Shown here: positions 1-64,000 of the stretch, piece after piece
Layout: each line of letters opens with the position of its first letter
Numbering within the stretch: position 1 is the first letter of the stretch
NCBI GenBank assembly: GCA_963682135.1
Contig: OY821645.1
Location: forward strand, 1,824,001-1,888,000
From: Methanothrix sp.
GTDB lineage: Archaea; Halobacteriota; Methanosarcinia; Methanotrichales; Methanotrichaceae
DNA length: 64,000 nucleotides
Direction: 5' to 3'
Notes under the pieces: model-generated
The model's database searches: none
The model's input: the letters and a program-made list of their open reading frames with translations, nothing else
Told to the model about the DNA's origin: nothing
Made by a program: the position numbers and the translations under genes

Positions 1-409
1 CCATCTTATCGAGCATTTGGTCCTGTTTGCCAAGCATTTGTTCCTGCTTCTCTAACATGGTCTCCTGCAATTTCTTTATCCTAATAATTGATTCAATGCC
101 CTTGCCGACCTGGAGAGATTGAATTTGGAAAGCAAATCGGGATATGCTTTCTACGCGATCTTGATAATTCTCAAAGGCTACGTCGGCGACCTTCGCGGCT
201 TTTGGCTGCTGGGTTTTTACAGTTTCAAGGAATTCCTGGATCTGGCAATCATCTCCCTCCACAAGGATTTGCACGGATTGCTTTCCATTCGATCTAAGAT
301 TGCGCGCCGAGAAACCTTTCAGTCCAATATTATCCGCATTGTTGAGCAGGAAATAGCGATATCCTACATTGTGGACCTTAGGACCATGAATCATGATTTT
401 GAGTTTCAT
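1..409 (-). CDS. Acylphosphatase-like domain + coiled-coil protein, 3' end outside window
   Basis: Not in the ORF track (no stop in window). Manual translation from ATG at 409 gives MKLKIMIHGPKVHNVGYRYFLLNNADNIGLKGFSARN...MLEKQEQMLGKQDQMLDKM. Clear paralog of 57290-57754. Confidence 0.8.
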   Translation of the reverse strand, partial: MKLKIMIHGPKVHNVGYRYFLLNNADNIGLKGFSARNLRSNGKQSVQILVEGDDCQIQEFLETVKTQQPKAAKVADVAFENYQDRVESISRFAFQIQSLQVGKGIESIIRIKKLQETMLEKQEQMLGKQDQMLDKM

Positions 410-501
410 CCACGGGTAAGGTCTGCGCTATAAATATTAAAGGTTAATTCATCATGCAAAGGTTTATTATGGTGGCAATAAATTAGCCGTCGGAAAATCA
501 G

Positions 502-1293
502 GTGCATAAGTTGCTGACCGCAAATCACATTCATGATCTTTACAGGTACCGCGATCTGATTCTGCGCGTAGCCTGGAGTGACTTCAAGCTGCGCTACAAG
601 AACTCTGCACTGGGATTCTTATGGTCTCTCTTAGACCCGCTGCTCATGCTCGTAGTCCTTTATGTCGTATTCACAAACCTCATGCGCATTCAGGTAGAGC
701 ACTACCAGCTCTTCCTTCTGCTGGGAATAATCCTCTGGAACTTTCTGGACAGAGGAACGTCCTTAAGCATATGGGGCATTGTGGGAAAGCCAAGCCTGGT
801 GCAAAAGGTCTACTTCCCCCGGGATATTCTCGTCATATCCACCTGCATCATGGCGCTCATGATGACGGCGCTGGAGTTCGTAGTATTCGTAATATTCATG
901 GCCGTCTTTAGAGTTGTGCCCGGTATGACTCTGGCCTACTTTCCCCTCATATTTGCATGCCTTTTTCTCATCACCCTGGGATTGTCTCTGGCCCTGGCCG
1001 CCTTGAATGTCTACTTCAGAGATGTGCAATTCATCTGGAAAGTGATTGTGCAGATCGGCTTCTTTGCCACGCCAATTATATATCCGATCACCATATTTCC
1101 GGAGAATGTGCGCTGGATGGTAATGATCAATCCCATGGCCCAGATAATAACGATGATGCGCGACTGCGTGCTCTACCAAACGGGGCCTCAGCTTCTGAGT
1201 CTGGCCTATCTGGCCGTATGCTCTGTGCTGGTGCTTTTCGTAGGCTACCTGATCTTCGATCGACTGGAGCCCAAATTTGCCGAGGTGATCTAG
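502..1293 (+). CDS. wzm: ABC-2 type polysaccharide exporter permease (Wzm/RfbA)
   Basis: DFKLRYKNSALGFLWSLLDPL, RDVQFI, FFATPIIYP and NPMAQII motifs; about 6 TM segments; directly upstream of the ATPase. Confidence 0.93.
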   Translation: MHKLLTANHIHDLYRYRDLILRVAWSDFKLRYKNSALGFLWSLLDPLLMLVVLYVVFTNLMRIQVEHYQLFLLLGIILWNFLDRGTSLSIWGIVGKPSLVQKVYFPRDILVISTCIMALMMTALEFVVFVIFMAVFRVVPGMTLAYFPLIFACLFLITLGLSLALAALNVYFRDVQFIWKVIVQIGFFATPIIYPITIFPENVRWMVMINPMAQIITMMRDCVLYQTGPQLLSLAYLAVCSVLVLFVGYLIFDRLEPKFAEVI

Positions 1294-1294
1294 G

Positions 1295-2494
1295 ATGACG
1301 GTAGAGGTGGAGCACATCTGGAAGACCTTCCAGATCCCCCATGAGAAAAGGACCACGTTCTTTGAGAACCTGATGGGTTTGATGAGGCCCAACAATTATG
1401 AGACATTCTCCGTATTAAAGGACATCAGCTTCCAGGTGGAAGCGGGTGAATGCGTGGGCATAATCGGAGACAACGGCTCAGGCAAGAGCACGCTGCTCAA
1501 AATCATAGCCAATATTTTGCGGGCATCCAAGGGAACGGTCCGGGTTAAAGGCAAGATGACGCCCTTTTTGGAATTAGGAGTGGGCTTTCATCCCGATATG
1601 ACGGCCCGGGAAAATATTGGCGTTTATGGCACCATTATGGGTCTATCCAGAAGAGAGATCAATGAGAGGATCGATGATGTGATCGATTTTGCGGGCCTGC
1701 ACAAATTTGAGGATACGAAGCTGAAGAATCTCTCTTCCGGAATGCAGGTGCGTCTGGCCTTCTCCACCGCTATTCAGACCAATCCGGATGTTCTCTTGGT
1801 GGACGAGGTGCTGGCTGTGGGGGACATGGAGTTTCAGCAGAAGTGCTTTGATGTCTTCAACCGCTACCGCAAGGAAGGTGTGACGATTCTATTCGTCTCG
1901 CATGATCTGGGTGCCGTTAGAAGGTTTTGTGATAGGACGCTGCTCCTGGGTGGCGGCGAGCAGAGAGCGTTTGGGGAGACGGGCGAGATTCTGGACAGGT
2001 ATGTTTATGGTGAAAATGAGACGAGCCGAGAAGGCAAAGATGTGGCGGAGAAAGGGGCAGATCCTGCTGAGCCCAAACGGTGGGGCGACAAAAAGGTATC
2101 GATAACCGATGTTAAGTTCCTTGACAAATTCGGCAGGGAAAGCAGCAGATTTTCTTCCTTTGACACCATGACAATCAGGATATTCTACCGCGCACCGGCT
2201 ATTATTCGCGATCCCGTATTTGGAATTGCCCTGTACTCAGAGCAGGAGCAATATCTTTACGGCACTAATACTGAGCTGAAAAATATTGCTATCGACAAAA
2301 TTGAGGGCGACGGACATATCGATCTGTTGATAGAGACGATACCCATGCTATCCGGCCGTTTCCTGCTCACCGTGGCGGTGCACCCCCACGAAGGCAAAGC
2401 TTATGATTGGATAGATAAGCAATACTCCTTTGAAGTATTGCCAAAGGGACGGGACGCTGGAATCTTCGAGGTTCCCTGCAAATGGGTTACATAA
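1295..2494 (+). CDS. wzt: Polysaccharide ABC exporter ATPase with C-terminal Wzt_C carbohydrate-binding domain
   Basis: Walker A GDNGSGKST, signature LSSGMQVRLAF, DEVLAVGD, VSHD; ~150-aa C-terminal extension (RWGD...PVFGIAL...GRFLLTVAV). Confidence 0.93.
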   Translation: MTVEVEHIWKTFQIPHEKRTTFFENLMGLMRPNNYETFSVLKDISFQVEAGECVGIIGDNGSGKSTLLKIIANILRASKGTVRVKGKMTPFLELGVGFHPDMTARENIGVYGTIMGLSRREINERIDDVIDFAGLHKFEDTKLKNLSSGMQVRLAFSTAIQTNPDVLLVDEVLAVGDMEFQQKCFDVFNRYRKEGVTILFVSHDLGAVRRFCDRTLLLGGGEQRAFGETGEILDRYVYGENETSREGKDVAEKGADPAEPKRWGDKKVSITDVKFLDKFGRESSRFSSFDTMTIRIFYRAPAIIRDPVFGIALYSEQEQYLYGTNTELKNIAIDKIEGDGHIDLLIETIPMLSGRFLLTVAVHPHEGKAYDWIDKQYSFEVLPKGRDAGIFEVPCKWVT

Positions 2495-2500
2495 CTGAGG

Positions 2501-3874
2501 GTGTTCGTGTTGGATACATTCGAGATTCACGATGATGAGATAAATGTTGAAGAGATAATGCAGAAGATCAGGGAAAATATAAAGAGACGAAAGGAATCGG
2601 GCGCTTATCCGGATGTTGAGCCGCATATTTTTGACCAGACTGAAGAACAGGTGAGTCTCTGCCGGCAAACAAAGCAAGTTGCAGATATAAAGAAGAGCGA
2701 TTTGTTCATCTGTGAAGATGGGATGAAAAGGGATCTCGACTATATCAATTCTAACTGGGATATTCAGAATAATAGCTATTTTATCAGCTCTCATCGGCCC
2801 CATACAGGGAAGTTCCTCATAAAAGGCAGAGAGCTGGTACATGGGGAAGTCAAACGCTATGTTGATCCCATGATTTGGAAGCAAAAAGAGTTCAATGCAA
2901 GCGTAGTGAGGACCCTGAACGAGACCACGAAAAAGATATCAGAGATCTCACAGAGGACGATTGAGCTGGAAAGCACTTCCATAAAAAAAATCAGATCAGA
3001 GATTGGCGACAAGGTAGACGAGCAGATCGGTCTCGTAAGGTCTGAGATCAACAATGAGATCTCAACTCAAGTAAGAGCCATCGTGGCATCCATGAATCAA
3101 GAGATCGAGAACAAAGCATGGCTGGCAAATATACTTGATAAAAAGATTGGGGAATATCAGAATATCGAGACATCAGCGCCAATGCCGGAATTGGAGCTCA
3201 ATTATTTTCTCTTTGAGGAAAGATTTCGCGGCAGCAGAGCAGACATAAAACAACGGCAAACGGCTTTTCTGCATTACTTCGTGGGCTGCAAGAAAGTCCT
3301 GGATATAGGGTGTGGTCGCGGAGAATTCCTGGAGTTATTGCTGGAGAATGGTATCGGTGGACATGGCATAGATGTAGATGGAAATATGATAGATTTCTGC
3401 AAATCAAAAGGCTTGAATGCCGAGAAGATCGATGCCATATCTTATCTCGAAAAAATCGAGGATAAAAGCTTGGATGGTATACTCATAGATCAGGTAGTAG
3501 AACATCTGGAGCCCGATTACCTGATAAAGATGCTGCAGTTATGTTATAAAAAGCTCAATTTTGGATACCATATGCTTATTGAGACTGTGAACCCGTTATC
3601 ATTAGTATCATTTGTCAATTTTTATTTAGATATGGGCCATAAAAAACCAATTCACCCAGAAACGTTGAAGTTTTTAATGGCGTCGGTGAATTTTAGAGAG
3701 ATCGATACGAGGTTCTTTTCACCAATTCTAGATGAAATGAAGCTGAGGAAGATCAATATTGAAGGCGTTGAGGAAAATGATAAGCATTTGATGGATGTTT
3801 ATAACCACAACATCGATCTGCTAAATGATCTCCTTTATGGGGCCCAAGATTACGTAGTTATAGGGAAGAAATGA
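2501..3874 (+). CDS. Coiled-coil + class I SAM-dependent methyltransferase, putative glycan chain terminator/cap methylase
   Basis: VLDIGCGRGEF, QVVEHL, ETVNP; helical coiled-coil N-terminal half; 6 bp after wzt. Confidence 0.8.
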   Translation: MFVLDTFEIHDDEINVEEIMQKIRENIKRRKESGAYPDVEPHIFDQTEEQVSLCRQTKQVADIKKSDLFICEDGMKRDLDYINSNWDIQNNSYFISSHRPHTGKFLIKGRELVHGEVKRYVDPMIWKQKEFNASVVRTLNETTKKISEISQRTIELESTSIKKIRSEIGDKVDEQIGLVRSEINNEISTQVRAIVASMNQEIENKAWLANILDKKIGEYQNIETSAPMPELELNYFLFEERFRGSRADIKQRQTAFLHYFVGCKKVLDIGCGRGEFLELLLENGIGGHGIDVDGNMIDFCKSKGLNAEKIDAISYLEKIEDKSLDGILIDQVVEHLEPDYLIKMLQLCYKKLNFGYHMLIETVNPLSLVSFVNFYLDMGHKKPIHPETLKFLMASVNFREIDTRFFSPILDEMKLRKINIEGVEENDKHLMDVYNHNIDLLNDLLYGAQDYVVIGKK

Positions 3875-3908
3875 CCTTACACACTTATAATTTAAAGGAT
3901 TGCAAAAC

Positions 3909-6269
3909 ATGAAGATTGCCGTAGTAGGCCCCAGCCCAGTTCCTTATGCATACGGTGGAGCAGAGAGCTTATTTTGGACGCTGGCAGAGAGCATAAATGA
4001 TCTTACGGAGCACAATGCGGAACTAATAAAACTGCCGGTGAAAGAGCAAAACTTCTGGGATCTTATTGATTCATATCATAGCTTTTATCGTCTAGACCTT
4101 TCGCACTTTGACATGATCATCTCGACCAAATATCCGGCATGGATGGTGCAACATAAGAATCATATTATTTATCTTCAACATCATCTGAGAGGCTTGTTCG
4201 ATACGTATCACTTCTGCAATGAACCTGATCAAATTCCGGAAATATTAAAAAAAGAACTTGTGGAAGAGATACTCATTACTATCAAAAATCCTGAAGCAAA
4301 AATTGAGTCCGTATTCAGCATGTTGGACGAACTAAAGGGAAATAGCACATCATATGATCCAACCACTTTTAAATTTCCAGGACCGTTTATAAGAGAGATT
4401 GTACATTATTTTGATTCATATGCACTTTCTCCAAAGAGAATCCGCAAATACTTCTGTATATCTAGCAATGTGAAGACAAGAGTGGATTATTTTCCACCCG
4501 GTGTGAGTGTCGAAGCCATACCACATCCATCCAAGCTTGAGGGTTTACGAAGCAGAGAGTATGACTACATTTTCACTGCAAGCAGGATTGATGGTCCCAA
4601 AAGAATAAAAACTATGGTCGAAGCTATGAAGTATGTACCTCATGATATTCAGTTCAATATCGCAGGCACTGGACCCGATGAGATCGCGCTCAAAGAGATG
4701 GCAAAAGAGGACAATAGGATCAAATTTTTAGGCTTCGTAAATGAAAGGGACCTTGTAGATCTCTATTCTAACGCCCTTGCAGTTCTTTACATCCCCTATG
4801 ATGAAGATTATGGCCTGATCACTTTTGAGGCCATGAAGAGCAAGAAACCATTGATCACTGCATGCGATAGTGGTGGTCCCCTAGAGTTCGTGAAGGATTC
4901 CGTGACGGGATACGTAGTGCCCCCAGATCCAAAGATGCTGGCGGCGAAGATCAATCATTTTATAGAGCATCCGGAAGAGGCAAGGACGCTAGGCTCAAAG
5001 GGCTTCCAAGCTGTGCAAGATATCACATGGGAAAGGTTAGTTGCCAAATTGCTTGACACAAATATCGTTAAGCCTCATGGGAGGCCAAGAATTCTTGTTC
5101 TTTGTACTTATTCGTGTTATCCTCCGAGAGGTGGGGGACAGCACAGATTGTATAACCTGTACTCTCTATTGGCTAGAAATTTTGATGTGACGATATGCTC
5201 GATCATAGAAGCTAACAAACCATACCAGAACCTTCTCCTGGTGAATGGCATGAGGCAGATCTGCGTTCCCCAGGCAAGAGAGCATGCGCAAGCTCAGTGG
5301 GAAACAGAAAGGAAAAACGGGCTAAACCTCTACGATGTCTGCATGATAGACCTTATAGATAAGTCCAAGGACTATGTGCAAATAGCCAGGAATTTGATTG
5401 ATGAATCGGATATAATAATTTTTTCGCATCCATATCTCTTTAGATTGAGCAAGTATGTAGAGAAGAACAAGCGAATAGTTTATGAGTCACATAACATAGA
5501 ATATTTATTGAAAAAGGATTATATCCAAAACCAGGTTATTTCAGAGAAAATAAGGGAGATCGAGAAACAGGCATGCATAAAATCGGATATAATCCTCACG
5601 ACTTCAGAAGAGGATAAATCAGGCCTTGTTGACATTTATTCAGCCAATTCCAAGAAAATAATCGTGGCACCCAATGGCGTAGATACAAACAAGATCTTGT
5701 TTATAGATGATGACGAAAAGATAAAAACCAAGTCAATCGCAGGATTGCATTATAGTACCATCCTTTTCGTCGGCAGTTGGCACCCACCAAACCTGGAAGC
5801 ATTGGAGTTTATAGTCGATAAACTTGCAAAAAAGCTAGATGATTGCGTCATACTGGTTGTTGGCAGCGTGCGAGATTACTATCTTCAGAAGCATAAGGCC
5901 ATGCCAAAGAACGTTATGGCCTTAGGAACTGTCGATGAAGAGGAAAAATATGAGATTTATAAGCTGGCAGATATTGCAGTAAATCCCATGTTCTCGGGAT
6001 CTGGAACAAACCTTAAGATGCTCGACTACATGAGCGCAGGCATACCTGTAATTAGCACAGAGATCGGGGCGAGGGGATTGAGGGCCTCGGATTCCAGGCA
6101 TATGTTGATATGTGCCCCAGACCAAATTTATGAAAAAATCAGGAATCTCCAGGCAAATAAGGATTTGAGGGACAATCTGAGGAGGTCCGCAAGAGCTCAT
6201 GTAGAGGAAAGCTATTCTTGGGAAAAAATTGCGAAAAATGTCGAAGAGACATTACAAAAGCTAGTGTGA
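3909..6269 (+). CDS. Double-domain GT4 glycosyltransferase
   Basis: Two GT-B units: GGAE...EDYGLITFEAM, and GGGQHR...SGTNLKMLDYMSAGIPVIST. ATG 3909 preferred over TTG 3900. Confidence 0.9.
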   Translation: MKIAVVGPSPVPYAYGGAESLFWTLAESINDLTEHNAELIKLPVKEQNFWDLIDSYHSFYRLDLSHFDMIISTKYPAWMVQHKNHIIYLQHHLRGLFDTYHFCNEPDQIPEILKKELVEEILITIKNPEAKIESVFSMLDELKGNSTSYDPTTFKFPGPFIREIVHYFDSYALSPKRIRKYFCISSNVKTRVDYFPPGVSVEAIPHPSKLEGLRSREYDYIFTASRIDGPKRIKTMVEAMKYVPHDIQFNIAGTGPDEIALKEMAKEDNRIKFLGFVNERDLVDLYSNALAVLYIPYDEDYGLITFEAMKSKKPLITACDSGGPLEFVKDSVTGYVVPPDPKMLAAKINHFIEHPEEARTLGSKGFQAVQDITWERLVAKLLDTNIVKPHGRPRILVLCTYSCYPPRGGGQHRLYNLYSLLARNFDVTICSIIEANKPYQNLLLVNGMRQICVPQAREHAQAQWETERKNGLNLYDVCMIDLIDKSKDYVQIARNLIDESDIIIFSHPYLFRLSKYVEKNKRIVYESHNIEYLLKKDYIQNQVISEKIREIEKQACIKSDIILTTSEEDKSGLVDIYSANSKKIIVAPNGVDTNKILFIDDDEKIKTKSIAGLHYSTILFVGSWHPPNLEALEFIVDKLAKKLDDCVILVVGSVRDYYLQKHKAMPKNVMALGTVDEEEKYEIYKLADIAVNPMFSGSGTNLKMLDYMSAGIPVISTEIGARGLRASDSRHMLICAPDQIYEKIRNLQANKDLRDNLRRSARAHVEESYSWEKIAKNVEETLQKLV

Positions 6270-6273
6270 TACC

Positions 6274-7437
6274 ATGAGAGTTGCCTTTATTGTGCCGCGC
6301 TACGGAGAAGATATCGTTGGCGGAGCAGAATACTATGCGCGAATGGTGGCAGAACACCTAAATGATGAACATACTATTGAGGTTCTTACCACATGTGCCA
6401 GGGATTATCTCACCTGGAAGAACGAATATAAACCCGGCACAGAATCAGTCAACGGTGTGATAGTAAGGCGCTTCAAGACAGATCGAGAAAGGGTACTCTC
6501 AAGGCATACAGAGATAGAACAAAAAGTGTTCTATAATAATGCGCATGGAAAGGATGACGAACTCAGGTGGATTGATGAACAAGGACCGCATTCATCAGGT
6601 TTAATTAAGTATATTAAATCCCAAAAAAATAATTATGATGGCTTTATCTTTTTTACATTCAGGTACTTCCTGAGCTATTACGGCATCATGGAAGTGGGCA
6701 CAAAATCATTAATTGCCCCGTTTGCTGAGAACGATCCGGCACTGAATCTTTCGACAACTCAGGAGATGTTTAATAATGTTGGCGGGATCATATACAGCAC
6801 CCCAGAGGAGAGACAGCTGATTTTAAACAAGGTCGATTTCAAAGACGGTGAGAAATTCTGGGACCTAATAGGCTTCGGTATTGAGATTCATGCTGACTGT
6901 AATGAAGTGGACGAATTAAAAAATGAGAATTATATTATATACCTTGGGAGGATCGACGGCTCTAAAGGGTGCTATACTCTTTTCGAATACTACCAGAAGG
7001 CCGCAAGAGAATTGAGTACTATGCCAAATCTGATTCTGGTGGGCCATAAGGGAATAGATATACCAAAGCATAAAAAGATCAAGAATATTGGCTTTGTATC
7101 AGAGGAAAAGAAGTTCTCATTGCTAATGAATTCGAAATTCCTGATCATGCCTTCCCCTTATGAAAGCCTCTCAATCGTTACCCTGGAAGCCATGGCCTGC
7201 AAAACTCCCGTTCTGGTAAATGGGGAATGCGCGGTCTTAAAGGGACATTGCAAGAGAAGCAATGCGGGATTATGGTACAATGATTATGATGAGTTTATGG
7301 AATGCTCGAGATTACTCGCCTCAAATGACGAGCTTAGGAAACAGATGGGAAGGAATGGGGAGCGATATGTTAATGAAAATTATAACTGGGTGGACCTCAA
7401 AAGGAAATATTCTAATCTACTGGAAAAAATTAAATGA
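6274..7437 (+). CDS. GT4 glycosyltransferase
   Basis: GGAEYYAR, YLGRIDGSKG, PSPYESLSIVTLEAMACKTPV. Confidence 0.92.
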   Translation: MRVAFIVPRYGEDIVGGAEYYARMVAEHLNDEHTIEVLTTCARDYLTWKNEYKPGTESVNGVIVRRFKTDRERVLSRHTEIEQKVFYNNAHGKDDELRWIDEQGPHSSGLIKYIKSQKNNYDGFIFFTFRYFLSYYGIMEVGTKSLIAPFAENDPALNLSTTQEMFNNVGGIIYSTPEERQLILNKVDFKDGEKFWDLIGFGIEIHADCNEVDELKNENYIIYLGRIDGSKGCYTLFEYYQKAARELSTMPNLILVGHKGIDIPKHKKIKNIGFVSEEKKFSLLMNSKFLIMPSPYESLSIVTLEAMACKTPVLVNGECAVLKGHCKRSNAGLWYNDYDEFMECSRLLASNDELRKQMGRNGERYVNENYNWVDLKRKYSNLLEKIK

Positions 7438-7657
7438 AAGGGCGACGTACCCTGCAGCAAGCATCAACAGTGCGACGACTTGAAAAGAATCTGTTATCGG
7501 TGGGTAAGTCGTTTGGCATTACGAAGAGTTTATTTATTCGAAATGCCCGATGCTTGCATCGATGTACTCTGCCGTTTGATCCCGGCGTTGGCAATGACTT
7601 AGGTGAAACAATTATCTGCAAAGCCAGAACAACACGCGAAACGAGGGAAGTCATAAG

Positions 7658-9847
7658 ATGAATTGCTCTAATAAATATTATAATATAATAGCAGCTTACG
7701 TTCTTGCTATCACTCTGAGCCTGGCTATTTTGACTTGGATAATGCAACTTTGGAGAGCAGACTTATCTATTCCTTTTTATCAAGACTGGGATGCAAATTT
7801 TTTCCAGATGACAATCAAAGGCATGATGGACAATGGCTGGTACCAATCAAACGTTTTTCTTGGAGCGCCTGAAAGCCAATATCTGTATGATTTCCCCTTT
7901 GCGTCGAACTTAGACATGATATTAATAAAATTAATCTCCCTTTTTGTCTCCACCTATCCATTAATCCTCAATATCTACTTATTGATTACGTTTCCTCTTA
8001 TAACCATCACATCCATGATCTGCTTCAGGCAGTTTAAGATTCCATATTCTCTCTCCATCATGGGAGGAGTGCTTTACACCTTTATGCCATATCACTTTCT
8101 ACGGATTGGAGCTAGCCACCTGAATCTAGTAGGTTATTACATAATACCACTCGTAATCCTGGTCATCCTTTGGATCAACGAAGGCAAATCCCTGATCTTC
8201 TCAAGAATTGATGGCAAAATAACGCTGGACATAATAAATAAAAGATCTTTTGCTTGCATTATTATTTGTATATTAGTTTCAACCTCATGTATTTATTATT
8301 CTTTTTTTACATGTTTCTTGTTGCTGATATCTGGCTTAGTCCTTTTTCTATCTCATAAAGATAGACTCCCATTGCTTATATCTGGCGTGCTTATTGCGAT
8401 AATCGTCATAGGCGTCTTTGTCAACAATGCTCCCACATTGGTATATCAACAGGAATATGGCAAGAACCCGATAGTAGCGGTTCGCAGTCCGGGTGGATCT
8501 GAATATTATGGATTAAAGATTACCAAGCTTCTCTTGCCTCTTGGCGGTCACAGGATACCGCTGCTGGCAGATGTTAGCCAGAGATACGGGAGCACAACGC
8601 TTCTGCCTAATTCGGGTAGTGAGACCTTGGGGGGATTAGGAGCTATCGGTTTCCTGGCCTTGATTCTATGGTCGTTCTCCCGAATAGCAAGTGAATGTGG
8701 GGCTAAATTGAGCGACCGGGAGAAGGATCTGAACGGATTAGGTATCTTGAACCTTTCATCCTTATTGCTAGGTACCCTAGGTGGGTTTGGATCTGTCTTC
8801 GCCTATCTTGTGTCCCCCCAGATAAGAGATTACTCCCGGATCAGTATTTTTATGGCCTTTTTTTCGATATTTGCTCTCCTAATACTATTAGATGCATCTG
8901 CAAATAAGTATGCTAGGAGCAAACGCATCAGGTTCCTTTTCAGGGGGTTACTAGTCATTTTCTTGATTGCAGGTGTAATGGATCAGACCACTGTATATTT
9001 CGTTCCTCCATACAACTCTACAAAAGCTGAATTTGTCAGCGATGGAGATTTTATAAAGACGATCGAAAGGATGATGCCAGAAGGCGCCATGATTTTTCAG
9101 CTTCCTTATGTACCCTTTCCAGAAAACCCTCCTGTCAATAAAATGATTGATTATTCGCATCTTAAAGGATACCTGCACTCGGAAAAGTTGAGATGGAGTT
9201 ATGGAACGATGAAGGGAAGGCCAATGGATGCATGGCAAGGAATGGTAGCAGGCATGCCTGTTGGCGATATGCTCAAGACGCTGTCTGAAACGGGCTTTAA
9301 AGGTATTTATATAGATAGCTATGGCTATCAGGACGGGGGGTCTAAATTGATATCCGATATCATGCAGATCCTCGGTGCCGAGCCCTTAATTAGTGATAAT
9401 AAACGGCTATACTTTTTCGATATGACATTGTACAATAAGAAAATCAAAGCCGAATCATCTAAAAATGGAGAGATCGCTGTAGCATTTAGTTCCGACTGGT
9501 ATGGTATAGAAGACTGGTCCGGCGTCCCAACACGCTGGATGCAAGCTGATGCAACGCTATTTGCATTTTCACCCGAAAATCGTACGACTACCTTGAGCCT
9601 CCAGACACTCAGCTTCTATCTTCCCAGGACACTAGAGATCTACAATGGCGACGATCTGGTAGCACAGGTGGCTGTACCCATAAGTCTCATCAACGTGAGT
9701 AAGCTCATCCACCTGTCGAAAGGAGCAAACACCGTGCGGTTTCACGTACCGGAGGGCTGCGATAGGCCGAACGATATCATAGGGCTAAATAATAAAGATA
9801 CCAGATGTTTGAGCGTAGCCGTGCAGAATCTCAGTGTAGAGGCTTAA
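7658..9847 (+). CDS. Multi-pass membrane protein with C-terminal extracytoplasmic domains; probable GT-C-fold (YfhO-like) polyprenol-phosphate sugar transferase
   Basis: More than 10 hydrophobic segments; acidic loop after TM1 (QDWD); YTFMPYHF; IFQLPYVPFPE; C-terminal beta-sandwich (WYGIEDW...RWM); located in the glycan locus. Confidence 0.55.
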   Translation: MNCSNKYYNIIAAYVLAITLSLAILTWIMQLWRADLSIPFYQDWDANFFQMTIKGMMDNGWYQSNVFLGAPESQYLYDFPFASNLDMILIKLISLFVSTYPLILNIYLLITFPLITITSMICFRQFKIPYSLSIMGGVLYTFMPYHFLRIGASHLNLVGYYIIPLVILVILWINEGKSLIFSRIDGKITLDIINKRSFACIIICILVSTSCIYYSFFTCFLLLISGLVLFLSHKDRLPLLISGVLIAIIVIGVFVNNAPTLVYQQEYGKNPIVAVRSPGGSEYYGLKITKLLLPLGGHRIPLLADVSQRYGSTTLLPNSGSETLGGLGAIGFLALILWSFSRIASECGAKLSDREKDLNGLGILNLSSLLLGTLGGFGSVFAYLVSPQIRDYSRISIFMAFFSIFALLILLDASANKYARSKRIRFLFRGLLVIFLIAGVMDQTTVYFVPPYNSTKAEFVSDGDFIKTIERMMPEGAMIFQLPYVPFPENPPVNKMIDYSHLKGYLHSEKLRWSYGTMKGRPMDAWQGMVAGMPVGDMLKTLSETGFKGIYIDSYGYQDGGSKLISDIMQILGAEPLISDNKRLYFFDMTLYNKKIKAESSKNGEIAVAFSSDWYGIEDWSGVPTRWMQADATLFAFSPENRTTTLSLQTLSFYLPRTLEIYNGDDLVAQVAVPISLINVSKLIHLSKGANTVRFHVPEGCDRPNDIIGLNNKDTRCLSVAVQNLSVEA

Positions 9848-10056
9848 TTCGTCATGATCAAGTTGATCCCAATGATGCTTGAATAACAAATGCATCATTA
9901 TTTATAAAATCAAGGAGAAAGAAAATACTGGGCAATTCCAGTCCATCCGTGAAGATAAGATGATGACGTTGTTGAATTTTGCAGTGGTGAGAAATTTTGT
10001 TTGGTCGCATGACCATGGTTTCATAAGGCGGACACCACAAAACGTAATAGATTCAT

Positions 10057-11475
10057 TTACTTGTATTTTGGCCTCACTAGGTCATCAAGTAGATGCAATA
10101 GAGCATTCCGCAGGGTTCTACAAAAATTGAATAGCATGGATCCGTCTCGCTCTAAAGGACGAGGTATGCATTGGGCTGCACTTTTAGTTTCTGAGGTACT
10201 AATATTTGCCAATTCTTCTTTGGCTTGATCTATTTGGTTTGTACGATCGAGGTAGAGCGTTCGGTTTTCTCTGAGAATCGTCCTTAATTTAATGACCTTC
10301 GGGTCTAACTCTACATGTTGCGGTAGGTCAAGAGAGTATTGCCTAAATGCATTTTCTAGATAAGTCGCTAAGCTCATTGAATTGCCTTTTGTTACCGGCA
10401 AAAAAAATATTTCGGGGGACCTATAGGTTAGTCTATGATATTCACAGATTGGAGACCAGATTGGATAAATTACATTTGATTGCAGTTCGTCCCGCCAAAA
10501 TGATGTCCATTTAACATCAATACCGAGATACATCAAAATTTTTTTTGATGTTAGATTTATCAACTCTAGTGAAGGATGATTTGAAGAATAAAATAATGGC
10601 TTTTTTTTAATATTCTTCGTAATTTCGTCTAAAATTGAGATATCGCAAAAAAAATCTCTACCTCTAAATTCATGTAAACTTTTTTCCCATTCATTAAAAA
10701 AACCCGCTGATTGAAATAGCTCGAAATCTCGATAAAGATGAATCGCTTGTTCCGGAGAAATCCCCTCCAAAAAAGAAGCAATGCCTATGGCACTATGATA
10801 ATCACCTATTGGAGAATGATACCGATTTCCTGTCTCGCCTACATATATTAGGTCTGGATGGAGACCTGAAAAATAGATATTAGGGATTACAATAAGGGTT
10901 TTAATACGTTTTTTCAATTGTTTTGTCTGCAATTTTCCATAATGATCGGCCAATAAGGGCTGGGTTATTACAATATTGGCTTCTTCTGTTTTTTTTAAGA
11001 TGCATCTATGATTTTCGCTATCTTCCAGCATATCTTCGCGAAAATTCTCTACTTTACATCCACTCATGTGTGAAAGTACACACGCTAACAGATCCGTTTG
11101 GCAGTTCCCCAATATCACAATATTTTTGCCAGAGTTAACACAAACGAATGGCTTCTTTTGATTGTTGATTCTGCACTGTTGGACCAGTGAATTAGCCAAT
11201 ATGTCCAGGTTATTTATTTGTTTCACTAATTCTGCATTGGGTGCCTGTCCGAGAAGTGCGCTCCATGCATATTTTATATATTTGTCATCGATTAATGTAG
11301 TTTGTCGGATTGCCTGGCACTTTTGACTTGAAAATTCAGACGATATCAACATTTCTCCAAAAAGCATTTCAATATTATTTAAGCGATTTATTTTATCTAC
11401 AATCACATCTTCATTTTCTGGGTCTCTGCCAAGGAAAATTTTGTAACTCCAAATGACTTGATCCCGCGAAATCAT
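10057..11475 (-). CDS. WcbI-family polysaccharide biosynthesis protein (putative acetyltransferase)
   Basis: ILGNCQ, PNIYFSGLHPD, DYHS and LFYSSNHPS motifs typical of WcbI; visibly AT-rich. Confidence 0.7.
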   Translation of the reverse strand: MISRDQVIWSYKIFLGRDPENEDVIVDKINRLNNIEMLFGEMLISSEFSSQKCQAIRQTTLIDDKYIKYAWSALLGQAPNAELVKQINNLDILANSLVQQCRINNQKKPFVCVNSGKNIVILGNCQTDLLACVLSHMSGCKVENFREDMLEDSENHRCILKKTEEANIVITQPLLADHYGKLQTKQLKKRIKTLIVIPNIYFSGLHPDLIYVGETGNRYHSPIGDYHSAIGIASFLEGISPEQAIHLYRDFELFQSAGFFNEWEKSLHEFRGRDFFCDISILDEITKNIKKKPLFYSSNHPSLELINLTSKKILMYLGIDVKWTSFWRDELQSNVIYPIWSPICEYHRLTYRSPEIFFLPVTKGNSMSLATYLENAFRQYSLDLPQHVELDPKVIKLRTILRENRTLYLDRTNQIDQAKEELANISTSETKSAAQCIPRPLERDGSMLFNFCRTLRNALLHLLDDLVRPKYK

Positions 11476-12017
11476 TTATCTATTCACCTTTTTAAATGCA
11501 GTTTATGCGTGCGTGCTACTGAAATTGGAGATTCACGTTGATGCCCACAGAAGGCTTTCGGTCTCCAGGAAAAACTTATATTGGCAGCCAATACGAAAAG
11601 AGTAATTCGGGGATTTGATGGTAGCTTCTGCCTTGATAATGCCCCTATGGATAATGTCCTTGTGGGCTCCGGTAAATCACTGTTCGTTGTCCACATCTCA
11701 TCCCAATTCTTTGTGTGCTGCCAAATATCTCTTCCTCATATACCCATTACCATCTCTCACATGAAATAGTTTTGGGTGCCACCTGTCAAGATAAGGATTA
11801 TTCTATGTGCAAATCTATGTATTGACGAACAAATTAGCCCCTCAACTCATAATTATAATAATTAAAGTAACCTAGCTATGGATGAGGGTTGATTTGCAGG
11901 ATAACAGTACCAGACAAATTATGGAAGATCTGCCACGCTACCTATCGAAGCGCTATTCGAAAAAAGATGGAGAACGGGGTGGAAGATTTCACACCTGCAT
12001 CCAACTACGATCCAAAT

Positions 12018-14441
12018 CTATGGAGCGATTTGATCCGGAACATTATCATGCACTATTCCAATATTCCCACTTACTGTACCAGCATTCTTGTAAATACCTC
12101 CGCCGCTCAGTGTAGCTAGGTTGTTGTCTATTGAACCGCCGTTCAGGATCAACGCATTGTTGTTGAAAATTCCTCCACCCCATGTTGCAGTATTCTGGCT
12201 AATTGAGCCGCTATTTATGTTCGACGTGACCTCGTTGTAAACGCCGCCGCCTGAGTTGGCTGCATTGTAGGCGACAGTTGCCCCATTTAGATTGAGTGTA
12301 GCACCGACAATATTCGCTATGCCTCCTCCAACCCTTACTGCTATATTATGGTCTATTGAGCCACCATTCAAGTTTAAAGTGCTGTGGTCTTGACAGATTC
12401 CCCCGCCATCATTTGCCGCGTTGTTATTGCTTATTGTGCCCCCTAAGAGGTCCATTGCGCCCACCCAATTGTAGACACCACCACCGGAACCTGTTGCAGC
12501 GTTGTAGCTTATGGTGCCTGCAATCATAGTTGTCTTGCCTCCTTGTTCGTTTGCAAGACCTCCTCCAAATTTAGCACGGTTATTGATTATCGAACCGTAA
12601 TTCAAGTTGACTTTTCCGAAAGTGCAAATGCCACCACCATCTTCACCTGCTGTGTTATGGTCTATCAAAGCACCGTTCATATGCAATACACCATAGTTGT
12701 CATAAATGCCACCACCAGAACCTGTCGCAGCATTGTAAGAGATCTGGAAGCCCTCGTTTAGGGTTACTGTGCCGTATTCATTTAAGATTCCGCCACCTAG
12801 GAACGCATTATTATGATCAATGGAGCCGCTGTTCAGATTCAATGTGCCGAGGTTGAAGATTCCACCACCATTTGCTTTTGCGGTGTTGCCGTTTATAGAG
12901 ACGCTATTTAGGTGCAGTATACCACGATCATTGTAGATGCCACCGCCGCCATAGTCAACATCGTTACCCGATATTGTGACACCGTTCAACGTCAGTGTGC
13001 CGGAATTCCAAATGCCTCCACCCCATTGGTCATGGCCGTTTTGCAGTGTCAGGTCAGAGAGTATCACTTCAATACTAGGTCCGAGGGCAAGCACTCGATG
13101 AACCTTATTGCCATCCACCACAGGCTTACCTTTGCCGGTGTCTACGCCCTGAAGGATTATGCTCTTGGCAATGCTCAAGCCTTCAAAATAAGTTCCGCTT
13201 AGCACCTTCACCCTATTGCCGGCGCTCGCTCCATTCACGGCGGATTGAATATCTTTGTAATCGCAAGCAATTGGTCCAACAAGGCTTGTCGGGGGCTGAT
13301 CAATTCCGATTGTGCAGATCCACAGGCTGTTATCTCCCCCGGCCACTGCCACGCGAACTCTGCCGTTTTTATCCCTCTGAGCATTGGGGTCCGATTTTAA
13401 AAATCCGCCTAAATTGTACCAATTGCCATTGGCATTATCCCATAGCCCCCTATCATTTCCTTGGACAAAGGTGTGCATGACTCCGTCGGGATCTATTGCA
13501 GGAGCCGGATTGCCGTTATTCATCAAGTCATATCCCTGCGCTATGTAACCTCCAAGTCCCTGCCATGATGCGGTATTTGTAGTAATATCCAGATCATTGC
13601 GCCACAAGGAACCATCACCGCCTCGCACAAGAGTATAGACATACTTAGTGTCGAACGGATTTATAATTGGTTTCGCATCCGATGTTATAAAACCGCCACG
13701 ATTCTGCCAGATACCATCAACATTATCCCATAGAGTGCCGTCGCTTCCTCTTGCCAGGACATGGAGCTTTCCGTCTGCATCGAAAATCAATTGTGGGTTT
13801 GATGTAATTATTCCACCCAGCGAAGACCATGCACCTGTGGTTATATCCTTAATCCACAAGGAGTCATCTCCACCTTTGACTGCGACCTTCACCTTATTGT
13901 CCGGGGATAAGGCCGCACTGGGATTAGAAGTGATTATGCCACCAAGGTTCGTCCACCCACCATCCAAGACCCTATCCAAAAGAGCACCATCGCTTCCCCT
14001 GACGAGAACATGAATTTTTCCCTGACCATCTTTGACGGCAAAAGGGTCCGAAGCTATAGATCCACCTAACGATTGCCATGTTCCATCAATATTATCCCAT
14101 AGTCCATTGTCGCCTCCTTTCACAAGGGTATGACCTCTACCCTGATTGTCCTTGATCTGAAACGCATTTGAGGCGATATAGCCTCCTGAACCACTCCATC
14201 CCCACGATCCTGAGGTGGGGAAAAAATTCGGCGACTCACTGCAGACGTTGATACTGAGATTGGAAGGGGTTTCGAATGCAATTGCATCCGCAGTGGAATT
14301 GCCTAAGGTCACCGATGATGCACCACCGCCGTCATCTAACTCACAGCAAGCCAACGACAAAAGGAGAAATCCTAACAGAATATAAATAATTATACTATGC
14401 TTGATACGAGACGATACTTTTATCAACATTTTGGCCACCAC
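12018..14441 (-). CDS. Secreted protein: 7-repeat PLL/DUF346-like beta-propeller + right-handed parallel beta-helix (GGGIxN repeats)
   Basis: Signal peptide; seven WxxLGG-x-ITS-x-P repeats; DIQSAVNGA...GTYFEGLSIAKSIILQG cap followed by many GGG(I/V)(Y/F/W)N repeats. Confidence 0.85.
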   Translation of the reverse strand: MVAKMLIKVSSRIKHSIIIYILLGFLLLSLACCELDDGGGASSVTLGNSTADAIAFETPSNLSINVCSESPNFFPTSGSWGWSGSGGYIASNAFQIKDNQGRGHTLVKGGDNGLWDNIDGTWQSLGGSIASDPFAVKDGQGKIHVLVRGSDGALLDRVLDGGWTNLGGIITSNPSAALSPDNKVKVAVKGGDDSLWIKDITTGAWSSLGGIITSNPQLIFDADGKLHVLARGSDGTLWDNVDGIWQNRGGFITSDAKPIINPFDTKYVYTLVRGGDGSLWRNDLDITTNTASWQGLGGYIAQGYDLMNNGNPAPAIDPDGVMHTFVQGNDRGLWDNANGNWYNLGGFLKSDPNAQRDKNGRVRVAVAGGDNSLWICTIGIDQPPTSLVGPIACDYKDIQSAVNGASAGNRVKVLSGTYFEGLSIAKSIILQGVDTGKGKPVVDGNKVHRVLALGPSIEVILSDLTLQNGHDQWGGGIWNSGTLTLNGVTISGNDVDYGGGGIYNDRGILHLNSVSINGNTAKANGGGIFNLGTLNLNSGSIDHNNAFLGGGILNEYGTVTLNEGFQISYNAATGSGGGIYDNYGVLHMNGALIDHNTAGEDGGGICTFGKVNLNYGSIINNRAKFGGGLANEQGGKTTMIAGTISYNAATGSGGGVYNWVGAMDLLGGTISNNNAANDGGGICQDHSTLNLNGGSIDHNIAVRVGGGIANIVGATLNLNGATVAYNAANSGGGVYNEVTSNINSGSISQNTATWGGGIFNNNALILNGGSIDNNLATLSGGGIYKNAGTVSGNIGIVHDNVPDQIAP

Positions 14442-14708
14442 CTCGCATAGATGTTTATTAGAAATGATATATATAGTTTATGTAAAAATTTCATAATAAG
14501 AAGTTAAAGGCGGTTAAGTTATGGAAATTGGACTCAAAATAAAGTAAAAATAATACATCAGTTAGTAAAGATCTTAACCTAAAACATTCAAGTTATTTTA
14601 GAGAATTTTGCTTTGATTTTATTATTGTACAAGGCCATATTAAAGAAGCCCTAATTGAAGTAGTCTCCCTAGATTGCAATAATGTGAATTCATGCATTTT
14701 ATTTATAG

Positions 14709-16413
14709 CCCACATCCCGCAGGTATCCCTAATTTTGTGAAACATTTTTATGCTGCCATGATTTCTTAGCCCCAAAGGGATTCGAAGGGGCCAAAATGAA
14801 ACTATCAACTTTGTCGCTTGATCATCTTGGACTAGTTGCAGCAATCTTCGATGCTTTGGGCATTTCTGAATTGATTGATGGATTGATTCCGAAGACTCGC
14901 GAATGCAAGCTGAGCCATTCTGAAATAATAAAGGCCTTGATAATCAACGGTTTAGGTTTCGTTGAGCGAAGGCTGTACATATTTCCAAGCTATTTCGAGA
15001 ATCTTGCGCTGGAACGCCTTTTTCATCCAGGAGTTATTTCAACAGATTTTAATGAAGATGCTGTTGGCAGGACTCTTGATAGAATCAATCGATACGGCTC
15101 GACCATGCTTTTCAATCAGATAGCCATGAAGTGCGTGCGGAAACTATCGATTGGCACTCAGATCTATCATGTCGATACTACAAGTTTCAGCGTCCATGGG
15201 GATTACGAAGGACCGGATTGTCTGCCTGCTATGGAAATAACTCTCGGTCATCCCAAGGACGGTCGATGGGATCTAAAACAATTCGTTATCAGCATGGTAA
15301 CCAACCAATGCGGCATCCCTCTTTTTGTCCAGGCTCATTCTGGAAATAAATCAGATAAGAAAACTGTCATCCAGACAATTCAAGCGTTCAAGTCCAACCT
15401 AGACTTTTCTGAAAAAGGTTACTTTGCCGCAGATAGCGCTTTTTTCAGTTCAGAGAATATCCGCCTCCTAGGTGACGAGACCTTATGGATTACTCATGTC
15501 CCTTCAACTGTTGGCGAAGTCAAGGATTTTCTAAAACGCGATCTTGAGATGAAGACGTGCTCAGATGATCGTTACAGCGTATTTGAGACAGATATAAACT
15601 ATGGCGGAATAGATCAAAAGTGGGTTGTGGTCGATTCCAGGGAAATGCATGCCAGCAAGACAAAGACCTTTGATAAGAGGATGGAAAAAGAGTTCACTGA
15701 AACAAGAAAATCGCTCAAAAAACTGGGAAGAGTGCTCTTCGCGTGCGAAGCCGATGCTAGAAAGGCAGCTGATCGATGGCTATTGGAGAATCCTCATTTT
15801 ATCCTTCAAAATTTGAAAATTAACGCATTCAGCAAACGCAAAGGCTCTAAAAAAGGGCGTCCGAAGAAAGATGAGGAACTTGAAAAAGGCTATCATGTTG
15901 AAGCCGAAGTCATGCTAAATAAGGAAAGCATTGAGAACGAGAGAGCGAGACTGGGCAGGTTTATCCTGGCGAGCAACGATAAAGCACTTGATGGCGAATT
16001 GATGCTAAAATACTACAAAGGCCAGAACGCTGTCGAGAAAGGCTTCCGATTCTTAAAGGACAAAAGCTTTCGGGTAGCGGAAGTCTATCTCAAGAAAGAA
16101 GAACGAATTGAAGCCTTGTCTATGATCATGGCTCTTTCCCTATTGATCTATTCGATTGCCGAATGGATGATCAGACAAAAATTGAAGGAATATAGCGAAA
16201 CCGTGTTGAATCAGCTCGGAAAGCCCACTGCTCGTCCAACTCTAAAATGGATATTCCAGAAATTCAGGAATATCAACGAGGCCATCTTTGAATTCAAGGG
16301 TGCAATTCAGCGAGAGATTATTAATTTAAATGATGAGCAAATTAAAATTATAAAGTTGCTAGGACAGGAATGCGAAAAATACTATGTTTGAAGGGTTACA
16401 TGCGGGATGTGGG
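14709..16413 (+). mobile_element. Complete IS1634-family insertion sequence (1705 bp)
   Basis: Left IR CCCACATCCCGCAGGTATCCCT vs reverse-complemented right IR CCCACATCCCGCATGTAACCCT (20/22 match); 6-bp TSD TTATAG at 14703-14708 and 16414-16419. Confidence 0.93.
14796..16391 (+). CDS. IS1634-family DDE transposase
   Basis: LDHLGLVA, HVDTTSFSVHG, GHPKDGRWDLKQ, AADSAF, YKGQNAVEKGFRFLK. Confidence 0.95.
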   Translation: MKLSTLSLDHLGLVAAIFDALGISELIDGLIPKTRECKLSHSEIIKALIINGLGFVERRLYIFPSYFENLALERLFHPGVISTDFNEDAVGRTLDRINRYGSTMLFNQIAMKCVRKLSIGTQIYHVDTTSFSVHGDYEGPDCLPAMEITLGHPKDGRWDLKQFVISMVTNQCGIPLFVQAHSGNKSDKKTVIQTIQAFKSNLDFSEKGYFAADSAFFSSENIRLLGDETLWITHVPSTVGEVKDFLKRDLEMKTCSDDRYSVFETDINYGGIDQKWVVVDSREMHASKTKTFDKRMEKEFTETRKSLKKLGRVLFACEADARKAADRWLLENPHFILQNLKINAFSKRKGSKKGRPKKDEELEKGYHVEAEVMLNKESIENERARLGRFILASNDKALDGELMLKYYKGQNAVEKGFRFLKDKSFRVAEVYLKKEERIEALSMIMALSLLIYSIAEWMIRQKLKEYSETVLNQLGKPTARPTLKWIFQKFRNINEAIFEFKGAIQREIINLNDEQIKIIKLLGQECEKYYV

Positions 16414-16505
16414 TTATAGCAAAGCCGACGAAATATATAGATGAAATTGGTAGAATATAGTAGTATATCTATATCAAATAGTTGACTTTCGATCAGCTAA
16501 GGTCC

Positions 16506-16895
16506 TTAACTTCTCACAATTAAAATGCATCCAATCACCACGAGAGCAATTCCTGCCCACCGATAAATAGTGACCATTTCCCCCAGAAAGACAACAGCAA
16601 AGACTGCCGTAACCACATAGGCTAAACTCAATAAGGGATACATTGAACTGACATCCAGCGTAGAAAGCGCCCCTAGCCACAAGAATGCCGAGACCATGTA
16701 TAAAAATAGACCACCCATGACATAATAATTGCCGAAAATCTGCATTACTGTACTCAGATTCAATAGATCGGAGAAGTCATCGATCTGCTGCACCTGTCTC
16801 ATCCCTGCCTTCATGGAAACCTGCCCCAGAGCTCCGAAGACTACGCATATTAAAACCAGGCCGATAGCGAACATATTTGATCCATTTCTTTTCAT
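16506..16895 (-). CDS. EamA/SMR-family small membrane protein, ArnE/ArnF-like lipid-linked sugar flippase candidate
   Basis: 4 TM; GQVSMK...LDVSSMYPLLSLAYV...FLGE; overlaps the stop of the methyltransferase gene. Confidence 0.75.
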   Translation of the reverse strand: MKRNGSNMFAIGLVLICVVFGALGQVSMKAGMRQVQQIDDFSDLLNLSTVMQIFGNYYVMGGLFLYMVSAFLWLGALSTLDVSSMYPLLSLAYVVTAVFAVVFLGEMVTIYRWAGIALVVIGCILIVRS

Positions 16896-17647
16896 GATTG
16901 ACCGTCTCTAGGCTTTCTGCACACGCACATGACGCTTACACCAAACGGCAGATCAAACCATCCTAAGATGCTATTCTCTGCCCACAACAATCCCCTCAAT
17001 ATTCTATTTATCGGGGCAGGCAATTCTGCTAAATCCGTTTGCTTATTTCTCTGGGAACTGGTGGCTCTTTTCAGCATACGCATAGCTGCCACGGGCCAAA
17101 ATAGGAAAAAGTTCCAGTAGGTGGCTCTTTCAACAATAAAACCTCCTAAACCGAGAATATCACAAAGCTCCGATCGCGTATACCTTCTTTTATGATGCAC
17201 TGCCAGATCATGATTGCTCCAGAGAAACTGAAAGGCAGGAACAGTCACAATCAGGCTTCCCCCAGGCCTTAATACGCGATTTAGCTCACGAATGGCGGGG
17301 AGATCTTCTTGAATATGTTCTATAACATCTAGAGCCACTACCAGGTCAAAGAACTCGTTTTTTAAGGGCAACCTATCCACAGAACCGCAAATGAGCAAAG
17401 ATAACCCTCGAATGCGGCTGAATTCTAAAGCCTCTTTTGAGATATCCAAACCATATGCATCGCCATAATCCAGAAGATATCTCAGATTAATACCAGTTCC
17501 ACAGCCTGCATCTAAAATATTCATGGATTTGTCGGGATATTTCTTATGAATCTGGGCAACAGCCTTTAGAATCAACCTTCTGCGCCCTGAATACCACCAG
17601 TTGGTCTCCTCCAATTGATACATTTTGTCGTATTCAGAGGAGTCCAT
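16892..17647 (-). CDS. Class I SAM-dependent methyltransferase
   Basis: EETNWWYSGRR, ILDAGCGTG, LDVIEH, TVPAFQFLWSNHD...HKRRY. Confidence 0.9.
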   Translation of the reverse strand: MDSSEYDKMYQLEETNWWYSGRRRLILKAVAQIHKKYPDKSMNILDAGCGTGINLRYLLDYGDAYGLDISKEALEFSRIRGLSLLICGSVDRLPLKNEFFDLVVALDVIEHIQEDLPAIRELNRVLRPGGSLIVTVPAFQFLWSNHDLAVHHKRRYTRSELCDILGLGGFIVERATYWNFFLFWPVAAMRMLKRATSSQRNKQTDLAELPAPINRILRGLLWAENSILGWFDLPFGVSVMCVCRKPRDGQS

Positions 17648-17666
17648 TTATTTTGCCTCCATTGAG

Positions 17667-18398
17667 TCAGCGGCCATTTCCCCGAAGGTCCCACCAGAGC
17701 CGCAAAATCTGCTGCCCCATATCATTAGCATCCTTAACAATATTGACCTTAGTGGACGCCGACTCCTTCCACTCAACGGGTATTTCTTTAATTCTATATC
17801 CTCGCCTTTGCCCCCTCACGAGGAGCTCTGTATCCCAAAACCAATGATTATCTTTAATATCATCCAATAAGCAGGTGATTTTATCCCGTTTAAATGCTTT
17901 GAAGCCGCATTGATGGTCTAAGACCTTGGAACCGAGAAGGTGCCGGACCATTCTATTATAAACCGTGCTTGCCAACAGGCGCTTTGTATTCCTTTTTGCC
18001 TTGCTCGCCGCCATCATCCTTGATCCAATTGCAATGTCGTATCCTTCCTTCGCCACGGCATTTATAATATCCGGCAAATAGGTCATATCTGTTGCTAGAT
18101 CTGCATCAATATAACAAACAACATCGCCTAAACAGGACTTGATAGCCAAATTTAGAGCTTTGCCGCGTCCCAGTCTCTGGCGAGAGCTTAAAAGATGTAT
18201 ATCGGAATTTTCGCGGGCCATATCAAGGGCAAGATCTCGGGTCCTATCATTGCTTCCATCTTCCGCGACAATTATCTCACCCGGAATGTTTGAATTGGCG
18301 AGAGTACTTTGTGTTATGAGAACCGCACGTTTTATTCTGGATTCCTCATTGTATGCAGGAATAACAACAGAGACAATATATTTCGGTGCCGTTCCAAC
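17667..18398 (-). CDS. GT2 dolichol/polyprenol-phosphate glycosyltransferase (DPM1/AglD-like); start codon unresolved
   Basis: The frame stays open upstream of the track ATG (18221) to 18398 and encodes VSVVIPAYNEE...IVAEDGSNDRT; then GRGKAL, YIDADL, DHQCGFKAF, WFWDTELL. Confidence 0.85.
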   Translation of the reverse strand, partial: VGTAPKYIVSVVIPAYNEESRIKRAVLITQSTLANSNIPGEIIVAEDGSNDRTRDLALDMARENSDIHLLSSRQRLGRGKALNLAIKSCLGDVVCYIDADLATDMTYLPDIINAVAKEGYDIAIGSRMMAASKAKRNTKRLLASTVYNRMVRHLLGSKVLDHQCGFKAFKRDKITCLLDDIKDNHWFWDTELLVRGQRRGYRIKEIPVEWKESASTKVNIVKDANDMGQQILRLWWDLRGNGR

Positions 18399-18534
18399 TC
18401 ACATCCCGCTTCATGCAGGCTTTTCCTTGCCGTATCGATATATAAAGCTTTTTCAGGGGGAGATATCGGATAATGAAAAAAATACTAGCAAGCCTGAGGA
18501 TATCTCTCCTCATGCCTGCTTTCCTAAGGTCAAC

Positions 18535-21500
18535 TCAGCCTTCTGTCGAATTTGCAGCCACCTCCACCAGCGTCACCGCCTCGACTGGGCCTTCAGTGTT
18601 TCTAGAAAATTCCCCGGCAGAGGACGAGGGTGCAGACGTAGCATACACCTTGCGCCATATTGCCGAGTCACCCCCCTGCACATAGGCATAGGTCAGGCCA
18701 TCCAGCAATGCCTGCGGCGACCCGATAATGCTTCCACCATGGCCGATCCAGAGAGCACCGGACGGATTCCAGGGATTGCCGGAAAAGACGTTCTCCCACA
18801 TTGCGCCATCATTGCCCCGAGCAAAGGCATGAACCCTGCCGGAGGTATCTGTAGAGGCAAAGGGATCGGAAGTGATGCCTCCGCCAAAGCTTATCTGGGT
18901 ACAGGTCTCAGAATTGCTCAGGCTGTTGACATTTGCCATCCAGAGTGCATTGTCCGTTCCGCGGTAGACCGCTAACAGGTTACCACTGGTGCCTGGATTT
19001 AAAGCGGCGAAAGGCGCTCCTTGAATGGAGCCGCCAAGGCCATACCAGTTGCGGACATATACTCCGGAGGTGAGAATGCCTCGGTTATCCCATAGAGCAT
19101 TGTCGCCACCAACTGCAAAGACATGCATACGGCTGTTTGAATCGAAGATCACAAATGGCCTGCTGTTTAGAGATCCGCCCAGGCCATACCAATTATATGA
19201 CGACAGATCATTGACATTAAATTCGCAGAGCCAGAGTGAATTATCGCCGCCTCTGGCGACTATCTCCATGACGTTTCCATAGGTTGGCTCCATGGCAGCG
19301 GTCGCCTGAGTGCTGAGAATTCCGCCGAGTCCCTTCCAGCCGCCTGTCCAGCTTGCCGTATCAAAGACATAATCCCAGAGCCCATTGTCTCCACCGCGAG
19401 CAACAATGTGTATCCGGCCGTTTTTGTCCCTGGCAGCATAAGGCGCTGAGGTCAGAACTCCACCAAGGCCAACCCAGGATCCGTCCACATTGTCCCAGAG
19501 AGCATTGTCCCCACCTATGACGAATAGGTGCCTTCTGCCCTGATTGTCGATTATGGCAGTGTGCTCATATTTCTTGTATCCGCCGAGGGAGGTCCAGGTC
19601 TGTGGCACAGAGGGGTTCTTTATGGAGACAGATGGATCGCCGTAAACGTTGAACACATAGTAGTTCATCAGACATGCACTGCTAGGGGGAGACATGCTCG
19701 ACTTCATCAGGTGCAGAGCATCTGCGGCAGGCTGCTGCGATACCAGTCTCTTCACATATTCATAAACCATTCCAGCATTGGTAGCGGTCATGGCGAAGCT
19801 GGTCTGGCCGGTATAGTACCACGATACCCTGGTTGCGGAGACGGTAGCAATACCGCCTTTCTTGAGGATGGCATATTGCAAGTTCCCTGAATCTTCTGGA
19901 TAGCCGTTCAAACAGGAGCACTGATAGGTGAAAGAAGGATGAGTATCGTCAAGGCTGGGTGCATAGCTGCTGAGCATGAATGAACCGTCAACACAAGAGC
20001 CATAACCCACATTGGCACTTTGGGAACTGCCATGCCCCCACCAACTGACTATACCAAAGTCGCTGCCTGCCCAACGATTGGGAACAACGCTGCCCCCTCT
20101 CAGGTCCTCCTCACTGGCAAATATCGAATCCAATGTGCATGACCCGGAAGCGCCTTGCTGGTACATTCTCCAGGTAGAGTAGCTATTGGAGGACAGATAG
20201 TTGTTCTTCATCTGTTCGCCCAGGTAAGCTCCGTCCGTGCTGGCATCAGAAAAACTCATAGGCAGAAGAGCGCTCTTCCTCCAGGCAGTGCTGCCGGACG
20301 TCTCGTAATCAATCGTCTTTTGCAGGATGCTATCTAATGCGGCATAATTTGCGCTGTAGACAGGAATTCTTCCCACATAGACCTCCGAAGAAAAGTCCAC
20401 GCCACCAGACGTTGTGAAGTCAGACCATTCGCCATAAAGGCCATCTCCATTGATGTCCCAGTTGCCGGTCAGATCGGCATAAAATGCATCTGTGGGTGCA
20501 TTCTCATAACCATCACCGGCGCCGTAGCGCGGCCAGCACATTTTCATGGGAATATCGCCTTCCCCTGACTCATAGGGAGCTGGATTTCCTATCAATAGTA
20601 CGTATTTGATGCCAAGGGATACATAGTTATTCTTCAGCCATTGCCTGATCTTCTCTGCTTTTTGGTTTGGAGATGGCCCGACCAGCCCACCAAAATCAGT
20701 CTCCGTCACTACACTGACCGTATACCCGAGAGATTGCTTGTGAGCAATAAACGCATTCAGCTTGCTGCTTGCAGATCTGATAGCATTTGTTGTAATAATG
20801 ACGTAGCGGCCTGTTGCGCTGGTCTCTGGGCCGGCAGCGATCTGTGCACCATACGAATCCTTCAATTCCTTATAGTTGATGAACATGCCATGTGCCAGGC
20901 TATCCATCACAGTATCTTTTAAAAGATTTGATTCATCTGCACTGATTGCAGGCAGCAGGTCGTAGGAAATCTTCACAGTTACATTCTCTATAAGGATTAA
21001 AGTCTTCTGCACGGGATTGTACTTGAAGGGTATGAACTGCACCGGGACGAATATCCATTTTCTCATCTGCGAGTAGGGCAATAGCTGAACATTATTCTGC
21101 GGATATGCTGAGTCGTTCAGATAGACCGCACTTTTTATGATCTCAATTGGCTCATCTGAAGCAGCGAAATCATATGTCCCGTTGTCTGATAAGACCCTGG
21201 GCTCTGGCGCGGGCCGGATATTGTAGGTTCCATCGAGAAGCGTTGTCTCTTCAGAGATTGCCTCCAATTTGATGCTGGAAGGATCAACATTCGGCGGGAG
21301 AAGAACATCCACTTTGCCACTGGGCAGCATTGGCTCTCCCGTAATATATTTAATCGAAAAGTCATTCATATCAATGCCGTCATAACCATCAGAATCCTTT
21401 GTAATAGTGAACCTATTTGATTTGAGTTGAACCATAATTTCGTTTGCGGCCCCTCCAACTACTTTCCCAATTTTAATATCATCTGCGGGAATAGGCTGCA

Positions 21501-21714
21501 GTCCAAGTGCCTCCTGTTCGCCGAGATCCTGGTTTGCGCTTGCATTTACATCACTTGCAGTAACGAAAGGCAATAATAGAGGGCCAGGCGAGGAAAGCGG
21601 TCCTGAATTTACAGCTATTTCTTCGCATGATGCACAGAATATAAACGAAATAAATAATAAAATTACCATAGACCATACATTTTCTCGTAGCAAAGAGATC
21701 ACTCCACCAATCAT
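18535..21714 (-). CDS. Secreted C25 (gingipain-like) cysteine peptidase with propeptide and C-terminal 7-repeat PLL-like propeller
   Basis: GEPMLP and PFKYNPVQKTL propeptide; YVIIT, KYVLLIG, DAFYADL, VYVGRIP, WWGHGS (His), CSCLNG (Cys), NVYGDP; seven WxxLGG repeats. Confidence 0.9.
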   Translation of the reverse strand: MIGGVISLLRENVWSMVILLFISFIFCASCEEIAVNSGPLSSPGPLLLPFVTASDVNASANQDLGEQEALGLQPIPADDIKIGKVVGGAANEIMVQLKSNRFTITKDSDGYDGIDMNDFSIKYITGEPMLPSGKVDVLLPPNVDPSSIKLEAISEETTLLDGTYNIRPAPEPRVLSDNGTYDFAASDEPIEIIKSAVYLNDSAYPQNNVQLLPYSQMRKWIFVPVQFIPFKYNPVQKTLILIENVTVKISYDLLPAISADESNLLKDTVMDSLAHGMFINYKELKDSYGAQIAAGPETSATGRYVIITTNAIRSASSKLNAFIAHKQSLGYTVSVVTETDFGGLVGPSPNQKAEKIRQWLKNNYVSLGIKYVLLIGNPAPYESGEGDIPMKMCWPRYGAGDGYENAPTDAFYADLTGNWDINGDGLYGEWSDFTTSGGVDFSSEVYVGRIPVYSANYAALDSILQKTIDYETSGSTAWRKSALLPMSFSDASTDGAYLGEQMKNNYLSSNSYSTWRMYQQGASGSCTLDSIFASEEDLRGGSVVPNRWAGSDFGIVSWWGHGSSQSANVGYGSCVDGSFMLSSYAPSLDDTHPSFTYQCSCLNGYPEDSGNLQYAILKKGGIATVSATRVSWYYTGQTSFAMTATNAGMVYEYVKRLVSQQPAADALHLMKSSMSPPSSACLMNYYVFNVYGDPSVSIKNPSVPQTWTSLGGYKKYEHTAIIDNQGRRHLFVIGGDNALWDNVDGSWVGLGGVLTSAPYAARDKNGRIHIVARGGDNGLWDYVFDTASWTGGWKGLGGILSTQATAAMEPTYGNVMEIVARGGDNSLWLCEFNVNDLSSYNWYGLGGSLNSRPFVIFDSNSRMHVFAVGGDNALWDNRGILTSGVYVRNWYGLGGSIQGAPFAALNPGTSGNLLAVYRGTDNALWMANVNSLSNSETCTQISFGGGITSDPFASTDTSGRVHAFARGNDGAMWENVFSGNPWNPSGALWIGHGGSIIGSPQALLDGLTYAYVQGGDSAIWRKVYATSAPSSSAGEFSRNTEGPVEAVTLVEVAANSTEG

Positions 21715-22070
21715 ACTAAATACTTTTAAACTATTAATCCTGGCGCTCCAATTTTTGAGATCAGGCTGTATTGGTCAATGATAGCTATATTGAGCACATT
21801 CACCTCATCGACGACCGAGTCCATAAAGAATTTACATATTTAATTATTTTTTAAATAATGTTCTTATTCCCTGAATCATTTGGGTGACTCATGATTTCCA
21901 CCAAGAGTATTCCCGTCAAGAGACAATAACCGATTGCATGAACCATTCAATCATTGGATGGCAATTCGTCAGCTAAGATATAATGCCACCTGTTACTCGA
22001 ATCAGTCTACAATATTTTCTTACAAAGTTATATATACTTTTACATTCGATGGAAGCAAAAGTGAATATTA

Positions 22071-23597
22071 ATGAGAAGCATAAATAGTAAAGTATTATCA
22101 ATATGTTTTATATATCTATTTATAATTGATTCCGCCTGTGCCATTGGAATGAGCATTTCATCAGGAGATGAAAGAGGCAACGTGGCAATTTTCGATAGCT
22201 ATAAACTATCGACCGATACCGCTCTGAAATCGGAATCGACACTTGATGGACATAATATCTATCAAGATCGCCTTCTCTATGGAGACGGCAATAATTATCT
22301 CGTCCATTGCGTTGAAGGAAATGGATATAATTCGAAAAACGTTGTTGAGAGTTCTGGACCACTGCGCATTTCCACATCATCGGCTGCCTCACCCCAGTCT
22401 GCATCGATATCCCAAGCAGTGATGGGCACAGGCAATATTTTTGCAGAATTAGAGGGAACTCAAGGGACCAATTTTGTGGAGCAGAAGACAACTGTGATAG
22501 ATGGAGGCCTGTCATTATCCCAGAGTCTCGCAGCCGGCAGCCTCCTTTCAGCAAGCCAGGAAACAAAGATGAGCGGTACATCTTGTTACCTGGAAGCCAA
22601 TTCGCAATCCCGTGAAAATGCAATGTTGGTAAATGGGATCTTTTACGAAGTAGGGGACATAGCGGCGGATCTGACTGCAGCATCCCAAGGAAAAGCCTGG
22701 ACAATGGGAGATATATCCGCATACGGGGATAGTTGCCTGGATAAGGATACATTGAGATTGATAGGCTCGAAGAACATGGGTCTTTCCTTCGATTCCAGCT
22801 ATATTAAAGACTGCGAAAATGTCGATTCAGCCCCTATATTCAAGGGATCTGTGCAGACCAATGCAGTTAACATGGATCGTGACGTGTTTGATAGCGCCTC
22901 CCAAGCCAACCAGGCCCAAGCATCCACCGAGTCTGCATTGCAGTCTCAGACCTACGGTGGCCGGGTGGGCAACTTTTGGGGATGGCTCTCCCTTGGCAAT
23001 AGCTACGATGGAGGAATCTATGGACCTGCCAGGAGATGGAACCAGGCAAACCCAAGCATTCAATTGTATCTTCTTACTGACGCCAACTACAATGCAGAGG
23101 GCCTGAACACTAACAATGTCTGCGCGGCGATTCAAACAGCTGCGAACATATGGGACGGCGCAACTTACCAGAGACTCTTCGCAAGCACAGTATTGCCCAG
23201 CAGCATCGTTTCCCGCGATGTACAAGACGGGAAATCCGTTCATTCCTGGGAAAATATCGGAGCCTATAATGGGGTTTATTCCCCAGGTCACGCTCACACC
23301 TGGTACACCACCAGCAGTCAAGAGGATGGCTTTTACCAGATAACCGACTCCGATGTTGATTACAATACCTACTATAGCTGGAATACGAATGGCATTAGCG
23401 GTGGAACAAATTACGATATAGAGACCATTGCCGTCCACGAGCTTGGCCATACCCTGGGCCTGGCGGACCTCTATAACAAGGATAACGCCCCCCTCTACAA
23501 GGCACAGGTTCAGCAGATAATGAACCGCCAGTACAATCATCCTTTGTGGCTGGGAAATGGAGATCGCCAGGCCATTTGGGCTATGTATGGACGGTGA
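22071..23597 (+). CDS. Secreted protein: unknown Ser/Gly-rich N-terminal domain + matrixin-like zinc metallopeptidase
   Basis: Signal peptide; YDIETIAVHELGHTLGLADLY (HExxHxxGxxD); Met-turn QIMN; LGNGDRQAIWAMYG. Confidence 0.85.
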   Translation: MRSINSKVLSICFIYLFIIDSACAIGMSISSGDERGNVAIFDSYKLSTDTALKSESTLDGHNIYQDRLLYGDGNNYLVHCVEGNGYNSKNVVESSGPLRISTSSAASPQSASISQAVMGTGNIFAELEGTQGTNFVEQKTTVIDGGLSLSQSLAAGSLLSASQETKMSGTSCYLEANSQSRENAMLVNGIFYEVGDIAADLTAASQGKAWTMGDISAYGDSCLDKDTLRLIGSKNMGLSFDSSYIKDCENVDSAPIFKGSVQTNAVNMDRDVFDSASQANQAQASTESALQSQTYGGRVGNFWGWLSLGNSYDGGIYGPARRWNQANPSIQLYLLTDANYNAEGLNTNNVCAAIQTAANIWDGATYQRLFASTVLPSSIVSRDVQDGKSVHSWENIGAYNGVYSPGHAHTWYTTSSQEDGFYQITDSDVDYNTYYSWNTNGISGGTNYDIETIAVHELGHTLGLADLYNKDNAPLYKAQVQQIMNRQYNHPLWLGNGDRQAIWAMYGR

Positions 23598-23602
23598 GAC
23601 AA

Positions 23603-25627
23603 ATGCAAACATCAATATATAAAGTAGTTATCGCACTTATTTTCATTCTTAACATAATGAGCCTGCCGGCATTCTCTGTAACCGTATCCATGAGCTCAAA
23701 TAATGCAAATGCCGAAGTCTCCCTAATCCAAAGATATGATATCGATAAGTCAACCGATCTTAGAGTCCGGACGGGCCTTGGAGAAGGCACCATCATGCAG
23801 ACTCAGTGGGCATGCGGTCAAGGCAATAACAAAATCAGCCAATCTTTGAGCAACGGGTATCAAAGTGCGTACAGCGCAATCTATTCAGACGGCTACTTCG
23901 GCCTGAACTCCAACACTCTGGCCACAGGAACGAACTTGGACTTGAGAGCAAACTTAGGTGCATCTGGTGAAACCAGAAGTCTGCTTTCCGGATCGACAGG
24001 ATCTTCCTTTGCTACCCAGGAGGCCTGGACATTAGGCGGCAGCCAGACCTCAAATCAAGCCCTAATTGTACAAGGTGACATAGTTAGAGCCGATCAGAGT
24101 ACCGGTATCATGGGCGCCCTTGGATATTCATTGGGCCGGTCTGGGTTAAAAGATAAAGAGGTGGAGGTTACAGGAGGACTTAACGGCCAGGGCATAGTGT
24201 TCAGCCAGATGACCGCCGTTGCCTCAGATGAGGCCAGCGCGTCAGGAGAGATCAGAAGCATCAGCCAGGACAGCAAGTCCTACTCAACTATAAAAGCCAC
24301 TTCTGCCCAAGAGGAGACCTATTCCTATCTCTCCTCTCGCGATGGTCTGCACTCTACTCTTACAGCCAACGCCAATGAACACGCAGGAGTACAGCAAAAT
24401 ATAGCGGCGGTTAGTGGCATCATGGCTTATGCCAGTGCAAGAGAGGGCACCGATTTCCTCAGTTTTGCGGAAGAAGGGAGCATCGCATCCGGCAGCATAA
24501 TCGCTTCGACAGACGGGCGTCCCTGCATTAATAAAGAGCTCACAGGAGACACACAGAGCACAGTACTGCAAGCCGCACCTCTCGCTGGAGCTGAACTCTT
24601 TGCCCTGCCTCTGCCCAGCTCAACCAGACCGTCATCCATAATTGATAACAGTAATATCGAACACATATTTGTTCGAGGAGGAGATGGCTCACTTTGGGAC
24701 AACAAGGGCGGAGACTGGTACTCATTGGGAGGATATTTCAACCTCAATCCATCGGCAGTCAAGGATGGCAATGGCAACATCCATATTTTTGTGCAGGGCG
24801 GCGATCTCGGCCTCTGGGACAGAAAGCTCACAAGCACTATGGGCGGGGATTGGACCGGCCTCGGAGGACAAATAACATCATCTCCCAGTGCCGTAATAGA
24901 GCCTGCATATCCCTCTTGGATTGCAATCGCGGTGAAGGGAACCGATAATTCTCTCTGGATACGAAACCTCTATACCACGACAATGACATCCGGCTCTTGG
25001 AGCAACATGGGCGGATACATAAAGGGAGATCCATTCTTGGTTGCTTCAAATGATGGTTCCAACTATGTGTATGCCCTTGCAAGGGGAGGCGATGATGGAT
25101 TATGGATCAACAAAGCGCAATCCGGACCAACGACCGCTAGCTCAGTAGAGTGGTATGGATTCGGCAACAGCCTCGCCTCAGACCTGAGCGGCGCGATTGA
25201 GCCGGTCTCAAACGGCTTTCTTAAGGTGGCCGGTCGGGGTTCGGACAACGGCCTCTGGATGTGTGACATCGATTTAGTTGCCTCCCCCAGCGGTGAAATT
25301 GAATATGCTTGGAGCTCATTAGGCGGAATCATAACCTCAAACCCTTATGTTGCATTCGATACTAGCGGCAATATCCACACCTTCGCTCGCGGCAGTGACA
25401 ATGGACTCTGGGATAACAAGGGTATCTGGGGAAGCGGCGTGTATGAGCATAATTGGTATTCATTGGGAGGTGTAATTGCCTCAGATCCAAAGCCCTTAAT
25501 GAATCAGAATACGGATAAGATAGATATAGCTGTCCAGGGAGGAGACGGAGCACTATGGATTAACAGGATGCAACCGAATAACCCAGCTAATTCCAATTGG
25601 TATGGTCTCGGTGGTTGGATCACCTAA
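23603..25627 (+). CDS. Secreted protein: same unknown N-terminal domain + 7-repeat PLL-like propeller
   Basis: ATG 23603 with GGTGA RBS, 5 bp after the previous stop; signal peptide; seven WxxLGG repeats. Confidence 0.85.
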   Translation: MQTSIYKVVIALIFILNIMSLPAFSVTVSMSSNNANAEVSLIQRYDIDKSTDLRVRTGLGEGTIMQTQWACGQGNNKISQSLSNGYQSAYSAIYSDGYFGLNSNTLATGTNLDLRANLGASGETRSLLSGSTGSSFATQEAWTLGGSQTSNQALIVQGDIVRADQSTGIMGALGYSLGRSGLKDKEVEVTGGLNGQGIVFSQMTAVASDEASASGEIRSISQDSKSYSTIKATSAQEETYSYLSSRDGLHSTLTANANEHAGVQQNIAAVSGIMAYASAREGTDFLSFAEEGSIASGSIIASTDGRPCINKELTGDTQSTVLQAAPLAGAELFALPLPSSTRPSSIIDNSNIEHIFVRGGDGSLWDNKGGDWYSLGGYFNLNPSAVKDGNGNIHIFVQGGDLGLWDRKLTSTMGGDWTGLGGQITSSPSAVIEPAYPSWIAIAVKGTDNSLWIRNLYTTTMTSGSWSNMGGYIKGDPFLVASNDGSNYVYALARGGDDGLWINKAQSGPTTASSVEWYGFGNSLASDLSGAIEPVSNGFLKVAGRGSDNGLWMCDIDLVASPSGEIEYAWSSLGGIITSNPYVAFDTSGNIHTFARGSDNGLWDNKGIWGSGVYEHNWYSLGGVIASDPKPLMNQNTDKIDIAVQGGDGALWINRMQPNNPANSNWYGLGGWIT

Positions 25628-25702
25628 TCATGAGTCGAATGATGCTCGAAAAATAAAATAGATTGATTATTGAAATCATCGTCATTGATAATTTCAATAA
25701 TC

Positions 25703-28700
25703 TTAATTCAATAATGTTGCATCAAGTTTTGTTATCGAACCTCCCTGGCTCTGCCATGCACTCCATGCAGTTCCATCCCAATTTCTCTGCCAAAGGGCAC
25801 CATCAGTCCCAATTGCATAGACTCCGACATTGCTTCCAGATGATACTGCATCAAGGTCTGTTATCGCGCCACCCAGGCTCTGCCAATCACTCCAGGCAAC
25901 ACCATTCCAATTTCGGTACCATAGGCCACCATCTCCACCGCGGGCGAAAACATAGACATTGCCACCAGATGATGTCGAATCAAGGGCAGTTATCGCGCCA
26001 CCCAGGCTCTGCCAATCACTCCAGGCAACACCATTCCAATTTCGGTACCACACGGCATCATCTCCACCACGGGCAAAGACATAGACATTGCCACCTGATG
26101 ATGTGGCATCAAGATCTGTTATCGCGCCACCCAGGCTCTGCCAATCGGCCCAGTTAACGCCATTCCAATTTCGGTACCATAAGGCATTATCACCACCAAT
26201 TCCGAACGCATAAACACTGCCTGCAGTAGATGTGGCATCAAGGTTTGTTATAATGCCTCCCAGGCTCTGCCAATCGGCCCAGTTAACGCCATTCCAATTT
26301 CGGTACCATAAGGCATTATCACCACCAATTCCGAACGCATAAACACTGCCCGCAGTAGATGTGGATTCAAGTTTTGTTATGATGCCTCCCAGGCTCTGCC
26401 AATCGGCCCAGTTAACGCCATTCCAATTTCGGTACCATAAGGCATTATCTCCACCAATTCCAAACGCATAAACACTGCCTGCAGTAGATGTGGCATCAAG
26501 GTCTGTTATGAAGCCACCCAGGCTCTGCCAAGCACCCCACGCACCTAGATTGAGCTGTTTGATCTGTAGGTCGTTACCGGTGCCTATTGCAGATATGGTC
26601 AATACTTCGGACAGCATCGCAGTGTTCGACCATCCCGAATATGCGGTCTTCTGGGGGAATCCCACTGCAGGAGCCGGATACACTGTGGTATCGCCCACCA
26701 CGTTAATAGCTCGCACCCTGTAGTAGTATGGTGTACCGGGAACTAGTGTGGTATCGGTGTATGTTACCACATTAGGCCCAACTGTGAATTCAGTCAGATC
26801 CACAGTGAATGCGGCATCCTTTGCTCTTTGAATGAAGAATCCGGTTTCGCTGATGGAATTGTCCACCCAGTTCAGAGTAGCAACCGGTGGTACTGTTCCG
26901 GATAATGCGACTACCAGATTAGAAGGAGCCCTTGGCGGCACCACAAAGGCCACAGCATGCATCATATCCATCTCTTCATGGGAGAGAAGATGGCAATGCA
27001 TCATGTACTCCCATCCAAAGTTGACGATATGATTGATCACCGTAACTGGTTCACCACTCGGGTCCTGGAATCCTAGCGGCCCTCCTTTGAGTTCAGCACC
27101 CTCCGGCATAGTCGGGTCTATCAACCGCTCACTGTTGGGAACTTCGAAAGGCTGCGTGGGCGCTATGGGCCTCAAAGCGATGATGGTGTCTTGCAGCGGG
27201 TTAACCCGGAATGTCTCCTTCCATCCCAGCTCATTGAGATCTGGCACACGAAGGGCATTGTCCCAGGCCACCCGGTTGATCAATTGGGCATTGAACAGGT
27301 GCACGTGTATGGTGTGCGTGTCCACTCCGTTATGGGTGATCTTCCAGATCTGGGTTCCATCTCCCAGCGATCCGATCTGAGTTCCATAGACCGAACCCTT
27401 GACAATCTCCAATGGTGGAGATGCAAAGGGATAGAGAAGCAGATTCTGATTGCCGGCTCCAGTGAATGGCACCTCCAAACCTAACAGGCCACTCATTCGT
27501 CCGTAGTCGGTCTCGAAGGCTTCACCCATCTCATCCTGGATGGCCTTCGGCTCGAAGGGAATAGTCACCGTCGAGCCGGCAAGTGTCTGGAATGTCTTGC
27601 TGTTCTCAAAAATCCTCGCATAAGGATCTGCTGCCAGATCCGTCCTGTCGTAGGCTGAGTTGTATTCCGCCTGCGGCACAATGATCTCGTCCTGGGATGC
27701 CTCGAAGACGCCCTTCTTATTGTTCACCGTGTCCTTGGCAAATACCGCCTGCAATTTGGTCAGATCGTAGGATTGCACGGGGGCGGCTGCTACCCGGATC
27801 TGCATGATGGTGCGCGTGTTGGGACCATAGCCTGCCTGGGTCGTAGGTGCGCCACCGGTATCAGTCTGATCCGGATGGTTGGTGTAGTAGTCATAGCGCG
27901 GATCGATTGCCGGGAAGGGTGCAGGAGCATCGTTGTACAATATGAGTGTTCTTCCGGCATATGCGGAGAAGTCTACTATGACATCCGCCCGTTCCGCCGG
28001 ACCCAGCAAGAGAGTTCCCTGGTTAACATTCCCGAAATCGAAGTTTGTTTGATCCCAGTTCCAGTTGACCGGCTGATTGGGCAGCACCACCGGTGCCGGC
28101 AAGAAGCCGCCTTCCGTTCCTATTTGAATGAAAGATGGGCCCGCTTTGGCTGGATCAGGCACACCGCCATCCCTTCCGTCTGTCGGCCAGTTTGCCGGCA
28201 AGCCTGCACAATTTGATGCAGGAATCATGCCAACCTCGGTCGGATTAGTGTAGACGGTTGCGGTTGCTGCAGCACCGCCTCCGACAGTATCCGTAATCGT
28301 AACCCCAGGCGCAGTATAACCGCTGCCCACAGTTAGCAGTTCGATGCCGGTAATTACGCCATTCACTACTGTCGCTTTAGCAGTTGCACCTTTTCCATTT
28401 CCGATAGTATCAGTTATGGTGACCTTTGGATCTACGTAATTGCTGCCCCCGCTCGTGACGGTTATACTGCTGATTATATTATTGGTCTCATAAATCTGCA
28501 GGTTGAAGAACCGGTCGTCGGCTGCATTCAGAATACGGAACCGATAAGCTTTGGGCTCTACCTCCAGGTAGGGATAGGCCATGCCGTTGACCACCGGAGT
28601 GTCTACGAAAGACTCCATGGCCATAGAGTTATGGGGCACGCCCGGAATCATTGGCGGCTCATTGGGGCCGGCATAGGGATTGGGGACTGGTCCGTGCGCA

Positions 28701-30871
28701 ATATCCGTTGTGGGCGGCCAGAACCATGGTCCATAATGCCAGCGGCCGAATGCATTCATGCCTCCGATATCCCAGGGATTTTGGTTTGTCATATAGACAT
28801 GAGGCATCCAGAGGTCGCCGGTATTGGCATTCAGAATTTTTCCCGTATCTGGATCTCTGGCAGCTGTCCCCCAGTTCCAGGTGGGGTCCTGGGCTGCAAT
28901 GGTCGTTGCATCGACAAAGGTCTTGTCCTGAATGACCAGGGGAATTCCTACATCAGGAAGGACTTTAACCGGCGGATTGAGGTTGATTCCGGCAAGGTTG
29001 GTGCCGTCTATCATATCCTTCTCAACCTGGTCGGTTATCAAGTACCCGGCTGCTTCTCCAGCATAGACATTGATCCGAGTGATACCATAGGAATGATCAT
29101 GGTAAAACATCAGCCTGGCGCTCTGCTGGTTGTTATAGTAGAAGGTCATCGATCCGTCGCCTGGATCAGGCATGTCCGGAACATTGCGCATGCTGACGCC
29201 TTTGGGGTAGGAGGTGGTCTCTCCGGCAGGAGTTATCCACTGATGAGGCGTTCCATCGCTAATCCATGGAACATAGCCGCCGTGCAGATGTACTGTGGCA
29301 CGGTTCTGGGTATAAAGCTCCATGATGTGGCCTATGGTTACGACCGCAGGTGCTGGATTTGTCTTGAGCTTGATCTGGAATTTATTCGCAGTCAAACCCG
29401 TGCCCAACACACGGTACTCTCCATTGTAAGCATCCGGTACAAAGCCGTGTAACATAATCAATTGCCCCTGAGCAAGGTTATGAGGCATCATTGTCATGAC
29501 CTCGACTACAGCTCCGCCTACTGGCGTCACCGTATTGGCCATAATCATGTCGGGACCCATTCCAGCACCCATAACCGTTGTGTCCACTGGCAGGAATAGG
29601 TCGCCGCCCTCGCCCTTGGCAAGCAGGTTAAAGAATTTGATGCGCACCGGACGGTCCCTCTGGGAGACTATGATGGGACCCATGTACTGAGGATTTGTCA
29701 CGGCAATAGCCGGAGTGCTGTCGGGTTTCAGGATAGGATTGTTGTTCGCATCCAGCAACGCAACGCCAGCTCCAGGAACTACTGGGGTAGCCAGCTGCAC
29801 ATAACCCCTCAGCCTGGTCGCAGGAAGATTGGTATGCATCTTCTGGCTGTACTCAACCAATGCAATCTCATAATAATCACACCCAAAGAGCGTGACTGCT
29901 GTGATGACGCCACCTACCACCGTTGCCTTTCCAATGGCATGTGTCGCCGCCCCACCACCTCTGAATGTAATGGTCGGATTGGCAGAATATCCGCTCCCAC
30001 CACTGTCGATGGTGACACTAGAAACTGTATCACCGGTCAAATGGGCAGTGGCTGCAGCACCTGTGCCGGTCCCATCAGTGATCTCAATTGTGGGAGCAGA
30101 TGTGTAGCCTTTTCCACCAGGTGGATAAGTTGCCTGATCTGGAGTGGCCTGAATAAGATTCGGTAGCGTATCAACGAACTTTCTAATTCCACCGGTTAGA
30201 GCGCCACCTAATATTGCTGTAGCTGTTGCGCCAGTGCCCGGACCGGCCGCATCAATAATGGTAACTAGAGGTGCAGTGTAACCGCTGCCTGATGAACCGG
30301 GATTTATGTTGATGCTTGTAATAACACCACCAATAGCCGTTGCGGTAGCCGCAGCTCCTGAGCCAGTACCGTAGACGTCTGAAATTACAGCAATGGGACT
30401 GACATAACCGCTGCCTCCATTTGTCAGAGTGATACTGGCAATAGAACCAGTAGGCATGGGGCTGTTGGCATAGTTAGGATAGGGGCCGAAGTAGTGAGGA
30501 ATGCCGCCTGGGTCAAACGCGGGTGTTATCGTAGGCGCAACGCCTGGGGCAGCCTCACGGGCCAGGGCCATAGCCTCTTCACGAGCTGCTTTGTTGCGTT
30601 GTGCCGCAGCTTTCCTCTCCGCAGGCAATTGCATCCTCATTTTGAGAGATTGCCTTGCATCGAAGGTAACATTTTCATCTAAATTCGGGCTATCCGATGA
30701 ATTGAGAGCAATGCTGTTTAATTCAATGCTCTCATTGGCAGCACTGCCATTTAAAGACAATATGGCAAGCAGCATTCCTGCCAGAAATAATATTGCAGCA
30801 GCTTCAAGAAAAGAGAACCTCTCTTTGAATTTGCATTTGGCCGATTTATTACGAAAGTCCATATCAATCAT
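25703..30871 (-). CDS. Large secreted multicopper oxidase + FN3 + 7-repeat PLL-like propeller
   Basis: Cu motifs VHLHGG, FYHDH, HTIHVH and HCHLLSHEEMDMM; AYRFRILNA; FN3 (APSNL...WVDNS...YTD...YYYRVRA); seven 43-aa repeats. Confidence 0.9.
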   Translation of the reverse strand: MIDMDFRNKSAKCKFKERFSFLEAAAILFLAGMLLAILSLNGSAANESIELNSIALNSSDSPNLDENVTFDARQSLKMRMQLPAERKAAAQRNKAAREEAMALAREAAPGVAPTITPAFDPGGIPHYFGPYPNYANSPMPTGSIASITLTNGGSGYVSPIAVISDVYGTGSGAAATATAIGGVITSININPGSSGSGYTAPLVTIIDAAGPGTGATATAILGGALTGGIRKFVDTLPNLIQATPDQATYPPGGKGYTSAPTIEITDGTGTGAAATAHLTGDTVSSVTIDSGGSGYSANPTITFRGGGAATHAIGKATVVGGVITAVTLFGCDYYEIALVEYSQKMHTNLPATRLRGYVQLATPVVPGAGVALLDANNNPILKPDSTPAIAVTNPQYMGPIIVSQRDRPVRIKFFNLLAKGEGGDLFLPVDTTVMGAGMGPDMIMANTVTPVGGAVVEVMTMMPHNLAQGQLIMLHGFVPDAYNGEYRVLGTGLTANKFQIKLKTNPAPAVVTIGHIMELYTQNRATVHLHGGYVPWISDGTPHQWITPAGETTSYPKGVSMRNVPDMPDPGDGSMTFYYNNQQSARLMFYHDHSYGITRINVYAGEAAGYLITDQVEKDMIDGTNLAGINLNPPVKVLPDVGIPLVIQDKTFVDATTIAAQDPTWNWGTAARDPDTGKILNANTGDLWMPHVYMTNQNPWDIGGMNAFGRWHYGPWFWPPTTDIAHGPVPNPYAGPNEPPMIPGVPHNSMAMESFVDTPVVNGMAYPYLEVEPKAYRFRILNAADDRFFNLQIYETNNIISSITVTSGGSNYVDPKVTITDTIGNGKGATAKATVVNGVITGIELLTVGSGYTAPGVTITDTVGGGAAATATVYTNPTEVGMIPASNCAGLPANWPTDGRDGGVPDPAKAGPSFIQIGTEGGFLPAPVVLPNQPVNWNWDQTNFDFGNVNQGTLLLGPAERADVIVDFSAYAGRTLILYNDAPAPFPAIDPRYDYYTNHPDQTDTGGAPTTQAGYGPNTRTIMQIRVAAAPVQSYDLTKLQAVFAKDTVNNKKGVFEASQDEIIVPQAEYNSAYDRTDLAADPYARIFENSKTFQTLAGSTVTIPFEPKAIQDEMGEAFETDYGRMSGLLGLEVPFTGAGNQNLLLYPFASPPLEIVKGSVYGTQIGSLGDGTQIWKITHNGVDTHTIHVHLFNAQLINRVAWDNALRVPDLNELGWKETFRVNPLQDTIIALRPIAPTQPFEVPNSERLIDPTMPEGAELKGGPLGFQDPSGEPVTVINHIVNFGWEYMMHCHLLSHEEMDMMHAVAFVVPPRAPSNLVVALSGTVPPVATLNWVDNSISETGFFIQRAKDAAFTVDLTEFTVGPNVVTYTDTTLVPGTPYYYRVRAINVVGDTTVYPAPAVGFPQKTAYSGWSNTAMLSEVLTISAIGTGNDLQIKQLNLGAWGAWQSLGGFITDLDATSTAGSVYAFGIGGDNALWYRNWNGVNWADWQSLGGIITKLESTSTAGSVYAFGIGGDNALWYRNWNGVNWADWQSLGGIITNLDATSTAGSVYAFGIGGDNALWYRNWNGVNWADWQSLGGAITDLDATSSGGNVYVFARGGDDAVWYRNWNGVAWSDWQSLGGAITALDSTSSGGNVYVFARGGDGGLWYRNWNGVAWSDWQSLGGAITDLDAVSSGSNVGVYAIGTDGALWQRNWDGTAWSAWQSQGGSITKLDATLLN
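25706..26605 (-). repeat. Seven ~129-bp (43-aa) tandem repeats, internal copies near-identical
   Basis: CCAGGCTCTGCCAATC recurs at 129-bp spacing (e.g. 26131, 26260); unit SVYAFGIGGDNALWYRNWNGVNWADWQSLGGIIT. Confidence 0.92.
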
Positions 30872-31225
30872 CCATCTTATACTGAATTATTCGTAAGTCA
30901 TTTCCACCTATAGGATCAATAAATTAACATTAATCTATCTTTGAAATTTTGAAATACCTCCCCTTCCTTGAAATCGTAGATACATAAACTAAATATCTTT
31001 TTGAAGTATTTAAATATGTAGGAAAGATACCTCCTAAAAACAGTATATTAGTAATAACGAATGTCAGATAACGTAGAACCTAATGCAAGAGCAAAACATA
31101 ACTAAAAAAAGGGAAAAGCGAATGCAGAGAATTGGGAATATAACGAAAAATTGGTATAATCTAAATAAAAATGCAATCGCGATTAGCCATCAGAATGCAG
31201 CCACCGCCTTTCACCGGCTTTCTGA

Positions 31226-32434
31226 TCAAAAGTCGAAGAGCGACCTCTGCCCATCTTTCTTGCCTTCCGCCCCGGCAGCTTGCGCCAGCCCAACCTCCCC
31301 GTACTTGCCCCCGCCACCGGGTTGCACCTTTACCCTGCCCATGCGAAAGTTTTGGATGGCTTCGATAACTCTCGGCTCGGCCTTCAGCTCGGCAAGATCG
31401 ATTTCCATTAAAACCTCAATCTCCGTTCTCGACTGCGTCAGCTCGCTCCAGCTTTTTTGCACGCCGGCTGTCATGACACTCTTGTGACCCAGGGCCAGAG
31501 CAATGATCTCGGCCAGAGGAATCGTATGCAAGTAAGGCGGCCGATGGGTAGGATGCACAGGCTTCTCATAATCAGCCAGAAGATTCACCCGGTCAGACAC
31601 TCCCAGCTTGATTCGCCCCCCACAATCCGGACAGCGCCCCATCAGTTCGTCCTTTTGGGTGAGGGAGTACTGCCGATAGCAGCGTGTGCATGCGGTGCGA
31701 TTGTACTTTCCTTCCTCTGGGAAGAGGCCCACATTCTTTATGGGGCGCCGTCCGCCCTCACGCTTGATGGCGAGGATGAGATCCTGATAGCTGAAAGAAA
31801 CAAGCTCCATCTGGTTGAATTCCCTGGCCAGCTTATTGGAGCGGGGAGAATGGGCATCGGAGTTGGAGAGAAAGGTCCGGGTGGACAGATCTGCGATCCT
31901 GTCTGCATAGTCTGTGTCCGCAGAGAGGCCCAGCTCGATGAACCGGATCTGCTGCGCCTTATCCTGGTAACACTCTGCTATTGAGCCAAAGTAAGCAAAA
32001 ATGCCCGTCCAGGGTGTGAAGGCATGGGCCGGTCCCAGCAGGCCGCCCGCCTCAATAACATGATCGGCAATTTCAGCGCCGTTCAAATGCAGTCTCGGCC
32101 TTCCGTCGCTCGACAGGTTCGTAGAGTGGGGGGCAAAGGACTCCTGTAGCTGCTCCGCCTGGGCAGTATCCGGCAGAAAGATAAGATGATGAACGCGACT
32201 GCTATCCTCCACCTCCACGCTGAGGACAAAATAAGTATCTCCCTGGAGAAAGAGCCCGTCGTCCTCGGGAAGCTTCTTTATGGCATCCAGCCACAGAGGA
32301 TGCAGGCAGTCCCCCGTGGCCACAATCTTCACACCTTTGCGCGCCGCCTCTCTGGCAATCTCAGGCAGCTGCATATCAGCGGAGACGGCCATCGAGTACT
32401 TGGAATGGATATGAAGATCGAGATTTATAAGCAT
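31226..32434 (-). CDS. endQ: Endonuclease Q / TIGR00375 family PHP-domain DNA repair protein
   Basis: DLHIHSKYS, TGD, VHHLI, GPAHAFTPW, ELGLSAD, SNSDAHS, GKYNRTACTRC...CPDC, PGGGGKYG. Confidence 0.88.
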   Translation of the reverse strand: MLINLDLHIHSKYSMAVSADMQLPEIAREAARKGVKIVATGDCLHPLWLDAIKKLPEDDGLFLQGDTYFVLSVEVEDSSRVHHLIFLPDTAQAEQLQESFAPHSTNLSSDGRPRLHLNGAEIADHVIEAGGLLGPAHAFTPWTGIFAYFGSIAECYQDKAQQIRFIELGLSADTDYADRIADLSTRTFLSNSDAHSPRSNKLAREFNQMELVSFSYQDLILAIKREGGRRPIKNVGLFPEEGKYNRTACTRCYRQYSLTQKDELMGRCPDCGGRIKLGVSDRVNLLADYEKPVHPTHRPPYLHTIPLAEIIALALGHKSVMTAGVQKSWSELTQSRTEIEVLMEIDLAELKAEPRVIEAIQNFRMGRVKVQPGGGGKYGEVGLAQAAGAEGKKDGQRSLFDF

Positions 32435-32494
32435 CGTTTTTAGTTCTCCGCACGGGGATAAACCCTTTATGCTTGACGATATATTTTATGGGCC

Positions 32495-33274
32495 GTGCAA
32501 GAGAGACTGAGAGACCTGTTGCAATGCTTTGCCCGGGGGGAGATGGACCTGGAAGAAGCTTTGCGGCTTATCAAACGCCAGAGCTTCCTGGCGGTAGGAG
32601 ATGTGGCAAAGCTGGACATCTGCCGGGCGGATCGCATCGGCATTCCAGAGGCCATTCTCGCCGAAGGAAAGGATAAAGCAGATCTTGTGGCCATCTCCCT
32701 GGCTCACCTGCAGGCTACCGGCAGTGTGATCATCACCCGCATCTCGCCGCAGCAGCTGGAGCTCCTGCAGTCCGTAAAACTGCCTGAGGGGAGTATGCTG
32801 GAGCACAACTCAAAGGCCAGGACGGTGGTCATTCGCTCTGCAACGCCGCAGGCCAAAAGAGGATTGGTGGGCATCCTGGCGGCTGGCACTGCCGACATGC
32901 CGGTCGCTGAGGAAGCACGTGTGGTAGCAGAGGAGATGGGATGCGATGTCATCTCGGAGTACGACGTAGGAGTGGCTGGCATTCACAGGCTCTTTCCCTG
33001 CCTGGAGAGGATGGCAGATGTCGATGTCTTTGTAGTGGCAGCCGGACGGGAAGGGACGCTGCCGGCGGTTGTGGCAGGGCTGGTAGAAGCTCCGGTTATA
33101 GGACTGCCTGTATCTACCGGCTATGGTCTGGGCGGAGGCGGCCAGGCAGCCCTTTACTCCATGCTGCAGTCCTGCTCAGTCCTGACTGTGGTCAATATAG
33201 ATGCAGGCTTTGTAGCCGGCGCCTATGCTGCAAAGATTGCCAGACAAAAAGCATATGGACAAAAACAGTCATAA
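32495..33274 (+). CDS. larB: Nickel-pincer cofactor biosynthesis protein LarB (PurE-like)
   Basis: GIPEAILAEGK, AGTADMPVAEEA, DVGVAGIHRL, AGREGTLP, PVSTGYG, VVNIDAGF. Confidence 0.9.
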   Translation: MQERLRDLLQCFARGEMDLEEALRLIKRQSFLAVGDVAKLDICRADRIGIPEAILAEGKDKADLVAISLAHLQATGSVIITRISPQQLELLQSVKLPEGSMLEHNSKARTVVIRSATPQAKRGLVGILAAGTADMPVAEEARVVAEEMGCDVISEYDVGVAGIHRLFPCLERMADVDVFVVAAGREGTLPAVVAGLVEAPVIGLPVSTGYGLGGGGQAALYSMLQSCSVLTVVNIDAGFVAGAYAAKIARQKAYGQKQS

Positions 33275-33283
33275 ATTATTGCC

Positions 33284-33374
33284 AGAAAAGTATTTATACG
33301 ATCAACAGATTGTTGTGATGAGAGCGGGTACACACATCTTTTTCACTAACCCCCACTCCCCTACCCGCTCGTCA
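33284..33374 (+). ncRNA. Candidate small RNA or stem-loop element with TATA-like box
   Basis: GAAAAGTATTTATA (BRE/TATA-like) upstream of a 9-bp perfect stem GAGCGGGTA (33322-33330)/TACCCGCTC (33362-33370) closing a 31-nt C/T-rich loop. Confidence 0.3.
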
Positions 33375-33722
33375 ATTATCATACATAAATAATCCTAAGC
33401 ATTATGATAATTGTAGTGTCCCGAAAGTGTGTCGTCCTGAGAGTTTCGGGACTCTACAGATGCTTTTTTTATCAAAATGCTATATATTTTAATTCTATTA
33501 CCAAGATGTCCTGATCTTTTCTCCCGGCATCGTCCGAGGCAATCTAACATTTTTGCGTCACTGGATAAAGATGCCATATCAGCAACTTCATAATTGCTCA
33601 GCGACCCATCCCGGCAAATGATATGAGTCATATAGGCTATTTCCATTACTCCTGTATTAATGATTCTCACATTTTTAACTGCAAACTGCAATCCTGGGCT
33701 GCGGGGTCTGATGCTATTGTTC

Positions 33723-36700
33723 TCATACATCATCCAAAGAGCACGAAGTGCAGACAGGAGCGGAACTGACCCATCCGCTCCCATCCAATTCTCCGCTGCA
33801 TATATACTCAGACTGATCCAGACCCCAATCAGGCGGACTCCAACCTGAAGAATCCCTTACCGAAGGCAGGTCTCCCACATTTATAGCCGCACTTACGTCT
33901 GCCACAGACGACCCTGATCCATCTACCGCATAGACCTCGATATGGGCTTGGTTGACAAACCGTCCGCCGTTTACAGCCTGAACCCGATAATCTATAACCG
34001 CAATCTTCCCCGCCGATATATTAGCCAAGGCCCAGCTCAAATTATCGGCAATCGGCTCAGGCTGGATGGAAGAGTTGATGAACCTCAATCCATCCGGCAG
34101 GATATCTATAACCCTGGCCACCATAGGGCACTCCATATCGTTCTTGATCCCGATCCTGTACCGTATCAGTCGAGGATCACCTGGATCCATACTGGCAATC
34201 TTGTAAGCCCTCAGCTTCTGCTCACAGCATGGCAGCCAGGCAAATTCGTTAACCGTGAAGTTACTGGCCGTCACATAATGGTCATCGTAGTAACCCAGGG
34301 CATACACCCGGTTCACCATCTGATCTCTCTGATCGGTCACATTCAGGTTGAGGTTGATGCTCAAAGTCTGGCCGATGGACATGTATACAAAGGTCCAGTT
34401 GGCCAGGCGAGTTTCAAGCTGATAGGGCTCGACCGAAGAGTTGATGTATCCCGTCCCGACCGGGAACAGGTCCTTGACGTACACCGGCCCCAGAGCCTTG
34501 TTGCCATCGTTCTGTACAGTGATGGTATAGCTGGCCACTGTAATGTTGGTGATAGGATTGTAAATGATATTGCCGGTCTTCATCAGAGATAGATGAGGCC
34601 GGTCGTACTTCGAGACACCCGTCAGATGGATCTTCCTCTCGATCTGGTACTCGCCTGCGTAGACCTCTGCCAGGTCCACCTCATCCTTCAAAACAGCCCT
34701 GAAGGTTCCTATGCCTGAGTAGTTGATCCTGGAATCCAGATCGTTCAGTCCTCCTGCCACAGTCTCCGCCTGAATATAATCTGCTCCCGAGATCTCTTCG
34801 CTGATCAGACTCCCCTCTTTATCCCTGGGATTGCTTGACTCTCTGCTCCTGGACCAGACACCCTCAGCCCATTTGAGCGAGCTTCCAGACAACGGTCCGC
34901 TCTTGAAGCTGCTGAATCCAGGTGAATAGCTGTAATTAGCCGGAGCACGTGTAGCCTGCAAGTCCTTGGCCACAAAGCTCTCCGGAGTTCTGATAAGCTC
35001 ATCGCTCTTGTAGCTTCCAGCACCGTACTCATATGTCCTCTGGCTTTCTCGGATACTCTTGTCGCTTGAGACAAAACCTGAACCTGAGGCGGATTTGTTA
35101 GAGATCACGTTCGAGCCATACTCCCTAACAGTCTCGTTCAGATGGAATTCGCCCGAGTAGATCTCGGTGCCTTCGAATATTGGAGCAGCTTTGGGAAGAT
35201 CGTCCGGTCCAGACTTCTTAAGCGTTCCAATATGGCCGTTACCCAGGAAGTGAGAATCGGTAGCCAGAATAGATCTGTTTTCATCCAGATAAATTGAACT
35301 ATCCTTGATTATGCTGTTAGCATACAAGTACCTCTCGTCAAGAGATGCTCCGGTACGTTCATTCATGGCCAGGTCCGCCTCGGACCATCGGGAAGTAAAG
35401 TTCATCAACCTGCCTTTGGGCAGACTGAACGATGTAGGTGCATAATTGGCAGCCAGGTTGGAATCGACCTGAATGGTCTTATTGCTGGTTATGATTCTGG
35501 TCTGACCCTCACGGGAGTACGAGCCGCTTCCGCTTTCGATCTGGGTCAGAGTGGTTCCCGCTTGGTCGGCAACTTCGACCGAAGCTGAAGAGGAAACAGG
35601 ATTGGCTTCGGCACAGGACAGGACTGCAACATTGGTCAGGCTGTAAGGTTCAAATCCGGTGTCCATATTCCTGTAAGTATTGACGAACCCGGTTCCTTTG
35701 GCCCTCTCCTGGCTGTAGAAGGTCATATTCATCTTTTCAGGTACCTTCAGGCAAACGGTTATAGTGCCTTTCGTACCGGCAGGCAGCTCACCTATGGTCC
35801 AGTGGTTTTCTGTGATAGAATCAGGTTCTGGTATGCTGTATATGAACGTGGTTCCAGCCGGATATCTATCTGCAACCTCTACGCCGGTCAGATTGGCTTC
35901 GCCGGGATTCCAGTATGTTATGCTGTAGCAGACCGTTCCGCCAGGCAAGACCTGATTTGAGTCGGCAGTCTTGATAATATGGGGTTCTGGAGTGACTACC
36001 TCGATGTTCCCAACGGTTGTGATGACCTTTACCTCAGCTACAGAAGAAGTCCCCTTCACGAACAAATTGACATTAGCGGTCCCAAGGAAGCTTGGATCTG
36101 CATTAGTTGTTACAGTTATCGAACCTGACTGTATTGGGAGGTTGGGGCCAGATGAGCCCACATTGTTTGCCTCCGTTGAAACTGCAGCCAGAGGCAGGCT
36201 GTTCCAGATGAGAGTAGTGGTGCCGTTGGGATTGTTGACGACGATATCCTGTTTCGGGCTGGCTGAGATGAAGTTGATTCCTGCAGGAAGGGTGAGGGTT
36301 ACCCGGACCGTATTCACCACGGTCTCACCTATATTGTCGATTGCGGCTGTGAATGTAACAGTTGAGCCGGGAGTGGTAACCGGCGGGTCAACTACGAGGG
36401 CAGCCTGAAGGGCCTCGACCAGGTTGCGGTTGCCGAAGTCCTTGCTCCCGATATTGAAATCGGTGACATGAACCTCATAGATTTTGGAAGCTGGAGCAGT
36501 CTGAATCCAATTATCCCGGAGTACCTCGCTCAGGATATAGTCGCCTGGAGCAACTCCATGGAACCTATAAGAACCGTCCGGACCTGATTTTGTGGAAACC
36601 ATTTGGCCTGTGTCCTTGTTCTTAAGCTCGATAGTCCAGCCTGATAATCCGGGCTCTGCGGCTGCAGCGCCCTGCTGACCGTCTCCATCGGCATCCTTCC

Positions 36701-39700
36701 AGAGCCGGCCGCTCAATGACTGCGATTTGATTGCATTGGAGCATGATGCCACATTATTATCGCTATTTGTGTCAGTGCTGGAAGAGGTGATTGAAGCAGT
36801 GTTCTGACCGACCGCGGTAACATCTTTGGATACATCGGCATAGATCTCGACGGTCTTGGAGCCGCCTTTCGCTATATCATTCAGATCCAGAGAACCGGTC
36901 CAGGGATTGAGGGCAACATCATCGAGCATATACTTGATATTGCTCAAGCCGCCGGTTGGAGTTGTAACCGGCATGTCATCTGTCAAGATTACGTCGGCGG
37001 CTCCGCTGGGACCGTTGTTAGCCACTGTTATGGTGTAAGCATTCTGATTATCTACTCCTGCAGTCAGATCGTGACAAATTTTTGTCACAGACAGATCGGA
37101 GCGAACCAGGACTGTGTTGGTACAGGCTTGCGCATTATTATTGTTGGCATTTGGATCGGTGCTGCTAGATATAATCCAAGCGTTACTCTGGCCAACGGAA
37201 GTAACATCAGAAGATACATCCGCATAGATTTCTAACGTCCTGGTCTGACCGCTAGCCATATTGCCCAGATCGAGATTGCCCGTCCAGGCAGGAAGAGAAG
37301 CGCCATCGAGCGTATAATGGATGTTTTTAAATCCTCCGGCGGGCGTCGTGTCCGGAAGAGTATCTGCCAGGCTTGCTCCAGTGGCAACGCTTGGGCCATT
37401 ATTGGTTATTGTTACTGTGCAGGCATTCTGGTCATCCTGTCCAGCGACCAGATCGTGGCAGACCATTGTCATGGAAAGATCGGATTTCGCCAGGATGGTA
37501 TTGGAACAGGATGCCGCATTATTGCCCGTATTCAGATCTGGGCTAATGGAGGTAACCGACGCGCTGCTCTGGCCAACGGAAGTAACATCAGAAGATACAT
37601 CCGCATAGATTTCTAACGTCTTGGTCTGGCCGCTAGCCATATTGCCCAGATCGAGATTGCCCGTCCAGGCAGGAAGAGAAGCGCCATCGAGCGTATAATG
37701 GATGTTTTTAAATCCTCCGGCGGGCGTCGTGTCCGGAAGAGTATCTGCCAGGCTTGCTCCAGTGGCAACGCTTGGGCCATTATTGGTTATTGTTACTGTG
37801 CAGGCATTCTGGTCATCCTGTCCAGCGACCAGATCGTGGCAGACCATTGTCATGGAAAGATCGGATTTCGCCAGGATGGTATTGGAACAGGATGCCGCAT
37901 TATTGCCCGTATTCAGATCTTGGCTAATGGAGGTAACCGACGCGCTGCTCTGGCCAACGGAAGTAACATCAGAAGATACATCCGCATAGATTTCTAACGT
38001 CTTGGTCTGGCCGCTAGCCATATTGCCCAGATCGAGATTGCCCGTCCAGGCAGGAAGAGAAGCGCCATCGAGCGTATAATGGATGTTTTTAAATCCTCCG
38101 GCGGGCGTCGTGTCCGGAAGAGTATCTGCCAGGCTTACTCCAGTGGCAACGCTTGGGCCATTATTGGTTATTGTTACTGTGCAGGCATTCTGGTCATCCT
38201 GTCCAGCGGTCAGATCGTGGCAGACCATTGTCATGGAAAGATCGGATTTCACCAGGATGGTATTGGAACAGGATGCCGCATTATTGCCCGTATTCAGATC
38301 TGGGCTAATGGAGGTAACCGACGCGCTACTCTGGCCAACGGAAGTAACATCAGAAGATACATCCGCATAGATTTCTAACGTCCTGGTCTGGCCGCTAGCC
38401 ATATTGCCCAGATCGAGATTGCCCGTCCAGGCAGGAAGAGAAGCGCCATCGAGCGTATACTGGATGTTTTCAAATCCTCCGGCGGGCGTCGTGTCCGGAA
38501 GAGTATCTGCCAGGCTTACTCCAGTGGCAATGCTTGGGCCATTATTGGTTATTGTTACTGTGCAGGCATTCTGGTCATCCTGTCCAGCGACCAGATCGTG
38601 GCAGACCATTGTCACAGAGAGATCGGATTTCGCCAGGATGGTATTGGAACAGGATGCCGCATTATTGCCCGTATTCAGATCTGGGCTAATGGAGGTAACC
38701 GACGCGCTGCTCTGGCCAACGGAAGTAACATCAGAAGATACATCCGCATAGATTTCTAACGTCTTGGTCTGGCCGCTAGCCATATTGCCCAGATCGAGAT
38801 TGCCCGTCCAGGCAGGAAGAGAAGCGCCATCGAGCGTATAATGGATGTTTTTAAATCCTCCGGCGGGCGTCGTGTCCGGAAGAGTATCTGCCAGGCTTAC
38901 TCCAGTGGCAATGCTTGGGCCATTATTGGTTATTGTTACTGTGCAGGCATTCTGGTCATCCTGTCCAGCGACCAGATCGTGGCAGACCATTGTCATGGAA
39001 AGATCGGATTTCGCCAGGATGGTATTGGAACAGGATGCCGCATTATTGCCCGTATTCAGATCTTGGCTAATGGAGGTAACCGACGCGCTGCTCTGGCCAA
39101 CGGAAGTAACATCATAAGATACATCCGCATAGATTTCTAACGTCTTGGTCTGGCCGCTAGCCATATTGCCCAGATCGAGATTGCCCGTCCAGGCAGGAAG
39201 AGAAGCGCCATCGAGCGTATAATGGATGTTTTTAAATCCTCCGGCGGGCGTCGTGTCCGGAAGAGTATCTGCCAGGCTTACTCCAGTGGCAACGCTTGGG
39301 CCATTATTGGTTATTGTTACTGTGCAGGCATTCTGGTCATCCTGTCCAGCGGTCAGATCGTGGCAGACCATTGTCATGGAAAGATCGGATTTCACCAGGA
39401 TGGTATTGGAACAGGATGCCGCATTATTGCCCGTATTCAGATCTGGGCTAATGGAGGTAACCGACGCGCTGCTCTGGCCAACGGAAGCAACATCAGAAGA
39501 TACATCCGCATAGATTTCTAACGTCCTGGTCTGGCCGCTAGCCATATTGCCCAGATCGAGATTGCCAGTCCAGGCAGGAAGAGAAGCGCCATCGAGCGTA
39601 TAATGGATGTTTTTAAATCCACCGGCGGGCGTCGTGTCCGGAAGAGTATCTGCCAGGCTTACTCCAGTGGCAATGCTTGGGCCATTATTGGTTATTGTTA

Positions 39701-42700
39701 CTGTGCAGGCATTCTGGTCATCCTGTCCAGCGGTCAGATCGTGGCAGACCATTGTCACAGAGAGATCGGATTTCACCAGGATGGTATTGGAGCAGGATGC
39801 CGCATTATTGCCCGTATTCAGATCTTGGCTAATGGAGGTAACCGACGCGCTGCTCTGGCCAACGGAAGTAACATCATAAGATACATCCGCATAGATTTCT
39901 AACGTCCTGGTCTGGCCGCTAGCCATATTGCCCAGATCGAGATTGCCAGTCCAGGCAGGAAGAGAAGCGCCATCGAGCGTATAATGGATGTTTTTAAATC
40001 CACCGGCGGGCGTCGTGTCCGGAAGAGTATCTGCCAGGCTTACTCCAGTGGCAATGCTTGGGCCATTATTGGTTATTGTTACTGTGCAGGCATTCTGGTC
40101 ATCCTGTCCAGCGGTCAGATCGTGGCAGACCATTGTCACAGAGAGATCGGATTTCACCAGGATGGTATTGGAGCAGGATGCCGCATTATTGCCCGTATTC
40201 AGATCTTGGCTAATGGAGGTAACCGACGCGCTGCTCTGGCCAACGGAAGTAACATCATAAGATACATCCGCATAGATTTCTAACGTCCTGGTCTGGCCGC
40301 TAGCCATATTGCCCAGATCGAGATTGCCAGTCCAGGCAGGAAGAGAAGCGCCATCGAGCGTATAATGGATGTTTTTAAATCCACCGGCGGGCGTCGTGTC
40401 CGGAAGAGTATCTGCCAGGCTTACTCCAGTGGCAATGCTTGGGCCATTATTGGTTATTGTTACTGTGCAGGCATTCTGGTCATCCTGTCCAGCGGTCAGA
40501 TCGTGGCAGACCATTGTCACAGAGAGATCGGATTTCACCAGGATGGTATTGGAGCAGGATGCCGCATTATTGCCCGTATTCAGATCTTGGCTAATGGAGG
40601 TAACCGACGCGCTGCTCTGGCCAACGGAAGTAACATCAGAAGATACATCCGCATAGATTTCTAACGTCCTGGTCTGGCCGCTAGCCATATTGCCCAGATC
40701 GAGATTGCCAGTCCAGGCAGGAAGAGAAGCGCCATCGAGCGTATAATGGATGTTTTTAAATCCACCGGCGGGCGTCGTGTCCGGAAGAGTATCTGCCAGG
40801 CTTACTCCAGTGGCAATGCTTGGGCCATTATTGGTTATTGTTACTGTGCAGGCATTCTGGTCATCCTGTCCAGCGGTCAGATCGTGGCAGACCATTGTCA
40901 TGGAAAGATCGGAATTCGCCAGGATGGTATTGGAACAGGATGCCGCATTATTGCCCGTATTCAGATCTTGGCTAATGGAGGTAACCGACGCGCTGCTCTG
41001 GCCAACGGAAGTAACATCAGAAGATACATCCGTATAGATTTCTAACGTCTTGGTCTGGCCGCTAGCCATATTGCCCAGATCGAGATTGCCAGTCCAGGCT
41101 GGAAGAGAAGCGCCATCGAGCGTATACTGGATGTTTTTAAATCCTCCGGCGGGCGTCGTGTCCGGAAGAGTATCTGCCAGGCTTGCTCCAGTGGCAATGC
41201 TTGGGCCATTATTGGTTATTGTTACTGTGCAGGCATTCTGGTCATCCTGTCCAGCGGTCAGATCGTGGCAGACCATTGTCACAGAGAGATCGGAATTCAT
41301 CGAGACGGTTATCTTCTGGTCACATGTTGCTGAATTTCCGGCTGCATCTCTGGCGGTCCAGGTTACAGTAGTAGTCCCTACGGGATATTGGTTATTCGCT
41401 GGTGCATTATTGGTAATTGAAGCTACACCTACATTATCGCTGGCAGTTGCTGTTCCGAGGTCTGTGATGGTCGCATAGTCCTTATTGGTATCACTGAAGA
41501 CCGCCTTATCCCCCGGGCAGGCTATATAGGGTTTAAGGCAATCATTTACCGTCAGAGTCGCTTCTGCCGAGTCTATGCCGCAGCCAGTACTCGTATAGCT
41601 GACTTTAACTCTGTACTTGCTGCCGCTATCCGCCAGAGTGGGTGAATTGATAGTTAGCGATGCACCTTTCGCTTCTGAGAGGTCTGAATAACCAGATCCG
41701 GTGTTTTTTTGCCACTGGTAACGATACTGACCGGAATCGGTCGGATTCATTCCGACGCTGAAAGTGACGGGACTGGACTCACAAACGGCCTGGGATTGAG
41801 GCTCAGATGATATCGCAGGTTGAGGGAGCACGGTGAAGATACCAGTAGCCGTACAGGTGCCAGAGGTAACGGTGTACTGATAAGTGCCTGCCGCATTCAT
41901 ATTAACAGCAGCATGTCCAAACACGGGCGTGCAGGTCCCCGTGCATCCGGCACCCTTGCTTATAAAGAACTGATCCCAATCAGATATAGTTGTGCCCTGA
42001 CAAACACTGATTGTTGGTGCACTGACGCAGCAGGGACTGGCTATAGTCTGCTTCGCAAATCTCTGGCTATGAGCTGTCACATGACAGTTTGTATGCTCCT
42101 CACACGAAGCATCAGAAGAAATCACGAGAAGCTTAAAGGTAAGCACTGGTCCGCCTCCCGGCCCATTCAATACTAGTGGCTGGCCGCACGGCCAGGAGAC
42201 CGGAATCGGTACAGTCCTTATCACGGGGGTACCAAAGCCCTTTCCAGGAATATCCGGAAGACCCACCCTATATTTTTCATCAGAGTCTATTGCGTTATTG
42301 CCGTTTTTATCTATCCCGAATAGGAAAAAGAGATTAGTAAATCCACCCGTATTCGAGTTTTTTATGTCAATAGTGAGATAAGCGGAAGCGAGCCCGTTCT
42401 GACATGTGACGCATGAGACGGGGTTGCCATTACTATTTGTTATTTTATAAGAGGTAATCTCTATATTTCCAAAACTGCCGGTATGAGAGCAATCATAATA
42501 ATTTCCAGGACCAGGATTAATGGCGCATGGATACATCATTATTGCAGCGGCTGGGCTTATGGACAACAAAATAAAAACAAGTGCAATAAAGACGATCCAA
42601 TTGCCTGGGCACTTCAATAGGCGTTGCGCATTATATGCACAGCATGCCGAAGCTCTGCCCAACAGTTCCTTTTCATATTTATGGGGATCTGTAGCTTTAT

Positions 42701-42752
42701 CTGTAGCTCTCCCAAGAATCCCTGGGATATAACGAGATGGCGATATCATCAT
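33723..42752 (-). CDS. 3009-aa secreted fibrillar surface protein: Cys-rich N-terminus, Ig-like, HYR-like, 12 tandem DUF11, SdrD-B-like, further DUF11 domains and a duplicated unknown domain
   Basis: Signal-like WIVFIALVFILLSISPAAA; YPVGTTTVTWTARDAAGNSATC (HYR); DLSVT...TITNNGPS.ATGVSLADTLP (DUF11); LSGRLWKDADGDG...GLSGWTIEL (SdrD B). True start may lie downstream of 42752. Confidence 0.88.
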   Translation of the reverse strand: MMISPSRYIPGILGRATDKATDPHKYEKELLGRASACCAYNAQRLLKCPGNWIVFIALVFILLSISPAAAIMMYPCAINPGPGNYYDCSHTGSFGNIEITSYKITNSNGNPVSCVTCQNGLASAYLTIDIKNSNTGGFTNLFFLFGIDKNGNNAIDSDEKYRVGLPDIPGKGFGTPVIRTVPIPVSWPCGQPLVLNGPGGGPVLTFKLLVISSDASCEEHTNCHVTAHSQRFAKQTIASPCCVSAPTISVCQGTTISDWDQFFISKGAGCTGTCTPVFGHAAVNMNAAGTYQYTVTSGTCTATGIFTVLPQPAISSEPQSQAVCESSPVTFSVGMNPTDSGQYRYQWQKNTGSGYSDLSEAKGASLTINSPTLADSGSKYRVKVSYTSTGCGIDSAEATLTVNDCLKPYIACPGDKAVFSDTNKDYATITDLGTATASDNVGVASITNNAPANNQYPVGTTTVTWTARDAAGNSATCDQKITVSMNSDLSVTMVCHDLTAGQDDQNACTVTITNNGPSIATGASLADTLPDTTPAGGFKNIQYTLDGASLPAWTGNLDLGNMASGQTKTLEIYTDVSSDVTSVGQSSASVTSISQDLNTGNNAASCSNTILANSDLSMTMVCHDLTAGQDDQNACTVTITNNGPSIATGVSLADTLPDTTPAGGFKNIHYTLDGASLPAWTGNLDLGNMASGQTRTLEIYADVSSDVTSVGQSSASVTSISQDLNTGNNAASCSNTILVKSDLSVTMVCHDLTAGQDDQNACTVTITNNGPSIATGVSLADTLPDTTPAGGFKNIHYTLDGASLPAWTGNLDLGNMASGQTRTLEIYADVSYDVTSVGQSSASVTSISQDLNTGNNAASCSNTILVKSDLSVTMVCHDLTAGQDDQNACTVTITNNGPSIATGVSLADTLPDTTPAGGFKNIHYTLDGASLPAWTGNLDLGNMASGQTRTLEIYADVSYDVTSVGQSSASVTSISQDLNTGNNAASCSNTILVKSDLSVTMVCHDLTAGQDDQNACTVTITNNGPSIATGVSLADTLPDTTPAGGFKNIHYTLDGASLPAWTGNLDLGNMASGQTRTLEIYADVSSDVASVGQSSASVTSISPDLNTGNNAASCSNTILVKSDLSMTMVCHDLTAGQDDQNACTVTITNNGPSVATGVSLADTLPDTTPAGGFKNIHYTLDGASLPAWTGNLDLGNMASGQTKTLEIYADVSYDVTSVGQSSASVTSISQDLNTGNNAASCSNTILAKSDLSMTMVCHDLVAGQDDQNACTVTITNNGPSIATGVSLADTLPDTTPAGGFKNIHYTLDGASLPAWTGNLDLGNMASGQTKTLEIYADVSSDVTSVGQSSASVTSISPDLNTGNNAASCSNTILAKSDLSVTMVCHDLVAGQDDQNACTVTITNNGPSIATGVSLADTLPDTTPAGGFENIQYTLDGASLPAWTGNLDLGNMASGQTRTLEIYADVSSDVTSVGQSSASVTSISPDLNTGNNAASCSNTILVKSDLSMTMVCHDLTAGQDDQNACTVTITNNGPSVATGVSLADTLPDTTPAGGFKNIHYTLDGASLPAWTGNLDLGNMASGQTKTLEIYADVSSDVTSVGQSSASVTSISQDLNTGNNAASCSNTILAKSDLSMTMVCHDLVAGQDDQNACTVTITNNGPSVATGASLADTLPDTTPAGGFKNIHYTLDGASLPAWTGNLDLGNMASGQTKTLEIYADVSSDVTSVGQSSASVTSISPDLNTGNNAASCSNTILAKSDLSMTMVCHDLVAGQDDQNACTVTITNNGPSVATGASLADTLPDTTPAGGFKNIHYTLDGASLPAWTGNLDLGNMASGQTRTLEIYADVSSDVTSVGQSNAWIISSSTDPNANNNNAQACTNTVLVRSDLSVTKICHDLTAGVDNQNAYTITVANNGPSGAADVILTDDMPVTTPTGGLSNIKYMLDDVALNPWTGSLDLNDIAKGGSKTVEIYADVSKDVTAVGQNTASITSSSTDTNSDNNVASCSNAIKSQSLSGRLWKDADGDGQQGAAAAEPGLSGWTIELKNKDTGQMVSTKSGPDGSYRFHGVAPGDYILSEVLRDNWIQTAPASKIYEVHVTDFNIGSKDFGNRNLVEALQAALVVDPPVTTPGSTVTFTAAIDNIGETVVNTVRVTLTLPAGINFISASPKQDIVVNNPNGTTTLIWNSLPLAAVSTEANNVGSSGPNLPIQSGSITVTTNADPSFLGTANVNLFVKGTSSVAEVKVITTVGNIEVVTPEPHIIKTADSNQVLPGGTVCYSITYWNPGEANLTGVEVADRYPAGTTFIYSIPEPDSITENHWTIGELPAGTKGTITVCLKVPEKMNMTFYSQERAKGTGFVNTYRNMDTGFEPYSLTNVAVLSCAEANPVSSSASVEVADQAGTTLTQIESGSGSYSREGQTRIITSNKTIQVDSNLAANYAPTSFSLPKGRLMNFTSRWSEADLAMNERTGASLDERYLYANSIIKDSSIYLDENRSILATDSHFLGNGHIGTLKKSGPDDLPKAAPIFEGTEIYSGEFHLNETVREYGSNVISNKSASGSGFVSSDKSIRESQRTYEYGAGSYKSDELIRTPESFVAKDLQATRAPANYSYSPGFSSFKSGPLSGSSLKWAEGVWSRSRESSNPRDKEGSLISEEISGADYIQAETVAGGLNDLDSRINYSGIGTFRAVLKDEVDLAEVYAGEYQIERKIHLTGVSKYDRPHLSLMKTGNIIYNPITNITVASYTITVQNDGNKALGPVYVKDLFPVGTGYINSSVEPYQLETRLANWTFVYMSIGQTLSINLNLNVTDQRDQMVNRVYALGYYDDHYVTASNFTVNEFAWLPCCEQKLRAYKIASMDPGDPRLIRYRIGIKNDMECPMVARVIDILPDGLRFINSSIQPEPIADNLSWALANISAGKIAVIDYRVQAVNGGRFVNQAHIEVYAVDGSGSSVADVSAAINVGDLPSVRDSSGWSPPDWGLDQSEYICSGELDGSGWVSSAPVCTSCSLDDV
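37100..41295 (-). repeat. 11 near-identical 381-bp tandem repeats (127-aa DUF11 units), with a diverged 12th copy at ~36720-37100
   Basis: Antisense shadow ORFs recur every 381 bp (37317, 37698, 38079, 38841, 39222, 39603, 39984, 40365, 40746); 12 SDLS(V/M)T motifs in the protein. Confidence 0.95.
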
Positions 42753-43819
42753 GACTGCCCCGCTTTATCACCTGCTATTGCCGCTATAACATTCCACCAT
42801 CTCACATTGCAGAGCTGTTTTTTTAAAGTACACAATTATGCTTTTGCGTCTAAGGTTAGCAATCAGCTCCGCTATGCAGGCTTAAAGATGCTCAACTGAT
42901 ATTATGCCTATCAATCCTACCCCAATGATCATCCAGGCATCAGCCGCTTGGTGACTGGAGAAGTGAGCGCTCTAGTTAAACCGTCTTTACCCTCCTAATT
43001 CAAGGCGGATATGGAACCACCGGGATCTTTGTTTCCCTTACAGCAAGCTAAAGCAGTAATTTACCTAAACTCCCAACTAGTTAATAAATCCACCGAAAGG
43101 AGATTTCCGTATTAGTTCTTAGCACTATTGCGATGTCTTTTGAATCAGTACTGGTCTAACTAGCAACTCCAGTAATTAAATTTTTCAGAGATTTTGGAAC
43201 CGGTTCGTTTTTTCCCACATGAATCTCTAGTCGAAGGTTCTTCGGCCTGGGGCCTGAGATCTGGATAAGCTCTGCCAGGCGTTTAAAGCCTCAGCAAAAA
43301 GCCCCTTACAAGCCAGATCCTCCCTGTCTTCAGATGCCCATCGATCGATAGCTCTGGCTGCCATCCCATAGACTAGGATCTTGAAGCTGTCGCCAGCTCG
43401 AAATTCTTCCGGCTCGAAATCCTTGGTGGTTTCCCGTCTCGCTTTGTGTATCTGTGACCAGGTGGTTTTCAGGCAATCATTCTGCCCTTAAAGTCACGAA
43501 TTTTCATAATATCGATATCTGTGGAAAATATATTGCAAATTGATCTGATAAACGTTGATAAGTGGAGGTCATGCAATCCGTACTATGCTATTGGGGACTA
43601 TATCATTTAGAAGGTCCAGGATAATGGAGCAAATGATGTATTCGCATACCTGTAGATTATGTCTTGGGTCTGCTCAAAAGATCTCAGAAATTGGACACCA
43701 TCAGAGGGGGTCCTGCGGAAGACGAAATCCTTGTTTGTATAAGGCGCTCCCGAATGGGTGGGAGGATTATCAGTGCTGAGGGTGTGGGAGCCGCAGAAAG
43801 GCGAGATCTGGGCATAAGA

Positions 43820-43919
43820 CCCAAGCCCTTGTCTTCCAAGTACCTTTTATAACGCTTAACAGCAGGTTTGAGGTCTTCCTTGGAAATCTCCTTCTTCCAG
43901 CCAAACGCTTCTTGGGCAT
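43820..43919 (-). pseudogene. Probable N-terminal remnant of a tyrosine integrase beside the tRNA 3' end
   Basis: ATG 43919 MPKKRL, then one frameshift gives WKKEISKEDLKPAVKRYKRYLEDKGL, resembling the integrase N-terminal 'x-x-YL-x-x-KG' helix; truncated afterwards. Confidence 0.35.
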
Positions 43920-44012
43920 TTTTGCATCATCCTTGAAGCGGCACTGAAAAAGAATCCTGTCACCTACAGCAAAAACCTGCGGATGCCAGTAAGCGAAAAT
44001 CGATATCAGCAG

Positions 44013-44095
44013 TGCGGGGGACGGGAGTCGAACCCGCGAACACCTTCGTGACAGGGTCCTAAGCCCTGCGCCTTTAACCACTTGGCAACCCCCGC
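44013..44095 (-). tRNA. tRNA-Leu (anticodon TAG), no encoded CCA
   Basis: GCGGGGGTTGCCAAGTGGTTAAAGGCG-CAGGG-CTTAGGA-CCCTG, long variable arm, GCGGGTTCGACTCCCGT-CCCCCGCA. Confidence 0.97.
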
Positions 44096-44165
44096 GCACT
44101 TAGCCCCTGACAATGGGGGCAGGGCAGATAAAAGTGCTGTGCTCTACTAGAACTTTGCGATCCTC

Positions 44166-44627
44166 TCAGCATTTCAGGAAGGGCTTCATCCTCCTCGTCG
44201 CCTTAAATAGCTCTCTTGTCTCTTCCCTCGTCATCGTCTGCCGGTGCTTTTGGTCCTGCCAATCGCGCCGGAAGGGATAGAAGTACTCATAAAGCTCCGG
44301 CTCATCATGGCAGTGCACCACCACCCCCTGCTCCATCACCGCCGCCTTGAGAAAAAGGGGGAGCAGCTCAAAGATGCGCACATCATAACGGCTGTCCCTG
44401 AGGTGAGATATGAACTTCCTCCAGAGAAAAGACCGGTCGGCAGCCTGGGGGGCCACGATGTACAGGTCAATGTCGCTTCTCGGCCCGGCTTCACCAGTGG
44501 CCTGAGAGCCGTAGAGGAGCACTCCTAAAATTTGCTCTCGCCAGACGGAATCTTGCAGAAACGAGAGGTCCGCCTTCACTTTTGCGACAATCTTATCCCG
44601 GTATCTTCCCGCCCTCTCCGACTTCAT
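44166..44627 (-). CDS. Minimal nucleotidyltransferase (MNT) domain protein
   Basis: VLLYGSQATGEAGPRSDIDLYIV; YDVRIFELLPL. Confidence 0.88.
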   Translation of the reverse strand: MKSERAGRYRDKIVAKVKADLSFLQDSVWREQILGVLLYGSQATGEAGPRSDIDLYIVAPQAADRSFLWRKFISHLRDSRYDVRIFELLPLFLKAAVMEQGVVVHCHDEPELYEYFYPFRRDWQDQKHRQTMTREETRELFKATRRMKPFLKC

Positions 44628-44651
44628 CTGGGTCCTCGAAAAACACAATAT

Positions 44652-45569
44652 TCAATCCAAAGATCTCTCGCCCATCAGCCAGGCCATGACCGCCTTGCTG
44701 GTATGCATCCGGTTTTCCGCCTCATCGAAGACCGCAGACTGCGGCCCGTCCATGACCTCGTCGGTGATCTCCTGCCCCCGGTGGGCCGGCAAGCAGTGCA
44801 AAGCAATGGCCCCCTCTGCGGCCAGACTCATGATCTCAGAATTCAACTGGTACTTTCCGAAGACCCGCAGCCTTTCCGCCTCTTGGCCCTCATCTCCCAT
44901 GGAGACCCAGGTGTCGGTGACCAGAACATCCGCACCCTCTGCTGCAGCAGATGGCTCAGCCACAACTTTTGGCCAGCCGCCCATGCTCTTGGCCTGCTCC
45001 AGAATGCGAGCCTTTGGCTGGTAGCCCTGAGGCGAGGCCACGATGATCTCCATTCCCAAAATGGCTGCCGCCAGGATAAGGGAGTTGCAGACATTGTTTC
45101 CGTCGCCCACCCAGGCGAGGCGCAGCCCTTCCAGCTTTGCGAAGCGCTGGCGCATGGTCTGCAAATCAGCCAGAATCTGCAGCGGATGCTCCCAATCCGA
45201 GAGAGCATTGACCACAGGCACACTGGCATGCTGAGCGAGCTGGATGACGGTGTTATGAGAGTAGACGCGAGCGGTAATGCCCTGCACATAACGAGAGAGC
45301 ACTCGTGCCGTGTCGGCGATGGTTTCGCCCCGCCCCAACTGCAGCTCGCCTGCCGACAGGTACAGCGGATGGGCACCCAGCTCCGCCGCCGCTACCTCCA
45401 GGGAGACGCGCGTGCGCGTGGACGGCTTCTCAAAGATCATGGCCAGGCTCTTGCCCTGCAAGGGTTCGCCATGCCCGCCCCGCCTGGCTCGAAATGCCTC
45501 GGCACTGTCCAGCAGTCGCAAGATCTCCTCTTTGGAGAGATCCGAGATAGAGATGAGATCAGTTTTCAT
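44652..45569 (-). CDS. argF: Ornithine carbamoyltransferase
   Basis: FEKPSTRTRVS, HPLQILAD, GDGNNV, TDTWVSMG, HCLPAHRG, EAENRMH. Confidence 0.97.
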   Translation of the reverse strand: MKTDLISISDLSKEEILRLLDSAEAFRARRGGHGEPLQGKSLAMIFEKPSTRTRVSLEVAAAELGAHPLYLSAGELQLGRGETIADTARVLSRYVQGITARVYSHNTVIQLAQHASVPVVNALSDWEHPLQILADLQTMRQRFAKLEGLRLAWVGDGNNVCNSLILAAAILGMEIIVASPQGYQPKARILEQAKSMGGWPKVVAEPSAAAEGADVLVTDTWVSMGDEGQEAERLRVFGKYQLNSEIMSLAAEGAIALHCLPAHRGQEITDEVMDGPQSAVFDEAENRMHTSKAVMAWLMGERSLD

Positions 45570-45580
45570 GTGTTCGTTCC

Positions 45581-45970
45581 TCAGCTCTGCATCCTTGCCT
45601 GAAGCTCGGCTATGGCAGTTATGCTCCCTTCCGCTATGGTGAGCGTGGCCTTGATGCTCTTAAATCCGGGAATGCTGCCAGTGCACACGTCGTCGGAGAC
45701 GAGCTGATTGGACCAGGGGCTATTGTACATAAAAGCAATACCAGGATGAGCTTCGTCTTCCGATGTCCTGGCGGCCACGACCACGCTGCCCACGTCATTT
45801 TTCACGAGCAGCTTCTGCCCGTCCTTTGCACCCAGCCGGGCCATGTCCTGCTTGTCCAGAATGATCAAAGCACTCAGGTTTTTGTACTCCTCGGAAAACC
45901 GGCTCTTCCTTCCCGCCTCATCCTGGAATATGTCGCGCACGGTAACTACGGTGACCTCAACCTCTGCCAT
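45581..45970 (-). CDS. fwdD: Formylmethanofuran dehydrogenase subunit D-like (molybdopterin-dinucleotide binding)
   Basis: TVRDIFQ, DMARLG, GSVVV, GIAFMYNSPWSNQLV, PGFKSI; adjacent to fwdB. Confidence 0.85.
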   Translation of the reverse strand: MAEVEVTVVTVRDIFQDEAGRKSRFSEEYKNLSALIILDKQDMARLGAKDGQKLLVKNDVGSVVVAARTSEDEAHPGIAFMYNSPWSNQLVSDDVCTGSIPGFKSIKATLTIAEGSITAIAELQARMQS

Positions 45971-45971
45971 T

Positions 45972-47195
45972 TCAAATCGCCTCCATAATGCGATTTAGGA
46001 TCTGCTCATCTGAGAGAAGCTCTGACTTCATGATGGGCTCGAATTTGATCTTCACTCCATCCATGCGTACCGCTGTGCCTCCTGCCTCCAGGCCGGAGAG
46101 GGCCGAAGGAATGACGACCTTCGCCGCATCAGTGGTCAATGACCGCCGCGGATCGATGGCAATAAGCGGGAGGTGTGCCAGAGCGCGGGCTGCGGCGAAG
46201 GGCAGCGCCGAGAGCGGATCTGAGCCGATAGACAGCGCCGCGTCGCATGTTCTGGCTGCGGCTATCACGCTGTGCTCCGGCCCGTGCGCAGCCGCGCCGC
46301 CCTGGAAGGAGACGCGATTGATGAAGCCCGTCTTTTCCAGCATCAGCTCATTAAAACCGCGCATGTTGTAGTGCCCTACCATGGGTATGACCTTGAAGGT
46401 GGTGACCTCATTCAGCCTGGCAAGGAGCTGCTCGAAGAGCTCCATCTTATCCTGCAGGGAATAGACCATGCCTAGACCGGGAAAGATCGCTCCCCACTCC
46501 GTCTTCTTGAGGACAGTTGACAGCTCAATCATCTTCTTCTTGTCACCTACCTTGGGAATCTTTCCATCCAGAACTGACAGGATCGCCTCCAAAAACTGCG
46601 CGTCGCCTCCTGGTGCCACCCGGAAATAGTAGTTGCTGCATAGCCGCGCCGTGGCTGACTTTCGGACGTCCACCACAATGCAGGTCCTCTCCTCCTCGTA
46701 GCTTCTCTGCCTCTTCTCTCCTCGCGGATAATAGGAAAAGCGCGAAAGATGCCGCGGATGGCTGCTTGAGGGATCCGATCCCCAAAAGATCGCGGTGTCT
46801 GCATAGTTTCGTACATCGTCTAACGTGCAGGTTGGAATCTTTCCGGATAAAATGCGCTCCATCAAAATTCCCTGGCAGAAAGAGGAGGTATCGTCAATGG
46901 TCGCGCCCAATTTTTCCGCCAGTTTTATGCCCGCCGCCTGGGCCTCCAATGTGGAATTGGACCAGCCGTATAATAGCGGGCTCCTGGCGCTCCTTAAAAT
47001 CTCTGCAGCCTTCTCGATCGCTTTATCCAGAGTCACCTGCTCTCCATCGATCATGGGCAGCGTCCTCTCTGTAAAGGCCGCCCGGAAGTGGCCGTGCCCC
47101 TTGCGGCAGAGGTTCTTCTCATGCAGCAGTGAACCATTCTCGAAGGTCGCCACAATATCCTCGCAGAGAAGCGAGCATCCTGTGCATATTGCCAT
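45972..47195 (-). CDS. fwdB: Formylmethanofuran dehydrogenase subunit B
   Basis: CTGCSLLCED, LCRKG, PLLYGWS, DDTSSFCQG, HPRHLSR, PMVGHYNMRGF, GTAVRMDGV. Confidence 0.92.
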   Translation of the reverse strand: MAICTGCSLLCEDIVATFENGSLLHEKNLCRKGHGHFRAAFTERTLPMIDGEQVTLDKAIEKAAEILRSARSPLLYGWSNSTLEAQAAGIKLAEKLGATIDDTSSFCQGILMERILSGKIPTCTLDDVRNYADTAIFWGSDPSSSHPRHLSRFSYYPRGEKRQRSYEEERTCIVVDVRKSATARLCSNYYFRVAPGGDAQFLEAILSVLDGKIPKVGDKKKMIELSTVLKKTEWGAIFPGLGMVYSLQDKMELFEQLLARLNEVTTFKVIPMVGHYNMRGFNELMLEKTGFINRVSFQGGAAAHGPEHSVIAAARTCDAALSIGSDPLSALPFAAARALAHLPLIAIDPRRSLTTDAAKVVIPSALSGLEAGGTAVRMDGVKIKFEPIMKSELLSDEQILNRIMEAI

Positions 47196-47220
47196 TTGCT
47201 TTTCACCTTCCCCTTTTCAA

Positions 47221-47682
47221 CTAAACGAACTCGATGGCCTTGCTCGGACAGGTCGCTGTGCAGGCATTGCAGAGAGTCTTGTTCGGTCCGAAGCGCTTGC
47301 ATTCTTTTAGGTTGTTGACCACTACTACCCCATCTTCCACTCGCAAGATGACCTTTTCGCCCTCCGGCCCCAGACCCACTGCGGTGCGCGTGGGCTCCGC
47401 GGCCACATTGACGGGGCAGGCGACAACGCAGTTGCCGCAGCCAAAACACTTCTCCGGATGTATGATCAGGCCGGTCTCCGAAGCATTCTCAATGGGCGCC
47501 ATCACCTCTCGCAGCTTTTTCAGCTTAGCCTCGTACTTCTTCTCCTCAATTAGTGGAGTGCACTCATCGACCTTCTTCTCCCGGCCCAAAAGGCCCACAG
47601 CAAAGGCCATGCAGGTGGGAAGCCCGCACTTCTTGCAGTTGGTCTTGGGCAAAAGCATATAGATCTCCATGGCGCCGACCAT
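47221..47682 (-). CDS. fwdG: FwdG-like Fe-S protein (N-terminal FeS domain + 2 ferredoxin-type motifs)
   Basis: LPKTNCKKCGLPTCMAFA...CTPL; CFGCGNCVVACP; CNACTATCP; ATG 47682 preferred. Confidence 0.8.
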   Translation of the reverse strand: MVGAMEIYMLLPKTNCKKCGLPTCMAFAVGLLGREKKVDECTPLIEEKKYEAKLKKLREVMAPIENASETGLIIHPEKCFGCGNCVVACPVNVAAEPTRTAVGLGPEGEKVILRVEDGVVVVNNLKECKRFGPNKTLCNACTATCPSKAIEFV

Positions 47683-47789
47683 AACCAGAACCTCAATTTG
47701 GGAAAGATATGATAGAAGCTTTGTGGCATCGATTATATTTATGGCCTGCGCAAACCTTTTCATAGTTCTTAGACTAAAAGGCTCTTTTA

Positions 47790-49532
47790 ATGCCGTTTCG
47801 CAATCCTATGGCCCTTCTGGGGCTCATATCTATAATTCCTCTGATAATAATATACCTTATCCGTCCCCAGCCTAAGGAAATCCGCTTCTCGGCCACGCAG
47901 TTCCTGCGAGAGGGTGAGGCGGAGCGCTCCGCGGTGCTCAGCCGCCTGATCAACGATCCCCTCTTTTGGATTCAGCTTCTGGTGCTTCTCTCGCTCTCTG
48001 TTGCTGCAGCCGGACCGTACACAACACAAGCGGGTCCTGCGAGCAGTCACCTGGTGGTGGTCCTGGACAGCTCGGCCAGCATGCAGGCCTGCACCCATGC
48101 GTTGCAGCTGATCGACCCCTATCTGGACAAATACCAGAGAATCAGCATCGTGCTGGCGGAAAGCATGCCTCAGACCACACTCTCCGGGGGCAGCCCCGCC
48201 GAGGCCAGGGACGCTCTGCGCAGGCAGTCGCCAAAAGCCGTCAGTGCAGACCTCTCCAGCGCCATGACGTTAGCTGGCAGCCTGCTGGCAAATGAAGGCG
48301 GAAATATGCTGGTGGTCTCGGATTTCATAAGCTGGATAGGTGACGAGCCGCAGGCTACCCGCAAGATTTTGCAGGCTGACGGAAGGGTGAGCATTGTCTT
48401 TGCCGACTGCTACCAGGGAGGCGATAACGTGGCCCTGGTGGAGGCCTGGGATGTGCCAGGACCGGGATATGTCAACCACACTGCTCTGGTGCACAACTTT
48501 GGCCCGGCGAGAGTGGTTCCCGTCACCATCCATAGCCCGAGCGGCGCCACCTCAGGCCGCACTCTGCAGATGGATTCAGGAGGAGATAGCTATCTCTCAT
48601 TTACGGCTTACCCTGGAGTCAATGAAATCTCCCTGGACCTGGAGGATGCCGTCTCCTGGGACAATCATGCCTACATTTATGTTCCCGACCTGGCTCAGAA
48701 GAGGGTTCTCTACCAGGGTGAAGAGGGACCGGCTCTGGCAGCTCTTCGCTCCCTGCCCAATGTTGAAGTGCAGACCGCCGGCGAACTCAATGGCTTCGAT
48801 CTGATTGTGGTGGCCAGGAATGCCTCGCAAAGCGGCAAGCTCAATCGCTACATAGATGGCGGAAAGGTGATATTCATCGCTTCGGATCAGGAAAGCCCCG
48901 AGTACCTGCCGGTGCGGGTCACGGGCGAGCAGCCCGGTCCTGCCAGCCTCTGGGTTAGAAGCGAGGGCTTTGCCAAAGGAGTGCACTTTGATGAGATAGG
49001 AATATTCCGTTTTCCAGAGGCCGTATCTCGAAAGGGCTCCACTGCAATGGTCGAGGCCAATGGCCAACCCATCCTCTCCTATTGGCGCCTGGGAAAGGGA
49101 ATGGTGATTTATAGCGGTCTGGAGATGGATTCCGATTTCTATCTGCGTCCGGAATATCCTATCTTCTGGTATCAGATGGTGGGCTGGATCACAGGTGTAC
49201 CGGACATAACGCAGGCCAATCGAAAGACCGGCGAGATAATTCATCTGGGTGAGACTGCCCAAATAGAGACGCCCTCTGCAAATATTGCGACGAGCACTCT
49301 GCTGCTTGATGAGGTGGGAATCTACCGCTTCCTGGGAAAGGCAGTGGCTGCCAATATGTATGACCCTAAAGAATCTTCCCTGCAAAGAAAGAACGGTGTT
49401 GATGCGGGTGCGTTTGTATCCGCCAGCCGGGAGACTACAGTGGAAGAGGACCTCTCCGTCTGGATCATTGCACTTGCCGCTCTCGTCATCATTGCCGAGC
49501 TGGCCGTTATGAAGAGGAGGAGAGAGATATGA
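47790..49532 (+). CDS. BatA N-terminal double-TM + vWA domain membrane protein
   Basis: FRNPMALLGL..IPLIIIYLIRP; VVLDSSASM (MIDAS); VVSDF; C-terminal TM. Confidence 0.85.
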   Translation: MPFRNPMALLGLISIIPLIIIYLIRPQPKEIRFSATQFLREGEAERSAVLSRLINDPLFWIQLLVLLSLSVAAAGPYTTQAGPASSHLVVVLDSSASMQACTHALQLIDPYLDKYQRISIVLAESMPQTTLSGGSPAEARDALRRQSPKAVSADLSSAMTLAGSLLANEGGNMLVVSDFISWIGDEPQATRKILQADGRVSIVFADCYQGGDNVALVEAWDVPGPGYVNHTALVHNFGPARVVPVTIHSPSGATSGRTLQMDSGGDSYLSFTAYPGVNEISLDLEDAVSWDNHAYIYVPDLAQKRVLYQGEEGPALAALRSLPNVEVQTAGELNGFDLIVVARNASQSGKLNRYIDGGKVIFIASDQESPEYLPVRVTGEQPGPASLWVRSEGFAKGVHFDEIGIFRFPEAVSRKGSTAMVEANGQPILSYWRLGKGMVIYSGLEMDSDFYLRPEYPIFWYQMVGWITGVPDITQANRKTGEIIHLGETAQIETPSANIATSTLLLDEVGIYRFLGKAVAANMYDPKESSLQRKNGVDAGAFVSASRETTVEEDLSVWIIALAALVIIAELAVMKRRREI

Positions 49533-51889
49533 TCCTGGATCTATATTTTGCCACGCCGCAGCTCATCTGGGCCATTCCATTTGTATTGCTCTTGGGCGGG
49601 GTCCTAATTCGCAGCAGATCCAAGAACAAACTCTTTGCCGCTTCAAGGCTTCTCGTCTTTTGCCTGATCATAGCTGCTGCCGCAAATCCCTACTTTGTCG
49701 AGGTGCATACCGTCTCCTCGCAAAAGCCCAGCATAACCATCCTGGACGACCAGACCGGATCTATGGGCATCTTTGATCCCGATGTCGCTACAAGGATAGA
49801 GAGCTATGTAGACGCGCCCCTGCGCACCTTCTCAGGGGATGCAACGCCTCTGGGCGACAAAATCGTGCAGTACGCCCTGCCAGGCAGCACTCTCCTCCTG
49901 GTCTCGGACGGCTACAGCAACAGCGGTCGCGCCCTGGAAGACGCCCTGGCACTGGCGCGCGCCTCCAATGCCACGACCTTTGCCCTCTCACTTACCCCCC
50001 AAAAGGATGACGCGGGCGTGGAGATATCCGGGACGAACACTGCGGTCTTGGCCGGGGACTATCCCTTCAAGGTGTTAGTGCGCTCTTCCCGAGGCTACCA
50101 GGGACCGCTTTCCGTCTTTGCCGACGATAAATTGATTTACAGCGACACGATAGTTGCCAACAACAGCGCGTCCATCAAGATCTCCCATTCCTTCCTGGAG
50201 ACAGGAAATCATATTCTTCGGGCCGCAATCGCCCCGGACGGGCAGCCCCTAAACGATAACTACCAAAAAGCGGTCTATGTCGTCCCCAAACCACAGGTTC
50301 TGCTCATCTCCAGCGGCAACTCGCCCCTGGCCACCGATCTCAATGATCTCTACAAATTGACACTCCTCCCCGAGCTTCCCGACCAGCTGGATGGCTACAA
50401 GGCCGTAGTACTCGATGATATCAGATACAATTCCCATCTTAGTCCACTGCATAGTTACGTGCGCGAAGGCGGAGGGCTGGTAGTAGTAGGGGGCGAGGAT
50501 GCCTATGACCTGGGAGATTACCGTAACTCCAGCCTGGAAGAGATCTTGCCGGTGCGCTCCATGCCCAGCATCTTCGAGGGCGGCAAGACGCTTATCTTCG
50601 TGATGGACATCTCCTTCTCCCTGCTCACCACGCGCACGGCGGATGGCACGCCTCTGCTCGACTACGAGAAGGCTCTGGCTGTGGAGCTCCTCAAATCGCC
50701 CCATTTCCAGGATTATAAGGTGGGTCTGGTAGTTTTTGGAACCAAAGCCTACGATGTGCAGGACCCCGTTCCCCTCTCCCGAGCGGAGAGCGTTCTTCGG
50801 GAGAGGATAATGAGTCTCGCGCCCACGGGCACGGAGAACAGCTATCTGGATAGCGGTCTGCTACTGGCCTGGGATATGCTCAATGTTAGCGGCGGCCAGG
50901 GTGAACTGGTAATCCTATCGGACGGAAACCTCTATAACTATCCGGAAGTGGTGGCACGCTCTATTGACCTGCTGCGCCAGATGAATCTCACAACTCGCCT
51001 TGTACAGGTGCAGGCCTTCCCAGGGGCGACAGGCAGATTCGATTATCTGGCTGCCCAGACGGGATCAGACTTCTCCGCTTTCGTATATCCCGACTCGCTT
51101 ACTACTACTTTGCAAGAGCCTCCCGCAGGGGCCGCACCCCAAGAGAGCAGCCTCTCAGGATATGCGGTAAATGTGGTCAATAAGAATCACTACATCACAG
51201 CCGATCTGAGCTTAAATGCGACAGTAACAGGCTTTAATGATGTCACGCCTCGTCCCGGCGCCCAGCGTCTGGCGGCCCTGCCTGACGGAAAACCGGTCCT
51301 AACAGTATGGCGTTATGGTTTAGGCAGGGTAGCAGCGCTAACGGTCGATGATGGCAGTACCTGGGCAGGCGAACTTTATGCCAGTCCGGGTTCGCAGTTG
51401 ATTTCATCCACCGTCAATTGGGCTGTAGGCGATCCCCGGCCGCAGGACGATCGCGTTGAAGCTGATGACGGATGGCAGGGTACACCCTTATCAGTCACAA
51501 TAAGCAGCAATGCTAGGCCCAGCCTTCCCGGTGCAGATGTGGAAAAAGTGGGGGACAATCGATATGTGGCTACCTTTATGCCCAATGGCTCAGGCATCTA
51601 TTACATCGGCAATTATGGCCTGGCAGTTAATTACCCTCTGGAGTATCGAGATATCGGCTTTAATCCGGATTTTTCCAGAATGATCATGGCCAATGGCGGA
51701 AAGGTCTTCAGCGAAGCTGAGGCCCGACAGAGCCTTGTGGTCGAAGCCGGTCGTGTCAGCCAGAGAACGGTTCAGGAGCGTATCTCTCGAAGAGACATTC
51801 TACTGCTCCTGGCTCTGCTAATATTCCTGACGGAAATAATATATCGAAAAAGAGATGAAGTTCGAAGGAGAGGTCGATTTCGTGCCTGA
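49529..51889 (+). CDS. vWA + glutamine-amidotransferase-like membrane protein
   Basis: LLVSDGYSNSG, YVREGGGLVVVGG, EEILPV, VMDISFS, WRYGLGRVAALT; overlaps the previous stop. Confidence 0.8.
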   Translation: MILDLYFATPQLIWAIPFVLLLGGVLIRSRSKNKLFAASRLLVFCLIIAAAANPYFVEVHTVSSQKPSITILDDQTGSMGIFDPDVATRIESYVDAPLRTFSGDATPLGDKIVQYALPGSTLLLVSDGYSNSGRALEDALALARASNATTFALSLTPQKDDAGVEISGTNTAVLAGDYPFKVLVRSSRGYQGPLSVFADDKLIYSDTIVANNSASIKISHSFLETGNHILRAAIAPDGQPLNDNYQKAVYVVPKPQVLLISSGNSPLATDLNDLYKLTLLPELPDQLDGYKAVVLDDIRYNSHLSPLHSYVREGGGLVVVGGEDAYDLGDYRNSSLEEILPVRSMPSIFEGGKTLIFVMDISFSLLTTRTADGTPLLDYEKALAVELLKSPHFQDYKVGLVVFGTKAYDVQDPVPLSRAESVLRERIMSLAPTGTENSYLDSGLLLAWDMLNVSGGQGELVILSDGNLYNYPEVVARSIDLLRQMNLTTRLVQVQAFPGATGRFDYLAAQTGSDFSAFVYPDSLTTTLQEPPAGAAPQESSLSGYAVNVVNKNHYITADLSLNATVTGFNDVTPRPGAQRLAALPDGKPVLTVWRYGLGRVAALTVDDGSTWAGELYASPGSQLISSTVNWAVGDPRPQDDRVEADDGWQGTPLSVTISSNARPSLPGADVEKVGDNRYVATFMPNGSGIYYIGNYGLAVNYPLEYRDIGFNPDFSRMIMANGGKVFSEAEARQSLVVEAGRVSQRTVQERISRRDILLLLALLIFLTEIIYRKRDEVRRRGRFRA

Positions 51890-51959
51890 AGCACACCATC
51901 AGATTTTAATAGCATAATCGGCTTTATCGTTGATATATTGCGGAGGTAACTGCCACCAA

Positions 51960-52268
51960 ATGAGTTCTCAAATGTGTACCGTCTGTGGCCTTCCCACGGA
52001 GCTATGTATCTGCGAGGAGGTTGCCAAGGAGCAGCAGAGGATAGCTGTGAAAGTACAGAAGCGCAGGTATGGAAAAGAGGTGACGGTAATCCAAGGCATT
52101 GATCCTCATGAGATCGATCTTCAAGAGCTTTGTACCCATCTCAAGTCCAAGCTGGCCTGCGGCGGCACTGTGAAAGAAAGCCTGATCGAGCTGCAGGGAA
52201 ACCATATTCAAAGGATTAAGGAGATCTTAGTGAAAAAGGGATTCGGCGCAGACCAAATTAGTACCTGA
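51960..52268 (+). CDS. sui1: Translation factor SUI1/aIF-1 homolog
   Basis: [46 protein letters not shown]. Confidence 0.95.
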
Positions 52269-52325
52269 TTTCCCTGAAAGTTCTTAAGGTCTACAGGCGG
52301 ATTATCTCGCTTGATCATTTTTCTT

Positions 52326-53435
52326 TTAATAAATTTCTTCCAAATCTTCAATATGGGCGAAGGCATCGTCAAGCTGTTTTCGGGCTCTGCACCTTTTTTC
52401 CTTCTCATCTTGCATGCCTCGCGCCGCCTGGGCATAGATTGATTCCAGCTCAGGAGCACCGGCTACTGTGAAGACGGATAGCACCTTGGGATTTCCCTTC
52501 TTTACCACAATTCCCTTGAATACGTGGCCCGCGCTGGCGGTGAGCCTCTCGACCTCTTTGGTGATCTCATCCACGTCCAAATGCTCTTTGGATCCCTGAA
52601 TGATAATCATAGCTCTGGCGGCGTCGTCCGCAACGTTGGCGGGAAAAAGCAGATTTGCCGGCTTGAGGCTGTTCTCAATGGCGTCCCGAATGGACTGATT
52701 CTTGCTATCGGCTTGATAGAATCCCATAGTGCCGATGCGAAGCCCCCCATTCATCACCGTCTTGAAGTCGCCAAGATCGGTTACAGAGAGCATCTCGGAA
52801 TCCAGAGACTCGATCAAAAATAATAGACGTTTGGCGACCATATCGTTGATCTTGTCATAGGCAGAGGCAATATCACCGCTAAACCGCTTCATATACTGAT
52901 TGTCGGCCAGGATGATGCCCTCCGCATCAACCTCCATCAACTCCCTCATGCAGAAGGCGGCATTTTGCAGGTAGATGGACCCCTCTTCTCGGGCCGGAAG
53001 AATCGCAACTGTGACAACGGTGATATCTCGATATTGTCTCTTCAATTCGTTTATAAGCAGAGGTGTGAAAGATGAGCCGGTCCCCCCGGATGTGGATGTT
53101 ATCACAAAGGCAATATCGAAGTCGCCCCTCTTCTCGATCTCACCCATGATCACATCCCGATTATCCATAAAAGCCTGCTTGCCCACATTTCTATTGGCGC
53201 CCACGCCGTGCAGGTTGGGGACATGCAGTCGATCTTTTGCAGTGGTGAAACGCAGCTCCTTGAGATCATTTATGGCCGTATTTATGGCTAAAGTCTCCAC
53301 TCGACTGGGGAACTTGGGACACAAATAGTACTTGGCGAGTTTCGCGGCTGCGCCACCCCCAAACGCTTCTTTATTTATTGCGTCCAGTATCCGATTACCA
53401 CATTGTCCTACGCCGAGCATCAGTACGTTGAGCAT
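52326..53435 (-). CDS. cetZ: Tubulin/FtsZ-superfamily protein, CetZ type
   Basis: GVGQCGNRILD, AINTA..DL, GVGAN, SGGTGSS, ADN; DLGDFKTVM in place of the FtsZ T7 loop. Confidence 0.8.
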   Translation of the reverse strand: MLNVLMLGVGQCGNRILDAINKEAFGGGAAAKLAKYYLCPKFPSRVETLAINTAINDLKELRFTTAKDRLHVPNLHGVGANRNVGKQAFMDNRDVIMGEIEKRGDFDIAFVITSTSGGTGSSFTPLLINELKRQYRDITVVTVAILPAREEGSIYLQNAAFCMRELMEVDAEGIILADNQYMKRFSGDIASAYDKINDMVAKRLLFLIESLDSEMLSVTDLGDFKTVMNGGLRIGTMGFYQADSKNQSIRDAIENSLKPANLLFPANVADDAARAMIIIQGSKEHLDVDEITKEVERLTASAGHVFKGIVVKKGNPKVLSVFTVAGAPELESIYAQAARGMQDEKEKRCRARKQLDDAFAHIEDLEEIY

Positions 53436-53480
53436 GATATCAAGTCTCGCTGTATAGGCCTTTTAGTATATATCTTTTTC

Positions 53481-54677
53481 TTAATATTTATACACTCTGT
53501 ATCGTCGATATATCCAAGCAATGATGATCGCAATTGGGATAATAAGTAGTAGATATTGATATTTATACTCTCGGTCCTGGACAACTACTTGAGCGCTTGC
53601 ATCTCGGATTACGGATCCGTCTCCTCCGTCATAATTGACCTTGATGCCTATGGTGTAGTTGCCTGGGCTTTGGCCCAAGAGCCTGGCCGAGTAATTCCCA
53701 TCTTTACCCGGCGCCATCTCAAAGAAACTCTTCTCCAGTCCCGTAACCTGCAGGCCAACGGAAGGCATTACCGTCCCATCCACTTCTATTCTTGTCGCGG
53801 ATGCCGTTCCGGAATTGGTGATGCTGATGTTCAGCATGCTTTCTCCATCCAGAGGTATTGTCGTCAAGCTGGCAAGACTAATGACCAGATCTGCCTTGCT
53901 CCGGGGACTTATGAGAATGTTAAATGGCTCCGAGCTATTTGATTTTGCATTCTTCTTGGCATCGGTATAGCTGACTGTCATGGCCGGGACACGAATAGAG
54001 CCTTCTTTTACAGCGTCTATCACATAAACCGCCGAATCTGACTCCCCTGGGTCCAAAGTCTCTTTGATCTTGGGGGGATAGCCGGCGATATAAGAGAATT
54101 CAGGGTGGGGCGGTATATCTTCTGCTTTTATGCCCTGAGCCTGTCCCGTGCCTGTATTCTTGACAGTGATGGTGACTTTGACTTCATCGCCTACACTCAT
54201 TTGATTTTTGTCGAAGCTCTTTTGCACGGAAAGCTCAGGTTTATCCAATGCCGCCGCAGGCCTTTCTGAGGCATGCTTTCTGGGTGTTCCCAGACCCTTT
54301 TGATACTCGATCCTCACTCGGGCGGACTGCTCGTCGAAAATATCAGATACAGTAACAGTAATACCCCTATCATCAGCGCCGCCATCGAAATTATTGGAGC
54401 TGTCCAGCAGGAGGGCTCTTTGCTCATCAAGCGCGCCGCCCACCCTGGAGGCTCGAATCACCACCAGTCCATCTCTTACCGACTGTATTTCGATGAGCTC
54501 TATCCGATAGTCGCCCAGATCAATGCGATCCCCAATATTGAGTGTAAAATCCTTGAAGGTTACCTCATCACTGTTATCGGTGGATTCTTCGGCATAGGTT
54601 GATGCAATCAAGAGAATAGAGAACAGCAGATATACTGAACATGGCAGATAGATCAGACGCCGCATCTTGGGAAACAC
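53481..54677 (-). CDS. Membrane-anchored surface protein (BatD/DUF11/CARDB-like Ig domains)
   Basis: Signal peptide; PELSVQKSFD...VGDEVKVTITVKNTGTG; C-terminal TM followed by RRYR. Confidence 0.75.
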   Translation of the reverse strand: MFPKMRRLIYLPCSVYLLFSILLIASTYAEESTDNSDEVTFKDFTLNIGDRIDLGDYRIELIEIQSVRDGLVVIRASRVGGALDEQRALLLDSSNNFDGGADDRGITVTVSDIFDEQSARVRIEYQKGLGTPRKHASERPAAALDKPELSVQKSFDKNQMSVGDEVKVTITVKNTGTGQAQGIKAEDIPPHPEFSYIAGYPPKIKETLDPGESDSAVYVIDAVKEGSIRVPAMTVSYTDAKKNAKSNSSEPFNILISPRSKADLVISLASLTTIPLDGESMLNISITNSGTASATRIEVDGTVMPSVGLQVTGLEKSFFEMAPGKDGNYSARLLGQSPGNYTIGIKVNYDGGDGSVIRDASAQVVVQDREYKYQYLLLIIPIAIIIAWIYRRYRVYKY

Positions 54678-54732
54678 CTTTCCATATGCATTTTCTATAT
54701 GGATTATATCCTTTTTCGATTTGAATTTTGCT

Positions 54733-55572
54733 CTAATTTGAATTTTGCTCTATCTCGGCTCGCATCTCCATACTCAAGTCGATCCACCTCGCGTTTCTGG
54801 TAAGAGCACCCAGAGATATCACGTCCACTCCACTGGCGGCATATTCCTGGATATTGTCAAGAGTTATGCCTCCAGATGCCTCCAGAAGCAGGCGGTCTCT
54901 AAGGCCCATCTCCTCCAGTTGCTCTACCCCCCGAGCAATCTCCTCAGGAGCCATATTATCGAACATGATGATATCGGCGCCGCACTCTGCAGCTTTGATC
55001 ATGTCGCCGTGATTCTCGATCTCTACTTCGATCTTCTTGGTAAAGCTGGCGCGCTCCTTGGCGGCGCGCAGGCATTCTTCCAGTCCCAGAATCGCTATGT
55101 GGTTGTCCTTGATGAGCACGGCATCAGAGAGATTGAATCTATGCGTATCGCCACCGCCTAAAAAGACGGCCTTCTTCTCGAATACTCGAAAGCCGGGGGT
55201 GGTTTTGCGAGTCGCAGCAATGCGCACCCTTCCGCCGGCCAGAAGAACGCACTCTCGAGTTAATGTGGAGATGCCGCTCATGCGCGCCATAAAGTTCAGG
55301 GCGAGTCGCTCTGATTGCAGGATGGCGCGGGCACTTCCGCGAACCGATATAACCTGGGCCCCTGCGGGCACGAACTCGCCGTCGTCGTAAAGAGGTGTGG
55401 TCGTCAGGCGGAAATAAGCAAAGATTTCCCTAGCTTCTGCCAGGCCGCTGATTATGCAATCTTCATTGGCGATGACCACGGCCTGCGCCTCGATATCTGG
55501 AATGAGGCTGCTGGATTCGTCCCACTCGCCCAGGTCCTCGCCCACAAATCTCTCCAGCTCTGAGGTTAGCAT
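54733..55572 (-). CDS. nadC: Nicotinate-nucleotide pyrophosphorylase (quinolinate phosphoribosyltransferase)
   Basis: ERLALN, ATRKTTPG, HRFNLSDAVLIKDNH, IMFDNM, EASGGI, DVISLGAL. Confidence 0.96.
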   Translation of the reverse strand: MLTSELERFVGEDLGEWDESSSLIPDIEAQAVVIANEDCIISGLAEAREIFAYFRLTTTPLYDDGEFVPAGAQVISVRGSARAILQSERLALNFMARMSGISTLTRECVLLAGGRVRIAATRKTTPGFRVFEKKAVFLGGGDTHRFNLSDAVLIKDNHIAILGLEECLRAAKERASFTKKIEVEIENHGDMIKAAECGADIIMFDNMAPEEIARGVEQLEEMGLRDRLLLEASGGITLDNIQEYAASGVDVISLGALTRNARWIDLSMEMRAEIEQNSN

Positions 55573-55612
55573 ACCGCAAAGATTTTGATGTCCAATTGAT
55601 TTATAGCCTCCG

Positions 55613-56425
55613 ATGCCTCTCAAGATCGGGCTTGTTGGGTGCGGCGCAATCGGGGCCGAGATTGCAAAAGCAGTAGATTCCAGTACGTTAGACGCGAATT
55701 TGGTCGCGGTATGCGATCATAATCCGGAAACAGCATTGGCACTGATCGATAGCTTGCAGCATAAGCCGGTCAAGGTTAAATTAGAGGAGCTGGTGAGCCT
55801 CTCAGATGTGGTCGTGGAAGCCGCCAGCCAAAAGGCCGTCCCAGCCATTGCCAGAGCTGCGCTGGTGGCGGGAAAAAAGCTGATGATCATGAGCGTAGGG
55901 GCTCTCGCGGACAGGGATTTCTTCGCCGAGGTGAAGGCTCTGGCCAAAGAGCACGGCTCGCGAGTTTATCTTCCCTCTGGGGCGATATCGGGCCTGGATG
56001 GCATTAAGTCTGCCCGCATCGGCACCATTCGCAGCGTGACTCTCACCACCACCAAAAATCCCAACGGGCTCCGGGGCGCACCCTACATTCGGGAAAATGA
56101 GATCGACCTGGATGCACTCACCGGGCCGACAAAGATCTTTGAGGGAAACGCGCTGCAGGCTGTGAAGGCTTTTCCGGCCAACGTCAATGTGGCGGCTACA
56201 CTCTTCCTGGCATCCGGGGAGGGCGAGGTACGTGTGAAAGTGGTGGCGGACCCCGGCATCCATGTTAACCGGCATGAGATAGTGGTGGAGGGCGACTTCG
56301 GGCGGATCACGACTCTGGTAGAGAATGTTCCATCGCCCCGAAATCCCAGGACCAGCTATCTGGCGGCGCTCTCAGCCATTGCCACATTGAGGGCCATTGT
56401 GGAGCCGGTGAAGATAGGAACTTAA
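55613..56425 (+). CDS. nadX: L-aspartate dehydrogenase
   Basis: GLVGCGAIG, VEAAS, MSVGALAD, PSGAISGLD, FPANVNVAA, NPRTSYLA. Confidence 0.95.
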   Translation: MPLKIGLVGCGAIGAEIAKAVDSSTLDANLVAVCDHNPETALALIDSLQHKPVKVKLEELVSLSDVVVEAASQKAVPAIARAALVAGKKLMIMSVGALADRDFFAEVKALAKEHGSRVYLPSGAISGLDGIKSARIGTIRSVTLTTTKNPNGLRGAPYIRENEIDLDALTGPTKIFEGNALQAVKAFPANVNVAATLFLASGEGEVRVKVVADPGIHVNRHEIVVEGDFGRITTLVENVPSPRNPRTSYLAALSAIATLRAIVEPVKIGT

Positions 56426-56524
56426 TCTCCTTGCTTGTTTCGACTGCGGTACATCAAAGCTCACATATTCCGGCTTGGTCCCGTAATATTTTTAGGGCGT
56501 CCTCATAGAGGAAAGCAGATGAAA

Positions 56525-56857
56525 TTAAATCACGCGAATATTTATTATCTTTTTTAGAACTTCATCGATTTTACCCGGATTTATGTGGCCTGCTTTATAT
56601 AGGATTATCTTGCAGTCAGCAGTAAATATTCGATTTGGCCTTATATTGCTTATTTTCCGAAGTGATCCTTCTTCGAAGTCGGATTCATTCATAGGAATTG
56701 CATATCTATCCCAGAATTGCTGACTCGTTATCTGACAGAGGATTCTATCATCTCCGCCGAGTTCTGCCAGCACGAGTGCAGGACGCCTTTTTGCTTCTGT
56801 TAAATCTGAGAATGGAAAGGGCACAATGACCACATCTCCGTTCACAAATTTTTCCAA
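56525..56857 (-). CDS. PemK/MazF-family toxin
   Basis: GDVVIVPFPFSDLTEAKRRPALVL...ILCQITS...SNIRPNRIFT. Confidence 0.92.
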   Translation of the reverse strand: MEKFVNGDVVIVPFPFSDLTEAKRRPALVLAELGGDDRILCQITSQQFWDRYAIPMNESDFEEGSLRKISNIRPNRIFTADCKIILYKAGHINPGKIDEVLKKIINIRVI

Positions 56858-57036
56858 GCTTCATCCTCCTCTGGGCTTAGCCAATCCTTTGCAAGCACGG
56901 ATTCGCTCAATATCGCCGTCCCCATTTTTTCTCTTGATGCTTTCCCTTTCAATAAATGAATAAAATCGAGTATTTCTTCGAGATAAGTCTCAGGGAAAAC
57001 CTCAATCTCTCTGTAAATTAATTCCTTTGTCTCCAT
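56842..57036 (-). CDS. DUF2281-like putative antitoxin
   Basis: LEEILDFIHLL...SESVLAKDWLSPEEDEAWKNL; overlaps the toxin start. Confidence 0.85.
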   Translation of the reverse strand: METKELIYREIEVFPETYLEEILDFIHLLKGKASREKMGTAILSESVLAKDWLSPEEDEAWKNL

Positions 57037-57084
57037 ATCAATAATACTTTTAACGAAGAGGGGTAAAATACTTTTTGTAGCTGG

Positions 57085-57192
57085 AATATTCCATCGCATC
57101 TCTGCCGCCGCTCCGAGATTGCTTTTGGACAAATTAATGCTTGAGGTCGGCGATCATAGCTTCGCGCGAGACCCGTGTTCACGCGAAGGCGC
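57085..57192. repeat. Copy 1 of a ~110-bp direct repeat with internal hairpin
   Basis: AATATTCCATC...CTCCGAGATTGCTTT.GGACAAATT...GCTTGAGGT...GGCGATCAT.GCTTCGC.CGAGACCC...TCACGCGAAG matches 57873-57982. Confidence 0.85.
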
Positions 57193-57289
57193 AATAGAAA
57201 TGACAAAACAGAGCGATATTATTCAGGCGCTAAACTTGTGCGCCTGGACCTTTCTGAAGGTTAGGCATACATTCTCTTTGCGTACCATC

Positions 57290-57754
57290 CTATATCATCC
57301 CGAGCCGTTCTTTTATGGCTCTGATATCTGACTGTACCTGTCTAAGAGTCATTCCGTATCCTGGTTGGATGTCTTCTCTCATGCCTTTGATCTCTTCAAT
57401 GGTGTTCTTTGTATTATCTCTGATTTCTAGAAGGACCGGGATTGCCTTGTTCAACTGGATTGCTGAGCAAATTTGAGCATAGCTCTCAGTCTTCATAATA
57501 TCGCCTTTATAATCCTCAAAAGCAATGCTCGATACCTGGGAATGTTCAGGCTTTCGGGTCTCTACCAGCTTCTTAAAATCTGCTATTGTCTCTTCATCGC
57601 CTTCGACTAGGACTACGACCTCCGGCTCCTTCTCGCCCCTCCTATTGCGGGCATGAAAACCTTTAAGGCCCAGGTCTATAGCATTACTCATTAGGAAGTA
57701 TCTGTAGCCTACATCATGCACTTTGGGACCGATAATTTTGATTTTTAGCTTCAT
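57290..57754 (-). CDS. Acylphosphatase-like domain + coiled-coil protein
   Basis: MKLKIKIIGPKVHDVGYR...HARN...LVEGD. True start ATG 57754; the track extension runs through a repeat. Confidence 0.82.
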   Translation of the reverse strand: MKLKIKIIGPKVHDVGYRYFLMSNAIDLGLKGFHARNRRGEKEPEVVVLVEGDEETIADFKKLVETRKPEHSQVSSIAFEDYKGDIMKTESYAQICSAIQLNKAIPVLLEIRDNTKNTIEEIKGMREDIQPGYGMTLRQVQSDIRAIKERLGMI

Positions 57755-57819
57755 AGTCACCCTTGATATGTATCGGCAGGCTATTTGATTGTTTCGTGGT
57801 GGAGGCGGCCAGCTAGAAG

Positions 57820-57872
57820 GCCGTCCCTGCCATTTCCAGTTCCGCCAGCACAAGTACAGGACGCCTTTTTGC
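57820..57872 (-). pseudogene. Short PemK/MazF gene fragment
   Basis: GTTCCGCCAGCACAAGTACAGGACGCCTTTTTGC vs toxin GTTCTGCCAGCACGAGTGCAGGACGCCTTTTTGC (56761-56794); encodes AKRRPVLVLAEL. Confidence 0.75.
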
Positions 57873-57982
57873 AATATTCCATCCACCTCTGCCGCTGCTC
57901 CGAGATTGCTTTCGGACAAATTCGTGCTTGAGGTTTGGCGATCATGGCTTCGCACGAGACCCAAGGTATCACGCGAAGCCGC
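57873..57982. repeat. Copy 2 of the ~110-bp direct repeat
   Basis: See copy 1; stem GGCTTCGC...GCGAAGCC. Confidence 0.85.
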
Positions 57983-60900
57983 GAAGTCCCGATGAATAGG
58001 AATGTTTTTGACCAACTCATATTATTATCTTCTTAGAGAAGACCAACTGCCATGGGAGATAAGCGATGAGTGATGTTATCAAGTCGTATCTGGCTGAAAT
58101 TGATAGAGAATTCAAGACGGGAAGGGCGACGGAACATACTCATCGTCCGGCTTTAAAGAATCTGATCGAATCTCTGGTCCCAGGAGTCAGGGCCACCAAT
58201 GAGCCGAAAAGAGTAGAATGCGGCGCACCGGATTTCATCCTGCGTCGGGATGGCCTTTCCATCGGCTATGTGGAGACCAAAGACCTTGGCAAGTCTCTGG
58301 ATGAGGCTGAGGATTCCGGCCAATTGCAGCGTTACAAAAAGTCTCTGCCCAACTTGATCCTGACCGACTACCTGGAATTTCGCTGGTTTGTGGACGGGCA
58401 GCTTCGAGACAGCGCCCGGCTGGGCAGGATTGGAAAGGGAAACAAGATCCTGCCGGATAAGAATGGAATTGAGGAGACGGTGCAGCTTCTCAAGCTCTTT
58501 CTGGAAAGCCGGCCCCAGCCCATCACCACGCCCAAAGATCTCTCGGAGAGGGCGGCAAAGCTGGCTCACATTATCCGGGATACGATTGTAGAAGCCTTTG
58601 AAAAAGAGAGAGCGTCACAAGACCTCAAAGATCTGCGTGATGCCTTCGCGGAGGTGCTCATTCCTGATTTAAACAAGCCGGAGAAGGTGGCCGAGTTCGC
58701 AGACATGTATGCTCAGACCATAGTCTACGGGCTTTTTGCGGCGCGGGTCAATCACAAGGGACCCGGTCCCTTCCAGCGGCTGGGTGCCTCCCGTGAGATT
58801 CCCAAGACCAATCCGTTTCTGAAAAAGCTCTTCGACAGCATCACCGGCTCCAGTCTGGATGAGGAGCCTTATGTTGATTTTGTGGACGATCTGGTGCAGA
58901 TCCTGGCCAACACGGATATGGAGAAGGTGCTGGAGAACTTCGGCAAACGCACCAAGCAGGAAGACCCGATTGTGCATTTCTACGAGACATTCCTGGCGGC
59001 CTACGATCCCAAGACGCGGGAGAAGCGGGGCGTTTACTACACTCCGGAGCCTGTGGTGCAGTACATCGTCAAGTCGGTGGACCACATCCTGAAGACGCGC
59101 TTCGGCCTGGAGGGCGGGCTGGCCCACACCGCAGACATCGTCGAGTACGACCGGGAGGAGGCATTCCTGGATGAGCAGGGCAGGCCGGACAGAAGCAAGC
59201 TCCTCAAGGTCGTGGCGGAGGAGCGGCCCAAGGTGCTGATACTCGATCCCGCCTGCGGAACCGGGACATTTCTCTATGCCGTGATGGACCATATCCGGGA
59301 CGAGTTCATGAAGCGAGGGGACGCCGGGCTCTGGTCTGCTTACGTGCGGGATCACCTGCTGCCTCGCCTGTTCGGCTTTGAGCTGCTCATGGCGCCTTAC
59401 GCCGTGGCCCATTTTAAGCTGGGCATGCAGCTTGCGGGCTACGATCTGCCCAAAGAGCAGCAAAAGCAATGGCAGTACGATTTTAAGGGTGACGAGCGGC
59501 TGGGGATTTACCTCACCAACACTCTGGACGAGGCTCCTAGCGAGTGGCAGAAGCTCTTTGGCGCTTACCGCATCCTTAGCGAAGAAGCGAACGCGGCTTC
59601 TAGGGTGAAACGAGATCTGCCGATAATGGTAGTACTGGGAAATCCGCCATACTCGGGACATTCTGCTAATAGTAGCTGGGAAACGGTGGGGAAGAAAAAG
59701 AAGCTGAACTTCATCGGCCAATTGCTGCAGGATTACTATTTCTTAGATGGGAAGCCATTGGGTGAAAAAAATCCAAAATGGCTACAGGATGATTATGTGA
59801 AATTCATCCGCTGGGGACAATGGAGAATCGAACACACTGGCTCAGGAGTTCTCGCCCTAATTACCAATCATGGTTATCTGGACAATCCGACCTTCAGAGG
59901 AATGCGTCAGCATTTAATGAGTACATTCAATGAAATTTATATTTTAGACTTGCATGGAAACTCAAAGAAAAGAGAATGTTCTCCCGATGGCTCCCAAGAT
60001 AAAAATGTGTTTGATATAATGCCAGGAGTATCTATCGGTATTTTTATAAAACTCAAAAATAAGAAAGATACTGCTAAAATGTATCATGCAGAATTATGGG
60101 GATTGCGAGAACACAAATATGAAGTGCTATCCAAACAGGACGTTCAAAATACAACATGGAATATTTTATCACCCGATTCGCCATTTTACCTCTTTGTTCC
60201 TAGAGATAAGGGTGTTTCGTCCGAATTTCTATCAGAAATTAAACTAACTGAAATTTTTCAGACAAATGTCTTAGGATTCCAAACGCATCGTGATCATTTT
60301 TCGGTTGACTTTGAAAAAGATAATATTCATAAAAAAATGAGAGACTTCTGCAACGCATCAATAAGTGATGATGTGTTACGTGAACAATATGATTTAAAAG
60401 ATAATCGAGATTGGAAGTTGCATAATGCACGTGGTAAATTGCAGATTTGCAGTAATTGGGAACAACACATTATTAACTGCCTTTATCGCCCCTTCGATTG
60501 GCGTCCTTGTTTTTTCAACGAAATTATCATGGACTTTCCGAGAAGAGAACTATTAGACAATGTATTGTGGCATAATAATATTTGCTTATTATCTTCAAGG
60601 CAACAGGCTGTAGCGGGTTATAGACATTGTTGGGTTTCTGATGTACCTGCAAACGATTGCGTTATCTCCACGACAAGTAGAGAGGCAAATCAAGTGTTTC
60701 CACTATATGTTTATCCTGATTCCAAAAATCAGAGCAGATTCTTGGAAAAGGCTTATTCGTTGCCCGGACCCAATGGCCGCATCCCCAACCTCAATCCTGA
60801 TTTCGTCTCCGCCTTCGCCTCCCGCCTCGGTCTCAAGTTCGTCTCCGACGGCCACGGCGACCTGGTGGCCACCTTCGGCCCGGAGGACATCTTCGACTAC

Positions 60901-61191
60901 ATCTACGCCGTCTTCCACTCGCCCACCTACCGGCAGCGTTACGCCGAATTTCTGAAGATCGACTTCCCCCGCGTCCCGCTGACATCAAACCTGGAACTTT
61001 TCCGCAAGCTCTGCATTCTGGGCGAGGAACTGGTAGCGCTGCATCTGTTGGAGTCGCCTCAGCTTACTCAGCTCCTCACCCGCTATCCCGTGGCAGGAGA
61101 CAATATCGTGGAGAAAGGCTTTCCCAAATTCGTCGTCTACGACGAAGGTAAACCAGGCTATGTTTACATCAACAAGACGCAATACTTCGAG

Positions 61192-62839
61192 CCTGACCTC
61201 CCCATTTTTTAGGCACACATATGAATGGCATCCAGAATTTGACGCTGTTTCTTAGTGATCTCGGTCGTGATTCTTTCTCCATCCGGCAAGACCATGATCT
61301 TGATTTTTTCGAGTTCAGTGAACAATCCCTCAACCGAGTATCTTTTATTCAGCTCGGCATCGATCATCATTCGCATGAGCTTCATCCTCAAGATCAGAGC
61401 AAGGAATGAAATGAATAGGTAGCCCCTTAGACTACTGTTGGTCCTCAGGTTCGCGGGCATCAAATCGATGTCGTTCTTCAGAACATCGAATCCCTTTTCA
61501 ACGATATCCTTGCTTCTATAAAGCGCAAGACATTCCACCCACGTGAACTCGCCTCGATAAAGCAAGATAAACTTTCCCATTTTATTAATAGCCTGGGAGA
61601 CCGCATTTTTTCTAAGTGATACCTGAAACTTACCGTCTATTGCTTTCCATTCTATAAACTTGGCATCTCTTTTCGCAGTCGCCCTGAAAACTTCTCCAGG
61701 ATTCATCCAGGGTTTCAGGTTCTTGGACTTGAGCACTTCCATCAAATCGTAGAGTCGCTTATAAAACGTATTTCTTTCCTGCTGCTCTCTTTTCTGATCG
61801 TAATATGCATATCCGTTCAGCTTGTTTTCACCAACATCGATCTCTACAGGCATCACAAACAGCGGCTCTTTTTCATAGAGTTTTAGATGCTCTGGATCGT
61901 CAATGCTTTTGTGGATAGCAGATATCGCTTCTTTGACGTTCTTGAGATTACTCGTTGGCGGAATAATGAACGACAGATCTGCAGATATCATCTCCTCGAT
62001 ATTGTCGGTTGAAAAGAAGCCTCTATCCATGATCAGAGTATAATTTCTGACGCCCTGTGCATTCATTTTCTTGATAGTATTCTTAAGCGTAGATACATCT
62101 GCGATGCTTCCTGGGTAGAGATCATACATCAACGGTATGCCCAGATCTTTGTCCACGACTAGAGACAGATTGATTTGAGGCAGGTCGAGGCCATCTCGAT
62201 TATAGCCGTATTCAAGGAGGCTGATGCTCTGAGAGTAAGACGAAAAGGAGGTTATATCGTAGACTAGCGTGCTGGCTGTGGATACTTGCTCAATGAGTTT
62301 GCGAGAGAATTCCAGATTCACAGTACCTTCACCGATACTGCTTAGCATTCGTGAAAGGCTCTGTGATGATAAGGGAAGATTCGGATGGTCTTCAGACATG
62401 ACCGTACCTTCATACCAGCTCTGGATATGGGTTAGTGCTCGGGGGTGTGTGGCATAGTTCATTGCCAGTGTCAAAATCGGCCGGACTTCTTTACCAGGAA
62501 GAACATCAGAGAGGATCTTTTCTAGCTTAAGGTCCTCTGTGATCTTCTTGAGTGGAACGAATTCGCCATGCGATAGCACTTTCTTGGGGATTTGGTCTTT
62601 GGCGCGAACCTTCACGGGAACTCCATTGACATTCTTTCCCAAGTATTTGCTTTTCTGCCGAATTTGCTTCTTTTCCTTATCGTAATAAGGTGTAATTTCA
62701 TATATGTATTCCAGGCCATTTATCTTTTTGGTTCGAATAAAAGATTTCATGTTGTATTTAGGCACAGCATACTATTTATAGTTTTTGGTCATCGATGGCG
62801 AAAATTGATCAGATATGCCTAAATTTCGGGGAGCTTAGG
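61192..62839 (-). mobile_element. Complete IS1634-family insertion sequence (1648 bp), distinct from the first
   Basis: Imperfect 24-bp IRs CCTGACCTCCCCATTTTTTAGGCA and (reverse-complemented) CCTAAGCTCCCCGAAATTTAGGCA; TSD TTCGAG at 61186-61191 and 62840-62845. Confidence 0.92.
61209..62765 (-). CDS. IS1634-family DDE transposase
   Basis: YDITSFSSYS, YGYNRDGLDLPQINL, PGSIADV, IMDRGFFS, YRSKDIVEKGFDVLK. Confidence 0.93.
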   Translation of the reverse strand: MPKYNMKSFIRTKKINGLEYIYEITPYYDKEKKQIRQKSKYLGKNVNGVPVKVRAKDQIPKKVLSHGEFVPLKKITEDLKLEKILSDVLPGKEVRPILTLAMNYATHPRALTHIQSWYEGTVMSEDHPNLPLSSQSLSRMLSSIGEGTVNLEFSRKLIEQVSTASTLVYDITSFSSYSQSISLLEYGYNRDGLDLPQINLSLVVDKDLGIPLMYDLYPGSIADVSTLKNTIKKMNAQGVRNYTLIMDRGFFSTDNIEEMISADLSFIIPPTSNLKNVKEAISAIHKSIDDPEHLKLYEKEPLFVMPVEIDVGENKLNGYAYYDQKREQQERNTFYKRLYDLMEVLKSKNLKPWMNPGEVFRATAKRDAKFIEWKAIDGKFQVSLRKNAVSQAINKMGKFILLYRGEFTWVECLALYRSKDIVEKGFDVLKNDIDLMPANLRTNSSLRGYLFISFLALILRMKLMRMMIDAELNKRYSVEGLFTELEKIKIMVLPDGERITTEITKKQRQILDAIHMCA

Positions 62840-63053
62840 TTCGAGGGCGTTCCCAAGGAGGTCTGGGAGTTTCATGTGGGTGGCTACCAGGTCTGCGAGA
62901 AGTGGCTCAAGGACCGCCGGGGCAGGCAGCTCTCCTTTGACGATCTCATGCACTACCAGAAGGTGATTGTAGCCCTGGCAGAGACCCGGCGGCTGATGGA
63001 GGAGATCGATAAGGCCATACCGGGCTGGCCGATAAAATGAGAACGGATTTTTT

Positions 63054-63320
63054 TCAAGAATCTTTTCGCGCTCTTACTGCCTCAAGGCCGCGGATAAGAC
63101 TCCACCACACAAAGTAGTCCTGATCATCCCCCAGGACGCCGATTTCAAATTTATTCCAGAATTCTGAGGATGTCATGCCGTATTTTTGCTCCATATCCTT
63201 TATTTCGGAAAGAACCAGCCTCTCTCTTGTTTCGAAGAGGGCAAGCTCTCTACGAAGTGCATCCTGGATAATGGGGTCCGCATCGGCTTTCTTGGCATCA
63301 GCTCCCATAATCGTATTCAT
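63054..63320 (-). CDS. Small hypothetical protein of a putative antitoxin-like family
   Basis: EQKYGMTSSEFWNKFEIGVLGDDQDYFVW motif. Confidence 0.6.
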   Translation of the reverse strand: MNTIMGADAKKADADPIIQDALRRELALFETRERLVLSEIKDMEQKYGMTSSEFWNKFEIGVLGDDQDYFVWWSLIRGLEAVRARKDS

Positions 63321-63404
63321 ACACCGCATAAGAATAAAATCCTTATGGCCACAGACCATAAAACTTGGAACACTTCTGTAAGCTCTGCATCAGGGGTGAG
63401 GGAC

Positions 63405-63495
63405 CAGCACCGTCCACCCGCTCGCATGCGCACTTGCCCGCCCGAACGCGCCCGCGGGCAAGCTTTGCGCCGGGAGCGGGAGCCCTGTGTTGAGA
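63405..63495. repeat. Long GC-rich imperfect inverted repeat (REP/attC-like)
   Basis: Nested pairs CCCGCTC/GAGCGGG, GCGCA/TGCGC and CTTGCCCGC/GCGGGCAAG with bulges. Confidence 0.7.
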
Positions 63496-63540
63496 TTGCA
63501 GAAGAATGAATTGTCGCAGCGATAAAAACAGAAAAAAGGT

Positions 63541-63795
63541 TTACTCTGTGCTGATGGCTTGCACCGGGCAGGACTTGGCGCATCTCCCGCACCCGGTGCA
63601 CTTTTCCTTATCCACGACTGCGACGCCCTGGTCATTTAAGGATACGGCTCCAGCGGGGCACTCATCAACGCAAGCTCCACAGCCAATGCATTTGTTCTCG
63701 TCCACCGAGGCAGGCATCAATTTGGTGACTGCATAGGCTGAGCCCACCAGAAGACAGACAACAGCCAGCGCAACAATCAATCTTTTATGTTCCAT
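63541..63795 (-). CDS. 2x[4Fe-4S] ferredoxin with N-terminal signal peptide or membrane anchor
   Basis: MEHKRLIVALAVVCLLVGSAYA then CIGCGACVDECP and CTGCGRCAKSCP. Confidence 0.85.
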   Translation of the reverse strand: MEHKRLIVALAVVCLLVGSAYAVTKLMPASVDENKCIGCGACVDECPAGAVSLNDQGVAVVDKEKCTGCGRCAKSCPVQAISTE

Positions 63796-64000
63796 TTTAT
63801 CAAACACCATCCCATTTGAATCGTCATTTGAATTTGAGAATCGTTTCCTGTCGATCTCATCTTCAATATGCTCTTGCACGGAACGATATTTAAAGATAAA
63901 GGCGAACGAACGCCCTCTCCTGGATGAAGCAGACAGAGTAAAATGAATTAGGCCGTTCGTAATTTAGATCTGATCATTTTAAATGTTCTAAATTGTATTT

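Follow-up and report, generated by a model that had tools for sequence, protein, structure and literature searches.

A lectin-type propeller as a swappable tail of secreted proteins next to a putative methyl-capped glycan export cassette in Methanothrix

SLH, choline-binding and GW domains dock proteins to wall polymers, and CBMs are carried by secreted enzymes. The CBD-dependent O-antigen export of E. coli O8/O9a involves chain termination of the WbdD type. Methanothrix, a major methanogen that uses acetate, provides the scaffold of anaerobic granules. Here, we analysed 64,000 nucleotides of a Methanothrix genome (the window; GCA_963682135.1, contig OY821645.1, positions 1,824,001 to 1,888,000), in which glycan-export genes lie beside four secreted proteins with a seven-bladed propeller of the PLL/PHL type (PropLec7A; IPR007132/DUF346; PF26607). 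Like SLH, choline-binding, GW and CBM modules, this propeller is one portable module found on secreted cargos that are not related to each other, and its genes often lie close to wall-polymer loci. However, its fold is different, its self ligand is putative and the tails of the Methanothrix proteins are swapped, PLL, FG-GAP-like or DUF7910/FRG1 types being found in different congeners. With the PLL/PHL lectins it shares the fold, the repeat motif, the two-Trp hydrophobic pockets and sequence homology, but those are free lectins, whereas the Methanothrix propeller is a domain of secreted multidomain proteins, forms a Methanotrichaceae-specific clade, lacks the polar (galactose) pockets and is only a putative sugar binder. 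On the export side, the window encodes the same combination of Wzm and Wzt cap-binding domain with a methyl pocket as Aquifex (PMC9445017), and a long methyltransferase and GT4 enzymes are adjacent as in the CBD-dependent ABC-transporter O-antigen pathway, but the host is an archaeon without LPS, in which the sheath, an S-layer protein or a lipid would be candidate acceptors. The SH sheath proteins and adhesins of Methanotrichales (PMC11576556) are a known case of anchor-free surface display in this genus, but an SH profile that we built from this genome matched none of the four proteins with propellers. Neither the propeller family nor the concept of portable modules for wall binding is new, and what is putatively encoded here would be a new form of glycan-tethered enzyme display.

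The glycan genes start with Wzm, the ABC-2 permease of a polysaccharide exporter (502..1293, +; PF01061, E 9.5e-20), and a Wzt ATPase with a C-terminal cap-binding domain (1295..2494, +; PF14524 (Wzt_C), E 1.5e-29). The best PDB match of Wzt was 8DKU (E 6.9e-67) with an alignment spanning residues 3-382. When we compared the 3-O-methyl cap pocket of Aquifex Wzt (PMC9445017), five of the six checked residues were identical: T359, A361, H363, H365 and W372 align with Aquifex T346, A348, H350, H355 and W362, and L300 is replaced by A312. Since Wzt retains this pocket, the predicted export of a methyl-capped polysaccharide by Wzm/Wzt is well supported. The following SAM methyltransferase (2501..3874, +; Methyltransferase/MetW families at residues 260-399) has a long N-terminal half, which is probably a coiled coil judging from the composition of residues 131-225. 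From its position after Wzt we infer that this enzyme would be the chain terminator that adds the methyl cap; its four PDB matches include neither a WbdD structure nor any characterised terminator, which sets it apart from the O-antigen pathway. Two GT4 genes with three GT4 domains (Pfam) come next, a two-domain enzyme (3900..6269, +; PF00534/PF13692 in two stretches) and a second glycosyltransferase (6274..7437, +; PF00534, E 1.5e-15). They are followed by a polytopic membrane protein with a soluble tail (7658..9847, +), which is GT-C-like by inference: this label derives from 10 hydrophobic segments and the context, and no Pfam or NCBIfam family matched. Homologs of this protein were present in 6 of 59 congeners and in 35 of 251 genomes of the class Acidimicrobiia. 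A WcbI-family polysaccharide biosynthesis protein (10057..11475, -; PF18588, E 1.2e-38) precedes the first propeller gene.

An IS1634 transposase (14796..16391, +; NF033559, E 3.9e-120) lies between the beta-helix gene described below and a group of three genes. This group comprises a small EamA or ArnE-ArnF-like flippase (16506..16895, -; PF00892; NF002816 at E 1.7e-14, under its cut-off), a second SAM methyltransferase (16892..17647, -; PF08241, E 3.3e-22) with close homologs in 3 of 59 congeners, and a GT2 open frame resembling Dol-P-sugar synthases (17667..18398, -; full domain, PF00535 positions 1-164 matched). Checking of the sequence revealed no ATG, GTG or TTG ahead of the domain in the GT2 frame; ATG-TGA is located directly upstream in frame and an ATT just before the domain. 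Thus, Wzm/Wzt, GT4, GT2 and two methyltransferases are encoded as an initial annotation of this DNA had listed, but its GT-C assignment found no family match. The IS1634 element, the WcbI gene and a propeller-less secreted M10 protease (22071-23597) are additional to that list. With 0.408, the cassette core had a lower GC content than the propeller genes (0.475-0.50) and the whole genome (0.501). RmlC- and RmlB-like genes were found at a separate locus (genome 1.31 Mb).

The four open reading frames of the propeller proteins were recovered at the positions reported before, and the frame starting at 23603 begins with an ATG within ORF 23546-25627 (database protein of 674 aa). The first protein (12018..14441, -) combines an N-terminal propeller (about 13296-14189, residues about 85-382) with a PMP-like beta-helix. 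This helix matched no catalytic family in Pfam, so that its earlier designation as glycan-active is unsupported, but the assignments of a C25 protease and a multicopper oxidase were borne out. The C25 (gingipain-type) protease (18535..21714, -; PF01364, E 1.3e-33; PF08126) has a propeptide and the motifs GHG and CSC, and its propeller (about 18625-19605) is C-terminal. The third protein (23603..25627, +; blade HMM, phmmer and Foldseek) carries an N-terminal domain, here called NTb, and a C-terminal propeller (24659-25624). The large multicopper oxidase (25703..30871, -), which was recognised by Pfam/NCBIfam families and motifs, has four His-rich copper motifs and fn3 and ends with a propeller (about 25706-26599), the 43-aa repeats of which are nearly identical (core blade identity 0.65 vs about 0.40); elsewhere the same oxidase family bears other tails. 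In one RNA run (share 0.05) the oxidase was covered mostly by contigs of under 95% identity from other organisms, which speaks neither for nor against expression. All four proteins have an N-terminal hydrophobic segment and, as noted previously, lack a TM or PGF motif at the C-terminus. Lipoprotein anchoring of the C25 protease was rejected, as the Cys after its signal peptide is not conserved in G015. An SH-like adhesin gene is located at 33723-42752, and at 3 kb from the propeller locus there is a sheath-adhesin-like gene with DUF11.

The blade HMM detected seven blades in each of the four proteins, the degenerate first blade of the oxidase scoring 7.6 bits and its remaining blades 37-48. 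The number seven suggested before thus holds for the blades, but not for the strict motifs, which were counted 5/5/5/6 (WxxLGG) and 2/3/4/1 (RGxDxxLW) times. The likeness to PLL lectins was confirmed by phmmer, in which 8 distinct Photorhabdus lectin sequences matched at E 1.4e-47 to 3.5e-31, and by Foldseek, in which all of the best 20 PDB matches listed for the propeller of the NTb protein were PLL/PHL structures (TM 0.70-0.76), including the PHL-L-rhamnose complex 6RGR; this propeller is the only one of the four that was folded, as a single-sequence model with a pLDDT of 73.5. PF26607 is also precomputed on the 674-aa database protein. In PLL/PHL, pockets of two Trp residues hold the 6-deoxy or O-methyl group of the sugar (PMC5584973, PMC12203525). 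We read the equivalents of PHL W199 and W214 against these two sources. The number of blades with both Trp inside was 5 in the beta-helix protein, 5 in the C25 protease, 7 in the NTb protein, all pairs of which are thus intact, and 6 in the oxidase. The equivalent of Thr194 is Ser or Thr in 7 of 27 blades, with Gly mostly in its place, and for the polar site (Arg186, Glu188, Trp202) we found the Arg-x-Glu or Trp202 equivalent in none of the 23 window blades displayed (28 in total). These data indicate that the predicted fucose/O-methyl Trp pockets are kept and the polar pockets lost. Because Ser/Thr is rare and the polar sites are lost, the sugar affinity may be low or the specificity altered.

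The same losses would fit a propeller that serves as a structural or protein-binding scaffold instead of working as a lectin, with any surface retention of the proteins via NTb or an uncleaved signal anchor; the all-beta NTb occurs in 7 of 9 other genomes of the family and in 0 of 291 non-family genomes searched. We consider this quite improbable. The Trp pair is retained in nearly all blades over 8 paralogs at 32-45% identity, the Ser/Thr contact is termed additional, 'if present', in PMC12203525, and the C25, oxidase and beta-helix proteins lack NTb. The propeller probably tethers the four exported proteins to surface sugars.

The blade HMM identified eight propeller genes in the genome, four of them in the window, with beta-helix, C25, oxidase, NTb and unknown cargos; several of the cargos are adhesin-like beta-helices. 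Relatives numbered 12,350 representatives at E<=1e-3, and among 119 of the best 150 that were scanned, the partners included S8, C1, C13, C25, M14, M23, C39 and trypsin proteases as well as amidases, GH1/17/25, CAP and RHS. The view of the propeller as a portable tag on unrelated secreted cargos was thereby upheld. PropLec7A homologs have been recorded in Archaea (PMC11186620, Table 1), so that the remark of the first annotators that they knew of no archaeal equivalent goes too far with regard to the domain, but in the literature searched, mostly at title level, we found no description of lectin-docked display in archaea. Local duplication as source of the four window propellers was rejected, since the beta-helix and C25 propellers have their closest paralogs at unlinked sites (for the beta-helix propeller, a gene at genome 2353264) and the oxidase propeller lies on a long branch outside the 40-row clade that holds the other three. 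This quick, midpoint-rooted tree comprised 128 rows after omission of 15 redundant loci and partial domains and involved no clade test. It shows the propeller as a mobile module with an expansion in a single clade of Methanotrichaceae, the oxidase copy lying outside it.

The initial annotation had proposed one co-evolved locus, the glycan of which is the ligand of the tag. In such a dedicated system, the methyl cap or a side sugar made by the cassette would be read by Wzt inside and by the propeller outside, and tail and cassette would change together. The conserved methyl-cap pocket of Wzt and the preference of PLL H-sites for O-methylated sugars (PMC12203525) are consistent with this proposal. 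So are the NTb-propeller gene of G365, which adjoins GT4, GT4, methyltransferase (49%) and GT2 genes, and G001, where C25 and NTb-M10 have one alternative tail in common. However, propellers did not co-occur with Wzt or methyltransferases among 59 congeners (p 0.17-1.0), and pairing with the module of GT2, methyltransferase and membrane protein was likewise not significant in the genus (p 0.17-1.0), the power of these tests being limited by incomplete genomes. Four of the eight propeller genes sit 42-121 kb from any GT2/GT4, and among 44 archaeal propeller sites, many on short contigs, wzm/wzt was found within 30 kb on the contig in two and any GT2/GT4 in the flank in six; the expected linkage is thus largely missing in Methanotrichaceae. 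In bacteria, wzm/wzt was present in the flank at 1 of 58 loci.

Individual genomes point in the same direction. G062 (99% complete) has four propeller genes and Wzm, Wzt and Wzt_C were not detected; Wzm and Wzt_C were likewise not detected in the single contigs of G026 and G086, and the seven propeller genes of G199 are on contigs other than those with wzm/wzt. Conversely, Wzt (93%) and the methyltransferase (80-86%) are present in G012 (75% complete), and no propeller was found there. In G015, Wzm/Wzt is replaced (42%/52%, no Wzt_C), but three genes of the propeller block are retained at 72-75%. Full-length clade propellers are present in 8 congeners, only one of which (G000) has the membrane protein or the second methyltransferase. 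Genomes thus exchange the cassette but retain the propeller genes, and the coupling is loose. A dedicated system is therefore unlikely; the propeller is a widespread swappable add-on, and the neighbouring sugar genes do not look like its dedicated partner. The NTb gene lies within 30 kb of Wzt in 7 Methanothrix genomes with different far-side flanks, and therefore the neighbourhood is not random.

In Acidimicrobiia, an unrelated lineage, propeller-tagged enzymes, including amidase and glucosaminidase cargos, are encoded inside or beside wzm/wzt loci. Wzt_C was present in 10 of 11 propeller genomes of this class vs 131 of 251 overall (p 0.011; 0.020 minus the centre genome, with kin not independent), and in 3 of 9 non-centre genomes with both, a propeller gene lies within 17 kb of Wzt_C, as compared with about 0.2 expected. 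G362, G363 and G364, whose propeller cargos include Amidase_2, carry propeller genes among homologs of the window Wzt, GT2 and second methyltransferase, an arrangement that speaks for a dedicated system, and G362 and G363 additionally hold a membrane-protein homolog (34-36% identity). The link of the propeller to capped-polysaccharide export is tighter in this class than the generic module predicts. For the module of GT2, methyltransferase and membrane protein, the figures were 4 of 11 vs 35 of 251 (p 0.051; 0.14 minus the centre genome), and specific pairing with it was rejected as non-significant in the genus and marginal in Acidimicrobiia. Propeller-tagged proteins at wzm/wzt loci were found in G000, G015, G362, G363, G364, G420, G528 and G593. 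One could imagine an exchangeable glycan address by which sheathed Methanotrichaceae would display proteases, oxidases and adhesins that lack an anchor. In it, each variable cassette would be paired with a PLL, FG-GAP-like or DUF7910-trefoil tail that reads a self glycan, the PLL tail would read the same O-methyl cap as Wzt does for export and the Acidimicrobiia autolysins would do likewise, but we regard this broader scheme as rather doubtful.

Instead, foreign glycans might be the target of the propellers, such as the LPS, capsule or EPS of syntrophic partners or the granule matrix, for adhesion or matrix remodelling; their genes would then lie in the envelope island merely as a hot spot for surface genes. 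The characterised PLL/PHL lectins target host glycans (PMC5584973, PMC12203525), the adhesin-like beta-helix cargos and the nearby DUF11 gene fit such a role, and the distribution is patchy (15 of 59 congeners, 9 of 301 genomes of the phylum). However, the amidase and glucosaminidase cargos at the Acidimicrobiia wzm/wzt loci fit targeting of the own wall better, and because we saw no other anchor in the propeller proteins, they would be lost from the cell if the tag bound foreign glycans alone. We consider this explanation distinctly unlikely.

Our preferred reading, to which we assign a rough probability of 0.45, is a variable envelope island of two loosely coupled parts, in which the propeller acts as a CBM-like tether to self sugars that is not matched to the cassette. 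The first part (502-18398) would be a replaceable glycan cassette, the chemistry of which is predicted from the observed gene families and cap pocket. GT4 enzymes would build a lipid-linked chain, which the long methyltransferase would then cap; Wzt would read the methyl cap and the chain would leave through Wzm/Wzt, and the set of GT2, methyltransferase, flippase and membrane protein may add side sugars outside. The second part would comprise secreted enzymes and proteins resembling adhesins, encoded as a block and equipped with PLL-type propellers, each cargo being multivalently tethered to 6-deoxy or O-methyl sugars of the own sheath or of the matrix generally. The sheath of Methanosaeta concilii has been reported to be N-glycosylated via rhamnose (PMC2952790), and a rhamnose-linked sheath glycan would be a candidate self ligand. 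The propeller would be one of at least three interchangeable tails: in the same slot, C25 and NTb-M10 carry FG-GAP-like tails in G001 and G025, and NTb-M10 carries DUF7910/FRG1 tails in G029 and G022. These lectin-like tails in one slot and the placement at wzm/wzt in Acidimicrobiia favour glycan tethering. Three unrelated lectin-like tails on the same proteases constitute a natural experiment on the matching of tail and glycan, and the locus offers an archaeal setting in which O-antigen-style export of a methyl-capped glycan can be tested directly. In the literature searched we found no account of enzyme retention outside the Methanothrix protein sheath beyond SH-fused adhesins; a glycan-binding tail, if true, would be a second display route.

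We also inspected NTb as a hidden sheath (SH) anchor and found no support for this candidate, as it did not match the profile of the genome's own SH family (hhalign probability 0.13%). Complex prediction of an SH protein with NTb gave a score of 0.00, which speaks neither for nor against binding, and the supplementary files of the SH paper (PMC11576556) yielded no match to propeller, lectin or three accessions. NTb was modelled as an all-beta meander (pLDDT 95.6). Its fold had no clear counterpart in PDB, where LptA came first (VIA Z 8.2; 128 residues at an rmsd of 3.8) on a par with porins, or in BFVD, no SH structure turned up in these fold libraries, and the ESM Atlas gave no match. Restricted to Methanotrichaceae, it is shared by the NTb-propeller protein and the secreted M10-type metalloprotease (22071..23597, +; PF00413, HExxHxxGxxD motif), which carries it at the N-terminus (BLAST E 9e-10). 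The M10 protease gene was always located directly upstream of the NTb-propeller gene, and this pair was found in G000, G010, G015, G062, G069 and G073.

The four propeller-bearing reading frames of the window, which encode a beta-helix protein (12018-14441), a C25 protease (18535-21714), a protein with an all-beta N-terminal domain called NTb (23603-25627) and a multicopper oxidase (25703-30871), were all recovered at these positions, and the closest named relatives of the host genome's propeller genes were from Methanothrix/Methanosaeta and other Methanotrichaceae. With a blade HMM made from the repeats of the host genome itself (G000, closed, 3.04 Mb), we counted seven blades in each protein, blade 1 of the oxidase being weak. 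The initial annotation had described exactly seven WxxLGG/RGxDxxLW repeats per protein, which is correct for the blades but not for the strict motifs (WxxLGG 5/5/5/6, RGxDxxLW 2/3/4/1). The proposed likeness to PLL-type lectins was confirmed: the NTb-propeller protein matched 8/8 distinct PLL/PHL sequences returned from the PDB (E 1e-47 to 4e-31), and its single-sequence model (pLDDT 73.5) ranked PLL/PHL structures at the top (TM 0.70-0.76). PF26607 is already assigned to this protein in the database. An N-terminal hydrophobic segment was seen in all four proteins and a C-terminal anchor in none of the four. Minor corrections aside, the anatomical observation is sound.

According to excerpts of PMC5584973, the sugar sites of PHL are arranged in two rings. 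One is hydrophobic and takes fucose (Thr194, Val172, Trp199, Trp214); the other is polar and takes galactose, with Arg186, Glu188 and Trp202 among its residues. The ligands of PLLs are both fucosides and O-methylated sugars, and these share sites as judged from a competition assay (PMC12203525, in part). We read the pocket residues in PHL numbering, transferred from the sequence alignment of the NTb-propeller protein with PLL/PHL. Both pocket tryptophans lay inside the blade in 5 (beta-helix), 5 (C25), 7 (NTb) and 6 (oxidase) blades, and the Thr194 equivalent was Ser or Thr in 7 of 27 blades. The NTb protein, with its propeller at 24659-25624, thus has the Trp pair in every blade. Compared with PHL, the window propellers keep the hydrophobic two-Trp sites and lack the polar pattern, which was found in 0 of the 23 blades inspected. 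Because of this combination, they are likely to be multivalent binders of 6-deoxy or O-methyl groups, and set beside such pockets a role of the propeller as non-lectin scaffold appears quite improbable.

We favor, at a rough probability of 0.45, the reading that the propeller is a portable lectin tail, which would tether each secreted protein to 6-deoxy or O-methyl glycans of the cell's own in general, the tails being encoded partly within a variable envelope island. Such tethering would follow the same working principle as CBM- or SLH-type display, here with a known lectin family as tail. The proposal of a candidate new system is not borne out. A self ligand is plausible even without the cassette of the window, since the sheath glycoprotein is reported to be N-linked through rhamnose (PMC2952790, excerpts), the PHL-rhamnose complex 6RGR was among the fold matches of the NTb-propeller model and rhamnose-pathway-like genes are present elsewhere in G000.

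The first part of the cassette (502-7437) encodes Wzm, Wzt with a cap-binding domain (CBD, Wzt_C), a putative capping methyltransferase and GT4s, and the best structural relative of its Wzt is Aquifex WzmWzt (E 7e-67). In the Aquifex CBD, the 3-O-methyl cap is held by Leu300, Thr346, Ala348, His350 and Trp362, and His355 touches the next sugar (PMC9445017, in the part consulted). Five of these six residues are identical in the window Wzt. Directly after its gene come one for a methyltransferase whose N-terminal half is long and then two GT4 genes. Because the cap-site residues are kept and these genes follow wzt, the suggested export of a methyl-capped chain by Wzm/Wzt is, judged from sequence, well supported. 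A second module (GT2, methyltransferase, EamA-type flippase and a polytopic membrane protein at 7658-9847) is not contiguous, as an IS1634 and the gene of the beta-helix protein lie within it. The GT2 frame of this module (17667-18414, minus strand) holds a full domain, with an ATG-TGA in frame directly upstream, and would either begin at an ATT or have lost an intact start; since no canonical start codon precedes the domain, the second module may be impaired.

The initial annotation had paired tag and cassette, and had named co-occurrence and synteny of propeller genes with wzm/wzt/methyltransferase across Methanothrix as a check. Of 59 congeners, 15 carry propellers and 34 some form of Wzt, a close one in 16 genomes; fewer have the putative capping methyltransferase (7 genomes), the membrane protein (6) or the second methyltransferase (3). 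Co-occurrence of propellers with cassette genes did not exceed chance (p 0.17-1.0; kin are not independent and many genomes are incomplete). Four of the eight propeller genes of G000 are surrounded by housekeeping genes; the closest GT2/GT4 is 42-121 kb away, and every wzt at least 149 kb; 7.6% of the genome is within 10 kb of a GT2/GT4-type gene. With a GC content of 40.8%, the cassette core lies below both the propeller genes (47.5-50%) and G000 as a whole (50.1%). In the tree, a 40-row Methanotrichaceae clade (SH-aLRT 99) unites three of the window propellers with the four encoded at unlinked sites, and the nearest paralogs of two window propellers are unlinked genes. The oxidase propeller, with near-identical repeats, lies outside this clade on a long branch.

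Three congeners argue against a dedicated pair. In G062 (99% complete), Wzm, Wzt and Wzt_C were not detected, but an M10/NTb-propeller gene pair is kept amid housekeeping genes. G012 (75% complete) has near-identical Wzm/Wzt/methyltransferase and no detected propeller. G015 retains three genes of the block (C25, M10 and NTb-propeller, at 72-75%), although its Wzm/Wzt (without CBD) and methyltransferases are different. At L006:11265-13657, a broken wzm 95% identical to that of the window lies directly ahead of this wzm/wzt pair, a footprint of cassette replacement. None of the seven propeller genes of the genome G199 is on its wzm/wzt contig. In a tally of 44 non-redundant archaeal propeller sites, counted by hand and with many short contigs, wzm/wzt occurred within 30 kb in 2 and any GT2/GT4 in the fetched flank in 6. 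In Methanothrix, propeller tag and cassette mostly do not form one system.

What speaks for the pair is a chromosomal slot that is conserved even where the tag differs: an NTb-family gene lies within 30 kb of wzt in seven Methanothrix genomes. The slot proteases have FG-GAP-like tails in G001 and G025 and DUF7910/FRG1 tails in G029 and G022, both of which we take to be lectin-like, and in G001 the same alternative tail is found on both C25 and M10. Tail type was not seen to track Wzt type in these few Methanothrix cases. FG-GAP/IPR013517 is the PropLec7B entry in the retrieved part of PMC11186620.

Recurrence in Acidimicrobiia also favors the pair. Three genomes, picked after the locus L110 was known and hence not an unbiased sample, carry propeller genes within 10 kb of Wzt_C on the same contig, among homologs of the window GT2 and second methyltransferase; two of the three also hold a homolog of the 7658-9847 protein, in each case within these loci. 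At the actinobacterial loci L110:3644-17260, L152:9717-20000 and L153:3244-15833, genes for secreted proteins with a propeller tag, an amidase and an S8 protease among them, alternate with wzm, wzt-CBD and GT2-methyltransferase fusions. In an even draw of 251 Acidimicrobiia-class genomes, Wzt_C was present in 10/11 propeller genomes versus 131/251 overall (p 0.011), and of nine non-centre genomes with both, three had them within 17 kb (about 0.2 expected) and six on different contigs; these tallies include one unpublished genome, G600, on which alone no claim rests. Recurrence beside wzm/wzt was seen in this class, but wzm/wzt was nearby in only 1/58 bacterial propeller loci, and overall we regard a dedicated cassette-tag pair as doubtful. 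Self-wall docking would suit the cargos seen in Acidimicrobiia, among them Amidase_2, a weak glucosaminidase, S8 and a sugar dehydrogenase; that the propellers are aimed at foreign glycans we consider unlikely. The tail exchange at one slot and the Acidimicrobiia parallel are reasons why the locus merits a binding experiment.

The preferred reading of a portable tail concerns a domain that is a common add-on. A profile search matched 12,350 cluster representatives with E<=1e-3, of which 6,583 still passed 1e-10, and partner domains (119 of the best 150 representatives scanned) included seven protease families, amidases, glycoside hydrolases, CAP, PKD and RHS. PropLec7A is present in Archaea according to a review table (PMC11186620, excerpt), and another archaeal genus shows a propeller expansion of its own (6/7 genomes). 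The retrieved passages of PMC9128505 contain nothing on the propeller domain. Since the same clade-like propeller ends a 2224-aa SpvB/TcdB-mid/RHS protein (P0009), its use there as a targeting domain is suggested. The window oxidase (minus strand) is one of a very large group of related multicopper proteins from anaerobes, 950-3000 aa long (6344 matches among 7997 scored), whose variable tails are fn3, PKD, Ig, FG-GAP, PF02018, PF25490 or PF26607. The genome G069 carries three tandem C25-propeller paralogs (L020:17063-19666, L021:1-6660) and, where the contig ends, the beginning of a fourth C25 gene. Adjoining a C25-propeller gene, it also encodes an 813-aa protein (L022:3097-5538) with the propeller C-terminal to a part without Pfam match; its start, judged by eye, resembles a membrane glycosyltransferase.

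NTb (residues 45-326 of ORF 23546-25627) is confidently modelled as an all-beta meander (pLDDT 95.6). This unannotated domain occurs twice on the plus strand of the window (22143-22952 and 23678-24520), in the upstream M10 protease (22071-23597) and the ORF itself, and in two other G000 genes (2226964-2228490 and 2517558-2520104). It was found in 37/59 congeners and 7/9 other Methanotrichaceae genomes, and in 0 of 291 non-family genomes searched. Matches are about 217 or 280 residues long, usually fused to an M10 protease. Fold searches gave no clear structural match, and profile comparison with the SH family of sheath proteins, described in PMC11576556, gave none either. Because a single G199 protein (L117:8356-10761) fuses NTb, an M10 protease (HExxH) and a PLL propeller, the adjoining M10 and NTb-propeller genes of the window probably form a protease-lectin pair. 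Three kb from the propeller block lies a gene of sheath-adhesin type (33723-42752, minus strand). Its secreted product of 3009 aa contains about 15 DUF11 repeats and, at residues 2394-2723, an SH-like domain that recruits the SH array of G000 by iterative search. The window further contains a tubulin/FtsZ-family gene (52326-53435) and, at 58066-62765, a Type ISP-like restriction-modification protein with a second DDE transposase.
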